DNA of 54,689 nt from Acidobacteriota bacterium (GTDB lineage: Bacteria > Acidobacteriota > UBA6911 > JACQSX01 > JBPCNK01). The stretch covers positions 1-54,689 of the forward strand of contig JBPCNK010000201.1 of assembly GCA_051001345.1 (NCBI GenBank), in the 5' to 3' direction. The translations under genes were made by a program, and so were the position numbers. Below are positions 1-54,689 of this stretch, piece after piece (position 1 is the stretch's first letter; the number at the start of each line of letters is the position of its first letter). The notes below the pieces were generated by a model, which worked only from the letters and a program-made list of their open reading frames with translations, made no database searches and had not been told where the DNA came from.

Positions 1-159
1 CCCCCCCCCCCCCCCGGCACCGTTGATGGCTGCCCCTTTGGCAGGTGCGGGGACTTGGATCGGTTCTGCTCCGGACTTTTCCACACCGCTTGCCATTTGG
101 ACAATTGCGCCAAGGAGTTCTCGGCCAAAAAGTGATGTAATGATGTATAATTGTGCCCT

Positions 160-396
160 ATGCATCGAACTCAAGTCTTGTTAAAGGAGCAACAGTACCA
201 AGCCCTAAAGGCACGCGCCCGGCGCGAAGGGAAAAGCCTTTCGGAGCTTGTCCGCACAGCCGTTGCACAGTGGCTCAGCCCCCGCAGAAATACAACGGGC
301 GCTCGCTTAGCCGACTTGTGTGCGCTCGGGCGGGATCCGCTGGGCCCGGCTGGCCGAGATCACGACGCTGTTCTCTACGACTGGAAACGCAGGTGA
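160..396 (+). CDS. Type II antitoxin, ribbon-helix-helix (VapB/CopG-like)
   Basis: 78-aa ORF. The track ORF starts at TTG 151, but ATG 160 is preferred. RHH-like N-terminus RTQVLLKEQQYQALKARARREGKSLSELVRTAV. Stop TGA 394-396 overlaps the GTG start of the downstream PIN gene (GTGA). Confidence 0.7.
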   Translation: MHRTQVLLKEQQYQALKARARREGKSLSELVRTAVAQWLSPRRNTTGARLADLCALGRDPLGPAGRDHDAVLYDWKRR

Positions 397-791
397 AGCG
401 TGTTTTTGTAGATACTGCCGCATGGTACGCCTTCGTGCGGGCCGACGATCCTGACCACGACGTGGTGAAAAGCGCAATGGAACGATGGGAGACTCGGCTT
501 GTGACGAGTAACTTTGTGTTTGACGAAGTGATTACGCTGGTGCGTGCGCGGCTCGGGCACTCCACGGCCCTGGCAGTTGGAAAAGCGCTGCTTGAACCCG
601 GCGTCGCCGAATTGGTACGGATAGCTGTCGAGGACGAGGAGGAAGCTTGGAAACTTTTCTCCCGTCATAGTGACAAACACTACTCCTTCACGGACTGTAC
701 TTCTTTTGCATTGATGCAAAGGCTTGGGCTTGAAACCGCCATCACGACTGATCGCCATTTCCGGCAAGCAGGATTTGACACCGAGCCCTAG
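393..791 (+). CDS. vapC: PIN-domain ribonuclease toxin VapC
   Basis: In-frame GTG at 393 within track ORF 153..791. PIN pattern: VFVDTAAWYA, FVFDEVITL, YSFTDCTSFALM, AITTDRHF (conserved acidic residues). Translationally coupled to the upstream RHH gene. Confidence 0.8.
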   Translation: MKRVFVDTAAWYAFVRADDPDHDVVKSAMERWETRLVTSNFVFDEVITLVRARLGHSTALAVGKALLEPGVAELVRIAVEDEEEAWKLFSRHSDKHYSFTDCTSFALMQRLGLETAITTDRHFRQAGFDTEP

Positions 792-1067
792 TCCTGCCCT
801 GGCCCGTTTTGAGCGGATTTTTTGAGAATCGCTGAGCGGGTGATATCAACTGGATTTACTTTCGCCAATCGCAACCGGTGGCGCTGGCCCGCTCGCGGTC
901 GCTCGCGGCTCTGTTAATGTTAATTGCGGCCCGATCGCATCCACGGGCTTCAGGTTCCAGGGCCCAGAGACCATGAATTAGAGATTGAATCCAAAACCAC
1001 AATTGTGCAATCCGCAATTGCCTGGAGCCTCGAGCCTGAAGTCTGAAGTCTGATTCATCAGCGTGAT

Positions 1068-1103
1068 TGCATCAAAGCATCAGTATTGGTATGCTTTGAT
1101 GCA
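1068..1103. promoter_or_regulatory. Candidate VapB/VapBC operator: perfect 13-bp inverted repeat TGCATCAAAGCAT-N10-ATGCTTTGATGCA
   Basis: Arms at 1068-1080 and 1091-1103. The right arm ends in the ATG (1103) of vapB-2. Type II TA operons are typically autoregulated at palindromes that overlap the promoter or start. Confidence 0.5.
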
Positions 1104-1351
1104 TGAGAACTACACTGACCTTGGACGACGATGTGGCTGCGCTGTTGAAACGTGCAAGAGAGAAGCGAAATACGAATCTGAGGGAGATTGTAAACGAAGC
1201 TCTGCGCGAGGGCTTGGCGCGCATGACCGCCCCGAACAAACCTTCCCGGCGTTACCGGACGCCAGCGGTTTCGCTCGGTCGGTGTCTGGTGGGCAGCCTC
1301 GATGATGTTGCAGAGGCGCTGGCGGTAGCCGAAGGCGAGGCCTTTCGTTGA
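1103..1351 (+). CDS. vapB: Type II antitoxin VapB
   Basis: 82 aa. N-terminus [38 protein letters not shown] is typical of VapB-type DNA-binding antitoxins. Stop overlaps the start of the PIN gene (TTGA at 1348-1351). Confidence 0.8.
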
Positions 1352-1791
1352 TTCTTGTTGACGCCAACCTGTTGATTTACGCTCACGTCGCCGGTCTGCC
1401 GCAGCACAAAGCTGCGCGTGTGTGGCTCGACGGCCGGCTCAACGGGATAATCCGTGTGGGTCTTCCCTGGCCGTGCCTGCTGGCTTTCGTGCGCCTGGTA
1501 TCCAACCCGCGCGTCTTCGAGCAGCCGGAGTCGATTTCGAGCGCTTGGGGCCAGGTAGAGCAATGGCTCGATCGCGACCCGGTTTGGATTCCTCAGCCAA
1601 CCGAACACCATCGCGAAGTTCTGGGCTCGCTACTTGCCAGAGGCGAACGATCCAATCTAGTCCCCGATGCTCATCTGGCCGCCCTGGCCATCGAACATGG
1701 ACTGAAACTTTGCTCGACGGACGGCGACTTTGCTCGCTTTCCAGGAGTGCAATGGGAAAACCCGCTGCTTGAAATGGGCGGAACCTCGTAG
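1348..1791 (+). CDS. vapC: PIN-domain ribonuclease toxin VapC
   Basis: 147 aa. [36 protein letters not shown]: classic PIN acidic quartet context. TTG start coupled to vapB. Confidence 0.85.
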
Positions 1792-1846
1792 GGTTCTGCA
1801 AAATGCCGGCGAGTCAGACTCGGCGCTGTTGTCGGCGCCACAATTA

Positions 1847-1979
1847 ACGGTGCCGCGAGCGACGCGAGCGGGTCCGCTGCGCTCATTTGGTCAGATGGTG
1901 GAAGTAAGTAACACAAATCTCAAATAGCTCGCCAGTATGGTCGGTGGCACTGACCCGCTCGCGTCGCTCGCGGCACCGT
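1847..1979. repeat. Perfect 28-bp inverted repeat (1847-1874 / 1952-1979) with 77-bp spacer, carrying the conserved 21-nt core
   Basis: ACGGTGCCGCGAGCGACGCGAGCGGGTC versus its exact reverse complement. Lies directly downstream of vapC-2. Confidence 0.9.
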
Positions 1980-2075
1980 TGATGGCCGCCCCGTTGGCAG
2001 GAGGGGACTTGAATCAGTTTTGCTCCGGGTATTCCATACCGCTAGGCATCGAACTCACGTGTTGTTAAGGAGCAA
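1973..2075. repeat. Degenerate direct copy of window positions 16-190 (region upstream of vapB-1 plus the first ~10 codons of vapB-1), with an internal deletion
   Basis: GGCACCGTTGATGGC.GCCCC.TTGGCAGG..GGGGACTTG.ATC.GTT.TGCTCCGG is shared by 16-80 and 1973-2030. GCATCGAACTCA.GT.TTGTTAA(A)GGAGCAA is shared by 161-192 and 2045-2075. Confidence 0.8.
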
Positions 2076-2138
2076 TCCGCAATCCCTGGAGCCTGAAGCC
2101 TGGAGCCTGACCCCTGACGAGGTGCTAGAATTGCCCCC

Positions 2139-4319
2139 ATGAGTCTCTCCCGGTCCAAGCGGAACATCTTCCTGCTGCTTGGCGCGTTGCTGTTTTTCAC
2201 CCTGCTGTTTGTCGCCAGTGAGTTTCTCAATCCCAGTTCGGTGGGAAACCCGAAATTCTCGAGCAATTTTTTTATCTTCGCGCTGCTGTCGGCGCTCAAT
2301 TTTCTGATCGTTGTTTCGCTGGCCTTTGTCCTGCTGCGCAACCTGATCAAGTTGTATTTCGAGTACCGCGGCGGGCGCTGGGGCTCGCGCATCAAGACCA
2401 AGCTGGTTTTGACCCTGGTGACTCTCTCGCTGGTGCCGTCCGTTCTGCTGTTCCTTCTGGCTTTCGGTCTGATCAATCGAAAACTCCAGGAATGGTCCAG
2501 CGCTCCGGCCGAGACGCTGGTCAGTTCAGCCAGCCGCATCGCCGAAGCCTACTATGCCCAGCGGCAGATCGACAGCATTGCGCTGGCCGAGCAGCTGGCC
2601 GGCCGGTATGTGGAATCGGGCCCGAGCCCTACCTCTATTGAGCCTCGCCGGTTTTTGTTCGAAGAGGTCCAGGCCGTGGCGCCCTCGGGAGCGGTCATCG
2701 GCGACACTCCCGTCAACAATTCCATTGGACGCGATCCGCGCCGCGCCGCCGCGCTCGAGCGGGCGCTGCAGGGACACCCCTTTTTTAACGCGCGCCGGGA
2801 CATCAAACTCGACCACGTTCTGGTGGCTGTGCCGCTGCGCTCCGATCACGGAGCGGCCATCCAGGGCGTGTTGCTGGCATCCTTCTCGATTCCGGAAAGC
2901 GTCGCGTTTCACGCCATCGAGGCGCAGAAGGCCGCCAGCCGCTATGCCGACCTGCAGCAACAGCGCAATCCGCTGCGGACAACCTACGTGCTCATCCTGG
3001 GGCTGACGACCGTCGTTGTTATTTTCGGCTTCACTTGGTTCGGGCTTTACATCGCGAAAAAAATTACGGTTCCGATTGAAGCGCTGGCCACCGGCGCACG
3101 GGAAATTGCGTCCGGAAATCTCAATCACCGCGTCGAGTGCGAAGCCGTCGACGAACTGGGCATCCTGGTGGACGGATTCAACCAGATGGCCGGAGATCTG
3201 CGGGGTCACAAGCAGGAGCTGGAGCGGACCAACGAGGACCTGCGCATCAGCAACCTGCGGCTGGACGAGCGGCGTCATTACATCGAGACCGTCCTCGAAA
3301 ATGTGGCAACCGGCGTCGTTTCGCTCAGCCGGCAGGGGGTCGTCTCGACCATCAACCGCGCCGCTGCGCTGATCCTGGGAGTGGACCGTGATCGTGCCGC
3401 CGGCCAGTCGCTCGAGACGATTCTGCCGGCAAGCGTGGCGCAGGAAATTGCGCGAATCGTGCAGAAGGCCCAGGTGTTCGGATCGTACCGCCGCGATGTG
3501 ACGCTCGAGCGGCAGCAGGGATCGGCGCACCTGGCCGTGACGGCTACGGTCAACTACGACGCCGAAAACAGCGAGCTCGGGCTCCTGCTGGTGCTCGACG
3601 ACATTACCGAGCTGATTCAGGCCGAGAAATTCGCCGCCTGGCAGGAAGTCGCCCGGCGCATGGCGCACGAAATCAAGAATCCGCTGACCCCGATTCAGCT
3701 GTCGGCCGAGCAGATCCTGCGCCGCGCCGAACGGATGGGTCCCGGCGAGAGCGCCGAGGTCTACCGCGAGTTTCTATTGGAGGTAGGTCGCATCATCGTC
3801 CAGGAAACGCGCACCCTCAAGAACATGGTCGATGAGTTCTCGCGCTTTTCGCGGCTGCCGCTGGCCCGCCCCGTGCCCTGCCAACTGCGCCAGATCATCG
3901 ACGATACGCTGGCGGCCTACAACGGCCGCTTTCAGAACGTGGAAATCCGGACCCAGATCGATCCGGGCGCCACCGAATTGCACGTTGATCCCGATCAATT
4001 CAAGCGCGCGCTCATCAACATTTTGGACAACGCCATCGAAGCGATGCAGGAAACGCCGCGGGACAAACGGGTTGACATCAGCGCGGCCCCCAACCCGCGG
4101 CATCGGTCCGTGCGCATCGAGATTGCCGACAACGGGCAAGGCATTTCCCAGGAAGACTACGAGAACCTTTTCTTGCCGTACTTCTCCACGAAGAAGCGCG
4201 GCACCGGCCTGGGGCTGGCCATTGTCCGACAGATTATTTCCGAACATCATGGCTACATTCGGGCCGAGGCGAATCACCCGTATGGGTCGAGGTTCATTAT
4301 TGAATTGCCCCAAGCATGA
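2139..4319 (+). CDS. Sensor histidine kinase, NtrY-like (N-terminal TM helices, HAMP, PAS, HisKA, HATPase_c)
   Basis: 726 aa. Hydrophobic N-terminus. H-box AHEIKNPLTPIQLSAE. N/G boxes ILDNAIEAM, DNGQGI, GTGLGLAIV. Confidence 0.85.
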   Translation: MSLSRSKRNIFLLLGALLFFTLLFVASEFLNPSSVGNPKFSSNFFIFALLSALNFLIVVSLAFVLLRNLIKLYFEYRGGRWGSRIKTKLVLTLVTLSLVPSVLLFLLAFGLINRKLQEWSSAPAETLVSSASRIAEAYYAQRQIDSIALAEQLAGRYVESGPSPTSIEPRRFLFEEVQAVAPSGAVIGDTPVNNSIGRDPRRAAALERALQGHPFFNARRDIKLDHVLVAVPLRSDHGAAIQGVLLASFSIPESVAFHAIEAQKAASRYADLQQQRNPLRTTYVLILGLTTVVVIFGFTWFGLYIAKKITVPIEALATGAREIASGNLNHRVECEAVDELGILVDGFNQMAGDLRGHKQELERTNEDLRISNLRLDERRHYIETVLENVATGVVSLSRQGVVSTINRAAALILGVDRDRAAGQSLETILPASVAQEIARIVQKAQVFGSYRRDVTLERQQGSAHLAVTATVNYDAENSELGLLLVLDDITELIQAEKFAAWQEVARRMAHEIKNPLTPIQLSAEQILRRAERMGPGESAEVYREFLLEVGRIIVQETRTLKNMVDEFSRFSRLPLARPVPCQLRQIIDDTLAAYNGRFQNVEIRTQIDPGATELHVDPDQFKRALINILDNAIEAMQETPRDKRVDISAAPNPRHRSVRIEIADNGQGISQEDYENLFLPYFSTKKRGTGLGLAIVRQIISEHHGYIRAEANHPYGSRFIIELPQA

Positions 4320-4336
4320 TGCTTTGCCAGCCGTCG

Positions 4337-4484
4337 GCCGTATGCCGTATGCCGCGAGCCGTATGCCGCTGGTTTCTATCGTGCATTCTGCGTTTTCCAC
4401 GTAGTCTTAGATATGCGCGGATGTCAGGACCTCGAAACTTACAAATAGTCGCGCGGCATACGGCATACGGCATACGGCATACGG
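4337..4484. repeat. Inverted pair of GCCGTAT heptamer arrays (4337-4368 forward, 4454-4484 reverse complement) between kinase and regulator genes
   Basis: GCCGTATGCCGTATGCCGCGAGCCGTATGCCG ... CGGCATACGGCATACGGCATACGGCATACGG. Strict 7-nt period. Confidence 0.95.
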
Positions 4485-4495
4485 AGTGACAGAGC

Positions 4496-5845
4496 GTGCC
4501 AACAGCTCGAATTCTCATCGTCGATGACGAAAAGAATGTCCGCACCTCGCTGGCGAGTATTCTCGACGGCGAAGGCTTTCATTGCGATCTGATCGCTTCG
4601 GGCGAGGAGTGCCTGGAGCGCATGCGCCAGAAGCTTTTCGATCTGGTGATTCTGGATGTGTGGTTGCCCGGCTGCGACGGTCTGGCGACCCTCGAAAAAA
4701 TCCGGACGGCTCACCCGGATGCACAAGTGGTGATGATCTCCGGGCACGCCTCCATTGAAACGGCGGTGCGCGCCACCAAGCTGGGTGCGTTTGACTTCCT
4801 GGAAAAGCCGCTCTCGCTTGAGAAGACTCTGGTGGTTGTAAAAAACGCGCTCAAACAACGTCAGCTGGAGCGCGAAAACCGCCTGCTGCGCGACCAGGTC
4901 GTCAAGGAATTGGTCATGATCGGCGAATCGGTTCCGATGCAGGCGCTGCGCCAGCAGATCGAGTTTGCCGCCCCGACCAACGCGCGCGTGCTGATTTTTG
5001 GCGAAAACGGCAGTGGCAAAGAGCTGGTCGCCCGCACGCTGCATGCGCGCAGCCTGCGCCGCGACCGCTCGCTGGTCGAAGTCAATTGCGCCGCCATCCC
5101 CGATGACCTGATCGAAAGCGAGCTGTTCGGATACGTCAAGGGCGCTTTTACCGGCGCCACGGAGAGCCGTGTCGGCAAATTCCAGCTGGCCGATCAAGGC
5201 ACGCTGTTCCTGGACGAAGTCGGCGACATGAGCCTCAAGACGCAATCCAAGGTGCTGCGCGTTCTGGAAGAACAGCGCTTTCATCCGCTCGGCAGCAACG
5301 ACGCGCTGGAAGTCGACGTGCGCGTTCTGGCGGCGACCAACAAGAATCTGGAGTTGGAAATCGAAAAGGGCGCCTTTCGCGAGGATCTATTCTATCGACT
5401 CAACGTGATCCCGTTTCAGGTTCCGCCTTTGCGCGACCGCCGCGAGGATATTCCGCTGCTGGTCGATCACTTCCTGCACGAGTTCGCGGGGCATTACGGC
5501 AAGGGCCCAAAGATGCTCGGGGCTTCGATTCTGGAGCGTTTCGAGCAGTACTCCTGGCCCGGAAACATCCGGGAACTGAAGAATACGATCGAGCGCCTCA
5601 TGATCATGGTCCCCGGCGACGAGGTGCATCAGTATCATCTGCCGCGGGCGATCGTCGCGCAGGAAGGGAGCCAGGCAGGCGCCAACGGCCAGGAATCACT
5701 CAAGGACGCGCGCGATACCTTCGAGCGCAATTACATTCTCAAGAAACTGGCCGAATTCGACGGCAACGTAGCCAAGGTGGCCGAAGCGCTCAATGTCGAG
5801 CGCAGCAATTTGTACAAGAAGATCAAGGCGTATGGAATTGAGTAG
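4496..5845 (+). CDS. Sigma-54-dependent response regulator (NtrC/AtoC family: REC + AAA+ + Fis-type HTH)
   Basis: 449 aa, GTG start. ILIVDDE...DLVILDVWLPG receiver domain. Walker A GENGSGKE. GAFTGA motif present. C-terminal HTH AKVAEALNVERSNLYKKIK. Confidence 0.9.
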   Translation: MPTARILIVDDEKNVRTSLASILDGEGFHCDLIASGEECLERMRQKLFDLVILDVWLPGCDGLATLEKIRTAHPDAQVVMISGHASIETAVRATKLGAFDFLEKPLSLEKTLVVVKNALKQRQLERENRLLRDQVVKELVMIGESVPMQALRQQIEFAAPTNARVLIFGENGSGKELVARTLHARSLRRDRSLVEVNCAAIPDDLIESELFGYVKGAFTGATESRVGKFQLADQGTLFLDEVGDMSLKTQSKVLRVLEEQRFHPLGSNDALEVDVRVLAATNKNLELEIEKGAFREDLFYRLNVIPFQVPPLRDRREDIPLLVDHFLHEFAGHYGKGPKMLGASILERFEQYSWPGNIRELKNTIERLMIMVPGDEVHQYHLPRAIVAQEGSQAGANGQESLKDARDTFERNYILKKLAEFDGNVAKVAEALNVERSNLYKKIKAYGIE

Positions 5846-5860
5846 GGGATGTCCGAGCCA

Positions 5861-5996
5861 GTCCGGGCCACGAGCGTAAGCGAGTGGGCAATCAGTGGCG
5901 GCATTTTGAATTACGAGTTACGAATTACGAGCTACGATAACCTTGCGTTTCGTAATTCGGTAATTTGTAACTCGTAATTATCGTTTGTGATTGCCC
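5861..5996. repeat. Composite palindromic element: conserved module GTCCGGGCCACGAGCGTAAGCGAGTGGGCAATCAGTGGC, then a TTACGAR heptamer hairpin
   Basis: Left arm 5885-5940 and right arm 5948-5996 are imperfect reverse complements. The module recurs at 17856-17894, 37132-37169 and, inverted, at 37270-37315. Confidence 0.9.
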
Positions 5997-6344
5997 GCCG
6001 CGTATTAGTTAAGTTAGAGACACTGTCTTTTTGCGGCTCTTCGTCAATTTGAATGCAGTAGAACAGGGACCGTGATGACGTAACGCAGCCGCCTGCGCGG
6101 GCTCCGCTGCTGGGGGGGCTGTTCGGCGGCCTTCCCAACTGAACAATGACGATCCCACTGGCCACCGGACCACCCGGACATGTCTTCTCTTGGCGTGACA
6201 ACACACAAAGGAGGACAAAGTGGGATCGCTGGACGAGGGACTCGGATTCCGGGACTGGATGTCGACTCTTACAACACCATTAAATGAGTTCGCGGCAGGG
6301 TTTACAGCCATCTAGCTATCGAAGCACGCGATTTCTTGGCGAAC

Positions 6345-6739
6345 TCATGGAGCCACCAAGAACACGTCATAGGCCCAACGGCCCACTGTTGCTCCCTTGT
6401 AATCCGAAATCTTCGCCCGGTATCGAAACTCATTTCCGAATTGGTCTTTCCGCTTGGACTCCTTATAGTCTAGATCCAAGCTCTCGATCTCCGAAGCCGG
6501 CAGACTATATAACTCTGTCGGTTCGGAGATACCGTTGTGGTTAGAGTCCCGCCAAAGGCGCAGTGACCTAAAGATTACATCCGCCCCGCTAATCTTGCCA
6601 TCGTTGTTGCCTCCATTCTCAACCCGGTCAAACTCGCCGAGGGCAAGAAACCCGTTCGGAAGTGCTGCGATCGGCTGCGGCGTAAAGCTTCCGAACAATT
6701 CCACGCCGCTATCGATGGTACCGTTACCATTTCGGTCTA
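6345..6739 (-). pseudogene. 3' fragment of an IS-disrupted secreted Ca-binding-like protein (EF-hand-like DxNxNGxID loops)
   Basis: The reading frame continues upstream of track ORF 6345..6704 as [17 protein letters not shown]. It joins in frame to the 5' fragment once the IS and one TA are removed. Confidence 0.8.
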
Positions 6740-6794
6740 CAGTAACGGCAATAAATAACTTGACATAGATCTGGGGCCCGCATAAGCTTTATGC

Positions 6795-7840
6795 ATGAAA
6801 CCTCTCAAACTGTCTCACCCTTCGCTCACACGCAAGGCTCTGCTGCGGCAGGCCGAAGCAACCCCTGGCGCTTGGGTTGGCGTCCGTATCGCCGGCCTGC
6901 TGCTTATACTTTCGGGTTGGAACTCGACAGCCGTCAGTCGACTGCTGGGCTTGAGTCGTCAGGCGGTGGTGGACTGGATCCGGAAAGCCAATCAACGTGG
7001 AGTCGAGAGTATCTTCGATGTCGCCCGGCCCGGCCGGCCGGCACGGATGGACGCCGGTACGCAACAAAAGCTCAAGGAAGCGTTGGCGAAGTCCCCCGAG
7101 GATTTCGGGTTGAAACGGACACGTTGGGATGGCCTTGTGGTCGTGGAGTTTCTCGACAAGGTATGCGACGTCCAATTAAAGCCACGACAGGCGCGCAACT
7201 GGCTGAAGAACTTGGGATTCGTGCTCAAGCAGCCTGTGTACCGATATATTCAAGCCACCGGCAAAGGCGTCAGGAAATTTCGCCGCGGGCTCAAAAAAAA
7301 CTCCACCGAATCTTAGAGCAGAAAGAGTTAGCCCTGCTGATCTTCGCCGACGAGGCCGGCTTTTCTCTACACCCTCGATTGGGTCGCGTCTGGGCTCTAC
7401 GCGGTTCCAAGCCTCAGGTACCAACCACCAGTCACCATCAGAAGCGCTTGAACCTCTTCGGCTGGGTGGAGCCTTTGTACGGCTGGCACGGTTTGTTTCG
7501 TTGGCCCAAGGGTAACCGCGCAGGATTCCTGGCCTTTCTGAAGTACCTCTGTCACAAGGTTCGTGGCTGGAACAAAATCTACCTCTACGTGGACAAGGCG
7601 TCTTTCCACCGAGGCTCGGAAGTGGACGACTTCCTGACAGCCCACCCTGAAATCGAACTTGAGTATCTACCACCGTATCACCCGGAACTGAATCCTCAAG
7701 AACGTGTCTGGCGGATGATCCGCTACGAAGTCACCACCAACCAGTACTTTGAGACTATTGATCTGATCGAGCAGGCTATCCGAAAGCGACAGCGTCAATG
7801 GCGTTCTCGGAAGATTCGTCCTTTATGTCAAGTTATTTAA
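6795..7840 (+). CDS. IS630-family DDE transposase, two frames joined by a -1 shift on an A8 run
   Basis: ORF 6795..7316 is the HTH part. The -1 frame continues to 7840 with DEAGF, YVDKASFH and LNPQERVW (a D-D-E signature). The frames overlap at A8 7293-7300. Confidence 0.8.
7293..7300 (+). promoter_or_regulatory. Candidate -1 frameshift site, or a frameshift mutation: AAAAAAAA
   Basis: This is the only homopolymer in the frame-overlap window. The fused product would read ...FRRGLKKKLHRILEQKE... Confidence 0.5.
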
Positions 7841-7851
7841 TGCCGTTACTG

Positions 7852-8499
7852 TAACACGAGCCATGCGTCATCCGAATCTTCGGCGGTCCATGGAATCTTC
7901 GTGCTTAAGCCATCCCCATCCAAGTCAAACGACACTCCTCCCGCTCTGCCGGTGAGACGAAAACCATCTCCTTTAACATCCACGATAATGGGAGATTGGC
8001 AGTCTTGGGCATCTTCGATTCCGTTGCAGTTTCGATCCTGGCCGTAACCTGGGCATTGGATAGAGCCTCCAGGGTAGATCGTCGGATCGGAATCATCACA
8101 GTCGTCACCGCCATCAAATATCGCATAGTACCCGTCGCTATCGCTATCCACTCTCTGACAACTGACCACATCGAACCTCGTGACCCTAGTTTTGAAAATA
8201 GGTGGACTGACACAATTGTCCGTCCAACCGGTCGAATACTCGTTTTGGCCAACTGTGCATATGCAATTGTCGTGACAATCCAAATCATTATTACACCCAG
8301 TCGCGCCTGACACTCTCAGACCATTGCAGGGCAAATATGCATACACTATGCGGCATCCGTTATATGGAGCATTTTCAGTACGAATGTATTCAACTTCACG
8401 AACCTGAACGGTCGTTGTCTGGGCCAACGTTATTGGCTCGACGAACGCCACTATAAGTGCTGCCAAAAGCACTGACCTAATAGGCTGGCTGATCGTCAT
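7852..8499 (-). pseudogene. 5' fragment of the IS-disrupted secreted Cys-rich protein (signal peptide, DCDD..P.IYPG metal-binding-like motif)
   Basis: Signal peptide-like N-terminus MTISQPIRSVLLAALIVAFVEPITLAQ. Many Cys residues. DGGDDCDDSDPTIYPGG...CNGIED. The ORF terminates 2 codons into the IS end. Confidence 0.8.
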
Positions 8500-8524
8500 C
8501 GTCGGTTTCCACTTACGCCTCGAG

Positions 8525-9148
8525 CTAATGGTGTCGTGCGGCCTCCAAAATCTTTGTCACCTCAGCTGTTTCTCCGTTGAAATATTTCTTGGAAACGTAG
8601 CCCAACGCCCTCTGAGCCCCCCTCCGCTCAGCCTTTATTATTTCATTGATCTTCCGAGCGTTGGGACCAGACCAACTCCCATCAGAAAACTCGACATAAT
8701 CTACGATGAGTTGGATACCACTTGGCTCCGTACCAAATTGGATCTGATCATCGAACTCGGCGGATACAATTCGTAGCGGCTCGGTTCCATTAGTTGTACC
8801 CGGAAGCAGTCGTGAGTCGAACCATTCAGTCTGGGAGAATTGGATGCTTTCACCCACGACCACATTGTAGATGAAGACGCCAGCAGTAATTTGCTTTTCT
8901 GTCTGGTTCTGGAAAAAAAAATTGGCCCTTTCAATGGTCCGCTCAAGTTTAGATACGTCTGTTCTTACCAAACGCAAATCAGTGGCACCAAGTTGCCGGA
9001 TTGAAATTGGTCGTGGACCATTTGTGAGGAACCGCTCAGGAGGGTCTAGGCTCTTCTGGCCCTCGCTGTGTCGTTGTGCCGGAGATACCACTTGAAAGGA
9101 ATTCAGAAGTGCAGCTGTGATTGATAGGATCAAAAATATTCTTGTCAT
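8525..9148 (-). CDS. Hypothetical secreted protein
   Basis: An internal ATG at 9148 gives MTRIFLILSITAALLNSFQVVSPA, a signal-like N-terminus. I recognise no family. Lies in the lower-GC region. Confidence 0.5.
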   Translation of the reverse strand: MTRIFLILSITAALLNSFQVVSPAQRHSEGQKSLDPPERFLTNGPRPISIRQLGATDLRLVRTDVSKLERTIERANFFFQNQTEKQITAGVFIYNVVVGESIQFSQTEWFDSRLLPGTTNGTEPLRIVSAEFDDQIQFGTEPSGIQLIVDYVEFSDGSWSGPNARKINEIIKAERRGAQRALGYVSKKYFNGETAEVTKILEAARHH

Positions 9149-9583
9149 GTTATTGCGCGGCAATCGACGCGAGCGCCGCTCCTCCTGTGACAAAATGCGG
9201 CTTGTACCAAGAACATCATAGCCAAAAAGCACCGTACTTTCAAGGTATCTATTACCACTGTTGTCGAAAATTAGCTGAGAATCGGTTCAGAATTCGGGCT
9301 CTTCGCCGATTTGTATGCGCAGCTCTAATGTGGCGCAATCGATTGGAATCACGGCTTTTCTTGCCTCGACCGAAGGTCTCTGATGACGACGAGCGCCGCG
9401 GCCTGGACCCCGCAACGGTCGAGCGCGTGAAACACCCGTTCTCGGCCAAGTGATCCAAACATCGACGGGACAACCATCAACGTATCCAATGCATTAGGGG
9501 CGTCATCGCGATCGGCGCAGACCTGCATACAAAATCGGCGAAGACCCCTTTTTGCTTTTTCATCTTGTGAATAATCCGGCCTG

Positions 9584-10543
9584 CTATGTCACTTCGCCGC
9601 CAAACTCCGCCCCGATTCCTTGGGCGCGGGCTTTTTCGTAGACGAAAATTCCGACGGCAAGATCTTCGAGCGCCAACCCCAACGATTTGAAAACTGTAAT
9701 CTGCCGCGCGTCGACGCGGCCGCGAGAGGGATCGGCAACGATCTCGGCCAGCTCACGCATGCGGTCCAGATGCAGAAGGCCGCGCTCGATCCCTTCCAGA
9801 AAATCCCCGGCTTCCAGCGCGGCCTGCCGCCGGCTGTCGACAACCACCAGGTCGGCGCGTGTCAGCAGGGCGGTAGGAAGTTCGCGGCGCGTCAGTGCGT
9901 TGGATCCTGTGGCGTTGATGTGACAGCCTGCCGCGACCCATTCCTCGCGCAGGACTGGCTCGGCGGCAAACGTGGCCGTGCAGATGACCTCGGCGCCTTC
10001 GACCGCCTCGCGTGCAGAAGCGGCCGAACGCAGCGGCGCGCCGGCAACCGACATTGCTTCGATAAACGACGCAACATTGTCGGGCTGGCGGCTCCAGACG
10101 CGGACCTCGGAAAAATCGCGCACCGAGGCAATCGCTTCCAACTGGCTGCGCGCCTGCCAGCCCGAGCCGATGATGGCGGCGGTTCGGGCGCCGGCCCGGG
10201 CCAGCAGCCGCGTGGCCAGGCCGCTGGCCGCCCCCGTGCGAATCTGCCCGAGCTGGTCGGCCTCCATCATCGCTAGGAGCTGACCGCTGGCGGCGTCAAA
10301 GAGGTGGAAGAAAAATCGCGCTTTGCCGGCTGCCGTCGTATAGGCCTTGTAGCCGAAATACCCTGCGGCCGGCAGCGCGGCGGAAAGCCAGTGCAGAGTC
10401 CCTCCGGGATAGCGCAAGCGCCTGCGCGGCTCGTTGATGGCGCGTCCGGCGTGCCAGGATCTAAAGGCTTTCTCCAGCAGACCGATCGCCTCGCGCACGG
10501 TGACGAGGGAAGCGACTTGCTCTTCGTTCAGGTACAGAAACAT
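9584..10543 (-). CDS. Ornithine cyclodeaminase / mu-crystallin family protein
   Basis: MFLYLNEEQVASL..., GQIRTGAASGLATRLLAR, AAIIGSGWQARSQLEA (Rossmann fold). ATG 10543 is preferred over GTG 10561. Confidence 0.8.
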   Translation of the reverse strand: MFLYLNEEQVASLVTVREAIGLLEKAFRSWHAGRAINEPRRRLRYPGGTLHWLSAALPAAGYFGYKAYTTAAGKARFFFHLFDAASGQLLAMMEADQLGQIRTGAASGLATRLLARAGARTAAIIGSGWQARSQLEAIASVRDFSEVRVWSRQPDNVASFIEAMSVAGAPLRSAASAREAVEGAEVICTATFAAEPVLREEWVAAGCHINATGSNALTRRELPTALLTRADLVVVDSRRQAALEAGDFLEGIERGLLHLDRMRELAEIVADPSRGRVDARQITVFKSLGLALEDLAVGIFVYEKARAQGIGAEFGGEVT

Positions 10544-10594
10544 GGTTCGGTAGCGTAACACGTTCGGTTAGCGATCGCTGTTCGTGGGACTAGT

Positions 10595-10636
10595 GGACTG
10601 TAACATCTGAATTGATACCAACAGCATTGATCCTAG
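10595..10636. repeat. 42-bp unit GGACTGTAACATCTGAATTGATACCAACAGCATTGATCCTAG, identical to 22462-22503
   Basis: Exact 42/42 match between the two loci. Both copies end in CTAG. Confidence 0.95.
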
Positions 10637-10638
10637 TG

Positions 10639-10779
10639 ACGCTTTGCGGTGCAATGAAAAGCGGCTTCACCACAGAGACCGCGCGGCGTAGCCGCAACCA
10701 AAGTCGGCAGCCGGCAGTAGGCAGCGCCGGCCTGCGGCATACGGCATACGGCATACGGTTGGCGCCAATCCGCAATTGT
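10639..10779. repeat. Mosaic repeat: module ACGCTTTGCGGTGCAATGAAAAGCGGCTTCACCACAGAGAC...GCCGCAACC, an ATACGGC array and AATCCGC units
   Basis: The module recurs at 50122-50185 (about 80% identity). CGGCATA x3 at 10733-10757. CAATCCGCAATTG at 10767-10779. Confidence 0.85.
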
Positions 10780-10807
10780 AATTGACATGGGCCTGCTCTT
10801 AGAAATA

Positions 10808-10829
10808 GGTTAGTAAGTCTTTACTAACC
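10808..10829. promoter_or_regulatory. Candidate TetR operator: GGTTAGTAA-GTCT-TTACTAACC
   Basis: Perfect 9-bp arms, 20 bp upstream of the tetR GTG. A TTGACA at 10782-10787 lies 18 nt upstream of TAGGTT, which overlaps the left arm. Confidence 0.55.
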
Positions 10830-10848
10830 ACTTTGAAGAGGACAAGAC

Positions 10849-11472
10849 GTGGTTCGCAAAAGTGCGCCGGCTCGAAGCCGGATGGCCGGCCGGGATCGCA
10901 GGCTGCAGATCATAGAAGTTGCCTCCAAGCTGTATTCGGCCCACGGGTTCCGCGTAACGACCAAGCAGATCGCAGCCGCGGCAGGCGTCAGCGAAGCCGG
11001 CCTTTACAAATACTTTGCCTCGAAGAAGGAACTCTTTGCCGCCATCATCGACAGCCAGATCGCGCAGCCCATGGCCATGCCGGTCAAAGCCGCCGACAGG
11101 TCGGACGATTACGAAGTCTTCTACACGATCGCGCACGGCATCCTGAGGAAACTTGAGATTCAACCGACGTTTTTGCGGACGCTGTATTTCAGCGCGCTCG
11201 AGTCGCAAGAGCTTTCCGACATGGTGTTTGTCTCTTACGCGGAACCGCTCCACCAGTTCCTGGGAGGCTATATCGCGCGTCGCATCAAGGAAGGCGCTTT
11301 CAAAAAAGTCGAACCCGAAATGGCGGTGCGCGCATTTCTTGGAATGGTGATCAACCACATCATTTCGGTCGAGTTTTTCCAGAAAGAGCCGGTCGGTCCC
11401 AAGCGTCTCGATAAAGCCGCCGAGTACTTCGTTCGGTTGTTTCTCGACGGCGCACAGCACAGCAAAGGCTGA
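10849..11472 (+). CDS. TetR/AcrR family transcriptional regulator
   Basis: HTH region RLQIIEVASKLYSAHGFRVTTKQIAAAAGVSEAGLYKYFASKKELF. Heads the efflux operon. Confidence 0.9.
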   Translation: MVRKSAPARSRMAGRDRRLQIIEVASKLYSAHGFRVTTKQIAAAAGVSEAGLYKYFASKKELFAAIIDSQIAQPMAMPVKAADRSDDYEVFYTIAHGILRKLEIQPTFLRTLYFSALESQELSDMVFVSYAEPLHQFLGGYIARRIKEGAFKKVEPEMAVRAFLGMVINHIISVEFFQKEPVGPKRLDKAAEYFVRLFLDGAQHSKG

Positions 11473-11474
11473 AC

Positions 11475-13202
11475 ATGTCACGGTGCAAAGGCAGATTTGC
11501 AGCGATTCCAATTCTCGTACTGGTCTGTCTGAGCGCGGTCGCGCGAAGTGAACGTCCGACCGACGCTGCGGGCAATAAGTCCGAGGGAGCGTTTTACTTT
11601 TTGACACGTCCTTACCGGCCGCCGCAGCTGGCCCTGGTAAAAGTCTCCGACCGCGGAATCGAGCGCGTCGACCTGCGCGCGGGCCGCATCGAACTGACCG
11701 AACGGCAGGCGATTTTGCTGGCGATCGAGTCCAACCTGGACGTGCAAATCGAGCGCCTCGCGCCCGAGCGCAGCCGCTGGGAAGTCCTGGGCGCTCGGTC
11801 CATTTTGGATACGCGTCTGGACGTCAACGCCAGCCGCGATCGGCAGCGCACGCCGGCGTCAAGCCTGCTGGCCGGCGGCGACAGCATCACGCAGATTGTC
11901 GATCTGTTGGAAGCCGGCGCTACCAAGCTCTTTTCGCGTGGAACCGAGGCCAGCCTGAAGGCACGCATTTTCCGCTTTGAAACCTCCAGCATCTTTACCA
12001 GCCTCAATCCCGCAATCAATACAGAGCTGACTCTGTCGCTGGTCCAGCCGCTGCTGAAGAACTATGGCCGCAGCACTACCTTGTGGCGTGTTCGCCAGGC
12101 TGAGAACAATCACGCCATCGCCCAGGCCGATTTTGAACAGGCCGTCGAAAACGTCGTGGCCGGCGTGCGCAGGACCTACTGGGAGCTGGCGCACGATCGC
12201 GAGGAGATCGCCGTGCGCGAAAAGGCCGTCGAGCTGGCGCGCGTCACACTGGAGAACAACCGCAGGCAATTGGAAAACGGCGTAGCTGCCCGGCTGGACG
12301 TCATTCAGGCCGAGGCCGAAGTAGCCGCGCGCCAGGAGCGCCTGATCGCCGCACGCTATCGATATCGCATTGATCAGGATCAACTGAAAACGCAGCTGAC
12401 TTCCAGCCTGGCGCCCGAAAAGATTGTGGGAGAAATCGTCCCGCTCGAGCCACTCGCCGACGTGGCCGCCGTCGTGCTCCCCTCCGGCGAGGAGGCGCTC
12501 GAGCAGGCCTTGCGCCATCGGCGCGACGTAAGGCGGCAGGAGTTGGAGATCGACAATCGCCGCATCCAGGAGCGCTACACGGCCAACCAGTTGCGGCCCC
12601 AACTGGACCTGCTGGCCAGCTACACGCAGTTCGGGCTGGGAGGCAATCGGTTGATCCGGGATTTTTCCGGCGGAAATATTTTTACGGCGCCCACCATCGG
12701 TATCGACCCCTCCGGGATCGGACGCTCCTATCGAGAACTGTTCGGCGGCGATTTTCTGGGATGGCTTGCCGGCGTGCGGCTGACGGTCTGGCTGGACAAC
12801 GACCGGGCCCGTGCCGATAGCGCCCGGGCGCAACTGGAGGTGCGCGAGCAGGAAATGCGGGGGAGGGCGCTGCGCCAGCGAATATCGCTCGAGGTACAAA
12901 CCGCCTTGAATCTTCTGGAAATGAACCGGGCTCGCCTCGAGAGCGCGCGCGAATCCGTGCGTTTTTTGCACCAGCGGATAGATGGCGAGCAGGCGAAGTT
13001 CGAAAACGGCCTGGCCACGACCCGCGACCTGATTGAAGCGCAGCGCGATCTGGCGCTGGGCGAAAGCCTGGCGCTGCGCGCCAGAGTGGACTGGATCCAG
13101 AGTTTGATCGAGCTGCAGCGCGCGATGGGGACGATATTGCTGTCCCAACACATTGAGATCGGCGCCCTGAAAGGAGAACGGCCGGATGCGGTCAACCGGT
13201 AG
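11475..13202 (+). CDS. TolC-family outer membrane efflux protein
   Basis: 575 aa. Signal-like N-terminus. Two repeated coiled-coil/beta segments. Sits next to the MFP and RND genes. Confidence 0.8.
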   Translation: MSRCKGRFAAIPILVLVCLSAVARSERPTDAAGNKSEGAFYFLTRPYRPPQLALVKVSDRGIERVDLRAGRIELTERQAILLAIESNLDVQIERLAPERSRWEVLGARSILDTRLDVNASRDRQRTPASSLLAGGDSITQIVDLLEAGATKLFSRGTEASLKARIFRFETSSIFTSLNPAINTELTLSLVQPLLKNYGRSTTLWRVRQAENNHAIAQADFEQAVENVVAGVRRTYWELAHDREEIAVREKAVELARVTLENNRRQLENGVAARLDVIQAEAEVAARQERLIAARYRYRIDQDQLKTQLTSSLAPEKIVGEIVPLEPLADVAAVVLPSGEEALEQALRHRRDVRRQELEIDNRRIQERYTANQLRPQLDLLASYTQFGLGGNRLIRDFSGGNIFTAPTIGIDPSGIGRSYRELFGGDFLGWLAGVRLTVWLDNDRARADSARAQLEVREQEMRGRALRQRISLEVQTALNLLEMNRARLESARESVRFLHQRIDGEQAKFENGLATTRDLIEAQRDLALGESLALRARVDWIQSLIELQRAMGTILLSQHIEIGALKGERPDAVNR

Positions 13203-14424
13203 CACCTGCATGCAAACATGGAGGCCCTCGGCGTTGTGGCCGCGACTCTGCGGCGCCGCGCTGCTGGCGCTCGTGGTTGCGACGCCGGCCTGCCGCGGAC
13301 CTGAGCCGGTTGCCGGCGAGGCCCGGGCCGATCAGCCCGTTGAAGTCAGCGTCGCTGAAGTCCGCCGCGTGACGGTAGCCGATAAGGTCGAGACGACGGG
13401 AACGCTTGTCGCCAATCAAAGCGTCGAGGTTTTTCCGGAAGTCGACGGAATCGCGCGAGTCATCGAGGTCGACCTGGGAGATCGGGTTCAAAAGGGGCAA
13501 CCCCTGGTGCGGCTCAACGATGACAAATACCGGTTGCGTCTGGAAAGCGCCCAGGCTTCGCTTGAGCGAATCTACGCCAGCATGGGACTCAACGAGCGCG
13601 GCGAGAATCTGGTTTCGGCCGAGGTCCCGTTTGTACGGCAGGCGCAGGCGCAACTTGATGAAGCTCGCATCCAGCATGGCCGTGTCAAGATCCTGGTTGA
13701 AAAGGGAGTCCTGCCCACCGGCAACCTGGTGACCGCCACCCGTAACTTGAAAGTCGCCGAGGCGGCCCTCCAAGGAGCGCTTGACAACGTGCGCAACTGG
13801 CAGGGCGCCTCGGGCGAAGCTCGCGCGGCCATCAGTCTGGCGCGCAAGAACCTCCAGGACACCGTCGTTCGCGCGCCGTTCACCGGCTTTGTCCAGCAGA
13901 AACTGGTTTCTCTTGGGGAACTGGTCAACCCGTCTCGAAAGCTATTCGTTCTGGTCGATGTCGATCCGCTGAAGCTCAACGCCGCCCTACCAGAAAAATA
14001 TGCGCCACGGCTGAAAGCCGGTTTGGCGGTGGACGTGCGAGTGGACGCCTTCGCCGACCGCGTATTCCGGGGCCGCGTTTCGCGCGTCAGTCCATCGGTC
14101 GACCCCGCGGCTCGCACGCTGCAGTTTGAAGCGATCCTGCCCAATGCCGGTTGGAAGCTCAAGCCGGGAACGTTCTCGCGGGTCGACGTCCTCTTTGGAG
14201 AGAAGGATGCCCTGACGGTTCCGCAGAAAGCGGTCTATTCGATTGCCGGAAACCGAAAGGTGTTTGTCGTATCAGGTGGGACAGTGCGCTCGCGTACGGT
14301 CACCACCGGCAATGCGATCGAAGATCAGATTGTAGTCGAAGGCTTGAAGGCGGGTGAGCGCGTCGTTACTTCGCAACTCAACCAGTTGGGCGAGGGTCAG
14401 GCTGTCAAAACTACGAAGGACTAG
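13186..14424 (+). CDS. Efflux RND periplasmic adaptor (membrane fusion protein, HlyD/AcrA family)
   Basis: 412 aa. AGGAG about 10 nt upstream of ATG 13186 (alternative ATG at 13210). Lipoyl-like, hairpin and beta-barrel order: GQPLVRLNDD ... VRAPFTGFV ... NPS.KLF.LV. Confidence 0.85.
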   Translation: MRSTGSTCMQTWRPSALWPRLCGAALLALVVATPACRGPEPVAGEARADQPVEVSVAEVRRVTVADKVETTGTLVANQSVEVFPEVDGIARVIEVDLGDRVQKGQPLVRLNDDKYRLRLESAQASLERIYASMGLNERGENLVSAEVPFVRQAQAQLDEARIQHGRVKILVEKGVLPTGNLVTATRNLKVAEAALQGALDNVRNWQGASGEARAAISLARKNLQDTVVRAPFTGFVQQKLVSLGELVNPSRKLFVLVDVDPLKLNAALPEKYAPRLKAGLAVDVRVDAFADRVFRGRVSRVSPSVDPAARTLQFEAILPNAGWKLKPGTFSRVDVLFGEKDALTVPQKAVYSIAGNRKVFVVSGGTVRSRTVTTGNAIEDQIVVEGLKAGERVVTSQLNQLGEGQAVKTTKD

Positions 14425-14630
14425 GGACTAAGGACGAGGGACGAAGTACGAAGGACGAGGGACGAGGGACGAAAAACAAGGGACAAATGACGAGTTACGA
14501 AGAACGAATTACGAATGCAGACGACTGGCGTCCGTAACTCATACTTCTTAACTCGTCCTTCGTCCCTCGTCCTTCGTCCCTCGTCCTTCGTCCCTCGTCC
14601 TTCGTCCTTCGTCCTTCGTAGTTCCGTAGC
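14412..14630. repeat. About 220-bp palindrome built from GGACGAR and TTACGAR heptamers, between the MFP and RND genes
   Basis: Left arm about 14412-14517 and right arm about 14535-14630 are reverse-complementary arrays (TCGTCCTTCGTCCCTCGTCC...). The left arm overlaps the last codons of the MFP gene. Confidence 0.9.
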
Positions 14631-14685
14631 TCGCGCTTGGGGACGCCTCGAGTTATGAAGAATCTGGTTTTGTAAAGGGTAGAGT

Positions 14686-17808
<3,123 letters not shown>

Positions 17809-17812
17809 GTGG

Positions 17813-17838
17813 GACAGGCCTCCAGCCTGTCAGCTTTT
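17813..17838 (+). terminator. Candidate terminator hairpin GACAGGC-CTCCA-GCCTGTC followed by AGCTTTT
   Basis: 7-bp GC-rich stem, 5 nt after the RND stop codon, with a short T-run. The same palindrome occurs at 24644-24662. Confidence 0.4.
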
Positions 17839-17997
17839 GAGCGGGTCCGGCGCCTGTCCGGGCCGCGCGCATAAGCGAGCGGGCGATCAGTGGCGCGATG
17901 TTCACGGGTAATGGCGACGCCACCCGGGATGAAGAGCACGCAGCCCTGGGAGGCGCCGCCGATGTCAGTGCCGTACCCGGAAGGGTACGGGTAATCG

Positions 17998-18113
17998 ATG
18001 ACGTCCACGAGCACGTGCACGAGCGCGTCCACGAGCACGATCACGTCAACGAGAACGATCACGTCAACGTGCACAATCACGTCCTGACCCCTGACCCCTG
18101 AAGCCTGACCCCT
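17998..18113. repeat. Composite repeat: 6-nt-period tract (GTCCAC GAGCAC GTGCAC GAGCGC ...), then CTGACCC and GAAGCCT heptamers
   Basis: A homologous copy lies in the opposite orientation at 43696-43798. Confidence 0.9.
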
Positions 18114-18156
18114 AATGTAAGTTCCCGCCAAAAGCTCCAATCCCTATAATGGCGTC

Positions 18157-19521
18157 ATGAGGCGCATCGTGGTCATCGGAGGCGGCCTGGCCGGATCCGA
18201 GGCCGCTTGGCAGGTCGCCCAGGCCGGCCTGACCGTCGAATTATTCGAGATGCGACCGGTGCGGCAAACGCCTGCACACCGGACCGACCGGTTGGCAGAA
18301 CTGGTCTGCAGCAATTCGCTGAAGTCCGACCTGCCGGGTTCGGCGCCCTTCCTGCTCAAGCGCGAAATGAAAATGATGGACTCGCTGATCCTGCGAGTCG
18401 CCGAAACCTGCCGCGTCCCGGCGGGCGCGGCGCTGGCAGTCGATCGCGAGCTCTTTGCGGCGGGTGTCACCGCTGCGATCCAGTCCCATGCTTGCATCCA
18501 TCTCCGGCGCGAAGAGCTGACGGAAATCCCCGACGATTGCATTGCGATTGTGGCAACCGGCCCGTTGACGTCGCCGGGCCTGGCCGAGGCGATCCGCGGG
18601 TTGACGGGCCAGGACTCCTTTTACTTTTATGACGCCATCAGTCCGGTGGTCGAAGCCGATTCGATCGATTTCGACATCGTCTTCCGCGCTTCGCGTTACG
18701 GCAAAGGCGGGGACGATTACCTGAACTGTCCGATGACGGAGGCTGAGTACGACCGCTTCTACGAAGCCCTGCTGGCCGCCGAGGCGGTACCGGCCAAGGA
18801 GTTCGAGAAGGCGATGTTTTTTGAGGGCTGCCTGCCGATCGAAGAACTGGCGCGGCGCGGGCGGCTGACGCTGGCATTCGGTCCGATGAAACCGGTGGGC
18901 CTCGTCGATCCGCGCACCGGCCAGCGTCCGTTCGCGGTCGTGCAGTTGCGCCAGGAGAATCTGCTGGCTGATGCGTACAATCTCGTCGGCTTTCAGAATC
19001 ATTTGCGCTACGGCGAGCAGCAGCGCATTTTCCGGATGATTCCCGGACTGGAGCAAGCTGAGTTTATCCGGCTCGGGCAGATCCACCGCAACACCTTCAT
19101 CAATGCTCCGCGGCTGCTGCAACCGACCTTACAGTTGCGCCGGCGCCCCGAAGTCCTGTTTGCCGGGCAGATCTGCGGCGTCGAGGGATATGTGGAGTCT
19201 GCGATGACCGGCATCCTGGCGGGAAGAAACGCCGCTCGCATCGCCGCCGGATCGCCGGGCTTGGAATTTCCCCGCCAGACGGCCTGCGGCAGCCTGATTC
19301 ACTACCTGATGAATGCCGATCCAAAGGGATTTCAGCCGATGAATATCGCCTTCGGATTGCTGCCTGCGCTGGACGACGACGAGCGCCGGCGATTGCGGGC
19401 TAAAAAGGACCGGCGGGGGAGGCAGAGTGAAATTGCGTTGCAGGCGATGGACGACTACTTGAATCAGCAACCTGAGGTCAGACAGAAAATTGGGGATTGG
19501 GGATTGGGGATTGGGGATTAA
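18157..19521 (+). CDS. trmFO: Methylenetetrahydrofolate--tRNA-(uracil54-C5)-methyltransferase TrmFO
   Basis: 454 aa. VVIGGGLAGSEAAWQ FAD-binding motif. AELVCSNSLKSD. Overall Gid/TrmFO pattern. The last ~10 codons (KIGDWGLGIGD) are encoded by a GGGGATT array. Confidence 0.9.
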   Translation: MRRIVVIGGGLAGSEAAWQVAQAGLTVELFEMRPVRQTPAHRTDRLAELVCSNSLKSDLPGSAPFLLKREMKMMDSLILRVAETCRVPAGAALAVDRELFAAGVTAAIQSHACIHLRREELTEIPDDCIAIVATGPLTSPGLAEAIRGLTGQDSFYFYDAISPVVEADSIDFDIVFRASRYGKGGDDYLNCPMTEAEYDRFYEALLAAEAVPAKEFEKAMFFEGCLPIEELARRGRLTLAFGPMKPVGLVDPRTGQRPFAVVQLRQENLLADAYNLVGFQNHLRYGEQQRIFRMIPGLEQAEFIRLGQIHRNTFINAPRLLQPTLQLRRRPEVLFAGQICGVEGYVESAMTGILAGRNAARIAAGSPGLEFPRQTACGSLIHYLMNADPKGFQPMNIAFGLLPALDDDERRRLRAKKDRRGRQSEIALQAMDDYLNQQPEVRQKIGDWGLGIGD

Positions 19522-19548
19522 TTTCGGATTGGGGATTGCGGATTGAGG
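19490..19548. repeat. GGGGATT x4 array, then GCGGATT-type units
   Basis: TTGGGGATTGGGGATTGGGGATTGGGGATT at 19490-19519 overlaps the trmFO 3' end. CGGATTGGGGATTGCGGATTGAGG at 19525-19548. Confidence 0.95.
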
Positions 19549-19576
19549 ACCGGCTCATGATTTCCGGGAGGGCGCA

Positions 19577-21031
19577 ATGAGAAAAAACAGATTGTCCTTC
19601 AATTTTTGCTGTTCGGGACTGTGTTGGAAAGCGCTGATCATGGCCGGCCTGCTTGCGGCGGTGGCAACGGCAGAAACGGAGAACCGAGCCGCAACGCAGG
19701 AAGCAGTCAAACCCAATATCGTCTTCATTCTCGCTGATGATTTAGGACGCGCAGACGTTGGCTTCAACGGCGGCAAAGAGATCAAAACGCCGAACATTGA
19801 CCAGCTTGCAGCATCGGGAGCACGCCTCGATCAATTTTATGTGCAACCTGTTTGCACACCAACGCGCGCCGCATTGATGACCGGACGCTACCCGATGCGG
19901 CACGGGTTGCAGGTCGGTGTCGTGCGCCCCTGGGCGCAATATGGCTTGCCACTGGCGGAGCGGACTCTGCCGCAGGCATTGAAAGAAGCCGGTTATGCGA
20001 CAGCCATCATCGGCAAATGGCATTTGGGACATTTTCAGCCCGCCTACCTGCCAACCCGCCGCGGATTTGATCATCAGTATGGTCAATACAATGGCGCGAT
20101 TGATTACTTCAGCCACGAGCGCGACGGCGGACACGACTGGCATCGTGATGACAAAGCCAGTCATGACGACGGCTACAGCACGCATTTGCTGGCGCAAGAT
20201 GCTGTGAAGTTCATCCGCAATAACGGCGGCGCCAAGCCATTTTTTCTTTACGTTCCCTTCAACGCCGTACACGCGCCACACCAGGTGCCGGACAAGTACA
20301 AAGAATCCTACGTGCGTCTGCAAGAGCCACGCCGCACTTACGCCGGAATGCTCGCGGCGATGGATGAAGCGATTGGACAGCTCATTGCGGCGCTTGATGA
20401 AAAGGGTTTGCGCGAAAACACACTCATCATCTTCTCTAGTGATAACGGAGGGCCCGCGCCGGGGCGTGTGACTGACAACGGTTTGTTCCGCGCGGGCAAG
20501 GCAACGCTTTACGAGGGTGGTGTGCGCGCAGCCGCATGCGTGGCCTGGAGAGGCCGCATCCAATCGGGTACAGTCATCAACCAACCCTTGCATATGGTGG
20601 ATTGGTATCCGACTTTGCTCAAGCTCGGCGGGGCCTCGCCAAAACAGGAACTGCCGCTTGATGGCCGCGATGCGTGGGCGGCGATCGCCGCAGGCAAGAC
20701 TTCGCCGCACCAGGAAATTCTGATCAATACCACGCCGACCAATGGTGCGATTCGCATGGGGGATTGGAAGCTTGTTCTGAATGGCAGCAGAAGCAGTGGG
20801 GAGGCCGGCGAAGTTGACGGCGGCAAGGATCAGACGAAGAACGGCGATGTTTTAGAGCTTTTCAACCTCAGCGACGATCCCTATGAAAAGAAAAATTTGG
20901 CTGACCAGAATCCTGACAGAGTGAAAGAACTGCGAGCCCGTTACGACAAACTAGCGGCACAAGCCGTCCCGCCAGAGATCAAGCCCAAAGCGCCAGGTTT
21001 CAAAGTTCCCAAAGTATGGGGCGAGCAATGA
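19577..21031 (+). CDS. Arylsulfatase (formylglycine-dependent sulfatase family)
   Basis: Signal-like N-terminus. NIVFILADDLG. CTPTRAALMTGR (C-x-P-x-R formylglycine motif). GKWHLG. Confidence 0.9.
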   Translation: MRKNRLSFNFCCSGLCWKALIMAGLLAAVATAETENRAATQEAVKPNIVFILADDLGRADVGFNGGKEIKTPNIDQLAASGARLDQFYVQPVCTPTRAALMTGRYPMRHGLQVGVVRPWAQYGLPLAERTLPQALKEAGYATAIIGKWHLGHFQPAYLPTRRGFDHQYGQYNGAIDYFSHERDGGHDWHRDDKASHDDGYSTHLLAQDAVKFIRNNGGAKPFFLYVPFNAVHAPHQVPDKYKESYVRLQEPRRTYAGMLAAMDEAIGQLIAALDEKGLRENTLIIFSSDNGGPAPGRVTDNGLFRAGKATLYEGGVRAAACVAWRGRIQSGTVINQPLHMVDWYPTLLKLGGASPKQELPLDGRDAWAAIAAGKTSPHQEILINTTPTNGAIRMGDWKLVLNGSRSSGEAGEVDGGKDQTKNGDVLELFNLSDDPYEKKNLADQNPDRVKELRARYDKLAAQAVPPEIKPKAPGFKVPKVWGEQ

Positions 21032-21127
21032 GCAACCGTATGCCGTATGCCGCAGGCCGGCGACGGAGCACCAACAGAGCCGCGACCGTGAGGGAGCGGC
21101 GGCATACGGCATACGGCATACGGTTGC
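21032..21127. repeat. 96-bp palindromic element: GCAACC(GTATGCC)n - GGAGCACCAACAGAGCCGCGACCGTGAGGGAGCGG - (GGCATAC)nGGTTGC
   Basis: Starts immediately after the sulfatase stop codon. 21032-21099 is 68/68 identical to 50180-50247. Confidence 0.95.
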
Positions 21128-21158
21128 GGCTATGCCGCAGCCACCCGCGAGGCGGACA

Positions 21159-22067
21159 ATGATTGCCGGCGTCGAGCAGTTTCTGCGCTACCTCGAATAC
21201 GAACGCAACGTTTCTGCGCACACGCTGCGCAATTACAGCAGCGACCTCGATCAGTTTGTCCGGTTCTGCCAGAAGGATGATCCCGGCGGCCAGCCTCCGG
21301 CCCTCTCGGCGATTTCCCATTTGACCATCCGCGCCTTCCTGGGCGATTTGTTGCGCCGGGGAAATTCACGTTCCTCGATGGCGCGCAAGCTGGCGACGCT
21401 GCGGTCGCTGTTTCGATACCTGCGCCGGCAGCAACGGATCGACATCAATCCGGCGAGTCTGGTCAGCACGCCGCGGCAGGAAAAACGCCTGCCCGAATTT
21501 CTGTCTGTGGCCGACACCGCCATGCTGCTCGAATCGGTCCTGCCGTCGACGACGGCCGGATCGCGTGATCGGACGGTGCTGGAGTTGATCTACGCTTCGG
21601 GTTTGCGAGTGGGGGAAGCCGTGGGCCTCAATATGGAGGACGTCGACCTGTCGTCGGGGCTGGTTCGCGTGCGCGGCAAGGGAAGAAAGGAACGCATCGT
21701 TCCGTTCGGTTCGCTGGCGGCCGGAGAGCTGCGCACCTACCTGCCGCTGCGCTCGCGTCTGTTGGCCAAACGCCAGGGCCGAGTCGATTCGGCGGCGCTC
21801 TTCGTCAATTTACGCGGCAAGCGGCTGACGGCCCGGTCGGTTGAGCGAATGCTGCAAAAGGCGATCCGGCTGACGGCCATCCGGCAGAAGGTCACCCCGC
21901 ACACCTTGCGGCACAGCTTTGCGACCCATCTGCTGGGAAACGGCGCCGACTTGCGCGTGATTCAGGAACTGCTGGGTCATGTGTCGCTGTCGACTACGCA
22001 AAAGTACACGCACGTATCGATCGATCAGCTTCTGTCCGTGTACCGGAAAGCGCACCGCAAGGCATGA
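21159..22067 (+). CDS. xerC: Tyrosine recombinase XerC/XerD family
   Basis: FLRYLEYERNVSAHTLRNYSSDL. R..., HTLRHSFATHLL, LLGHVSLSTTQKYTHV (R-H-R-Y catalytic set). ATG 21159 has GAGG 6 nt upstream and is preferred over 21132, which lies inside the repeat. Confidence 0.8.
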   Translation: MIAGVEQFLRYLEYERNVSAHTLRNYSSDLDQFVRFCQKDDPGGQPPALSAISHLTIRAFLGDLLRRGNSRSSMARKLATLRSLFRYLRRQQRIDINPASLVSTPRQEKRLPEFLSVADTAMLLESVLPSTTAGSRDRTVLELIYASGLRVGEAVGLNMEDVDLSSGLVRVRGKGRKERIVPFGSLAAGELRTYLPLRSRLLAKRQGRVDSAALFVNLRGKRLTARSVERMLQKAIRLTAIRQKVTPHTLRHSFATHLLGNGADLRVIQELLGHVSLSTTQKYTHVSIDQLLSVYRKAHRKA

Positions 22068-22456
22068 ATTCGGAACGGTCTCAGGAGTTGTATCTGCGGG
22101 GCATCGATCTTTTCAACCGCGAGGAGTTCTACGACTGTCACGATGCGCTCGAAGAGATGTGGTTGGAGGAATTCACTCCCGACCGGTTGTTCTTCCAGGG
22201 ACTGATCCAGATCGCCGTCGGTTTCTACCACTTCAGCAACGCCAAGTTCGGAGCCGGCCGCAGCATGTTCCAGAAGGCTCTGGCCAAGCTGGAACCCTAT
22301 CCGGACGGCCATCGCGGCATCAACCTTGAGGAGCTCAAGGGCGAGGTGCGGCGGTGGAAGGCGCTGCTCGACCAAGCAGTCACAACCAAGAGCATCCCCC
22401 CCGCCCGTCCGTTTCCGAAGATTCGATACGTGGCGGACGGCGATGTGGGATTTTAG
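22064..22456 (+). CDS. DUF309 domain protein
   Basis: LYLRGIDLFNREEFYDCHDALEEMW...FFQGLIQIAVGFYHF is the DUF309 signature as I recall it. Confidence 0.7.
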   Translation: MNSERSQELYLRGIDLFNREEFYDCHDALEEMWLEEFTPDRLFFQGLIQIAVGFYHFSNAKFGAGRSMFQKALAKLEPYPDGHRGINLEELKGEVRRWKALLDQAVTTKSIPPARPFPKIRYVADGDVGF

Positions 22457-22461
22457 CTGGC

Positions 22462-22503
22462 GGACTGTAACATCTGAATTGATACCAACAGCATTGATCC
22501 TAG
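22462..22503. repeat. Second copy of the 42-bp unit (identical to 10595-10636)
   Basis: Exact match. Its terminal CTAG is the target duplication of the adjacent IS. Confidence 0.95.
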
Positions 22504-22647
22504 CTACTTTCCGGTGCAAAAATGAAGTTTGAAGCGCCGCCAGTTGGCACCTGCCTATTTCGTGAGATTGTGAACCGCACAAAAGTGATCAGTCGACTGT
22601 TTTTGTTCTCCGCGTGACCTTTTCGGGTCCCGCAGGAGTTTTTCTTC

Positions 22648-24066
22648 TCATCGCGCGGCCAGCACGCTGCCGATATTGATGAGATTGTCTGCGATAACTC
22701 CCAATCCCACCCAGCGCTGCATGCCTTCGGCGCCCTTATATCTGCTTCGGAACAAGCCATGTCTTCTTTTCAAGACACTGATGCGCCCTTCCGAACCCAC
22801 CCGCCAGGATCGCGCCCGGCGAAACCAGCGTTGTCTCTGATGCGCCCTGCGGGCTGGCGAGCGAGTTTGCTTGTTGGGAATGGCCACCTGCCTGACTCCC
22901 GCTGCAGTGGCCTGGGCTTCGTTTTTCGCACTGTAGAATCCCGCATCGGCGGCCACCAGATCCGGCGGTCGCTCGAATATCTCCCTGTGCGCTTCAATGG
23001 AGGGCAACAGTAAGGTCTGATCGGCGGGACGTTGCGCGTACACTTGATAATCGGTGATGATCTGACGCTCCGCCTCCTGAATCTTGACGAGCTTGCCAAA
23101 CTCGGTCGGCTTGGCCAGCTTGCCTTTGCGGATCGCTTCGGCGTCCACTTCAAAGAGGCTGAGTAATTTGCCCGGGTGATGCGTGTTGCCATCGATCACA
23201 CGCGCCTTGGTTTGCTCGAGCACTCGGCGCGTCAGCCCGCAGACTTGTTGCGCCTGCCGTGCCAGGCCCTCTGCGGCCCGCTGCCGTTTCCTATTGGCCG
23301 CCTTCCTCGTGCCGGCAGCCACTTCCTGGACAATCAATTCGGCTCCCCGGATCACTTGGCGCGTCGTGGCCATCAGCTTTCGATAGATGCGGCGCCGCCG
23401 GTTGACCATCTCCTGACCGCTACCTCGAACGGCCCGGCCCATCTCGATGAGACGATGATTGACACTGCGCATCCGATTGCGAAACTTTTTCCCCGCCGTT
23501 CCCATCTTTCTTTCGATCTTTCCCATCGTCCGCGTTATGACCCGCACACCGTCGGCCAGCAGGCTGCTATCGGTGGGATAGTGCATGTTGCTTTCCACCA
23601 CCGTCGTATCCACACGCATCCGCCGCCCAGACATCACCCTCTTCTTGCGCGCCAGCTTGACGACGCGCTTGTGGATCTTGCGGATCACTTGCGGCCCCAA
23701 CGCCTGGCCCAACCGCACCATCGTCTTGTCGTCGGGAACTTTTTCTCCTCCAATCCGCGTAAACTCCCGATACACCAGATTGGCCCGCACTTCCCCTTCC
23801 AGCGTCTGGTAGCTCCAGTTCTTCAGGTGCTTGAGCACCAGCAACCGCAAGACCACCTCCGAAGGCGTCCCGCGGCGGCCCCGCGTCCGGCTCTCCTGGC
23901 ACCGTTGTCCCAGCGCTTCGTGCACGATCTCGATGAGATCCTCATCCTCCAAAATCGTATCGACCTCGAGCATCCATTTGTCCCAGAGCAGATCGCGGGC
24001 GTCGGGGATCACGGCGCGGCTGAGCGCTTCGTAGACGGTCCGCTGTTGGTGCCGCAGCACATTCAT
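22648..24066 (-). CDS. DDE transposase (DUF772-like N-terminal domain + IS4/IS5-type DDE domain)
   Basis: 472 aa. RVDTTVVESNMHYPTDSSLL, VAADAGFYS, GSEGRISVLKRRHG (D, D, E...K/R pattern). Confidence 0.8.
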   Translation of the reverse strand: MNVLRHQQRTVYEALSRAVIPDARDLLWDKWMLEVDTILEDEDLIEIVHEALGQRCQESRTRGRRGTPSEVVLRLLVLKHLKNWSYQTLEGEVRANLVYREFTRIGGEKVPDDKTMVRLGQALGPQVIRKIHKRVVKLARKKRVMSGRRMRVDTTVVESNMHYPTDSSLLADGVRVITRTMGKIERKMGTAGKKFRNRMRSVNHRLIEMGRAVRGSGQEMVNRRRRIYRKLMATTRQVIRGAELIVQEVAAGTRKAANRKRQRAAEGLARQAQQVCGLTRRVLEQTKARVIDGNTHHPGKLLSLFEVDAEAIRKGKLAKPTEFGKLVKIQEAERQIITDYQVYAQRPADQTLLLPSIEAHREIFERPPDLVAADAGFYSAKNEAQATAAGVRQVAIPNKQTRSPARRAHQRQRWFRRARSWRVGSEGRISVLKRRHGLFRSRYKGAEGMQRWVGLGVIADNLINIGSVLAAR

Positions 24067-24398
24067 CGCCGCACCTTCGCTTTCCCGGCCGCGCGCCAGC
24101 TTTGCTGCATCTGTTTGCGGTTGAGCGCCGCCAACTCTTTGGCCGTCTCGCCGAACTCTTTCCAGGTCTGGCGTGCCCGCTGCACTTCATCGACATGTTC
24201 GACCGGTACGTACATGCCGCTGCTCTTGCCCTCCTCGGTTCGAAAGCTGACGTAGGTATGCGGACCATGTTTCTTGGTCGGATCGCTGTGGCAACCGCAC
24301 GACGGCGTCCCGCAGGTGCGCAGCGTTTGCGAAAATCCGGTCTGGATCATCCTCTCGGCCTGCTTGACCAGCTTGCGGAGTAACTGCGTTCGGTTCAT
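24063..24398 (-). CDS. Small IS-associated protein with a Cys cluster (DUF6788-like)
   Basis: 111 aa. CGTPSCGCHSDPTKKHGPHTYVSF. Stop overlaps the transposase start (ATGA). Lies inside the IS boundaries. Confidence 0.5.
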   Translation of the reverse strand: MNRTQLLRKLVKQAERMIQTGFSQTLRTCGTPSCGCHSDPTKKHGPHTYVSFRTEEGKSSGMYVPVEHVDEVQRARQTWKEFGETAKELAALNRKQMQQSWRAAGKAKVRR

Positions 24399-24679
24399 GG
24401 CTACCTAAGCCTCCAATTAGGCTTAGGTTACAATATCTCACCAACGTAGGTCAACAAAAAAAGAAACGATTCGTCATCGACTCGCCATCGCGATTGGCTT
24501 AAAATCGGCTCGAAACCGATGCATTTTGCACCGGAAAGTAGCTAGTTTCTGTCGCGAAACTTTCGCAACTGATCAGCCACCAACTTCAGAAAAACCCGAG
24601 CAACTATGCCTATACTTGAGGCGCGAAATGTCCAAACTCAAGTGACAGGCTGGAGGCCTGTCCTACCGTGGATTAAAAG

Positions 24680-27388
24680 ATGACACTCTCGGGCAGAACC
24701 AGACTGGGGCACTACGAAATCATCAGGCTGCTTGGCTCAGGCGGTATGGGCGAGGTGTATCGCGCCACCGATACGAAGCTCCATCGAGATGTCGCGCTGA
24801 AGGTCTTGCCCGAAGAGTTTTCCCGCGACGCCGATCGCATGGCGCGTCTGGAGCGCGAAGCGCAAATACTGGCATCGCTCAACCATCCCAACATCGCTGC
24901 TATCCATGGTCTCGAAGAATCCAACGGTGTGCGGGCGCTGGCGATGGAGCTGGTGGAAGGGCCGACGCTTGCCGAGCGCATCGCAGCCGGACCCATTCCA
25001 ATCGACGAAGCGCTCACCCTGGCCAAACAGATCGCCGCGGCGCTCGAATATGCTCACGACAGAGGAATCATCCACCGCGACCTCAAACCCGCCAATGTAA
25101 AGGTCACGGCAGACGGCGCCGTCAAGGTGCTGGATTTCGGTTTGGCCAAGGTGCTCGAAGACGAACGAGCGGCCGTCGACGCCACCAAATCGCCAACGTT
25201 GACTCTTGCGGCTACAGCGCGCGGAGTGATTCTGGGAACCGCCGCCTACATGCCACCGGAGCAGGCCAGGGGAAAACCGGCCGACAAACGCTCCGACATC
25301 TGGGCCTTCGGCTGCGTGCTGTATGAAATGCTGGCGGGCACACGGGCCTTTCAGGGAGAAACAGTCTCGGACATATTAGCCGCCGTGCTGCGCGCCGACA
25401 TCGACTGGCGGGCGCTGCCGGAGACCACGCCGGCGTCCGTCCACCGGCTGCTGCGCCGATGTCTGGACCGCGATCCCAAACGCCGGCTCCAGGCTGTCGG
25501 TGAGGCGCGCATCGTTCTTGAGGATCCGCTCACGGGCTGGGACACTGCGGCAATCGAAACAGCGACTGCGCCGCGGCCGCCGTGGCAGCGCAGCTTGCCT
25601 TGGGCGGTGGCTGCCACAGCCCTGGCCTTCGCTCTCCTGGCCTGGAGCCCTTGGAAGAAGCCGCCCAAGCCTGCGCTGCCCATGCGGTTGAGCGTCCAGA
25701 TGGGCGCCGACGTTCATCTGGGTTCAGCGGGAGGTGCGCGTGTAATCCTCTCGCCCGATGGCGAGCGGCTTGCATTTGTCGGGCGCGGGACCGATCAGAA
25801 GTGGAACATCTTTGTCCGCCCGCTGGACCGGTTAAACGCAACATCCCTGCCCGGCACCCAGAACGCACGCAACCTCTTTTTCTCTCCCAATGGCCAGTGG
25901 ATCGCGTTCTTCGCCGAAGGCAAGCTCAAGAAGATTTCCGTACAAGGTGAAGGGCCTGTCACGCTTTGTAATTCCGTCTACGACCTGGGCGGAAGCTGGG
26001 GCGATGACGACACGATTGTCTTTACCGTGCACAACCTAGGTGGGGTGTACAAGGTGTCTTCGACAGGAGGGACACCCGAGCCCTTGACGACGCTGGATCA
26101 GAAAGCGGGAGAAATCACGCATCGCTACCCGCATTTGCTGCCGGGCTCCAAGGCAATTATTTTCACGGCCCACAACTCGTTGGGCAACTTTGATGACGCC
26201 ATGATCGTGGCGCAGTCGCTTGAAACAGGTATACGGAAAACGGTCGTCACGGGCGGCTATTACGGCCGCTACGCGCCCAGCGGCCATCTGGTTTACATCC
26301 ACGAGGGCGCGCTGTTTGCAGTGCCGTTTGACCTGGGTCGGCTGGAGATAACCGGTCAACGTGCTCCGGTATCTGAAAATGTAGCGATCGATTCGGCTTC
26401 CGGGGCGCAGTTCGATATCTCGCAGACGGGAACTTTGGTTTATCTGCCCCACACGGTTGCAGCCGGCGTTTCCCTCCACTGGATGGATCAGGCGGGTAAG
26501 ATGACTCCCCTGCTGCCGGCCAGAGGAAACTATTTAGGTCCGCGCGTTTCACCCGATGGCAAGCGGCTGGCTGTGGTGATCGATACCGGCAGTAGCGCGG
26601 ACATATGGATCTATGAGTGGCAGCAGGACCGGCTGACGCGTCTGACGTTTGACGGAGGCAACCATGCGCCAATCTGGACTCCCGATGGCGGACGGATCGC
26701 GTTCGGCTCAGAAAAGGACGGCGCGCCGAACATCTACTGGAGGCGCGCCGACGGCGCCGGCGATGCGCAGCGTCTCACCGAAAGCAAGAATTCGCAGATC
26801 CCATACTCCTGGCACCCTGACGGAAAGATCCTGGCGTTCTTCGAAATGAATCCGAGGACTGGTGGGGACATTTGGATGCTGCCCCTAAAGGGAGACGAGC
26901 AATCCGGATGGGCGCCGGGCAAACCCGAGCTCTTCTTGGGCGGCCCAGCTGTCGAAGTGCGTCCGGTGTTTTCTCCCGACGGCCGCTGGGTGGCGTACAA
27001 TTCCAACGAATCGGGAAAATTCGAGATTTACGTCCGGCCTTTCTTTGGCCCAGGAGGCAAGCGGCAGATTTCGATGGGCGGTGGTGTGTTCCCCACATGG
27101 TCTCCAAACGGGAAGGAGCTGTTCTACCGAACAGACGATCAGCGGATCTGGGTTTGTACTTACTCAGCTTCAGAACATGCTTTCGAAGCCGGCCGGCCCC
27201 GGTTGTGGTCGCAAGGGCAGTTCACTGACCGAGGCGTTAGCCCGAATTTTGCCATCGCTCCCGACGGCAAGCGCTTTGCGGTGCTGAAGGCGCCTGACGT
27301 TGAGGGTGAGTTCGGCACCGACAAAGTCGTTTTCGTTTTGAATTTTTTCGACGAGCTGCGGCGGGTTGCACCGGTGAGGAAGAAATGA
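24680..27388 (+). CDS. Ser/Thr protein kinase fused to a TM segment and a TolB-like WD40 beta-propeller
   Basis: 902 aa. [24 protein letters not shown] and APE-like motifs. C-terminal repeats of the form SPDGKRLAF...IW. Confidence 0.85.
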
Positions 27389-27474
27389 AATGGTGGCTGG
27401 GAAAGGTTCTAGTCTATGGGTCTTCGGCCCCGCACATTGCGACTTGAGCAACCCGGAAACAGCACTTGTAGGAC

Positions 27475-27508
27475 TTTCCTTGCATTCCTGCCACTGATCA
27501 CTTGCCAC
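27475..27508. repeat. Module (C)TTCCTTGCATTCCTGCCACTGATCACTTGCCAC, inverted copy at 31028-31062
   Basis: 25/25 perfect core (27484-27508 versus 31028-31052), about 33/35 when extended. Confidence 0.9.
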
Positions 27509-27547
27509 ACTTGCCACCCCTGCCACTGGGTGCGCGACTTGAACAGG

Positions 27548-27577
27548 TTGACAGGGCGGCAGGGTGGTTCGTATAAT
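27548..27577 (+). promoter_or_regulatory. Consensus sigma-70-type promoter for rplU: TTGACA-N18-TATAAT
   Basis: TTGACA 27548-27553 and TATAAT 27572-27577. AAGGAG at 27595-27600 precedes GTG 27607. Confidence 0.7.
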
Positions 27578-27606
27578 CCTTGTTTCTTTGCCTGAAGGAG
27601 TATCCC

Positions 27607-27963
27607 GTGTACGCGGTCGTTAAAACTAGTGGAAGACAGATTCGGGTGGCCCCCGGCGAAAAAGTCAGGGTGAACAGGATTGCAGGAAATGCCGGCGATA
27701 AAGTCGAGTTGGCCGACATTCTGTTGCTGCACGACGGCGACCAGTTGCAGCTGGGCGCCTCTATTCCGCAGGACGCCCGCGTCACGGCCACCATTGTCGG
27801 GCATGGACTGGGCGACAAGATCCTGGTCTTCAAGATGAAGCGCAGGAAGCATTTTCGAAAACGCAACGGTTTTCGGGCCCAGTACACCGACTTGGCCATC
27901 GACGAGATCCTGGTCGACAAGGCCGGAAAGAAAGAAAAGAAGAAGGCGGAAAAAGAAGCCTAG
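27607..27963 (+). CDS. rplU: 50S ribosomal protein L21
   Basis: VYAVVKTSGRQIRVAPGEKVRV... GTG start within track ORF 27580..27963. Lys-rich C-terminal tail. Confidence 0.9.
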   Translation: MYAVVKTSGRQIRVAPGEKVRVNRIAGNAGDKVELADILLLHDGDQLQLGASIPQDARVTATIVGHGLGDKILVFKMKRRKHFRKRNGFRAQYTDLAIDEILVDKAGKKEKKKAEKEA

Positions 27964-28052
27964 CCGAAGCCTAGCCGGGATTATTCATCAATCACCCCGG
28001 TGGTCTCAACAGAGAAAGCCACCGGCTAAAGCAGGTTTGACGGAAAAGAGAT

Positions 28053-28313
28053 ATGGCACATAAAAAAGGAGTCGGAAGTTCCAGAAACGGGCGGGACAGC
28101 AACGCTCAGCGGCTGGGCGTAAAGCGTTTCGCCGGCCAGCTTGTCTCGGGCGGATCGATTCTGGTGCGCCAGCGCGGCACGCGCTTCAAACCGGGCGTCA
28201 ACGTCGGCCGCGGCAAGGACGATACGCTGTACGCGAAAATCAGCGGCATCGTGCAGTTCCGTGACCGCGGGCGCCTCGGGCGATTCATCAGCATCGAAGC
28301 GACCCAGGAATAG
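28053..28313 (+). CDS. rpmA: 50S ribosomal protein L27
   Basis: [26 protein letters not shown]...[22 protein letters not shown]. Confidence 0.95.
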
Positions 28314-28344
28314 CTCGGACCCCATCCGGAGCTTCAGCCAGCCA

Positions 28345-28380
28345 GGGCCCGTAGGGATGTTCCCTATGCGGCCCTTTTTT
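28345..28380 (+). terminator. Candidate intrinsic terminator or attenuator between rpmA and obg
   Basis: GGGCCCGTAGGG-ATGTT-CCCTATGCGGCCC imperfect stem, followed by TTTTTT. Confidence 0.5.
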
Positions 28381-28405
28381 GTGCCAACAGCGGGCTACCG
28401 CAACC

Positions 28406-29419
28406 ATGTTCGTTGATCACGCAACCATCGAAATCAAGGCCGGTGACGGTGGCGCTGGTTGCGTCGCATTCCGGCGCGAAAAGTTCGTTCCGCGCGGGGG
28501 CCCGAGCGGCGGCAACGGCGGCCGCGGCGGCGATATCCATATTGAAGCGCAGGGCCAGATCAACACGCTTCTGGACTATCGCTTCAAGCGAATCTTCAAT
28601 GCCCAGCGCGGTCATCACGGTCAGGGCAGCAATTGTCACGGCGGCGATGGCCAGGACATCGTGCTGAGGGTCCCGATCGGAACGCAGGTCTTCGAACTCG
28701 ACAGCGGCGAGCTGGTCCACGATTTTTCGCGCGACGGCGAGCGGATTCTGGTTGCGCGCGGCGGCCGGGGCGGCCGCGGCAACGCCGTCTTTGCCAATTC
28801 GGTCCAGCAGGCGCCTCGCTTTGCCGAACCGGGCGGGCCCGGCCAGGAGCGCCAACTACGCCTGGAGTTGAAGCTGCTGGCCGACGTCGGCCTGGTCGGT
28901 TATCCCAACACGGGCAAATCTACATTGATTTCCCGCATTTCCGCCGCGCGGCCCAAGATCGCCGATTATCCGTTTACGACGCTGGAGCCTCATCTGGGAG
29001 TTGTTGCAGCCTCCGAGGGTCGAAGTTTTGTCGTAGCCGATATTCCTGGCCTGATCGAAGGCGCTCACCGCGGCCAGGGCCTGGGCGACCAGTTTCTGCG
29101 ACACATCGAGCGCACACGAGTGCTGGCCCATGTCGTCGACATATCCGAGTTCAGCGGACGCGATCCGATCGATGAGTTTAAGACCATCGAACGGGAATTG
29201 CGGCTGTTCAAACCGGAACTGGCGGATAAACCCAGGATCGTCGTCGCCAACAAGATCGACATCCTGCAAGAGCAAGGCCGTCTGGAGAAGCTCAGGAAGT
29301 TCTGTCGAAAGCAAAAGATCGATCTGTTCGAGATCTCCGCAGTCAGCGGCGAGGGCGTCGAGGCGCTGCGGTACGCGCTCGAACAGATCGTCTTTTCCGC
29401 CAAGGCTGCAGCGCTTTGA
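28406..29419 (+). CDS. obg: GTPase Obg/CgtA
   Basis: [42 protein letters not shown]1 [22 protein letters not shown]. Confidence 0.95.
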
Positions 29420-30072
29420 AAGTCGGAATTCTGGGCGGGTCATTTAACCCTCTTCATAACGCCCACCTGCACCTGGCCGCGGCAGCCCAGCGGGCGCTGG
29501 GTCTGCGGCAGGTCGTGTTTGTCGTCGCCCCGGTTCCTCCGCACAAAAACGCAGCGGATCTGACGCCGGCGCCGCACCGTTTTGCCATGGTTTGCCACGC
29601 GCTGGAGACGCACCCTGACTTCTTCGCATCGACAGTGGAACTGGAGGATCCCGACAATCCCTTCACGGTCGTGACGCTGGCCAAACTGTGCCGCATGCAG
29701 GGCTGGCAGCCGGAACAGATTTTTTTCATAGCCGGCGGCGATTCTCTGAAGTTTTTTTCGACATGGCGGGACTGGCAGGAACTTCTGGCCGGACGCTACC
29801 ATTTTGTCTTCGTCCGCCGGCCCGGGCTGGAGTTCGACCTCACGGGGTTGGGACTACCCGAAGCCATCCGCGCGCGCTTTCGGACAGCGCCGTCGCGGGA
29901 AGATCTTCCGGGTACGCATTACTGGCTCGAGCTGAACGCCCCGGACATTTCTGGCACGGTGATTCGCGCGCGCGTGGCCGCAGGCGAGGATATTTCCGAG
30001 CTCGTGCCGCCGGAAGTTGCGCGCCACATCTTCAAGTATGGGCTGTATGGAGATGATAAGATCAAGAGGTAG
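29416..30072 (+). CDS. nadD: Nicotinate-nucleotide adenylyltransferase
   Basis: [17 protein letters not shown] (the (H/T)xxH motif). ISGTVIR. TTG start overlaps the obg stop. Confidence 0.85.
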
Positions 30073-30120
30073 CCGATTGGATCCGAGAAACGGCAGGCTG
30101 GACGCCCGCCCTACTGGCGA

Positions 30121-30489
30121 ATGACCCCAAAAGCAAAACTGAAATTGATCTGTGGAGCCATCGAGGACAAGCAGGGCCAGGACGTTCGAATCTTGGACAT
30201 ATCCAAGGTCTCAAGCTTCACCGATTATTTTGTCCTGTGCACCGCCAACAACCCTCGCCAGAGCCAAAGTATCGCCGACGAGATCGAAGCCCGTCTCAAG
30301 AAGGAGAGTGTCCGCCCGTCGCACATCGAGGGCCGGCGCTCCAATGACTGGGTGCTGCTCGACTACGGCGACATCGTCGTGCATATTTTCTCACCCGCCT
30401 ACCGCAGCTTCTACGCGCTTGAACGACTGTGGAGCGACGGCAAGACCATCGACCCGGGAATCCTGCAAAGCCGAAAAAGCAGGGGTTAG
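30121..30489 (+). CDS. rsfS: Ribosome silencing factor RsfS
   Basis: AIEDKQGQDVRILDISKVSSFTDYFVLCTANNPRQSQSIADEI...DWVLLDYGDIVVHIF. Confidence 0.9.
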   Translation: MTPKAKLKLICGAIEDKQGQDVRILDISKVSSFTDYFVLCTANNPRQSQSIADEIEARLKKESVRPSHIEGRRSNDWVLLDYGDIVVHIFSPAYRSFYALERLWSDGKTIDPGILQSRKSRG

Positions 30490-30511
30490 GGGTCAGGGGT
30501 TAGGGGTCAGG
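30479..30511. repeat. AGGGGTY heptamer array overlapping the rsfS stop codon
   Basis: GCAGGGGTTAGGGGTCAGGGGTTAGGGGTCAGG. The stop TAG (30487-30489) is part of one unit. Confidence 0.95.
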
Positions 30512-30532
30512 CTCACCCTATCCAGGGCTGCT

Positions 30533-31009
30533 ATGAAGATTCAGGTGGTTTGGGCGGGCAAGACGCGTAATCCGGACTGGCGCAAACTCCAGGACGAGTA
30601 TGCCGGCAGGATTCGCCGGTACACTTCCCTTTCAATCGACGAGGTGCGCGAAGCCGGCCGGCCTGACCAGGCCGGAAACCAGCCGGCGATCCTGGCCGTT
30701 GAAGGGGAGCGTCTCGCTTCGGCCATCGCAGCCGGCGCCGTTGTCGTGGTGCTCGACGAGCAGGGACAGGCCTGGACAACCGGTGTGTTCCAGGAATGGA
30801 TGGAGGGTCTCCAAAACCGCGGCGTCAAGCAAGTCAGCTTTCTCGTCGGAGGATTTCTGGGAATGGCTCCTGAACTCAAGTCGCGCGCCGATGTGAGGCT
30901 GGCGCTGTCGCCGCTGACGTTGCCGCACGAAATGGCGCGCGTGGTGTTGCTCGAACAGATCTACCGTGTTCTGTCGATGCTGCGCGGCCATCCGTATCAC
31001 AAGGCATAG
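30533..31009 (+). CDS. rlmH: 23S rRNA (pseudouridine1915-N3)-methyltransferase RlmH
   Basis: MKIQVVWAGKTRNPDW...LDE.G...S..F...GG..G...LSLS.LT.PH...R..L.EQ.YR (SPOUT fold). ATG 30533 lies within track ORF 30152..31009. Confidence 0.85.
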   Translation: MKIQVVWAGKTRNPDWRKLQDEYAGRIRRYTSLSIDEVREAGRPDQAGNQPAILAVEGERLASAIAAGAVVVVLDEQGQAWTTGVFQEWMEGLQNRGVKQVSFLVGGFLGMAPELKSRADVRLALSPLTLPHEMARVVLLEQIYRVLSMLRGHPYHKA

Positions 31010-31027
31010 TCGCCAGGCGCCGTTCAA

Positions 31028-31164
31028 GTGGCAAGTGATCAGTGGCAGGAATACAAGGAAGACCTTAAGGGATCAATCCGCAATTCCCCAATCGGCAATA
31101 AATCCGCAATCCGCAATCCGCAATCCGCAATTCAATCCCCATTCCCCAATCCCCAATCCCCAAT
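31028..31164. repeat. Inverted copy of the 27475-27508 module, then long AATCCGC and AATCCCC heptamer arrays
   Basis: GTGGCAAGTGATCAGTGGCAGGAAT at 31028-31052. AATCCGC x4-5 at about 31100-31130. (A/T)TCCCCA x4 at about 31133-31164. Confidence 0.95.
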
Positions 31165-31233
31165 TTTCGATTTTTGATTGGTTCCTCAATTTCGCGTCGT
31201 ACACCGCCCGCTCCAAGCGTAACAGTGTTCGAA

Positions 31234-31878
31234 ATGACAGTAGACACCGTCCTGAATTTCCTCTTTCCCGAGGCATGCGCTCTGTGCGGCAGTCTGGTCG
31301 AAGAATTCAGGTTTGATTGCCTGTGCCGCAACTGTTGGCAAAAACTTCGCGACGGCTTGCGCCCCGTGGCGAACCACGACCTCGAGGCGGCCGGTTGGTA
31401 CGGCGGATTGCTTGAAGAGGCCATCCGCCTGATGAAATACCGCGGCCGGCGGGGACTGGCGCGCGGGCTGGGCGACTTGCTGGCGGAGCGCTGGTTTTCG
31501 GTGGCGCGAACGGAGGGCTGCTGGCAGGTTATTCCGATTCCGCTGCATCCGTCACGGTTGCGTAGGCGGGGTTACAATCAGGCCGAGTTGCTGGCCCGCC
31601 GGTTGGCGCGGGCCGGTGGCTTTCCGCTGTGCAGCCGGGCCCTGCGCCGCACCCGGAAGACCCAGTCGCAGGCCGGCCTGTCCGATCGCCAGCGTCATGA
31701 TAACGTGCGGGGCGCCTTTGAGGTTCGACGTCCGCGCCAGGTGCGCAATAGCGACGTGATCCTGGTCGACGACGTCGTCACAACCGGCGCGACCGTTGAA
31801 AGCTGCCGCAAAGCCCTGGTAGCAGCCGGCGCCGCCCGCGTGGTCGTCCTCGCCCTGGCCCGGGCGCCGCGCTGGTGA
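31234..31878 (+). CDS. ComF family protein (phosphoribosyltransferase-like)
   Basis: N-terminal Cys pairs CALCGS...CLCRNC. GYNQAELLAR. VILVDDVVTTGAT (PRPP-binding loop). ATG 31234 preferred. Confidence 0.8.
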   Translation: MTVDTVLNFLFPEACALCGSLVEEFRFDCLCRNCWQKLRDGLRPVANHDLEAAGWYGGLLEEAIRLMKYRGRRGLARGLGDLLAERWFSVARTEGCWQVIPIPLHPSRLRRRGYNQAELLARRLARAGGFPLCSRALRRTRKTQSQAGLSDRQRHDNVRGAFEVRRPRQVRNSDVILVDDVVTTGATVESCRKALVAAGAARVVVLALARAPRW

Positions 31879-31896
31879 AGCGTGTATCATAGAACC

Positions 31897-32358
31897 ATGG
31901 ATGTCAGGATCTGTATTCCCGTATTGGCCGCCGTACTTGTGGCCTGCGCCCCAGTACAGAGCACGGAGGCGCCCGTGGCGAAAAGAACAGAGGCGGAACT
32001 GGCCTGCGAACTGAAGCTATCCCGTCGCAGTGTGCAATCAGGCGTGCCGGAAATCGAAGCAACTTTCAGCGTCCGAAGCGCCACCGAAGTACCGGTGCGG
32101 GTTACGTTTAACAGCGGACAGAGCTACGACTTTCGGCTGCGCGATTCGGAAGGCAAGGAACTGTGGCGCTGGTCGAGCGGACGCATATTTGCAATGGTGG
32201 TTATCGAGAAGGAACTGGGACCCGATGGATGGACCTTTCGCGAGAAGATCCCGCTCGGCGCACAGGGATCGAACCTGACGCCCGGTCGTTACCAGGTCGT
32301 TGCCGAGCTGGCGGCTTCTCCGGCGGTGCGATGCGAAGCCGGGCTGGACGTTCGTTAG
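31897..32358 (+). CDS. Lipoprotein, BsuPI-like proteinase-inhibitor fold (tentative)
   Basis: Lipobox-like AAVLVAC. FNSGQSYDFRLRDSEGKELWRWS resembles the BsuPI motif as I recall it. Confidence 0.45.
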   Translation: MDVRICIPVLAAVLVACAPVQSTEAPVAKRTEAELACELKLSRRSVQSGVPEIEATFSVRSATEVPVRVTFNSGQSYDFRLRDSEGKELWRWSSGRIFAMVVIEKELGPDGWTFREKIPLGAQGSNLTPGRYQVVAELAASPAVRCEAGLDVR

Positions 32359-32359
32359 A

Positions 32360-32478
32360 CAGGCTCCAGGCTTCAGGCTTCAGGGTACGAGGAATTGCGA
32401 CTTCAATCGCAATAGTACCCTTTGGATCAACCCGCAATCGGCAATTCCCTGGAGCCTGAAGCCCGGCCGGAGCCTGAG
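32360..32478. repeat. Palindromic element with AGGCTYC arms and an inner ATTGCGA/TCGCAAT hairpin
   Basis: CAGGCTCCAGGCTTCAGGCTTCAGGG (32360-32385) versus CCCTGGAGCCTGAAGCCCGGCCGGAGCCTGAG (32447-32478). Confidence 0.9.
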
Positions 32479-32547
32479 CTTTGTCCTGGGCAGGTTTTCG
32501 CCTATAATGTGAGGCCCAGAGGGGGGGATTGTTAGAAGGGGCTATTC

Positions 32548-32925
32548 GTGGCAAAGGACGCTCCAAAGGATGTACGAAGGGGTCTTCGCTTCTCCATCCT
32601 GATCCGTCAGATCCGGGTCGAGAGCGGCAGCGAAGTTTTCTTCGGATATGCCAGCAACATCAGCATCGGTGGGATGTACGTCCAGACGATCAATCCGAAA
32701 CCTCCCGGTTTCGAAGTGACAGTCCGCTTTAACCTTCCCAAAGACGACGCACCGCTCGAATGTCTGAGCGCGGTTGTGTGGAGTCAGGAATACGACTCGG
32801 TCAAGTGCCGGAAGCCCGGCATGGGACTCCGCTTCCTCAATATTACCGAGGCGGACCGCGAACGCATTACTGCGTTTCTGGAAAAGCAGGTTTACGACCG
32901 GAACCTGGATATCGTACAGACGTAA
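32548..32925 (+). CDS. PilZ domain protein (c-di-GMP binding)
   Basis: RRGLR (RxxxR) and NISIGG (D/NxSxxG) motifs. GTG start. Confidence 0.8.
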   Translation: MAKDAPKDVRRGLRFSILIRQIRVESGSEVFFGYASNISIGGMYVQTINPKPPGFEVTVRFNLPKDDAPLECLSAVVWSQEYDSVKCRKPGMGLRFLNITEADRERITAFLEKQVYDRNLDIVQT

Positions 32926-32930
32926 GAAGT

Positions 32931-32952
32931 GCAGTGGCCAGTGGCCAGTGCC
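32931..32952. repeat. CCAGTGG heptamer array (short)
   Basis: GCAGTGGCCAGTGGCCAGTGCC, directly after the PilZ gene stop. Confidence 0.9.
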
Positions 32953-33019
32953 GCGCCCGGGAGGGTGCGGGTCCTCTTCAAGAATCTGCCGCGAATTGAT
33001 TCAGCTGACCGTTGTCAAA

Positions 33020-33541
33020 TCAGATAAACATTTCCTCATCGTCGGCGGAGCGTTTCTCGCCCAGTTGACCCTTGCGTGACATCAGAAACTCCACCCCTTC
33101 GCGGATGCCGCGGATGATGGAAGAAATCTCGACGACGGGCATCAGAACGTCGCGCTGCAATACCGCGGTCGTTTTTTCAAACTTTTCCGCCGTGTCGGTC
33201 ACGACAAAATCGAGCTTGGCGAGCTGAGAGCGAACCGTCTCGGTTGCCTGAAGCGCGACCTGGCTGATCTCCGCAGAGGTATCCCGAGCCGTTGCCGAGA
33301 TGGCGCCGACGTTGGCTGCGATTGACTGCGCCAGGGCGGCCAGTGGCTTGAGCGAGCGGACCAAGTCGTTGGCTCCCAGGAGCAGTACATCGACTCGCTT
33401 GCGCATCTGGTCGGAGGCGTCCGTTACACGTTGGGAAACATCCCGGACGCGGGTTGCAATCAGGAAAACCGCCACCGCCTGAGTCAGAAATGCGACGGCG
33501 GTGACGGCGACAAAAACAATCAACCAGGTTTCATGCGACAC
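33020..33541 (-). CDS. Membrane-anchored coiled-coil protein (DUF948-like, tentative)
   Basis: One N-terminal TM helix (WLIVFVAVTAVAFLTQAVAVFLI), then a helical low-complexity region. Adjacent to the YtxH gene. Confidence 0.45.
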   Translation of the reverse strand: MSHETWLIVFVAVTAVAFLTQAVAVFLIATRVRDVSQRVTDASDQMRKRVDVLLLGANDLVRSLKPLAALAQSIAANVGAISATARDTSAEISQVALQATETVRSQLAKLDFVVTDTAEKFEKTTAVLQRDVLMPVVEISSIIRGIREGVEFLMSRKGQLGEKRSADDEEMFI

Positions 33542-33557
33542 GGGATGGCTCGGCCCC

Positions 33558-33902
33558 TTACTCGGTAGCTGTTTCTCGACCCAGCTTGCCTTTTTCTTCG
33601 CGGTAGGCCTGCTTGCCCGCCTCGATGGCCGCAGCTAGTTGTTCTTTCTGTTTGGACAGAACTTCCTTGCCGCGGTCGACATAACCGGTGGCCTTCTCCT
33701 GGACGTCGCGTGCACCGCCGCCCACATAGTCGGCAGCTTGACGTCCGCGCTCACCAATAAGATCGACTCCCTCGCGGGCTTTGCCCGCTATCAGTTCACG
33801 GGTTTCCAGGCCACTCTTCGGCGCAAACAGCAGCGCAACGGAGGCGCCGACAAATCCGCCGATCAAAAAATACAGAAACTTCTCGCCCGAATTGTCATTC
33901 AT
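33558..33902 (-). CDS. YtxH domain protein
   Basis: Internal ATG at 33902. FLYFLIGGFVGASVALLFAPKSGLETRE is the YtxH signature. Confidence 0.75.
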   Translation of the reverse strand: MNDNSGEKFLYFLIGGFVGASVALLFAPKSGLETRELIAGKAREGVDLIGERGRQAADYVGGGARDVQEKATGYVDRGKEVLSKQKEQLAAAIEAGKQAYREEKGKLGRETATE

Positions 33903-33983
33903 TTCAAATGTCTCCCTGTGTGGCTCGCTGTCATGGATCACCTGTAAACCGTAGCATCGCATTGGGAGTAAGTCAATTTAGTA

Positions 33984-34014
33984 CCAGTGGCCAGTGGCCA
34001 GTGGCCAGTGGTGG
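33984..34014. repeat. CCAGTGG x4 heptamer array
   Basis: CCAGTGGCCAGTGGCCAGTGGCCAGTGGTGG. Confidence 0.95.
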
Positions 34015-34080
34015 CGCCGGCCGCCTGGCCGGTGGCTTTTGCTTGATTCTCCTGTCCCTGTGCCAGTTTTGTGTGCCACC

Positions 34081-34893
34081 TTACTTCCAAAATTCATAGA
34101 AATGCCCGAGCGGGCCTCGCCCGCCGCCGATCCGAAACGACGCCTGCAGGGCTGCCGTAACGTAGGCTTTCCCCTTGTGGCATGCCTCTTCGAGGTCGTG
34201 TCCGTGCCCTAGGAATGCCGCGATCGCCGAAGCCAGCGTGCAACCTGCGCCGTGCGCGTTGGCCGTCTGGATGCGCTCACCCGAAATCCGTTGAATCGCG
34301 CGGCCATCGAAGTAAACGTCGACGGCAGCGCCTTCCAGATGGCCGCCTTTGACCAGCACGGCAGTTGATCCGAACGAGTGAATAGCACGGGCGGCCGCTT
34401 CCATGTCCGCAACCGATCTGATTTCCAGTTCCGAAAGCACTTCGGCTTCCCGCAGATTAGGAGTGACCAGTCGAGCCAGCGGGAACAGATGACGGCGCAA
34501 ACTGTCGATGGCGTCAGTCTGCAGGAGTATATCTCCACTGCTGGCGGCCAGCACCGGATCGACGACCAGCTTACCGGCGCCAAGCTGGTGGAGTTTGGCG
34601 GCTACGGCTTCGACGATGGCGCGGGTGCTGAGCATACCCGTCTTGATGGCATCGGCTCCCACATCGCTCAGAACGGCGTCGATTTGGCGTTCGATGACGT
34701 CGACAGACACGTCGTAGGTGGCGGTTACGCCGAGCGTATTTTGTGCCGTGACCGATGTCAGCACCGACATGCCGTGGCAGCGCAGCGCAGCGAACGTCTT
34801 CAAATCAGCTTGGATGCCGGCGCAGCCGGCGCTATCGGAGCCGGCGATCGTCAGCAGCTTGGGTAGTGTGGAATAGTCGCTGCAGCCGGTCAT
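34081..34893 (-). CDS. thiD: Hydroxymethylpyrimidine/phosphomethylpyrimidine kinase
   Basis: LLTIAGSDSAGCAGIQADLKTF...VTAQNT.GV...KTGML...VVDPV...GAGCTLASAIAA. ATG 34893 overlaps the usp stop (ATGA). Confidence 0.9.
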   Translation of the reverse strand: MTGCSDYSTLPKLLTIAGSDSAGCAGIQADLKTFAALRCHGMSVLTSVTAQNTLGVTATYDVSVDVIERQIDAVLSDVGADAIKTGMLSTRAIVEAVAAKLHQLGAGKLVVDPVLAASSGDILLQTDAIDSLRRHLFPLARLVTPNLREAEVLSELEIRSVADMEAAARAIHSFGSTAVLVKGGHLEGAAVDVYFDGRAIQRISGERIQTANAHGAGCTLASAIAAFLGHGHDLEEACHKGKAYVTAALQASFRIGGGRGPLGHFYEFWK

Positions 34894-35333
34894 GAATCGG
34901 CGGGCAAATTGACCAGCAGGATGGGAAGGTGCAGCCTGCGCAAGACTTTTTCGGTAACGGATCCGAACAACGCGCGCTCCAGGAAGCTCTTGCCGTGCGT
35001 CCCCATGACGACAATATCGGCGTGATGCTGACGGCAGGCCTGCAGGATTCCGTCCAAGGGCCGGCCGACCAGCAACATTTTTCCCCATTGTGGCTGCGGG
35101 CCAAAGTCCTGGAGGAAGTCATCCATTTCGCGCTCGGCCAGGTGTTGCAACTCCAGTTCTACGCCATGGGCCTGCGAGGGAATCACCAGGGAGGCATACG
35201 CCGGCATGACGCTTTCAATGACATGGACAATCACCAGCCGGGCGTCATGCTTGTCGGCCAACGATGCCGCGAATTTCAGCGCGCGCTCTGCAAATGGAGA
35301 AAAGTCGATGGGGCACACGATGGTCTTGATCAT
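34890..35333 (-). CDS. Universal stress protein (UspA family)
   Basis: IVCPIDFS...A..L....A.L.IVHV...VVMGTHGKSFLERALFGSVTEKVLR. Confidence 0.85.
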   Translation of the reverse strand: MIKTIVCPIDFSPFAERALKFAASLADKHDARLVIVHVIESVMPAYASLVIPSQAHGVELELQHLAEREMDDFLQDFGPQPQWGKMLLVGRPLDGILQACRQHHADIVVMGTHGKSFLERALFGSVTEKVLRRLHLPILLVNLPADS

Positions 35334-36397
35334 TGCAGTTTCAGATCGTCCTTGAACTCAGTCTTGTAAATATCCATAAACACCAGCAACAGCCCGACAA
35401 CGACCGGACCCAGCACCAACCCGGAGAATCCGAACACGCTTAATCCACCCAGCACTCCGAAGAAAATCAGCAGAACGTGCATTCCTTTTGAGGTTCCCTG
35501 GATGACCAGCGGACGGACCACATTGTCAACCATCCCGATCAGCAGCGAACCGGCTGCCACCAGCACCAGGCCCTTGACCACATGCCCAGTCAGCATCAGA
35601 AACAGGGTGATCGGCACCCAGACAGCGGCCGTTCCGATGACCGGCACCAGCGAAAAAACGGCTGTCGTGGCCGCCCACAACACTGCGTGGGGAACTCCTA
35701 GAATCCAGTAAATCAACCCGGCCAGCACGCCTTGCACCAAGCCAGTCACGTAGGTGCTGATAAACGTTGCGCGGATCACCTCGGCAAAACTTTCCAAAAT
35801 CCTTTCTTTGTATTCGGGCGCCAGGGGAACGCACTCCCCCAGTTCCTTGCGCAGCGTCCTTCCGTCGCGGAAGAGGAAAAACAGCGTGAAGATCGTGATG
35901 AAAAAATCCATGATCAGTCCAGCCAGTCCGCCTAGGATGCCCAAGCTGTGAGCGGCCATGAAAGCTCCGGCTGTCTGCAATGCGGACTTGATCCCCTCTC
36001 GCGTTTCGGCGCGATCCAGATGCAGGGCGCGTTCGGCGCTTTCCACCGCGCGTCCCAACGTGCCGCGGCCCGCCTGAAAATCCGCCAGCGTGCCTTGCAT
36101 GCCGCCCTGCAGGTTCTGGTAGGTGTCGACGATCTGCTGCGAGACGATGATCAACAGTGCGACCAGTGGAAGAATGATCACCAAAGTAATCCCCAGGCAC
36201 ATCACCGCGGCCGCGGCGTTGGGGCGGCGCCCCATTCTTTTGGAAAGCTTCTCGTAGGTGCGGAAAAACAGCGTTGCCAGGATGACGGCAAACACGAGCG
36301 GTGTGAAGAATGGCTCGAGGACTCTCGCGAACAGGTACAGGATGAAGAGGCAGCAGACGACAAAGAACACCGTAGAGAGTTTAGAGTGCGGATGCAT
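35330..36397 (-). CDS. AI-2E family transporter (PerM/UPF0118)
   Basis: Multi-TM protein with the typical PerM topology. ATG 36397 is preferred over GTG 36424. Overlaps the nth 3' end. Confidence 0.75.
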   Translation of the reverse strand: MHPHSKLSTVFFVVCCLFILYLFARVLEPFFTPLVFAVILATLFFRTYEKLSKRMGRRPNAAAAVMCLGITLVIILPLVALLIIVSQQIVDTYQNLQGGMQGTLADFQAGRGTLGRAVESAERALHLDRAETREGIKSALQTAGAFMAAHSLGILGGLAGLIMDFFITIFTLFFLFRDGRTLRKELGECVPLAPEYKERILESFAEVIRATFISTYVTGLVQGVLAGLIYWILGVPHAVLWAATTAVFSLVPVIGTAAVWVPITLFLMLTGHVVKGLVLVAAGSLLIGMVDNVVRPLVIQGTSKGMHVLLIFFGVLGGLSVFGFSGLVLGPVVVGLLLVFMDIYKTEFKDDLKLQ

Positions 36398-37067
36398 GCT
36401 TATAGGTTTCCTGGTAGTAGACACACAGATCGGTCAGAGGACATAGAGGACATTTCGGTTTGCGCGCCTGGCAAATCTGCCGGCCGTGATCGATCAAAAG
36501 AAACGACAACTTGATCCAGTCCTGGCGGGGAAACAGTCCCATCAGATCGGACTCGATCTTCTTGGGATCGGCATGCCGGCTGAATCCCAGCCGAGCCGAG
36601 AGACGCTTTACATGGGTGTCAACGACGACCCCGTCGGCGATTCCAAAGGCGGTGCCCAATACGACATTGGCTGTCTTGCGCGCCACTCCCGGCAGTTGGA
36701 GTAGCTGCTCCATGGTTTGCGGCGCCTTCCCGCCGTGTTCCTCGACGATCTTGCGCGCGCAGCCCTGGATGGCGCGCGCCTTGTTCCGAAAAAACCCCGT
36801 AGAACGGATGATCTGCTCCAGTTCGTCCGGGTTGCTGTCGGCCAGTGCGGCGGCAGTCGGGTATCTCTTGAACAAGGAGGGAGTGACCAGGTTGACCCGT
36901 ACGTCGGTGCATTGGGCCGACAGAATCGTCGCCACGAGGAGCTGCAAAGATGAGCGATGCTTTAAAGCGCAATGCGCGTCCGGATAGAGCTTTTTGAGCC
37001 GTCCGACAATTTTCCTGCAGCGCTCAACGTCGGCTGCTTTTTTCCGGGGCCCCATTGTGGCAGCCAT
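36381..37067 (-). CDS. nth: Endonuclease III
   Basis: LVATILSAQCTD..VN, the HhH-GPD motif LPGVARKTANVVL, and the C-terminal 4Fe-4S cluster C..RKPKCPLCPL...C. Confidence 0.9.
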   Translation of the reverse strand: MAATMGPRKKAADVERCRKIVGRLKKLYPDAHCALKHRSSLQLLVATILSAQCTDVRVNLVTPSLFKRYPTAAALADSNPDELEQIIRSTGFFRNKARAIQGCARKIVEEHGGKAPQTMEQLLQLPGVARKTANVVLGTAFGIADGVVVDTHVKRLSARLGFSRHADPKKIESDLMGLFPRQDWIKLSFLLIDHGRQICQARKPKCPLCPLTDLCVYYQETYKHASAL

Positions 37068-37077
37068 GATAGCAGGA

Positions 37078-37315
37078 TTCAGGGGTCAGGATTCAGGGGT
37101 CAGGGTTCAGGGAATCAACAGTGCCCGGCATGTCCGGGCCGCGACCGTAAGGGAGCGGGCAATCTCAGGAACAATTACGGATTGCGAGTACGAGTTACGA
37201 AACGTGAAGTTTGTGCGTCTTAATTCGCAATTCTTACCTCGTAATTCGTACCTCGTAATTCGTAGTTCGAAATGCTGCCATTGATTGCCCACTCGCTTAC
37301 GCTCGTGGCCCGGAC
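37078..37315. repeat. Composite element: CAGGGGT arrays, then a ~185-bp palindrome GTCCGGGCC...GGGCAATC...(TTACGAG)n / (CTCGTAA)n...GATTGCCC...GGCCCGGAC
   Basis: Left arm 37132-37203, right arm 37222-37315. The right end (37270-37315) is 44/46 identical to the reverse complement of 5861-5906. Confidence 0.9.
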
Positions 37316-37429
37316 ATTGCGGCGCCGACTAGATGCTGGAGGTGTAAAAGATCGTCGAGCCGGCCGAGGCCCAAAGGCCACGTCACGCGTATCACACCTT
37401 TTTTCGCTGGCGCGTTGTAAAATAGGGCC

Positions 37430-37675
37430 ATGAAGAAAGCGCTTGTCTCTCTGGCCGCTGGCGCTTCAGTCGTCGTTTTTCTTCAGTGGATGACACCGGA
37501 CGCGCAGGCCACGTTGAAGTACCGCAAAGAAACCGACCGGAAGTGCCTCTTTTGCCATACGGCCATTCCCAAGAGGGGCGCCGAAGATCCCCTGCTAAGC
37601 GAAGACGGCAAGAAGTTCAAAGAGAATGACTACAAACTGACCGACGAACAAAAACGAAAGCCCGATCCGGAATAA
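37430..37675 (+). CDS. Small secreted monohaem c-type cytochrome (tentative)
   Basis: 81 aa. Signal-like N-terminus. A single CLFCH (CxxCH) motif. Lies upstream of the Rieske/cytochrome b genes. Confidence 0.55.
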   Translation: MKKALVSLAAGASVVVFLQWMTPDAQATLKYRKETDRKCLFCHTAIPKRGAEDPLLSEDGKKFKENDYKLTDEQKRKPDPE

Positions 37676-37838
37676 GGACGAAATACGAAGGACGAAGTAC
37701 GAAACACGAAAAGACATCCCGCTGCGCCCCCCCTCTCTTTCCCGTGGTTATGAGGAAACTCCGACACCGTCCTTTGTCCTTCGTCCTTTGTACTACGTCC
37801 TCCAACTCTGAAGCCTGAACCCTGAAGCCTGAAGCCTG
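37675..37838. repeat. GGACGAA-type hairpin (37675-37713 / 37768-37803), then a GAAGCCT array (37809-37838)
   Basis: AAGGACGAAATACGAAGGACGAAGTACGAAACACGAA ... CCGTCCTTTGTCCTTCGTCCTTTGTACTACGTCC ... TGAAGCCTGAACCCTGAAGCCTGAAGCCTG. Confidence 0.9.
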
Positions 37839-37847
37839 CACTAAAGC

Positions 37848-37876
37848 TTGACAGTGCTAGAGGCCTCATATAAAAA
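37848..37876 (+). promoter_or_regulatory. Candidate promoter of the Rieske/cytochrome b operon: TTGACA-N17-TAAAAA
   Basis: TTGACA 37848-37853. An A/T-rich -10 region CATATAAAAAG at 37867-37877. AGGAG at 37923-37927 precedes ATG 37937. Confidence 0.4.
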
Positions 37877-37936
37877 GTTAACTCGGCACGTGACGGTCTT
37901 TTTTTAGGTTTTTAGAGCCTTTAGGAGCAATTATTT

Positions 37937-38539
37937 ATGGACAGTCCTCCGGCGACTGACACGCCCGGGAGTCCTTCCCCGGGTGTATTGACGCGACTGC
38001 GCAACGGCATCGCATCGCTGTCCCAACCGCGCACGACCGATCCCAAGCAAGCCGCCCAGCGTCCGCTGATCCGAAGGCGCAAGTTCGCCATGGCGTGCGT
38101 GTTCGGCTTCCTGGGTGGCAACCTTTTGATGACGCTCCGGTTTTTTTTCCCGCGCGTGCTGTACGAGCCGAGAACGGTTTTCCGCATCGGCTATCCCACG
38201 GATTTCAACTTCGGAGTTGATACCCGATTTCAGAAGGATTATCGGATCTGGGTAGTCAAGAACGCCGGAAAACTGTTTGTCATCTATGCGCGATGCACCC
38301 ACCTGGGCTGCACTCCGGACTGGATCTCCGGCGAGAACAAATTCAAGTGCCCGTGCCACGGCAGCGGCTACGACAGCGATGGGATCAACTTTGAAGGCCC
38401 GGCGCCGCGTCCGATGGACCGTGCCAAGGTGTCGCTGGATGCCGAGGGCCAGATCATTGTCGACACCGGCACGCTCTATGAGTGGCCGAAGGGAATGGAT
38501 ACCGAATTCGATGACCCGGGCTCCTTCCTTGCGGTGTGA
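37937..38539 (+). CDS. Rieske [2Fe-2S] subunit of a cytochrome bc-type complex
   Basis: CTHLGC...CPCHGS Rieske boxes. N-terminal TM helix and a twin-arginine-like IRRRKF. Confidence 0.9.
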
Positions 38540-38601
38540 TCCTGCAAACCCGAGCCGCGACTGAATCCGTTTTCAGCGCTTGTAATCCTGGAGGCTGAAG
38601 T

Positions 38602-39507
38602 ATGGCCGACGAAAAGGACAAACAACTTATTAAGACCGGCGAGGAGAAGCCCGCCCGTACGGGTGTGGCCAAGATCCGCGAGGGACTCCAGCCGCTCGTA
38701 GGGAAAGCCAAGGAAGACCTGGATGCCATCCGAGAGTACAAATCAGGCCAGCTCTGGAAGTCCATCTTTCGGCACAAACTGGACGAAACGCCGCGCAACC
38801 GGTCGCTGGCGGTGCTCACCAACGTATTTCTGCACCTGCACCCCGCCAAGATCAATCGGGATGCCGTGCGTTTCAGCTTCACTTGGGGGATGGGTGGGAT
38901 CACGCTCTATTTGTTTATCGTTCTGACCATCACAGGCATCTTCCTGATGTTCTACTACCACCCTACCAAGATCCAGGCGTATCGGGACATCATGTATCTC
39001 AAGCATGACGTTCCTTTCGGCAACATCCTTCGTAACATGCATCGTTGGGCCGCCCACCTGATGATCATCACCGTCTGGCTTCACATGTTTCGCGTTTATC
39101 TGACGGGTTCGTACAAAACGCCACGCGAGTTCAACTGGGTCGTCGGCGTGATTCTGATGCTGCTGACGCTGTTGCTGTCTTTTACCGGCTACCTGTTGCC
39201 CGACGACCAGTTGGGTTATTGGGCCGTTACGGTTGGGACGAACATGGCGCGAGCCACGCCGATGCTGGGGCACGAAGGACCGTTTGGGCCGGAGCTGGGG
39301 ATGACTGCTTTTAACGATGTGCGTTTTGCGCTGCTGGGTGGTTCGATTGTCGACGCCAACGCGCTGCTGCGGTCCTATATCTGGCACTGCATCGGGATCC
39401 CGTTTATTCTGTCGATTTTTCTGGCCGTGCATTTCTGGCGCGTGCGCAAGGACGGCAGCATTTCGGGACCTGCGCCTGTGGTGCTCGAGTCGGAAATCAA
39501 AAAGTAA
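38602..39507 (+). CDS. Cytochrome b, N-terminal (b6-like) subunit
   Basis: Four-helix core with conserved His residues: NMHRWAAHLMIITVWLHMFRVY, FTGYLLPDDQLGYWA. Confidence 0.9.
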   Translation: MADEKDKQLIKTGEEKPARTGVAKIREGLQPLVGKAKEDLDAIREYKSGQLWKSIFRHKLDETPRNRSLAVLTNVFLHLHPAKINRDAVRFSFTWGMGGITLYLFIVLTITGIFLMFYYHPTKIQAYRDIMYLKHDVPFGNILRNMHRWAAHLMIITVWLHMFRVYLTGSYKTPREFNWVVGVILMLLTLLLSFTGYLLPDDQLGYWAVTVGTNMARATPMLGHEGPFGPELGMTAFNDVRFALLGGSIVDANALLRSYIWHCIGIPFILSIFLAVHFWRVRKDGSISGPAPVVLESEIKK

Positions 39508-39535
39508 GAACGGCCGGCAGGCCGGAGGTGAATGA

Positions 39536-40471
39536 ATGGACTGGGGTCAAATCTGGGAAATCGCGTCGGCTCCCGATAACGTCCCGATCGTCGCCATGCT
39601 GTTCCTCGTGCCCTTCTTTACCTGGTACGGGTTCAGGCAGGCCTTGGCCAATGACCGCCTGATTGCACAACTGGAAGGCGATCCGCAGCTGGCCAAGACA
39701 CATCACCGCAAGACCCATCCCTATCGGCGCGAGTGGGCCGAGAAGCTACAAGTGTGGCCCTACCTGTTGCGCATTGAATTTTTAGCGACGATCATCGTGA
39801 CGGTGATTTTGATGGTGTGGTCCATTACGCTGGACGCGCCTCTGGAAGAGCCAGCCAACCCGACGCTGACGATGAACCCATCGAAGGCGCCCTGGTATTT
39901 CCTCGGCCTGCAGGAGATGCTTGTCTACTTCGATCCGTGGCTGGCCGGGGTCGTGCTGCCTTCTCTGATTCTGGTAGGTCTGATGGCGATTCCTTACATC
40001 GACACCAATCCGCTGGGCAATGGATATTACACTTTCAAACAGCGCAAGTTTTCGATCCTTGCATTTTGTTTCGGGTTTCTCGTCCTGTGGTTGATGTTGA
40101 TCTTCATCGGGACATTTATTCGGGGCCCCGGCTGGATGTGGTTCTGGCCCGGCGAGACCTGGGACCATCACCGTGTCATCCACGAGTTCAACCGGGACCT
40201 GCCCGATCTTCTGGGGATCACCAATCTGTGGATAAAGACGGTTTTTGGCGCCGTCGTCACGGGTCTGTACTTTGTGTTGGCGGGCTGGGCGATCCATAAG
40301 TTGTTCACGTGGAATGAATTCAATCGGAGAATTTACAAGCGGATGAACCTGATGCAGTACGCCACGCTGCAGTTGTTGCTGATCCTGATGATGGCGCTTC
40401 CGGTAAAGATCCTGCTAAAACAGTTGTTCCAAATCAAGTACGTGTGGGTTTCGCCTTGGTTTAACGTGTAA
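39536..40471 (+). CDS. Cytochrome b C-terminal / subunit IV-like protein (extended)
   Basis: KAPWYFLGLQEMLVYF (PEWY-region equivalent), followed by extra TM helices. Confidence 0.8.
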   Translation: MDWGQIWEIASAPDNVPIVAMLFLVPFFTWYGFRQALANDRLIAQLEGDPQLAKTHHRKTHPYRREWAEKLQVWPYLLRIEFLATIIVTVILMVWSITLDAPLEEPANPTLTMNPSKAPWYFLGLQEMLVYFDPWLAGVVLPSLILVGLMAIPYIDTNPLGNGYYTFKQRKFSILAFCFGFLVLWLMLIFIGTFIRGPGWMWFWPGETWDHHRVIHEFNRDLPDLLGITNLWIKTVFGAVVTGLYFVLAGWAIHKLFTWNEFNRRIYKRMNLMQYATLQLLLILMMALPVKILLKQLFQIKYVWVSPWFNV

Positions 40472-40473
40472 AG

Positions 40474-40574
40474 CAGGCTTCAGGCTCCAGGCTCCAGGCT
40501 CCAGGGATGCGATTATGGATTGTATCCGCAATCCGCAATTCCCTGAAGCCTGAAGCCTGAAGCCTGAAGCCTGG
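40474..40574. repeat. Palindromic AGGCTYC / GAAGCCT element between the cytochrome b and cytochrome c genes
   Basis: CAGGCTTCAGGCTCCAGGCTCCAGGCTCCAGGG (40474-40506) versus CCCTGAAGCCTGAAGCCTGAAGCCTGAAGCCTGG (40541-40574). AATCCGC units lie in the loop. Confidence 0.95.
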
Positions 40575-40584
40575 AGGATAATGA

Positions 40585-43500
40585 ATGTCTGACCCGTCTT
40601 CGCTGGAAAAAACTTCCGGAGATCCGAACAAGCCGGCTGTGCAGCCGCCTCCCCCGCCGCCCGAAGACACGCGAGATCCCATCGCCGACTATTCGATGAG
40701 CTGGCCAATCGCCATCTTCTCGTTTTTGCTGATGTTGACTCTGGTCTGGGCGTTCTATCAGGAGGCCTGGGGAGAGCGTCCCTGGATTCGTTATCAGGAA
40801 AGGTTCAAGCAGGTCTACACAGAGTACCTCCGGAAAATCCAGCCGGAGCAGGTCAAAGCCGAGCGCGAGATTCGAAACTCTGCAGAGTTCAAGGAACTGG
40901 AAGCGCGCGTCCTGACTGCCGAGAAGGCCGTCGCTGCTGAAGTCGCCAAAATCGACGAGACGCTCAATAAGGAGGTCAACCCGCGGCTGGCCAAGCTCAA
41001 CGACGTCTTCGCGGTTGCCCGCAGCGAAGTAGCGGCGTTGACCTACAAGGTCGAGGCGTCCGGTGGCGATGGCCGCGATGATCTGGAAGAACTCCGCCAG
41101 GAAAAGCACGACGTAGAACTCCCTGGGTCCAACGGCGAGACCCAGGAAGTCGAGATGACCTACAACGATCTGGAGCATGAGTTCAACGGACAGAAAAAGC
41201 GGCAGGGCGAATTGATTTCGCGACGCGCCGAACTGGAACGGGGACCCGCTGCGCTGCGCAGGGAGCGCGACGAATATCTGAAAAGTCATCTCGGCGGGCC
41301 GAACGAGCAGGATGTCAACGGTTTGATCAACAAGATGGACGAGTACAAGGTTCAGATTCGCCAGATCCACGTCGCGGGAGTCGAGCTGGTCGATCGTTGT
41401 GAATCCTGTCATGCCGGCATCCGGGAACCGGTCACTTTGACTTCGGATTTAATGGGCAACGAGAAAGTCTTTACCAGCCACCCGAATCGGGAACTGCTGA
41501 CGATTCACGATCCGGAGCGATTCGGCTGCTCGCCCTGCCACAACGGAAACGGAACGGCTACCGTCAGCGCCAAGATGGCCCATGGACGCTATAAGCACTG
41601 GCTGTGGCCGATGTACGACCGCGCCAACGTGGAAGCCGGCTGCCAGCAGTGTCACGAAGCCGATATCGTCCTGGATCATTCGACCGTCCTGAACACCGGC
41701 AAGGAACTCTTTCTGCAGCGCGGATGTTGGGGCTGTCACGCGCGCGAGGGTTTCGATCCTGAGCCGGGCAAGCTGATGAATGTGCAGAAGAGCATCGAAC
41801 AGCTGCGCAAACGCAAGGAGGACACGCGTCTGGAAGCGACGCGCGTCGAGCGCCAGGGCGACAAAGCGCCCGATAACGCGACGGCAAAACGGCTGTATGC
41901 GCGGGCCGAATCGATGCGCATGTCGCTGGCGCGCATGGACAACCAGCTTGAGCAAATGGCCACCCAGGCCCGGGATTTATTGCAGGATGTGAAGAAGACC
42001 GGGCCTAATCTCAAGGAGATGAGCCAGAAGCTTCGCAAGGAGTGGGTCCCCGTCTGGCTGGAGAATCCGAATGCCTGGCGGCCCGGAACCAAGATGCCGA
42101 CGTTCCGATTGCAAAAGGACGAGATTCAGGCGATTTCCGCGTTTCTCTGGCAGTCGGCGCTGACCGAACCGAAACTGGCGGTCCATCCGCCAGGGAACGC
42201 CGATCACGGCAAAGAGCTCTTTGAGACGCGCGGGTGCCTGGGCTGCCACTCGATCGGAGAAGGCTCCAATCGCATCGGAGGCGTCTTTGCGGCCAACCTG
42301 ACTCGTGTCGGAGAGAAGGCCAACTACGATTACCTGGTGCGCTGGATTCACAATCCACGCGAACGGACGGCGCCTTACTGCCCGGTCGACAAGCGGGACA
42401 TCACACCTCAGGACTACGAGGCCAAAGGCCTGCCGTTTGCTTTCGACCGCGATCATTCCGTGTGCCCGGTGTGCGGCAATCAGTTACAGGTTCAACAGAT
42501 GACCGTCATGCCCAACTTCCGGCTGACGCCTGCCGAGACGCGCGATATCGCTTCGTATCTGATGACCCGCAGAAAGAACGGCTCGTACCCGGCGGCTGGC
42601 TTTATGGACGACCCGAAGCTGAAAGACCGCGGGCGCTTCTTGGTGCGCCATTACGGCTGCGCTGGATGTCACGAGATCGCAGGACTGGAAAACGAAGCCA
42701 AGATCGGAACCGAGTTGACCAAGGAGGGAAGTAAGCCGATCGAGCGGCTGGATTTCGGCCTGCTGACCGAGAAAGCCAAGCACGAAAAATGGTATGACCA
42801 CAAGGGATTCTTCGAGCGCAAGCTGCGCAAGCCCGAGGTCTACGACGAAGGCAAGATCAAACCGCACCTTGAAAAGTTGAAGATGCCGAACTTCAACTTG
42901 AGCGAGCAGGAGATCACCGCCTTGTCGACATTCCTGCTTGGCAGCGTGGATTCGGCCTTGCCCAAGACTTACTTTTATACTCCGCCCGATGAGCGCAAGC
43001 ATAGCCAGGACGGCTGGTGGGTGGTGCAGAAATACAATTGCATGGGCTGCCACCAACTGCGTCCCGGACAGGTGGCGGATCTGAAGGCCTTGGTGCCGCG
43101 CTATAAGGACCCCGACTGGAAGGATCGCGTGCCGCCGCCACTGGTGGGCGAGGGCGCTCGTGTCAGTCCCGATTTCCTGCTGGCGTTTCTGCGCAACCCT
43201 GCTTTGAGCTCGACCGACCTTCATCGAAATGGTGTGCGCTCGTATCTGGAAGTACGCATGCCGACGTTCGAGTTTTCCGCTGGAGAGCTGCAAAAGCTGG
43301 TGCGCTTCTTTGGGGCGCTGGCCTACCAGCAGAGTCCGCACATTCCGGCCAAACTGGCGCCCCTGACGACCGAAGAAATGTCGCTGGCGCGCCAGATGTT
43401 CACCCATCCGGCCGCGCCCTGTCTGAAGTGTCATACGGGTGCGACGGCGACGGCGCCGGATCTGGCGATGGTCCGCGAGCGATTGCAGCCGGGCTGGACG

Positions 43501-43695
43501 ACGCGCTGGATCGCCGAACCGGCCATCATCGCGCCGGGCACGGCCATGCCGTCGGGTCTGTTCCGGCGCGAGGGCGGGCGCTGGGTTTTCGCCAGCACAT
43601 TGCCGGCCAGCTTTGCCAATTACAAAGGCGATCATCTCGATCTGCTGGTCCGCTACCTCTATCAGGCGCCGATCTCCGAGATCGGAAGGAAGTAG
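40585..43695 (+). CDS. Membrane-anchored octahaem c-type cytochrome
   Basis: 1036 aa. One N-terminal TM helix and a coiled-coil region. Eight CxxCH motifs: CESCH, CSPCH, CQQCH, CWGCH, CLGCH, CAGCH, CMGCH, CLKCH. An extra CPVC pair. Confidence 0.85.
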   Translation: MSDPSSLEKTSGDPNKPAVQPPPPPPEDTRDPIADYSMSWPIAIFSFLLMLTLVWAFYQEAWGERPWIRYQERFKQVYTEYLRKIQPEQVKAEREIRNSAEFKELEARVLTAEKAVAAEVAKIDETLNKEVNPRLAKLNDVFAVARSEVAALTYKVEASGGDGRDDLEELRQEKHDVELPGSNGETQEVEMTYNDLEHEFNGQKKRQGELISRRAELERGPAALRRERDEYLKSHLGGPNEQDVNGLINKMDEYKVQIRQIHVAGVELVDRCESCHAGIREPVTLTSDLMGNEKVFTSHPNRELLTIHDPERFGCSPCHNGNGTATVSAKMAHGRYKHWLWPMYDRANVEAGCQQCHEADIVLDHSTVLNTGKELFLQRGCWGCHAREGFDPEPGKLMNVQKSIEQLRKRKEDTRLEATRVERQGDKAPDNATAKRLYARAESMRMSLARMDNQLEQMATQARDLLQDVKKTGPNLKEMSQKLRKEWVPVWLENPNAWRPGTKMPTFRLQKDEIQAISAFLWQSALTEPKLAVHPPGNADHGKELFETRGCLGCHSIGEGSNRIGGVFAANLTRVGEKANYDYLVRWIHNPRERTAPYCPVDKRDITPQDYEAKGLPFAFDRDHSVCPVCGNQLQVQQMTVMPNFRLTPAETRDIASYLMTRRKNGSYPAAGFMDDPKLKDRGRFLVRHYGCAGCHEIAGLENEAKIGTELTKEGSKPIERLDFGLLTEKAKHEKWYDHKGFFERKLRKPEVYDEGKIKPHLEKLKMPNFNLSEQEITALSTFLLGSVDSALPKTYFYTPPDERKHSQDGWWVVQKYNCMGCHQLRPGQVADLKALVPRYKDPDWKDRVPPPLVGEGARVSPDFLLAFLRNPALSSTDLHRNGVRSYLEVRMPTFEFSAGELQKLVRFFGALAYQQSPHIPAKLAPLTTEEMSLARQMFTHPAAPCLKCHTGATATAPDLAMVRERLQPGWTTRWIAEPAIIAPGTAMPSGLFRREGGRWVFASTLPASFANYKGDHLDLLVRYLYQAPISEIGRK

Positions 43696-43798
43696 GGGTC
43701 AGGGCTCAGGCTTCAGGGGTCAGGGGCACGACGTGATCGCGCTCGTTGACGTTGATCGTGCACGTTGACGTGATCGTGCTCGTTGATGTGCTCGTGGC
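43696..43798. repeat. Inverted copy of the 17998-18113 composite (GGGGTCA/GGCTTCA heptamers plus a 6-nt-period GTGATC/GTGCTC/GTTGAC tract)
   Basis: The reverse complement aligns with 17998-18113 through ...CACGATCACGTCAACGTGCAC...CTGACCCCTGAAGCCTGA.CCC. Confidence 0.9.
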
Positions 43799-43813
43799 CG
43801 TCCCCGCCCCACC

Positions 43814-44791
43814 ATGCTGAAAGGTCAAATCCGCCGTCTGGTTTTTCTCGCAAGGCGACTCAAGCTGTGGATCAGCGGCCGCGGGTCCCTTTCAGCATCG
43901 GGTGATTTCTGGGCTCTGCAGCTCAAGGGCAACAACGATTTTGTCTATTGGCTGGCCCTTCCCACTGTTGTCCAGTGGGTCAACCTGCGCCTGACCGGTT
44001 CTGCGCAGATCTGGCCGCTCTCCTGGTTCCTGTTTTCGATTCAAGACAAGCTTCCCGTCGAGCGGGCCGTGTCGATCGGGTGTGGAGTCGGCAACCTCGA
44101 GCGCGAAACCGCCCGGCACCAGGGCGCGCGTCATATCGATGGCATTGATGTAAGTAAGCCTGCACTGCTGCACGCCCGGCAAGCAGCCCTGCAGGCGGGC
44201 TACTCCGACACCATCTCGTATCATCTCGAAGACGCAGCCGCCTGGCTGCGAAACGCCGTGAAGAGCCCCGGATATGATCTGATCTTCTTTCACTGCAGTC
44301 TCCACCATATCGAGCGCCTCGAGGAAGTTTTGTCGCTTTGTGCCCGCTGTCTGCGCGGCGGCGCTCCCGGCCTGCTGTATGTGGACGAATACATCGGACC
44401 CTCCCGGCGCGAGTGGCAGGCCGACCACCTCGGGCATGCCAACGCGATCTTCGGAAGGATTCCTCCACAGTACAAAAGAGCGTCGAAGGTTTTTCCTCCC
44501 GTGGCGTTGGATGATCCCACTGAGATGATTCGTTCCTCGGAAATCGAGGGCGTGCTCCGCAACCACTTTGAAGTGATCCACTACAAACCTTATTACGGCA
44601 ACGTGGTGATGCCGCTCGTTTCCGCAATCAAAGGGACGGGACTGCAGGATCCAGCTGTGCTGAAGATTTTGAGCGAAGCAATGGACTTGGAGGATTACCT
44701 GATTGATCGCGGTCTGCTGGATCCACTCTACGCCGTCTTCGTGTGTCGTCCCCTGTCAGGGTCGCAAACGATGGTCAACGTCGACGCGTAG
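43814..44791 (+). CDS. Class I SAM-dependent methyltransferase
   Basis: Motif I VSIGCGVGNLE. Motif post-I DGIDVS. DLIFFHCSLHH. Confidence 0.7.
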   Translation: MLKGQIRRLVFLARRLKLWISGRGSLSASGDFWALQLKGNNDFVYWLALPTVVQWVNLRLTGSAQIWPLSWFLFSIQDKLPVERAVSIGCGVGNLERETARHQGARHIDGIDVSKPALLHARQAALQAGYSDTISYHLEDAAAWLRNAVKSPGYDLIFFHCSLHHIERLEEVLSLCARCLRGGAPGLLYVDEYIGPSRREWQADHLGHANAIFGRIPPQYKRASKVFPPVALDDPTEMIRSSEIEGVLRNHFEVIHYKPYYGNVVMPLVSAIKGTGLQDPAVLKILSEAMDLEDYLIDRGLLDPLYAVFVCRPLSGSQTMVNVDA

Positions 44792-44929
44792 GGAAGCAGT
44801 GTGTCCTTCTTTGGATCTCCGTATTGAACTCGGCCGTGGCGCCATCCCTCTTGCAGTTTCCGACGGGCGAATCAATCCCGGGGATTTGGGATCGGAGCCC
44901 TTTGGCCATTTGCGGTAGACTGTTTCGCG

Positions 44930-45238
44930 GTGGCCGAGCCGATACAGATTGCATGTAACCTGAACTCCGAGGAGTTCGCAAGGCGGCGAAAGGAAGTCCT
45001 CGAACCGCTTTGGCGCGCCGTTCGGCAAACAGTTGAAATCGACGACGGCATAGCCCTTCTCTTTGACAGCGACGAGGGACGCCTTCCGTTCTTAGCAAAA
45101 ATGGTGGAGCTTGAGAGGCAATGCTGTCCCTTTCTCCGTTTTGTCATAACTGCGGAGCCGGCAAACGGCGTGATCCGTCTGGACATTTCAGGACCTCCCG
45201 GAACGCGCCAGACTATCAAAATGGAGTTAGGGCTATGA
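44930..45238 (+). CDS. Hypothetical protein
   Basis: 102-aa ORF with GTG start. Contains a CCPFL motif. I recognise no family. Confidence 0.4.
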   Translation: MAEPIQIACNLNSEEFARRRKEVLEPLWRAVRQTVEIDDGIALLFDSDEGRLPFLAKMVELERQCCPFLRFVITAEPANGVIRLDISGPPGTRQTIKMELGL

Positions 45239-45351
45239 GCTGGTCCGAAAGTGCCTTCCTGGGAGCGCGGGCGTCCCGCTCGCACAACCTGGCACTGCGT
45301 TAGATGCGCGCGGGACAAGCGCGCCCCCGGGCTGCTCAACGGAAATCCACC

Positions 45352-45717
45352 ATGGAACGACAGCCGATCAACCTGGCCGACAAGTTTTCCAAGTTCTCGG
45401 AACACTGGGCGCCCAAAATCATCGCTCGAATGAATGACTATCACTTCACGCTCGTCAAGTTTCAAGGCGAGTTTGTCTGGCACAACCACTCCCATACCGA
45501 CGAAGTGTTCGTCGTTGTCGACGGGTCAATGACAATTCATTTTCGAGACGGGGACGTTCAGGTAGGCGCCGGGGAATTGTTCGTGATCCCAAGGGGTGAG
45601 GAGTACAAAACTTCGGCCCAGGCCGAGTGCAGGGCCATGGTTGTCGAAACTGCTGGCACAATCAACACGGGCGATGTCGTCAGCGAGAAAACTTCCGCGG
45701 ATGACGTCTGGATCTAG
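45352..45717 (+). CDS. Cupin domain protein
   Basis: GEFVWHNHSHTDEVFVVVDG...G.LFVIPRGEEYK, the two cupin motifs. ATG 45352 preferred. Confidence 0.75.
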   Translation: MERQPINLADKFSKFSEHWAPKIIARMNDYHFTLVKFQGEFVWHNHSHTDEVFVVVDGSMTIHFRDGDVQVGAGELFVIPRGEEYKTSAQAECRAMVVETAGTINTGDVVSEKTSADDVWI

Positions 45718-45733
45718 CTCGGAAGGAGAGCCA

Positions 45734-46588
45734 ATGGCAATAGCGAAGGGTACTCGACGAGCCCGCACATGGGGCGCAGTTGTAATCGCGCTTGTGCTGA
45801 CCACAGCGCTAGCGTTCGGCCAAACGACGCCGGCTGCTGCCGGCAAGGTCGTCGCCGTCAACGGTATCGAGATGTACTACGAAAGCACCGGGCAGGGAGA
45901 GCCGCTGGTTCTGCTCCACGGTTTCAACGCGTCTGGCGAGGCGTGGGCCGGCGTGGTTGGAGAATTCGCGAAACACTATCGGGTGGTAGTGCCCGATCTC
46001 CGAGGACACGGGCGCTCGACCAACCCTGCAAACCGATTCACCCACAGGCAGTCGGCCCTGGATGTTTTCGCCCTCCTTGACGAGCTCGGGATTAAGCAGT
46101 TCAAAGGGATGGGTATCAGCACCGGCGGGATGACGCTGATTCATATGGCAACGCAACAGGCCTCCCGAGTCGAAGCCATGGTCCTGATTGGCGCGACGAT
46201 TTACTTCCCCGAGCAGGCGCGAGAAATCATGAGGAAAGCGACAGTGGAGAGCTTGACGCCCGCTGCCTACGAGCGCAGGCGCCGAACCCACAAGCGCGGG
46301 GACGAGCAAATCAGGGCGCTTCAACAGCAGTTTCACGAATTCAAGGACAGCTACGACGACATGAACTTCACAGGTCCGTATCTTTCGACTATTACCGCAC
46401 GCACCTTGATCGTACACGGCGATCGCGATCAGTTCTTTCCCGTGGCGATTCCCGTGGAGATGTACCGTTCCATTCCGAACTCCTTGCTCTGGATCATTCC
46501 ACGCGGCGGCCACGTTCCCATCTTTGACCCGTTAGTGCCGTTTACAGCGACGAGTCTGAAATTCTTGAAAGGTTGGGACAACCAATAA
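45734..46588 (+). CDS. Alpha/beta hydrolase (secreted)
   Basis: GGAAGGAGAG RBS precedes ATG 45734. Signal-like N-terminus. LLHGF, nucleophile elbow GISTGG, C-terminal GGH. Confidence 0.8.
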   Translation: MAIAKGTRRARTWGAVVIALVLTTALAFGQTTPAAAGKVVAVNGIEMYYESTGQGEPLVLLHGFNASGEAWAGVVGEFAKHYRVVVPDLRGHGRSTNPANRFTHRQSALDVFALLDELGIKQFKGMGISTGGMTLIHMATQQASRVEAMVLIGATIYFPEQAREIMRKATVESLTPAAYERRRRTHKRGDEQIRALQQQFHEFKDSYDDMNFTGPYLSTITARTLIVHGDRDQFFPVAIPVEMYRSIPNSLLWIIPRGGHVPIFDPLVPFTATSLKFLKGWDNQ

Positions 46589-46722
46589 AGGACAAAGGAC
46601 AAAGGACTAAGGACTAAGGACGAGTTACAGATTGCGCAGGGCTTCCTCGTTCTTGGCACCGTAATCCGCACCTCGCACTTCGTCCTTTGTCCTTCGTCCT
46701 TCGTCCTTTGTCCTTCGTAGTT
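46588..46722. repeat. Palindromic GGACAAA/GGACTAA/GGACGAG element
   Basis: AAGGACAAAGGACAAAGGACTAAGGACTAAGGACGAG (46588-46624) versus CGTCCTTTGTCCTTCGTCCTTCGTCCTTTGTCCTTCG (46681-46717). Confidence 0.9.
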
Positions 46723-46843
46723 CAATCGCCCGTGATTCTCACCGGCACCGATCTTGCAAGGCACGGTGTTCGAGTGGCTTCCTCGTGTTGCAAACCCTGC
46801 CAGAATGAGATAGCCTTATAGTTTTTCAAGAAAGGAATCGATC

Positions 46844-47623
46844 ATGTCTAAGAGGAACCTGTTTGTACTGTTCGCAATCGCGGCTTTGGCTCTGGCCGTC
46901 GGTTGCGGCAAGGCCGAAGAACCAGCACCTGTAACAACTGCTCCGCCGGCCGCCGCGCCGGCCGCTGCAGTCGACCCGGCGACGGCTGGGAGTATTACTG
47001 GGAAAATCAGCTTCGAAGGCGCAAAACCGAAGGCCAAATCGATCCGCATGGATCAGGACGCCTTCTGTGCCAAGGCGCACGCCACACCGATTTTCTTCGA
47101 AGATGTCGTGGTCAACGACAATGGAACGCTGCGTAACGTTCTGGTTTACGTAAAAGGCGGACTGGAAGGCCGGACGTTTCCAACACCCGCCGAGGCAGCC
47201 AAACTCGACCAGTCAGCCTGCCAGTACGTTCCCCACGTCGTCAGTCTGATGAAGGACCAAAAGCTTGACGTAGTCAACTCCGACAGCACCAATCACAATG
47301 TCAACGTGCTGGCCGAACAGAATCGGCCGTGGAATAAATCGCAGGCGCCCAACAAGTCCGACGTCGAGTCGTTTCCACGCGAGGAGATCGTCATTCCAGT
47401 CAAGTGCAACATCCATCCCTGGATGAAGTCCTACATTGGCGTCTTCAGCCATCCGTTCCACGCCGTCACGGGCGCCGACGGGACCTTCGAGCTGAAGGGT
47501 CTGCCGCCCGGTGACTACGAAATCGAAGCCTGGCACGAGAAGTATGGAACGAAGACCCAGAAGGTGACCGTCGCAGCCTCGGAAGCCAAGGCCGCCGATT
47601 TCGCATTCCAGCCCGCACCTTAA
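46844..47623 (+). CDS. Lipoprotein with a cupredoxin-like region (CxxHxxM) and a C-terminal carboxypeptidase-regulatory-like domain (tentative)
   Basis: Lipobox LAVGC. KCNIHPWM resembles a type-1 Cu ligand spacing. GADGTFELKGLPPGDYEIEAWHEKYG resembles a CarboxypepD_reg fold. Confidence 0.45.
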   Translation: MSKRNLFVLFAIAALALAVGCGKAEEPAPVTTAPPAAAPAAAVDPATAGSITGKISFEGAKPKAKSIRMDQDAFCAKAHATPIFFEDVVVNDNGTLRNVLVYVKGGLEGRTFPTPAEAAKLDQSACQYVPHVVSLMKDQKLDVVNSDSTNHNVNVLAEQNRPWNKSQAPNKSDVESFPREEIVIPVKCNIHPWMKSYIGVFSHPFHAVTGADGTFELKGLPPGDYEIEAWHEKYGTKTQKVTVAASEAKAADFAFQPAP

Positions 47624-47642
47624 GGAGGCAAAGGGCTTGTGT

Positions 47643-47671
47643 GGCACAGGGTAGAAGTAAAGCCCTGTGCC
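47643..47671 (+). other. Stem-loop GGCACAGGG-N11-CCCTGTGCC downstream of the lipoprotein gene
   Basis: 9-bp perfect stem with no T-run. Possibly a terminator or processing site. Confidence 0.35.
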
Positions 47672-47698
47672 GCACCTCCTATCGGAACTTAATTGGCC

Positions 47699-48634
47699 AT
47701 GAATATTTGGCTGCACCGCTACGCGGTCCTGGTCGCCTGCTGCACGTTTGTCCTGATCATCGCCGGCGCGCTGGTCACAAGCAATGACGCAGGGCTAGCG
47801 GTCCCGGACTGGCCGACTTCTTTCGGCGGTTTCAATCCGCCGATGGTCGGCGGCGTGTTTTACGAGCACGGTCACCGCATGGTGGCCTCGGCCGTTGGCT
47901 TGCTGACGATTGTTCTCGCTGTCTGGCTATGGCGCACGGAGCGCCGCCGCTGGGTCCGGAGGCTGGGTTGGATCGCGCTGGCAGCCGTTGTTGCACAAGG
48001 TCTGCTGGGCGGCTTGACGGTTATTTTTCTGCTCCCGACCCTTGTTTCGGTCGCTCACGCCTGCCTGGCACAAGCCTTTTTCTGCCTGACCGTCGCGCTG
48101 GCGTTGTTTACCTCGCGCAGCTGGCTGAATACCGCCGCACGGCTGGAGCCAAGCGGCGGTCCCTCCATCCATCCGCTGACGATTCTAACGGCGGGCGCTG
48201 TCTATCTGCAGTTGATTCTTGGCGCAACGCTTCGCCACTCCGCCATCTCCGTGACGCCGCATGTTCTGGGCGCCATAGCAGTCAGCGTCCTGGTGCTGGC
48301 GACCGGTATCCGGGTCTTTCGCTTTTATGGTAGTGTCAACGAGTTGGCGCGGCCTGCTGCCTTGCTGGTGTCATTCTTGATCGTCCAGCTGTTTGCGGGA
48401 CTGGGCGCCTACTGGGTTCGGATCTCAAAGATATCCGAATTGCAGCCGACTCGCGTTTCCGTTGTCATTACCACGACACACGTCGCCGCTGGCGCGTTGG
48501 TGCTGGCCACAGCCGTCGTTTTGGCGCTGCGCTGCCATCGACGGGTGCGGCGGCCGGGAACGCTTGGGGTCAAGTGGGCATCAGGTCTCCGAGCCACGAC
48601 CGTCAGGCAGCGGGCCCGCAGGTCGAAAGCTTGA
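47699..48634 (+). CDS. ctaA: Haem A synthase (COX15/CtaA family)
   Basis: LVTSNDAGLAVPDWPTSFG, EHGHRMVAS, 8 TM helices. ATG 47699 (the track starts at TTG 47693). Confidence 0.85.
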   Translation: MNIWLHRYAVLVACCTFVLIIAGALVTSNDAGLAVPDWPTSFGGFNPPMVGGVFYEHGHRMVASAVGLLTIVLAVWLWRTERRRWVRRLGWIALAAVVAQGLLGGLTVIFLLPTLVSVAHACLAQAFFCLTVALALFTSRSWLNTAARLEPSGGPSIHPLTILTAGAVYLQLILGATLRHSAISVTPHVLGAIAVSVLVLATGIRVFRFYGSVNELARPAALLVSFLIVQLFAGLGAYWVRISKISELQPTRVSVVITTTHVAAGALVLATAVVLALRCHRRVRRPGTLGVKWASGLRATTVRQRARRSKA

Positions 48635-48673
48635 GCTGCAATTCTCGCTGAAAGAGCGAGCGAAGAGTACGAC

Positions 48674-49600
48674 ATGAAAACCGGATCGCAGGCCATCACA
48701 GTTGACAGCGGCCAGCCCGCTGCGCCGACGCTGGTACTTCCACGTGTCTGGTCGGGTTCTGATTTTTTCGAACTGACCAAGCCGCGTGTCACGCTGATGG
48801 TCGTGCTAACGACACTGGTAGGCTATCTGATGGGAAGCGGCAGCCCCATAGATTGGCGAGCAATGCTGTACGCTCTCGGCGGAACCGCGCTGGTAGCCGC
48901 AAGCGCCGCCGCTCTAAACCAGTTCCTCGAACGCCGCTGGGATGCGCAGATGCGCCGAACCGAAAACCGTCCGCTGGCCTCCGGACGTCTGCACCCGCTG
49001 TCCGCTCTCGCCTTTGCGCTGGCGCTGCTGGCGGCGGGACTGGCGACGCTGCTGGTTAAGGTCAATCTCCTGACAGCGGGCTTGGCGTTGGCGACCTGTC
49101 TGAGTTATCTCCTGCTGTACACGCCGCTGAAGCGGCTCACCCCTTTGTGCACGGCCATCGGGGCGGTACCCGGCGCCATCCCCCCGGTGATGGGGTGGAC
49201 GGCAGCGGGGCAGCCGCTGGACGCTGCGGCCGGCGCGCTGTTCGCCATCCTGTTCCTCTGGCAGTTCCCGCATTTTCTGGCCATCGCCTGGATGTATCGC
49301 GAGGACTATGCGCGCGCCGGATTCAAGATGCTGCCCGTCATCGATCCTCTCGGGAGATCCATGGGACGTCAGGTTGTGCTGTTCAACGCGGTCCTGATTC
49401 CGGTAAGCATTATGACAACCTGGCTGGGCTTGACCGGGATGTTGTTTGCCGCCGCCGCGTTAGGTCTCGGTCTGTTCTATCTGGTCGCAGGACTCCGATT
49501 GGCCCGGCAGCCCAACGCTGTTAGCGCGCGGCGATTGCTGCTGGCCTCCGTGATGTACCTGCCCGTCCTGCTGGTGGTCATGGTCCTCGACAAGCAGTGA
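48674..49600 (+). CDS. ctaB: Protohaem IX farnesyltransferase (haem O synthase)
   Basis: ELTKPRVTLMVVLTTLVGY, NQ..ER..D..M.RT..RPL UbiA-type motifs. Confidence 0.9.
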   Translation: MKTGSQAITVDSGQPAAPTLVLPRVWSGSDFFELTKPRVTLMVVLTTLVGYLMGSGSPIDWRAMLYALGGTALVAASAAALNQFLERRWDAQMRRTENRPLASGRLHPLSALAFALALLAAGLATLLVKVNLLTAGLALATCLSYLLLYTPLKRLTPLCTAIGAVPGAIPPVMGWTAAGQPLDAAAGALFAILFLWQFPHFLAIAWMYREDYARAGFKMLPVIDPLGRSMGRQVVLFNAVLIPVSIMTTWLGLTGMLFAAAALGLGLFYLVAGLRLARQPNAVSARRLLLASVMYLPVLLVVMVLDKQ

Positions 49601-50022
49601 CCGTTTACGACCTGCCGGCAGTCAACGCCGCGCTCAATGCGACCAGCGCACTGCTCCTTGTGCTGGGTTGGTTTTTCATACGTGCCCGGCGCATCGCCGC
49701 ACACCGCCGCTGCATGGTAGCCGCCGTCTGCACGTCGACCCTTTTTCTGGCCTGTTATCTCACCTATCATTTCTTTGCGGGGGCGACGACCTTCAAAGGC
49801 CAGGGCTGGATCCGGACGGTGTACTTTTCCATCTTGATCAGTCACACGATCCTGGCCGTCGCAGTCGTGCCGCTGGTTGGGGTGACGTTGTTCCGCGCCT
49901 GGCGCGAGCGTTTTGACCGGCATCGCGCCGTAGCCCGCTGGACGCTGCCGATATGGCTGTACGTTTCGGTGACAGGGGTGCTGGTTTACTGGATTCTGTA
50001 CCACGTCGTCCCGTCGCGCTGA
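49597..50022 (+). CDS. DUF420 membrane protein (CtaM-like)
   Basis: LPAVNAALNATSALLLVLGWFFIR...H...M, 4 TM helices. GTGA overlap with ctaB. Confidence 0.75.
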   Translation: MTVYDLPAVNAALNATSALLLVLGWFFIRARRIAAHRRCMVAAVCTSTLFLACYLTYHFFAGATTFKGQGWIRTVYFSILISHTILAVAVVPLVGVTLFRAWRERFDRHRAVARWTLPIWLYVSVTGVLVYWILYHVVPSR

Positions 50023-50121
50023 AGCGGGCCTGGTTTTTTTTGGGCCAAGGGCACTGCCCGAGCGGGACACTCGCAGCCTTCACGTTTGAGATGGCGGAAG
50101 GCCTTTCAATTGAAACAGCCG

Positions 50122-50304
50122 AACGCTCTGCGGTGCAGTGAAAAACTGCTTCACGACAGAGACACAGCGCAGCAAGGCCGCAACCGTATGCCGTATGCCG
50201 CAGGCCGGCGACGGAGCACCAACAGAGCCGCGACCGTGAGGGAGCGGGCCGGCAGATGGACGGCGTAATCGAGAATCGTCGCGAAATGTGAAGGTTTCAC
50301 TCAT
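50122..50304. repeat. Left long inverted-repeat block flanking the HEAT gene: TCTGCGGTGCAG module, GCCGTAT array, conserved core, CGAGAATCGTCGCGAAATGTGAAGGTTTCACTCAT
   Basis: 50181-50255 matches the reverse complement of 51478-51552 at 74/75. 50270-50304 matches the reverse complement of 51386-51420 (about 32/35). Confidence 0.95.
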
Positions 50305-50310
50305 TAGTTC

Positions 50311-50416
50311 TACAGAGGACACAGAGAAAACACAGAGAAAAACTTCGGACCAAAGAACCGACTGACCGTAATCCCGCATTTCTCTGTGTTCCTCTGTGTC
50401 CTCTGTGTCTCTGTGG
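50311..50416. repeat. CACAGAG-rich hairpin
   Basis: TACAGAGGACACAGAGAAAACACAGAGAAAAAC versus TTTCTCTGTGTTCCTCTGTGTCCTCTGTGTCTCTGTGG. Confidence 0.85.
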
Positions 50417-50471
50417 TGAAGACGGTCAAAAATCGGCCCCAGTTTTCCCGGGCCGCGCAAGCGGCGAAACT

Positions 50472-51278
50472 ATGAAAAAACCGCTCGCAATGATCCTGGT
50501 TGCGGCCACCTTCGTAGTGGTTCCGTTCCTGACGTGGTACCTGACATGGTTTGGGCGCCCGCTGGACGATGCCAAGGTCGCAAAGTATCTGCGCGATTCT
50601 GCTCATCCCCGACGCCAGCAGCACGCTCTCGTGCAGCTTGCCGCTCGGATGGAGCGGCGCGACCCGGACGTACGCCGCCTGTATCCCGAAGTGTTGTCGC
50701 TGGCGAGTGACCAGCGCCCTCCAATCCGAGTCATGGCCGCGTGGATTATGGGTCAGGACAACACCAGCGACGAGTTTCGCGCGGCCCTGGCCGGTTTATT
50801 GAAAGACACCAACGCGCTGGTGCGTCGCAACGCGGCTCTGTCGCTGGTCCGTTTTGGCGACAAGCGGGCTCATCCGGAAATTGTCGCAATGCTCGGGTCG
50901 ATCGACCTGAAGGCGCCGTCGCAGGGACGTGTCGTCGGATTGGTTGAAGAGGGTAGCAGCGTTGGTCCCGGTCATCGAGTGGCCCGTATAGAGGTGTACG
51001 GAGCGGCGCCTGTCGAACTTGTCGCGTCTGTACCGGGTAAAGTCCATCTTCGGACCGGAGAGAATACTCTCGTTGCTGCTGGCGAAACCGTGATGGTGCT
51101 GTTGCCCGAAGAGCAACACGTTTGGGAAGCGTTGCGCGCACTGTATCTGATCGGAAACCAGGAGGACGCTGCGCTGGTAGAGCGCTTCACGAAAAGCGAT
51201 GCCAATTTCAGCCAACGTGTCCGCAGCCAGGCCGAGCAGACGTTTCGCCGGTTGAGTAAGGCGCCCCCGGGATTCTAG
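50472..51278 (+). CDS. HEAT-repeat protein with an N-terminal TM anchor and a C-terminal lipoyl/barrel-sandwich-like segment
   Basis: DPDVRR...PPIRVMAAWIMG...LLKDTNALVRRNAALSLVRFGD are HEAT/PBS-lyase-like repeats. Confidence 0.6.
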   Translation: MKKPLAMILVAATFVVVPFLTWYLTWFGRPLDDAKVAKYLRDSAHPRRQQHALVQLAARMERRDPDVRRLYPEVLSLASDQRPPIRVMAAWIMGQDNTSDEFRAALAGLLKDTNALVRRNAALSLVRFGDKRAHPEIVAMLGSIDLKAPSQGRVVGLVEEGSSVGPGHRVARIEVYGAAPVELVASVPGKVHLRTGENTLVAAGETVMVLLPEEQHVWEALRALYLIGNQEDAALVERFTKSDANFSQRVRSQAEQTFRRLSKAPPGF

Positions 51279-51323
51279 TCGGCGCCACATCAACGGAGCG
51301 ATACTGCGGATGGGCCGCGCATA

Positions 51324-51583
51324 GCCGCAACCGTATGCCGTATGCCGCGGGCCGGCGACGGAGCACCAAAAGAGCCGTAGTATTCATGAGTGAAACCTTC
51401 GCATTTCGCGACGATTTTCGGGACACAGGAGAACACAGAGAGAAGCGGCTTACGAGTCCTACGACTACGCCTTCAATCTGCCGGCCCGCTCCCTCACGGT
51501 CGCGGCTCTGTTGGTGCTCCATCGCCGGCCTGCGGCATACGGCATACGGTTGCGCGGCTAAGCCGCGCTGCACCGCAGACTAG
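51324..51583. repeat. Right inverted-repeat block. It is itself a palindrome (arms 51324-51377 / 51503-51556) and ends in CTGCACCGCAGACTAG
   Basis: See the entry for 50122-50304. The outer tip 51566-51583 is the reverse complement of CTAGTCTGCGGTGCAG. Confidence 0.95.
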
Positions 51584-51897
51584 TACGCCAGTGGCCCGTA
51601 GAGGGATTCAAACTGGGCTAGCGGAATCATGTCGATAGCATCCCAGGGACAGCCGTCCAGAAATGTTCCGTGAGGTCCCTTGCTGACGCACTTGGTGCAG
51701 CCGATGCACTGCAGCGGATCGACGATAATTTTCGAAAAGGGAGTGGCGTCGTCCTGGACCAGGATCATGCAGTTTTCCACCGGACAATAATCCTGGCAGG
51801 CGGGCGAACCGGCACAACCCGTGCAGTTCTCATTGATGACGGCCAGCATTGCCGGCTTTTTCTTTCGACGAACAGTCAGTTTCTTCTTTTCAGCCAT
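51580..51897 (-). CDS. 4Fe-4S dicluster ferredoxin-like protein
   Basis: CTGCAGSPACQDYCP and CIGCTKC motifs. ATG 51897 with GAGGA upstream. Lys-rich N-terminus. Confidence 0.75.
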   Translation of the reverse strand: MAEKKKLTVRRKKKPAMLAVINENCTGCAGSPACQDYCPVENCMILVQDDATPFSKIIVDPLQCIGCTKCVSKGPHGTFLDGCPWDAIDMIPLAQFESLYGPLAY

Positions 51898-51930
51898 TCC
51901 CGTCCTCAGTTGCAAGTCCTTGCAAGGATA

Positions 51931-52089
51931 TCACATCGTGGCGGCGACCGACCCGGCGATTCCCAACAGCATGATTAGCACGCCAAGTCGCCACAGCAAG
52001 ACCGTCCAGCCTGTTTCCGTCTTGGGAGACAAAAGGACCAGTCCGAGAAGAAGGCACGTTCCCACGATGATCAAAGCGATCGCAATCAT
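51931..52089 (-). CDS. Small (52 aa) two-TM membrane protein. Not in the ORF track, which appears to omit ORFs shorter than about 60 aa
   Basis: MIAIALIIVGTCLLLGLVLLSPKTETGWTVLLWRLGVLIMLLGIAGSVAATM. Its ATG overlaps the upstream gene stop (ATGA at 52086-52089). GGAGG lies 5 nt upstream. Confidence 0.5.
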   Translation of the reverse strand: MIAIALIIVGTCLLLGLVLLSPKTETGWTVLLWRLGVLIMLLGIAGSVAATM

Positions 52090-53030
52090 CGAATTCCTCC
52101 ATCGATTCTTTCACTCTTTTTAAGAGAGTCTTCGACTTGCAGACAAATCCAGCTGCCGATGCGCGCATCTGGAAGTAGAAACGTCTCGGGCATGCGGTAC
52201 GGGAGACCCTCGAGACGCTGGCGGATCTTCGGCTCGATGCCACCGCGCGACAAAAGAACCGGAACGACCAGAGCGGTTCCCGACGTGCCGGCGTCGGCGA
52301 CGAGCCGGCGCAGTCGCGCGGTCATCTTGTCCCGCAGTGCGGCCGGTGCATCGTCCATCAGTGTAACCGAGTGAACGTCACGATAGCCTCCCGTGCGCGC
52401 AACCTGATGAGCCAATTGCGCCAGTTTCTCAAGCCACTGCCTGTTGGATTTCTCCGTCGTCGGACCATGCGCCACCAAAATGACGACCTCCTGGCCGGGA
52501 TTCCGGCTGATCGACGTTGCGCGGCTTGCGAGGATTTCGGCGACAAGCGGGTGGTCGTCGAGCGCTCCCGTCATCAGCACGGGACTGGACGACGGGATGG
52601 GCGACAGGTCCAACGGAGTCGCGGAGCGGCCGCCGTGGCCCACGTGTCCCGCGGGGCTTTGCAACCCGTGGGACATGCGATTGAACAGCTCCAACTCGGG
52701 CGGAGCCTCTGCATGGAGACCGAGGAGATACGCTGTCGCGTCGAAAATCGGACTATGGGAAGAAACAAACAGAGGGACGGCGACGATCCGGGCAACTCCC
52801 TGGCGGTTGAGACGCTCGACGGCTGCGGCAATCGTGTTGCGGTGGGCCATGCCGAACGCGACTTCTACGGCGGGATAGGGAAGCTGACGCGCCAGTTCGG
52901 TGACCTGGCGATTCCAAGTTTCTTCATGCCCGTGAGCCAGAAGCAGAACGCCGACGCGGTCGCCGGCAAACACAGATGCTCCCACAGCTACGATCAGAAA
53001 TAGGACAACACCTAAACGCTTCAAGAGCAT
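52086..53030 (-). CDS. CbiX/SirB-like chelatase-fold protein, two tandem domains, with a signal peptide
   Basis: MLLKRLGVVLFLIVAVGASVFA, then VLLLAHGH... and VVILVAHGP... (two CbiX-like halves). His-rich linker. Confidence 0.6.
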   Translation of the reverse strand: MLLKRLGVVLFLIVAVGASVFAGDRVGVLLLAHGHEETWNRQVTELARQLPYPAVEVAFGMAHRNTIAAAVERLNRQGVARIVAVPLFVSSHSPIFDATAYLLGLHAEAPPELELFNRMSHGLQSPAGHVGHGGRSATPLDLSPIPSSSPVLMTGALDDHPLVAEILASRATSISRNPGQEVVILVAHGPTTEKSNRQWLEKLAQLAHQVARTGGYRDVHSVTLMDDAPAALRDKMTARLRRLVADAGTSGTALVVPVLLSRGGIEPKIRQRLEGLPYRMPETFLLPDARIGSWICLQVEDSLKKSERIDGGIR

Positions 53031-53083
53031 AGAGAGTCCTTCAAAAGAAGAGATGATAACGTGATCGGAGGCCAGAGACAAGA

Positions 53084-53109
53084 CACTGGCCACTGCCCAC
53101 TGGCCACTG
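53084..53109. repeat. CCACTGG (reverse complement of CCAGTGG) heptamer array
   Basis: CACTGGCCACTGCCCACTGGCCACTG, between glgC and the CbiX-like gene. Confidence 0.9.
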
Positions 53110-53110
53110 A

Positions 53111-54346
53111 CTAACTGAACCGGATTCCGCTCGGCACTACGACAACCCCCTCATTGACGACAAACCGCTTGGCATCGTCGTCGGCATCGTAGCCGATAAC
53201 GCTGTTGGCGGGAATTTCAACACCTTCATCGATGATCGTGTTGCGGATCCGCGAGTAGCGCCCTATGGAAACGTGGTCCATCAAAATGGAGTCGATCACG
53301 TGCGAGTAACTGTTGACACGCACGTCATAGGAGAGAATGGATCGAATCACGGTGCCGCCGCTGATGATCGACCCCAGTGAGATGACGGAATCATAGCAAG
53401 CGCCTACGCGGCCTTCCTGCGCGCTTTGAAATACCGTCTTTGCTGGAGGGTACTGCCGGGGGCAGGTGCGGATCGGCCAGACGTCGTCGTAGAGGTTGAA
53501 GAGCGGGTTGACCGACACAAGGTCCATGCTGGCTTCAAAATACGATGCTATCGTGCCGATGTCCCTCCAGTACTTGGCTTCCTTCTTGTTCTCGTCTACG
53601 AAACTGTACGCGTGCACCGGTTCGCCGGAGGCGACCAGCGCAGGCAACACATTCTTGCCGAAGTCGTGATCGCTTTTCTGTTTGGCGTCGTCGATGACCG
53701 ATCGTACCAGCGCATCGGTGTTGAAGACATACACGCCCATGTTGACCTGGATGCGCTCACCCAGGCGGGCCAGCACCTCCGGGTCGCGCGGCTTTTCTAA
53801 AAAGCCGCGAACGCGGCCGCTCGGATCGGTCTCGACGACTCCGAAGCGCGAGGCTTCGGAGACGCTGGTCTCAACGGTCGCAATCGTCACGGCGGCCCCA
53901 CGTTCGATGTGCGAATCGATCAGCCCGGCGTAGTCCATCTTGTAGAGGTGATCGCCCGATAGCAACAACACGCGTTCGGGGCGCTCCTGCTGGATGAGGT
54001 AGATGTTTTGAAAGACGGCGTCGGCTGTTCCCACGTACCAGCGAGCCGAGTAGTACTGTTGCGGAGGCACCGTGTAAATGAACTCGCCGAGGTCGTGCCG
54101 AAAGATGTCCCAGCCCCGGCGGATGTGCTGGTCGAGCGTCAATGAGCGGTATTGTGTAAGGACGTAGATCCGGCGCAGTCCGGAATTGAGACAATTGGAG
54201 AGTGTGAAGTCGATGATGCGGTAGGAGCCACCAAAGGAAACGGCCGGCTTGGCTCTGTCTTTGGTGAGCGGGTAGAGACGCTCGCCTTGCCCTCCGGCCA
54301 GGATGAGTGTCAGAGTCTTTCGAAGCGTAGACAGCGCGTCAGGCAT
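53111..54346 (-). CDS. glgC: Glucose-1-phosphate adenylyltransferase
   Basis: LILAGGQGERLYPLTKDRAKPAVSFGGSYRIIDFTLSNCLNSG. C-terminal left-handed beta-helix region. Confidence 0.95.
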   Translation of the reverse strand: MPDALSTLRKTLTLILAGGQGERLYPLTKDRAKPAVSFGGSYRIIDFTLSNCLNSGLRRIYVLTQYRSLTLDQHIRRGWDIFRHDLGEFIYTVPPQQYYSARWYVGTADAVFQNIYLIQQERPERVLLLSGDHLYKMDYAGLIDSHIERGAAVTIATVETSVSEASRFGVVETDPSGRVRGFLEKPRDPEVLARLGERIQVNMGVYVFNTDALVRSVIDDAKQKSDHDFGKNVLPALVASGEPVHAYSFVDENKKEAKYWRDIGTIASYFEASMDLVSVNPLFNLYDDVWPIRTCPRQYPPAKTVFQSAQEGRVGACYDSVISLGSIISGGTVIRSILSYDVRVNSYSHVIDSILMDHVSIGRYSRIRNTIIDEGVEIPANSVIGYDADDDAKRFVVNEGVVVVPSGIRFS

Positions 54347-54348
54347 GG

Positions 54349-54496
54349 TCAGGCTCCAGTGCAGGCTCCATGCTTCAGGCTCCAGGCTTCAGCCTGTGAA
54401 TTAGCAATTGTGACGCCTCTAAAAAGTTGTGCAACGTTCCAATACGGGAACGCTCATGACTGGAGCCTGGAGCCTGGAGCCTGAAGCCTGAAGCCT
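54349..54496. repeat. Palindromic AGGCTCC / GGAGCCT-GAAGCCT element
   Basis: TCAGGCTCCAGTGCAGGCTCCATGCTTCAGGCTCCAGGCTTCAG (54349-54392) versus CTGGAGCCTGGAGCCTGGAGCCTGAAGCCTGAAGCC (54460-54495). Confidence 0.95.
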
Positions 54497-54689
54497 AGCT
54501 CTTCTGAAGCACCTGCTTGACCTTCTCCTTCAACTCGGTCAAATCGGAGGACTTGATCACATAGGCGTCGGCGGCCCAGCTCATGAAGTTTTCCTGGTAG
54601 CTCGCAAAGGCCGTGTTGAGAATGACCGGAATGTTGTTGTGCTTTCCCAGGATCCTTCCGAGAGCCTCCAGGCCGTCCATCCCGGGCAT
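54495..54689 (-). CDS. Response regulator receiver domain, C-terminal part (5' end lies outside the window)
   Basis: MPGMDGLEALGRI...PVI..TA...........A..Y..K pattern. Truncated by the window edge. Confidence 0.7.
   Translation of the reverse strand: MPGMDGLEALGRILGKHNNIPVILNTAFASYQENFMSWAADAYVIKSSDLTELKEKVKQVLQKS

Follow-up and report, generated by a model that had tools for sequence, protein, structure and literature searches.

Intergenic DNA of an Acidobacteriota contig is rich in heptanucleotide repeat arrays, often set in convergent inverted pairs

The stretch of DNA analyzed here (the window) is the whole 54,689-nt contig of a soil-type Acidobacteriota MAG, and covers 55 kb of that genome. 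According to Pfam assignments, its apparent operons include the junctions of a histidine kinase (HK) with a sigma54 response regulator (RR), MFP with RND, cytochrome b(C) with a multihaem cytochrome c, rsfS with rlmH, and glgC with the next gene, and hairpins lie inside them, as an earlier note on this DNA had claimed. Tandem Repeats Finder (TRF) and a lag-autocorrelation scan recovered period-7 arrays, with the units described in that note, at essentially every position it had listed. We count 31-35 strict arrays in 22 intergenic gaps, where the note had given more than 25 gaps. Its term ‘saturated’ for the intergenic space is generous, as the share of non-coding DNA taken up by arrays ranges from 10% by a strict count to 23% by a loose one that includes flanks.

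The lag scan gave 185 windows with 13 of 14 matches at lag 7, 144 at lag 14 and 1 at lag 2, with none at any other lag from 3 to 15, and 7-nt periodicity is absent from the remaining DNA of the window outside arrays. With a 12-of-14 criterion, arrays comprise 1007 bases, 943 of them (94%) non-coding, in a window that is ~18% non-coding, and dinucleotide shuffles of the non-coding DNA contain a mean of 0.94 array bases vs 932 observed. All 64 coding array bases fall at gene ends (the last 9 codons of trmFO, the rsfS stop), and the claim that arrays stay out of the interior of coding sequences holds. At least eight units, in about three unrelated super-families, lie side by side in the window, and most of them have one CC (or GG) dinucleotide in each unit, as read from the arrays. 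The module order AATCCGC, CCTGRAG, CCTGACC recurs, and several composites include a GC-rich REP-like core, CGTRAGSGAGYGGGC (Table 1).

Table 1. Heptamer arrays and composite elements of the window.
Position	Strand	Feature	Detection	Context
943..1055	.	Inverted pair, left CAGGYTY 943-968, right CCTGRAG 1019-1055	TRF, lag scan	
1007-1020		AATCCGC module		Within pair 943..1055, PIN/antitoxin gap
2071..2118	+	Solitary mosaic AATCCGC, CCTGRAG, CCTGACC	TRF, lag scan	Ends 21 nt upstream of histidine-kinase start
4329..4486	.	Inverted pair GCCGTAT 4329-4370 / ATACGGC 4452-4486	TRF, repeat search	Takes up whole HK/sigma54 RR gap; DNA fold -46.3 kcal/mol, z -8.1
5908..5983	.	Inverted pair TTACGAR / YTCGTAA	TRF	64 nt past RR stop; adjoins REP-like core 5857-5893
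10725..10779	+	Solitary ATACGGC array, then AATCCGC unit	TRF, lag scan	Abuts TTGACA -35-like hexamer upstream of tetR (read by eye; not reported by promoter scan)
14409..14624	.	Largest hairpin, GGACGAR arms grading into TTACGAR units near loop	TRF, repeat search	From MFP stop codon towards RND start; 92-nt arms, 83% complementary; RNA -140.9 kcal/mol, z -15.9
18001..18113	+	Composite, 18-nt (CACGAG-based) array + CCTGACC/CCTGAAG heptamer array	TRF	Just upstream of trmFO promoter
19487..19549	+	Solitary GGGGATT x4 (+3 degenerate units)	TRF	Encodes last 9 TrmFO codons + stop; canonical G-quadruplex motif
21032..21127	.	96-nt palindromic element, GCCGTAT arms around GC-rich REP-like core		Sulfatase/xerC gap; z -7.8; perfect terminal inverted repeats; first 68 nt 100% identical to 50180-50247
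30478..30512	+	Solitary GGGGTYA array	TRF	Includes rsfS stop (TAG 30487-30489); G-quadruplex motif
31074..31166	+	Solitary AATCCGC array, then AATCCCC x4	TRF	Ends 8 nt before comF-like start; non-folding (z +1.1)
32359..32480	.	Inverted pair CAGGCTY / CCTGRAG, AATCGGC-type units ahead of right arm	TRF	BsuPI/pilZ gap; promoter-like site next, at 32481
32929..32953	+	Short solitary CAGTGGC array	TRF, lag scan	Directly 3' of pilZ stop
33982..34013	+	Solitary CCAGTGG x4	TRF, lag scan	Between ytxH and thiD (both - strand)
37071..37322	.	Mosaic: CAGGGGT/CAGGATT array 37071-37113; REP-like core inverted pair 37125-37187 / 37260-37322 enclosing TTACGAR/YTCGTAA hairpin 37180-37273	TRF, repeat search	First array upstream of nth
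37670..37841	.	Inverted pair GGACGAR 37670-37711 / YTTCGTCC-type 37762-37803; CCTGAAG array 37804-37841 directly after right arm	TRF, repeat search	Upstream of Rieske-cytochrome b operon; also in Logan contig
40472..40577	.	Hairpin, left CAGGCTC x3-4, loop AATCCGC x2, right CCTGAAG x4	TRF, repeat search	Fills cytochrome b(C)/cytochrome c gap; z -9.5; last unit CCTGGAG+G supplies GGAGG Shine-Dalgarno
43691..43796	-	Inverted copy of 18001-18113 composite (~110 nt), GGGGTCA array + 18-nt array	TRF	GGGGTCA array runs from cytochrome c stop codon
46576..46720	.	Inverted pair GGACRAR / YTYGTCC	TRF, repeat search	Begins at TAA stop of alpha/beta-hydrolase gene
50180..50247	+	Solitary composite copy, GCCGTAT array + REP-like core	100% identical to 21032-21099	
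51326..51554	.	229-nt palindrome, 52-nt arms (GCCGTAT array + core), 94% complementary	repeat search	
53082..53111	+	CACTGGC array	TRF, lag scan	Spans entire 17-nt gap of two - strand genes; overlaps one start + one stop
54349..54498	.	Inverted pair CAGGCTY / CTGGAGC	TRF, repeat search	glgC to next - strand gene; abuts upstream gene's stop, reaches 2 nt before glgC start; z -5.4

The long hairpins that had been predicted are present, with arms in the window reaching 92 nt at 83% complementarity in the repeat search. Pairing of arrays with their own reverse complement is real too, but it occurs at only 12 of ~25 loci, and not at most of them as first described. These convergent pairs fold strongly (z -5 to -16); ~13 arrays are solitary and show no folding (z +0.1 for G-rich and +1.1 for C-rich ones). 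Neighboring arrays of the same unit are inverted rather than direct in 7:0 cases in the window and in 15:0 once two related genomes are included, and polarity is fixed within each unit family in 12/12 pairs. Within a unit family, the loops that separate the arms share neither sequence nor length. Copy number varies from arm to arm, and each arm is homogenized independently: in the cytochrome b/c hairpin, GGAGCCT predominates on the left and GAAGCCT on the right. Mirrored unit order reaches only weak significance. Nothing points to selection for an RNA helix on the sense strand, where A.C mismatches in the stems outnumber G.U (48 vs 26), and no U-tracts were found after the stems.

The possibility that the arrays originate as an assembly or sequencing artefact is negligible, and this reading is refuted for practical purposes. 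Short-read contigs of the organism and its relatives do break inside arrays, but an independent assembler reproduced 3.2 kb with three arrays (a Logan contig of run SRR33880242, 100% identical over 37288-40503), the arrays are in frame with gene ends, and arrays related to these lie at the corresponding gene borders in relatives at 96-98% identity, in other samples and in long-contig MAGs.

Among relatives, the array state appears patchy and derived. Most relatives lack the arrays, with none in five genomes (L094, L097/L098, L150, L154 and L155), and the cytochrome b(C)/cytochrome c gap, which holds 113 nt of hairpin in the window, is ~30 nt in L150 and L151. Relatives at 96-98% protein identity differ from the window in unit or copy number at corresponding sites: the trmFO 3' end has GGGGATT x4+3 in the window vs GCGGATT x2 in L095/L096, and the same boundary upstream of trmFO has CCTGACC/CCTGAAG in the window vs AATCCCC/AATCCGC in relatives. 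In L152, a 98% relative, the response-regulator gene has entirely different flanks, and whole arrays are replaced. Turnover is extreme, and faster than the 2-4% protein divergence. Pairs are more numerous still in a syntenic relative at 66% identity, where they consist of unrelated units, and L153, with a unit set different from the window's, has an array hairpin of similar size but unrelated sequence in the HK/RR gap. Some unit families are common to genomes at 65-77% protein identity (AATCCGC in L151, GGAYGAR in L099), and four genomes use a 7-nt period exclusively.

Among known systems, the closest match is with the GGGAATC/GGGGAYT arrays of Xanthomonas and Nostoc, and our arrays appear to be of the same kind. 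Both are mostly intergenic tandem arrays of 7-nt units that form convergent pairs, overlap stop codons and share a placement, G-rich after stops and C-rich before starts, and the GGGGATT x4 array is literally the Nostoc unit. However, Xanthomonas and Nostoc have essentially one unit family, whereas the window, from an Acidobacteriota host, has several super-families spliced into ordered mosaics, most of its units cannot form G-quadruplexes, its arms are as long as noted above, and its density is ~0.6 arrays per kb (~18 times background) vs roughly 0.04 per kb in Xanthomonas (186 arrays in a genome of ~5 Mb). Rehm et al. 2015 (PMC4692102) described these G-rich heptamer arrays (GGGAATC in Xanthomonas, GGGGAYT in Nostoc PCC 7120) as having 2-26 copies, often overlapping stop codons, and showing no link to IS elements; 70-75 of the 186 GGGAATC arrays form convergent inverted pairs, 89-93% are intergenic, and length, sequence and copy number differ between close species. 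As summarized in PMC4679880 and PMC4692102, Mrazek, Guo and Shah (2007) found heptanucleotides to be the commonest class of bacterial long simple-sequence repeats, which have 5-11-nt units, are longer than chance, are scattered phylogenetically, are typical of large, GC-rich, free-living genomes and are proposed to originate by polymerase slippage; those summaries describe no inverted pairing, unit mosaics or Acidobacteria, unlike the window. The arrays match such intergenic heptanucleotide repeats (PMC4692102, PMC4679880), and the earlier verdict that they belong to no described family does not stand.

TAACTGA direct repeats, for which a role in translational regulation has been proposed, occur in marine Beggiatoaceae, some cyanobacteria and Bacteroidetes (MacGregor 2015, PMC4679880). 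They too are intergenic heptamer arrays, often ending a few nt from a start codon, with interspersed variant units and a patchy distribution across phyla, but they have one unit in 2-6 copies and are almost only direct (1 inverted in 170 sets; PMC4679880). REP/BIME/REPIN elements of proteobacteria are likewise intergenic, hairpin-forming inverted doublets with BIME-like modular mosaics, found inside operons; REP units, however, are 20-40-nt imperfect palindromes and not tandem 7-mers, and REPINs are near-identical and tied to a RAYT gene, whereas in the window no RAYT is seen and arm length and loop differ. The STRR heptamers of heterocystous cyanobacteria, reportedly described by Mazel et al. 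in 1990, resemble the arrays in that several different heptamer units are amplified in tandem in the non-coding DNA of one genome; hairpin pairing is not a defining STRR feature. STRR proper, cited for Calothrix in PMC4692102, were rejected: the host is not a cyanobacterium (sigma54 activators, Acidobacteriota MAG) and the units are not the canonical STRR1-3. We found nothing in the searchable literature on heptamer arrays of this kind in Acidobacteria. Intergenic heptamer arrays, convergent pairs and species-level length variation are already known from Xanthomonas and Nostoc; new are the host phylum, the density, the use of many unit families side by side and the mosaics that include the GC-rich REP-like core.

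With moderate confidence, we read the arrays as long simple-sequence repeats of the heptanucleotide class, forming a ‘heptamer satellite’ restricted to non-coding DNA; most likely they are palindromic satellites that are driven by slippage and propagate themselves, with little functional constraint on them. Array length changes in steps of 7 or 14 nt, and arrays extend up to a constraint (a stop codon, a start codon or Shine-Dalgarno, or a promoter), sometimes providing the stop, Shine-Dalgarno or C-terminal tail themselves. Expansion would occur via slipped-strand mispairing, and convergent pairs may arise and persist because two periodic arms that are complementary can still pair when their registers are shifted; fill-in on the hairpin template, or template switching, could then copy gains from arm to arm, making the palindrome self-propagating. 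Ectopic recombination between arrays at different loci might shuffle modules, and could thereby produce the recurrent module order and the REP-like-core composites. Single-stranded pairs would form very stable stem-loops that place a stop codon beside the following start, and these are probably tolerated side effects rather than conserved regulators, although they may possibly act as RNase III substrates, 3'-end protectors or cruciforms. Selection would mainly prune orientation, such that the sense strand is G-rich after stops and C-rich before starts; its G-C skew is +0.14 and -0.07, respectively (p=0.0009, three genomes).

Simple slippage leaves the 7-nt exclusivity and the 15:0 inverted neighbors unexplained. 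A mobile element or sequence-specific trans-acting factor fits at least as well, given these two features, the fixed polarity, the recurrent module order, the units common to distant genomes, the whole-array replacement and a 68-nt composite that is 100% identical at 21032 and 50180, 29 kb apart. The pairs and composites could then be non-autonomous mobile elements (REPIN- or MITE-like) moved by a transposase encoded elsewhere in the genome, with heptamer arrays as its terminal inverted repeats or binding sites. A third copy of the composite at 51327, the perfect terminal inverted repeats of the 96-nt element, the ~110-nt composite in opposite orientations, the intergenic content replaced between 98% relatives and the arrays at borders of lineage-specific gene insertions all speak for such mobility, but with arrays in ~70% of gaps, chance alone would be expected to produce the last association. 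Unrelated loops within a family, the variable copy number of independently homogenized arms, the lack of evident target-site duplications at the three copies of the 68-nt composite and the absence of a Y1/RAYT or IS200-type gene among the window's ORFs, where the two transposases (DDE_3; DUF772/DDE_Tnp_1) have their own unrelated ends, make mobility unlikely, and they likewise tell against the label ‘REPIN-like’ in the earlier note. The observation reported there is confirmed, and its interpretation as a whole is partly supported.

Rather unlikely, too, is that the arrays are selected cis-acting structures, that is, intercistronic RNA hairpins and G-quadruplex/i-motif switches near gene ends, with the hairpins as terminators, attenuators, RNase III/stability elements or translational-coupling devices. 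The very strong folding, the stems that connect stop codons with the start or Shine-Dalgarno that follows and the orientation-biased placement relative to genes would suit such roles, but about half of the arrays are non-folding, A.C mismatches exceed G.U, U-tracts are absent, and hairpins are not conserved, being replaced in close relatives and missing from five. Three arrays are exact four-tract G4 motifs, but these are only 3 of >30, and in total G4 motifs do not exceed those in shuffles (5 vs 1.6, maximum 6). The hairpin shared in size by the HK/RR gaps of the window and L153 points the same way, but since arrays fill most gaps of both genomes, such a co-occurrence is what chance predicts. 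We consider it very unlikely that a protein or RNA recognizing nucleic acid with a 7-nt register uses the arrays as binding platforms and, in place of slippage, sets period and units. The exclusive period, the CC (or GG) once per unit and the recurrence of related units in distant genomes are consistent with such a factor, but no candidate has been identified, the units of the window and of L153 are diverse, and GCCGTAT arrays occur in many phyla, usually singly.

The heptamer arrays that the earlier note described between the genes of this window are real, striking and were correctly seen. Essentially every array position given in that note is recovered by Tandem Repeats Finder with a period of 7 or 14, the period-14 rows coming from the many arrays in which two unit variants alternate. 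A lag scan for windows matching at 13 of 14 positions counts 185 at lag 7, 144 at lag 14 and a single one at lag 2, with the remaining lags from 3 to 15 all empty. Period-7 arrays cover 1007 bases of the window, and 943 of these (94%) lie in the ~18% of it that is non-coding; non-coding array bases number 932 observed, against 0.94 in dinucleotide shuffles. The few coding bases all fall at gene termini, which upholds the claim that arrays stay out of the interior of coding sequences. Depending on stringency, arrays make up 10-23% of the non-coding DNA, and they occupy 22 gaps rather than the more than 25 first counted. Their density is 0.57 per kb, against a background of 0.03 per kb in 314 kb of unrelated metagenome contigs, taken from a scan for the mosaic junction CGCAAT-N1-3-CCTGRAGCCTGRAG; as a lead of its own that junction was abandoned, its 49 metagenome matches being chance ones without arrays. 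No residual 7-nt periodicity was found in the window outside the arrays, and decayed arrays as the bulk of the intergenic DNA are rejected on that ground. Absence from independent assemblies had been named as a sign of artefact; a Logan contig from an independent assembler is 100% identical over 37288-40503, includes three arrays, and ends inside repeats on both sides.

Inverted pairing of the arrays is beyond chance. By inspection, 12 loci hold convergent inverted pairs of the same family, and in an automated count same-unit neighbors are inverted rather than direct by 7:0 in the window and by 15:0 once two related genomes are added. The proposal that an array faces its own reverse complement at most loci thus stands for the pairing itself, but for only about half of the loci. 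Polarity is constant in each family (CAGGCTY..RAGCCTG in four pairs, GCCGTAT..ATACGGC and GGACGAR..YTCGTCC in three each, TTACGAR..YTCGTAA in two), and the longest arms reach 92 nt. The element between the MFP and RND efflux genes folds at -140.9 kcal/mol (z -15.9 against shuffles), those at cytochrome b(C)-cytochrome c, sulfatase-xerC, HK-RR and glgC, folded as DNA, have z of -5.4 to -9.5, and z is -5 or lower in ten gaps. About 13 arrays are solitary and do not fold (GGGGATT, GGGGTYA, AATCCSC, CCAGTGG, and some CCTGRAG/CCTGACC). The units belong to a few super-families, joined by single-base steps that can be seen within arrays: GGACGAR-GTACGAR-TTACGAR, CCTGGAG-CCTGAAG-CCTGAAC-CCTGACC, and AATCCCC-AATCCGC-AATCGGC. 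Modules recur in the fixed order AATCCGC, CCTGRAG, CCTGACC, and a single 68-nt block of array and core is 100% identical at two loci. Inter-arm sequences are unrelated between loci, and the arms of a pair are homogenized separately, as in the cytochrome b-c hairpin, where GGAGCCT predominates in the left arm and GAAGCCT in the right. Mirrored unit order between arms, examined as a sign of templated arm copying, was only weakly significant, in the three longest pairs.

Heptamer repeats have been known since 1990 in cyanobacteria and since 2007 in many phyla. The window arrays belong to this described class, in which inverted pairs and a placement rule were already known. They have the head-to-tail units of 5-11 nt, longer than chance allows, the exclusion from coding DNA of units whose length is not divisible by 3, and the copy-number instability among close relatives that characterize long simple sequence repeats (LSSRs). 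Heptanucleotides are reported to be the most abundant class of long SSRs in many bacteria, and polymerase slippage has been proposed for them (Mrazek 2007, as summarized in PMC4679880 and PMC4692102). Rehm et al. (PMC4692102) counted 186 GGGAATC arrays in one Xanthomonas genome and 183 in another, 89-93% of them intergenic and with 70-75 convergent pairs capable of forming stem-loops; length and sequence differ between the two species, a function was not found, and Nostoc carries GGGGAYT arrays, the unit of the window array at 19490-19519. The earlier note could place the arrays in no described family, yet the Xanthomonas and Nostoc arrays share their class, and since pairs and placement are both reported in PMC4692102, the kind of element is not new. 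Close convergent inverted pairs are common to both, as is strand placement, the G-rich strand being coding in the 50 nt that follow a stop and non-coding in the 50 nt that precede a start; the GGGNATC/GGGGAYT units with at least four G-tracts, however, are matched by only three window arrays. The host differs from the (heterocystous) cyanobacteria of the STRR families, being an acidobacterium with a sigma54 activator and a TrmFO whose best named relative is in Pyrinomonas. The canonical STRR1-3 units are CCCCAGT, TTGGTCA and CAACAGT; no window unit equals any of them in rotated or reverse-complemented form, and CCAGTGG and CCCCTGA come closest. A likeness to REPINs had also been put forward, but it goes no further than the doublet of inverted repeats forming a hairpin: the REP unit of a REPIN is an imperfect palindrome of 20-40 nt that occurs in many near-identical copies, the window arms consist of 7-mers in tandem whose copy number varies, and nothing similar to a RAYT (IS200/IS605 Y1-like) gene was present among the window ORFs scanned with Pfam. 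Novelty lies in the phylum and the density, in the use of many unit families and ordered mosaics within a single genome, in the joining of arrays to a REP-like core, and in the length of the arms and the turnover at 96-98% identity. In the searchable literature we found none linking Acidobacteria with heptanucleotide repeats.

Arrays run into gene ends in several ways. GGGGATT units supply the final nine codons of trmFO (GDWGLGIGD) together with its stop, a GGGGTTA unit contains the TAG that ends rsfS, three GGACGAR arrays start at or a few bases from a stop codon, and twice the final CCTGGAG unit doubles as the GGAG(G) Shine-Dalgarno of the next gene. Across the window and the related L153 and L099 contigs, sense-strand G-C skew is +0.14 after stops and -0.07 before starts (p=0.0009, Mann-Whitney), so that the sense strand is G-rich by stops and C-rich by starts, as in PMC4692102. 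That such arrays are regulatory structures maintained by selection nevertheless seems improbable to us. No U-tracts follow the array stems and no array hairpin was called terminator-like, and we rejected intrinsic terminators as an explanation; a terminator scan made one call inside an array and another site adjoins one (table). Four-tract G-quadruplex motifs occur in three arrays, are overall no more frequent than in shuffles, and are impossible in GCCGTAT, CCTGRAG, GGACGAR, TTACGAR, AATCCGC and CCAGTGG units, and a G-quadruplex explanation would suit those three arrays only. On the sense strand, mismatches between arms comprise 48 A.C and 26 G.U, the opposite of the trace left by selection on an RNA helix, and the hairpins are not conserved among relatives. 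On inspection, stop-codon content followed no consistent pattern, and we dropped the idea of units as three-frame stop cassettes. Upstream of trmFO, a heptamer array stops just before the presumed -35 region, and a TATAAT box ends ~7 nt before the ATG in the window and in two relatives, which suggests, from sequence, a leaderless transcript.

Comparison with relatives shows how quickly the arrays turn over. Two Logan contigs with 96% identical TrmFO (L095, L096) have AATCCCC/AATCCGC upstream of trmFO where the window has CCTGACC/CCTGAAG, with an identical boundary. At the 3' end, the window carries four GGGGATT units and three degenerate ones, against two of GCGGATT in the 96% relatives, where the TrmFO C-terminus reads ADCGSLLSG; array turnover thus rewrites a protein tail. 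In L152, a contig with a 98% identical RR, the flanks are wholly different, with inverted CACGAG-type arrays that reach the start codon. Presence is patchy as well. The syntenic L094 (79% TrmFO) has no arrays in 8.8 kb, and Pyrinomonas and the comparison contigs L150, L154 and L155 have none in ~21 kb each. In L150 and L151 (GCA_040961615.1), cytochrome b(C) and c are separated by only ~30 nt containing a plain Shine-Dalgarno, and the 113-nt hairpin of the window is therefore a derived insertion into the operon. L153 (GCA_030157145.1), with 66% RR identity and a common gene order, carries 23 arrays in 21 kb, with inverted pairs in nearly every gap, one of them in the orthologous HK-RR gap; its units are unrelated (GGTCATC, GCAGAAR x18, TGTCCGT, AGGTCGM, GAATGRC, CCCAGTG). 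L099 has two RGGATGA..TCATCCY pairs starting at stop codons and L151 three solitary AATCCGC arrays, and in the window, L153, L099 and L151 the period is exclusively 7. In a genome scan, exact GCCGTAT x3 turns up across many phyla and in widely separated lineages, in Terrabacter, Streptomyces, Chloroflexaceae, WOR-3, Burkholderia, Saprospiraceae, Planctomycetota and others; among the matches listed it is usually unpaired and one per 8 kb, so that this unit is not a marker of the window's system. Several heptamer arrays per locus are found in WOR-3 UBA2202, Chloroflexaceae F17_50 and an Aminicenantes MAG.

On balance we lean towards the arrays being slippage-driven heptamer satellites, with pairs acting as self-propagating palindromes, modules shuffled by ectopic recombination, and structural effects that are probably tolerated rather than selected. 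Such satellites would expand in non-coding DNA until they met a coding or promoter constraint. Out-of-register pairing of two complementary periodic arms, followed by hairpin-templated synthesis or template switching, could then copy gains across, while ectopic recombination would carry modules from one locus to another. A mobile element or a sequence-specific factor would better fit the strict restriction to a 7-nt period, the constant polarity, the 68-nt composite found unchanged at two loci, the occurrence of the same units in distant genomes and the complete exchange of arrays between near-identical strains. We regard the mobile element as unlikely and the factor as very unlikely indeed. 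As in MITEs, inverted termini are present, but the loops are unrelated and no target-site duplications flank the copies of the 68-nt block. A broader and rather doubtful proposal is that some Acidobacteriota lineages possess, and their relatives lack, a dedicated molecular system that writes, inverts and exchanges heptamer arrays in non-coding DNA; it might consist of a nuclease or a transposase, of a polymerase activity that switches templates, or of a protein reading DNA or RNA in a 7-nt register. If true, it would explain the period, the 15:0 inversion and the fixed polarity, together with units shared at 65-77% identity and array replacement between 98% relatives, and it might also underlie the heptamer arrays of Xanthomonas and cyanobacteria.

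As a multi-unit, very dense variant, the window arrays offer a useful comparative system for asking why long SSRs are heptamers, and these Acidobacteriota genomes are an unusually rich natural experiment, with many unit families, most gaps occupied, array-rich and array-free relatives of common gene order, and turnover visible at 96-98% identity. Whether a trans-acting factor is involved and whether pairs are hairpin-templated should thus be testable by comparative genomics alone. There are practical consequences too: in soil Acidobacteriota, arrays interrupt short-read assemblies at almost all gene borders, and genes can gain tails, stops or Shine-Dalgarno sequences from them, with effects on MAG quality and annotation.

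Positions of intergenic modules and associated features in the window and in related contigs
Feature	Sequence	Position	Remark
Run of 15 C	window	1-15	contig start; probably an assembly end effect
Core CGTRAGSGAGYGGGC	window	5875-5889, 17870-17884, 37146-37160, 37287-37301(-), 50235-50249, 51484-51498(-)
Core inverted pair	window	1833-1874/1952-1993
Core inverted pair	window	37125-37187/37260-37322	encloses heptamer hairpin (37125-37322)
Degenerate core	L094	~6550-6600	upstream of L21; by eye, one mismatch
68-nt array and core block	window	21032, 50180	100% identical
Insertion	window	5846-18156	~12 kb, RR to trmFO: DDE_3 transposase, two hypotheticals, OCD, TetR-OEP-MFP-RND
Insertion	window	19577-21031	sulfatase, trmFO to xerC
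Insertion	window	43814-46588	methyltransferase, hypothetical and alpha/beta-hydrolase genes within cytochrome bc / CtaA-CtaB cluster
IS end	window	22457-22503
DUF772/DDE_Tnp_1 transposase	window	22648-24066(-)
Solo IS-end copy	window	10590-10636	47 nt, 96% identical
TATAAT region of trmFO	window	18140-18159
TATAAT region of trmFO	L094	1585-1606	79% TrmFO
TATAAT region of trmFO	L095	60-78	96% TrmFO
Last nine trmFO codons	window	19495-19521
Four-tract G-quadruplex motifs	window	19492-19516, 30482-30506, 31137-31161
Terminator call inside array	window	53087-53106(-)	6-pair stem
Terminator-like site	window	34015-34034	adjoins, not within, an array
18-nt-period array	window	18001-18083
18-nt-period array	window	43730-43796	reverse complement
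18-nt-period arrays	L152	1-27, 1535-1562	inverted, flanking RR gene
ORF	window	17841-18101	reads through 18-nt array; His-rich tail (HEHVHERVHEHDHVNENDHVNVHNHV)
CACAGAGA-type repeats and CTCTGTG	window	50319-50341, 50385-50420, 51423-51444
GCAGAAR array	L153	6547-6676	18 units, 130 nt

A GC-rich REP-like core, present in 6 copies against 0.6 expected, is joined to some of the arrays. This core sits in conserved blocks of ~35-45 nt and forms a second intergenic repeat family, whose inverted pairs can enclose a heptamer hairpin. The array-free L094 has a degenerate copy, which one pattern mismatch keeps out of an exact-match scan, and the core therefore seems, as far as sequence can tell, to be older than the arrays. 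For cyanobacteria, Elhai (2008) reportedly described small dispersed repeats that are nested within heptamers.

The genes of the window (54,689 bp, ~59% G+C) are ordinary chromosomal ones. Pfam identifies PIN/antitoxin modules; a histidine kinase (HK) with a sigma54 response regulator (RR); a TetR-OEP-MFP-RND efflux operon; TrmFO, whose closest named relative is that of Pyrinomonas at 65% identity; sulfatase and XerC; an IS transposase; a Ser/Thr kinase; L21, Obg, NadD, RsfS and RlmH; a Rieske-cytochrome b-cytochrome b(C)-multihaem cytochrome c cluster with CtaA and CtaB; and GlgC. Rfam and tRNA scans of the window gave no matches. Three stretches of lineage-specific genes are insertions relative to syntenic relatives, and arrays stand at every one of their borders; most other gaps carry arrays too. 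The solo copy of the IS end lies 12 kb from the IS, at the edge of the efflux-operon insertion.

Two further modules accompany the heptamers. Arrays of CACGAG-like hexamers with an 18-nt period are each fused to a GGGGTCA/CCTGACC heptamer array, and in the window they form a ~110-nt composite found in opposite orientations 25 kb apart. Short CACAGAGA-type repeats, with the reverse complement CTCTGTG, make up a hairpin-prone module that adjoins the GCCGTAT/core composites. In L153, the long GCAGAAR array faces YTTCTGC between argR and an antitoxin gene, and a GATGACC array contains the start codon of the sigma54 response-regulator gene.

Follow-up and report, generated by a model that had tools for sequence, protein, structure and literature searches.

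A hairpin repeat scattered through an acidobacterial genome very probably belongs to a REP family dependent on class 3 HUH-Y1 transposases

What is the short sequence that recurs between the genes of a 54,689-nt stretch of DNA from an uncultured Acidobacteriota bacterium, and on which protein, if any, does it depend? An earlier note on this stretch (the window, analysed at its full length) had listed ten copies of a core in both orientations, always intergenic, and had likened it to a REP sequence bound by a RAYT. All ten copies are present, their variants had been given correctly, and each sits between plausible ORFs (Table 1). When the window is scanned with a degenerate core pattern that tolerates up to two mismatches, 10 sites emerge where shuffles predict 0.01; they are eight of the listed copies and two extra degenerate ones, at 32950 and 48593, that the list had not contained. 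The listed copies at 1852 and 1954, 21 nt long with a 3-nt loop, stand outside these pattern matches and were read directly from the sequence. The core is 20-22 nt long, and the only overlap with an ORF in the window is that of the degenerate copy at 48593, which covers the last bases of its ORF.

Table 1. Copies of the core, as putative REP hairpins, and their immediate context in the window.
Element	Position	Strand	Foot	Remarks
REP hairpin GCCGCGAGCGACCGCGAGCGGG	888..909	-	CAGAG	loop GACC; single copy; folds ((((..((....))..))))
REP hairpin, 3-nt loop subfamily, CCGCGAGC-GAC-GCGAGCGG	1852..1872	+	CGGTG	left arm of an inverted doublet
Right arm of the doublet begun at 1852	1954..1974	-		spacer 81 nt; sequence read
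REP hairpin CCAC..GTGG, GTAA loop	5867..5888	+	CCGGG	sense; 22 nt past the stop of ORF 4496-5845
REP hairpin CCGCGCGC-ATAA-GCGAGCGG	17862..17883	+	CCGGG	sense; 54 nt past the stop of ORF 14686-17808
REP hairpin CCGCGACC-GTGA-GGGAGCGG	21079..21100	+	CAGAG	tip of a long hairpin formed by inverted CCGTATG heptamer runs
Variant GCCGCGCCCGGGAGGGTGCGGG, membership uncertain	32950..32971	+	CAGTG (kept)	GC..GT instead of GA..GA; stem fully paired
REP hairpin CCGCGACC-GTAA-GGGAGCGG	37138..37159	+		left arm of a doublet of two different core variants
REP hairpin CCACGAGC-GTAA-GCGAGTGG	37288..37309	-		right arm of the doublet begun at 37138; spacer 128 nt
Degenerate copy GCCACGACCGTCAGGCAGCGGG	48593..48614	+	CCGAG	GA->CA; A.C mismatch in the outer stem; 3' end of ORF 47693-48634
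REP hairpin, long-flank subfamily	50227..50248	+		conserved flanks >60 nt, including CCGTATG heptamers
Long-flank subfamily, inverted copy	51485..51506	-		with 50227, brackets the HEAT-repeat ORF 50472-51278

The repeat unit consists of a 5' foot, CnGnG, followed by CCRC-GA-NN-(3-4 nt loop)-N'N'-GA-GYGG. The outer stem has 4 bp (CCRC/GYGG) and the inner stem 2 bp, with a 2x2 internal loop (5'-GA/5'-GA) between them and, at the tip, a loop of 3-4 nt that is often GNRA-like; RNAfold returned ((((..((....))..)))) for most of the ten window copies folded. The conserved small stem-loop suspected earlier is borne out, as both stems covary and the GA..GA mismatches are constant in this genome. The proposed pairing of the outer ends also holds, but what they close is not an unstructured loop of ~12 nt, since it contains the covarying inner stem and the two G/A mismatches. 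Covariation at the R/Y positions is real: among relaxed-pattern matches in the genome, CCGC..GCGG (556) and CCAC..GTGG (156) stand against 26 cases of A.C and 33 of G.T. When tested statistically, 95.1% of cells were paired versus 82.3% in shuffles, none of 500 shuffles being as high, with 36 double-sided changes versus 12.1 in shuffles, while slid controls gave at most 0.04 versus 0.329. In other genomes the outer stem reads GCCC/GGGC, GCGC/GCGC, CAGC/GCTG or CCCG/CGGG and the inner stem CG/CG, CA/TG or CT/AG; these scans required the GA mismatches and are therefore no independent proof of GA conservation. The foot CnGnG is found in 93% of 645 copies and the exact CnGA-G in 24%, the feet seen being CAGTG, CGGTG, CAGAG, CCGGG and CCGAG.

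The whole genome holds about 650 copies of the core, roughly one per 7 kb, in several subfamilies with distinct flanks. The motif is not equally common in coding regions, which would have counted against it: 540 of 645 filtered copies (84%) lie wholly outside the CDS calls, which are crude and cover 81% of the genome, and 9 of the 645 lie more than 150 nt inside a called ORF. The numbers of copies in tandem, convergent and divergent gaps roughly follow the lengths of these gaps. With 59% G+C and many other repeats between its genes, the genome might have produced the motif by chance or through the base composition of its GC-rich intergenic DNA. Alternatively, the motif might be bound by a nucleoid protein or some other host protein that has nothing to do with transposition; enterobacterial REP/BIME elements bind IHF and gyrase. 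The controls refute the chance component. A relaxed anchor pattern has 870 matches in the genome versus 163 in the reversed genome (5-fold), and a stricter pattern 649 versus 2 in its control (>300-fold). Both stems, moreover, covary, and in different phyla the motif accompanies a single protein family, as described below, leaving the chance or host-protein explanation with hardly any probability.

That family is represented in this genome by four HUH-Y1 paralogs, at C263, C73, C6 and C118, none of them in the window. They are 57-62% identical and exceed the Pfam Y1_Tnp cut-off, and each is flanked by its own core subfamily, with 2-5 hairpins per gene and usually with a + copy on the left and a - copy on the right; at C6 both flanking copies are -. 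The HUH motif, H102-V-H104, is invariant among 15 homologues, the paralogs of this genome reading RHVH, AHVH and QHVH, so that the preceding residue is not always N. Y161 and Q166 are likewise invariant (YVVRRQ, YVLNEQ, YVIHEQ and YVVKQQ in the four paralogs), as is W140, which precedes an S in this genome and a T, S or A in homologues. In a fold search, an AF2 model (pLDDT 80) came closest to 4ER8, the E. coli RAYT bound to REP, and then to the ISDra2 and IS608 TnpA proteins; a PDB search by sequence alone gave no match. The paralogs score 20-25 bits with the NCBIfam RAYT model REP_Tyr_transpos (NF047646, cut-off 80 bits) and 21-28 bits with the NCBIfam IS200 model NF033573 (cut-off 55 bits), below the cut-off in both cases. 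No tnpB was noticed beside the four genes in the ORF lists. The protein falls outside the canonical class 2 RAYTs, and the core lacks a GTAG foot.

A separate gene, at C75 (150 aa), gives the strongest Y1_Tnp match in the genome and was rejected as the cognate: it is accompanied by 48-nt inverted repeats of its own, whose foot is GTAG. Its hairpin, CCCGCCC-TCAC-GGGCGGG, has only ~8 occurrences and is not spread, and the GTAG-tagged hairpin is found only around this gene.

The association of gene and hairpin extends to other bacteria. At 41 of 80 homologous loci the CC.CG...GAG.GG core occurs within 500 nt, the carriers including Legionellaceae, Singulisphaera, Deltaproteobacteria, Anaerolineales, Chloroflexaceae, Chthonomonadales and many Bryobacterales; 35 of the 80 have no such hairpin nearby. 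Generic GA-hairpins are ~19 times denser in the 400-nt flanks of the genes than further away. The distribution of the system among relatives and phyla is patchy. Of the relatives, G015 (97% complete) holds 66 copies and no detectable intact class 3 gene, and G005 (63% complete) holds 145 copies and a class 3 gene fragment only; a looser search for class 3 genes in these two and in G002 returned fragments or nothing.

Class 3 TnpA_Y1 proteins, as described by Quentin, Siguier, Chandler and Fichant 2018 (BMC Genomics 19:475; PMC6006769), are paired with "atypical secondary structures" and a CnGA foot, and are marked by an HUH of the NHVH type, a Y motif YV[VI][AENY]EQ (Y----Q) and a conserved W[TA]. 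Table S1 of that paper gives CCGCGACCGTAAGGGAGCGG, folded as ((((..((....))..)))), for L. pneumophila and near-identical entries for S. usitatus. The same 20-mer occurs 82 times in the genome studied here. We conclude that the core very probably represents the hairpin of REP repeats dependent on a class 3 HUH-Y1 transposase (TnpA_Y1 class 3) whose gene lies elsewhere in the genome. The earlier guess of a REP/RAYT-like system is thereby supported, by the core hairpins flanking the four paralogs and their homologues in other phyla and by the pairing in the literature, and a role is assigned to four "transposase-like" genes. By analogy with IS608, ISDra2 and E. coli TnpA_REP, the protein would bind the folded hairpin on single-stranded DNA, the G/A mismatches being a likely specificity feature. 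Cleavage and rejoining by its HUH and Tyr residues, at the foot or close to it, would then spread single copies and doublets through intergenic DNA.

Alternatively, the copies might be ends or remnants of autonomous IS200/IS605-type insertion sequences rather than parts of a REP-type system with a host-retained transposase. The Y----Q motif is class 1-like, a genome can contain several paralogs, horizontal transfer is suggested by a patchy occurrence across phyla, and Quentin et al. (PMC6006769) regard class 3 as possibly intermediate between IS and REPtron. However, genes at this level of identity, with a different hairpin subfamily around each, are not IS copies of recent date; hundreds of hairpins have no gene anywhere nearby; several hairpins lie on each side of a gene, as in REPtrons; and the IS200 score remains under its cut-off. 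An insertion-sequence origin therefore appears quite improbable, and dependence on a retained class 3 enzyme is the reading followed below.

The arrangement of the copies is that of singlets and inverted doublets. Single copies form the majority (396), and ~250 copies lie in clusters with both orientations. Some 100 inverted doublets occur in the genome, often pairing two different core variants, for example CCACGAGC..GTGG with CCGCGACC..GCGG in inverted orientation. The +/- type is dominant among close pairs (86 of 133), with modal spacers of 35 and 42 nt, and folds into long hairpins of -49 to -70 kcal/mol; the two-variant pairing seen at 37138/37288 recurs elsewhere with 42-43-nt spacers. 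The 3-nt loop subfamily, as at 1852, has 71 copies genome-wide, and the long hairpin that carries the 21079 copy has a fold of -73.4 kcal/mol (z -6.6). The proposal that the core, not the heptamers, may be the recognition element is also supported. The core flanks transposase genes, and heptamer arrays come no closer to it than expected at random: a period-7 array is found within 30 nt of 18% of cores and of 19% of random non-coding positions. The arrays were accordingly rejected as part of the core system and are a separate repeat class. The core, one of the commonest intergenic repeats of the genome and one that now has an explanation, is thereby kept distinct from the heptamer arrays; these are far more numerous and call for an explanation of their own.

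Lone copies are strongly oriented with respect to genes. Within 150 nt downstream of a stop codon, sense copies outnumber antisense ones 160:30 (84%; p ~1e-22), the median distance from the stop being 49 nt. Of 64 copies in convergent gaps, 55 are oriented like the nearest gene, and in a second genome the bias downstream of stops is 11:1. The sense share is 72% in the youngest class and 86-87% in older ones, numbers too small to separate insertion preference from selection. For the strong bias near stops the transposase model alone gives no explanation. With respect to replication direction, no orientation bias was seen by a per-contig GC-skew proxy that has little power on a draft assembly; a strictly lagging-strand-coupled mechanism might predict such a bias.

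These observations raise the question of whether the hairpin acts mainly in RNA, as a 3'-UTR stem-loop with two sheared G.A pairs and a GNRA tetraloop that makes the upstream mRNA more stable, serves in its processing or influences translation termination, the link to Y1 genes being secondary. The sense bias in both genomes and in convergent gaps favours such a role, and it is the sense strand that gives the RNA-stable G.A/GNRA features, whereas the antisense strand gives pyrimidine mismatches. Yet the core hairpin flanks class 3 Y1 genes across phyla, mostly with + on the left and - on the right; the clustered copies are of mixed orientation; and roughly half of the lone copies are more than 150 nt away from any stop codon. 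The Rfam search that had been recommended brought no support either: Rfam 15 gave no match over the whole window at the gathering score, and in 36900-37500, with E up to 1, a chance-level match (E 0.99). An intrinsic terminator was rejected because T-runs are not enriched, at least four T within 45 nt downstream being found in 11.6% of copies versus 14% of background non-coding windows; only in the CCAC..GTGG subfamily is the proportion higher (28%). A primarily RNA-borne function is thus unlikely. Under transposase dependence, a secondary effect on RNA or transcription is likely, because the lone copies beside stops are mostly sense. Only tentatively can it be suggested that the lone hairpins are not neutral and are placed or kept in sense within about 150 nt past stops, either because the G.A/GNRA hairpin has been co-opted to act at mRNA 3' ends, on stability, processing or translation termination, or because the class 3 enzyme targets the exposed non-template strand at the 3' ends of transcribed genes. 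If so, the near-identity of a 20-nt hairpin across phyla would reflect a double constraint, by protein and by RNA.

Several known systems invite comparison. With canonical REP/RAYT (TnpA_REP, class 2) and REPINs of Enterobacteria and Pseudomonas (Nunvar 2010; Bertels & Rainey 2011; Messing 2012, PDB 4ER8), the present system shares short non-genic palindromes in hundreds of copies, single copies alongside inverted doublets that fold into long hairpins, an HUH-Y1 gene between inverted copies, paralogs tied to different repeat subfamilies, and the best structural match of its AF2 model. It differs in lacking a GT[AG]G foot and in a much shorter hairpin with a constant G/A internal loop; its protein has an extended conserved N-terminal region, carries Y----Q instead of YxxxNP and scores far under the NCBIfam RAYT cut-off. 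The present hairpin hardly varies between phyla; class 2 REPs, in contrast, are largely lineage-specific. The REPIN layout of two inverted REPs at fixed spacing in one long hairpin (Bertels & Rainey 2011) is found in the 86 +/- pairs. REPINs also go with a single-copy, vertically inherited RAYT, a trait with which the four diverged, non-identical paralogs and the patchy distribution seen here may or may not agree. E. coli BIMEs, with their alternating Y and Z REP types, likewise combine inverted doublets of two core variants at fixed spacings, with another sequence family and another cognate protein class. IS200/IS605 elements (IS608, ISDra2) share the HUH-Y1 fold, the catalytic residues and a Y motif related to class 1, and probably the recognition of imperfect DNA hairpins on single strands; unlike them, the hairpins here are spread without a gene, and the genes are diverged and not repeated as IS units.

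The closest counterpart is class 3 TnpA_Y1 itself, as far as the consulted parts of Quentin et al. 2018 (PMC6006769) describe it. [quoted passage not shown] The present genome differs in being uncultured, in its CnGnG foot (exact CnGA in under a quarter of copies) and in having four paralogs with a subfamily each. In the same passages and table rows we found no two-variant inverted doublets, no independence from heptamers and no sense bias after stops. With ~650 copies and four class 3 genes, the genome is therefore a new example of the system described in 2018 and not a new kind of element, and because the system is already in the literature, the value of the assignment lies mainly in annotation. 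A defined hairpin with constant G/A mismatches, four gene-subfamily pairs and an orientation rule also provide concrete substrates and predictions for tests of class 3 Y1 enzymes.

The repeated core is a compact hairpin of the form CCRC-GA-NN-(3-4 nt)-N'N'-GA-GYGG, in which an outer stem of 4 bp and an inner stem of 2 bp, separated by a 2x2 internal loop with G/A mismatches, lead to a short loop (GTAA, GTGA, GGAA, GTCA, GAC, GACC, GCA and others). An earlier note had proposed that the outer CCRC/GYGG ends close a 12-nt loop; the outer pairing stands, while the interior is structured rather than open, and RNAfold recovers ((((..((....))..)))) for the majority of the ten window copies that were folded. 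All ten copies listed in that note are present and, as it claimed, lie between plausible ORFs: eight are among the ten sites matched by its degenerate 22-mer with at most two mismatches (0.01 in shuffles), and those at 1852 and 1954, 21 nt long with a 3-nt loop, were confirmed by direct reading of the sequence. The remaining two matched sites, at 32950 and 48593, are degenerate copies; the former may be a converted member of the family or an unrelated look-alike hairpin.

Within the host genome (G000, a draft of 4.87 Mb in 378 contigs, 59% G+C, of which the window is contig C201), a strict core pattern finds 545 copies, an intermediate one 649 against 2 in the control, and a relaxed one, with only CC.CG and GAG.GG fixed, 870 against 163 in the reversed genome. 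Equal frequency inside genes, named beforehand as an outcome that would speak against a dedicated element, is not what is seen: 540 of 645 filtered copies fall wholly outside gene calls, even though the crude call used spans 81% of the genome, and the remainder mostly touch over-extended ORF ends, with 9 of the 645 more than 150 nt inside an ORF. The foot CnGnG precedes 93% of copies on the 5' side, and the core variant defines subfamilies, each with distinct conserved flanks.

Both stems covary. At the third pair of the outer stem, the relaxed-pattern matches comprise 556 G-C and 156 A-T against 26 A.C and 33 G.T combinations, bearing out the R/Y covariation noticed earlier; the outer pair of the inner stem is G-C in 342, C-G in 246 and A-T in 36, and at this pair the GAAC..GAGA subfamily (about 75-95 copies) has an A.A mismatch instead. 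Covariation was tested on a set of 51 non-identical 20-mers drawn from this genome and others: paired cells reach 95.1% versus 82.3% in shuffles, and double-sided changes 36 versus 12.1, a value equalled in none of 500 shuffles, although, with copies sharing descent, truly independent events are fewer than these counts imply. Slid controls collapse. Beside homologous genes elsewhere, outer stems of GCCC/GGGC, GCGC/GCGC, CAGC/GCTG and CCCG/CGGG and inner stems of CG/CG, CA/TG and CT/AG occur; the scans of those genomes required the GA mismatches, so that these scans cannot serve as independent evidence that the mismatches are constant.

Single copies number 396, and about 250 are clustered in groups of at least two (104 pairs and 12 larger groups). 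Neighbouring pairs no more than 400 nt apart are convergent (+/-) in 86 of 133 cases, the commonest spacers being 35 and 42 nt, and these convergent pairs fold as long hairpins (-49 to -70 kcal/mol). Numerous doublets are made from two core variants, e.g., CCACGAGC..GTGG with CCGCGACC..GCGG, and therefore each arm can still form its own small hairpin; mixed CCAC-GAGC and CCGC-GACC doublets are spaced by 42-43 nt (for example C42:14733-14814 and C50:1840-1921). Two of the doublets, 1852/1954 and 37138/37288, are in the window. Separately, an inverted pair of one long-flank subfamily (50227-51506) brackets a single HEAT-repeat ORF (50472-51278) in the same + left, - right layout as around class 3 genes, which could be a coincidence or a mobilisable composite.

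The heptamer arrays, which the earlier note had weighed against the core as the recognition element, are a separate repeat class. They are extremely abundant, TRF making 2,686 period-7 calls in the 4.87 Mb, with units including CCGTATG, GGTCAGG, ATTGGGG and AGTCGCC. Cores in this genome are not nearer to them than randomly chosen non-coding positions are; in some core subfamilies, the conserved flank itself includes a heptamer run.

Profile search of the genome returned five loci with Pfam Y1_Tnp matches. The strongest, on contig C75, was rejected as the cognate gene: it has its own GTAG-tagged inverted repeats, whose hairpin, with only about 8 genomic copies, has not spread. The locus adjoins four 55-nt tandem repeats (L001:1956-2181, in an excerpt of C75) and a heptamer run (1086-1174). 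The C290 locus is another small IS200-like gene. The three weak matches, together with a fourth gene from protein search, are paralogs with 57-62% identity, each flanked by a different core subfamily. Typically there are several copies to either side of the gene, + to the left and - to the right; at the C6 paralog, the exception, the flanking copies are both on the - strand. The window itself carries none of the four. At the start of C6 (L003:1-70, in an excerpt), a class 3 gene 3' end with its downstream REP is repeated at 775-850 after the complete gene, suggesting either duplication in tandem or an assembly collapse, and upstream of the gene (L003:63-230) runs a series of roughly 15-nt, half-hairpin-like units, CGCGGCACCGCnnnn.

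Features located in the window and on other contigs of the same draft genome
Feature	Position	Strand	Details
Heptamer arrays (examples)	window 4337-4368, 4454-4484, 21030-21050, 21101-21125		TRF
Variant hairpin	window 32950-32971	+	foot CAGTG and family outer stem; GA..GA replaced by paired GC..GT
C75 Y1 gene	L001:1405-1857	-	150 aa, classic IS200/RAYT-like; Pfam Y1_Tnp
C75 48-nt inverted repeats	L001:1311-1358 and 1906-1953		GTAG foot and CCCGCCC-TCAC-GGGCGGG hairpin
Class 3 paralog	C263:5831-6433	-	paralog family
Class 3 paralog	C73:4426-4932	+	paralog family
Class 3 paralog	C6:233-724	+	paralog family
Class 3 paralog	C118:1460-1951	+	paralog family

The four proteins score narrowly above the Pfam Y1_Tnp cut-off and below the NCBIfam cut-offs for both RAYT and IS200; JGI automatic annotation often labels homologues "REP element-mobilizing transposase RayT". 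The HUH histidines, one tryptophan and a Y....Q motif are invariant across the homologues aligned, and an AlphaFold model (pLDDT 80) best matches 4ER8, a complex of the E. coli RAYT with a REP hairpin, followed by the ISDra2 and IS608 transposases.

Among 30 relatives scanned, the core is abundant in G005 (145 copies), G012 (66), G015 (66) and G004 (52), scarce in a few others and no more than background in the remainder, and the class 3 protein is found in G001, G003, G004, G006, G007 and G012. The co-occurrence is only partial, since the G015 assembly (97% complete) yielded no intact class 3 gene and G005 (63% complete) just a fragment of 31 residues; the gene may be missing from the assemblies, or the repeats may have outlived loss of the transposase. 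A scan of one genome per species gave 80 homologue loci, mostly in Bryobacterales or Terriglobia, with others in Legionellaceae, Singulisphaera, Deltaproteobacteria, Anaerolineales, Chloroflexaceae, Chthonomonadales, Alcaligenaceae and Acetobacteraceae. The same core lies within 500 nt of the gene in 41 of the 80, and a generic GA-hairpin occurs in the 400-nt flanks of 45, at about 19 times the density further out. Judging by the organisms from which the closest homologues come, the host of this window is probably an acidobacterium allied to Bryobacterales.

The orientation of copies is strongly biased relative to transcription. Lone copies between co-directional genes are sense rather than antisense by 114:62, and in convergent gaps 55 of 64 share the orientation of the nearest gene. 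Lone copies that follow a called stop codon within 150 nt (median distance 49 nt) are sense in 160 cases and antisense in 30 (p about 1e-22), or 145:30 without 15 sense cases whose called stop inside the element may be an ORF-calling artefact. Six window copies (5867, 17862, 21079, 32950, 48593 and 50227) are all on the + strand, each behind a + strand gene, and in G005, a member of another family, the 40 regions examined around apparently lone copies contained 11 sense copies and 1 antisense. The bias is strongest in GNRA-loop subfamilies (e.g., 21:4 and 15:3); it is already present in near-consensus copies (13:5) and somewhat stronger in older ones, a trend that does not discriminate between explanations. 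No bias relative to replication direction appeared with a GC-skew proxy, and an intrinsic-terminator role was rejected, T-runs not being enriched. The orientation suggests an added layer, which could be selection on the transcript or transcription-coupled targeting. REPs near stop codons are known in E. coli; the accessible parts of the literature contained no such rule for class 3 elements.

By analogy with solved relatives, the class 3 protein would bind the folded core hairpin on single-stranded DNA, and its HUH and Tyr centre would cut and join near the foot. Since the G/A mismatches and the foot remain constant where both stems covary, specificity probably resides in these two features. 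The original observation is confirmed and, with core copies flanking each of four HUH-Y1 paralogs, its REP/RAYT-like interpretation is supported.

The element belongs to the published class 3 TnpA_Y1 system, on which a search of the available literature found no later publication. The description by Quentin et al. 2018 (PMC6006769) defines the class by the motifs NHVH, W[TA] and YV[VI][AENY]EQ, gives the associated secondary structures as atypical with a CnGA foot, places it mainly in Planctomycetes, Acidobacteria and Proteobacteria, and reports about 600 copies with three class 3 genes in Solibacter usitatus. Its Table S1 gives CCGAG-CCGCGACCGTAAGGGAGCGG-A with .....((((..((....))..)))). for Legionella pneumophila and close hairpin variants for S. 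usitatus and Planctomyces limnophilus, a match that makes the window element a new instance of this system. In mixing two core variants, its doublets also resemble the alternating Y/Z REPs of E. coli BIMEs.
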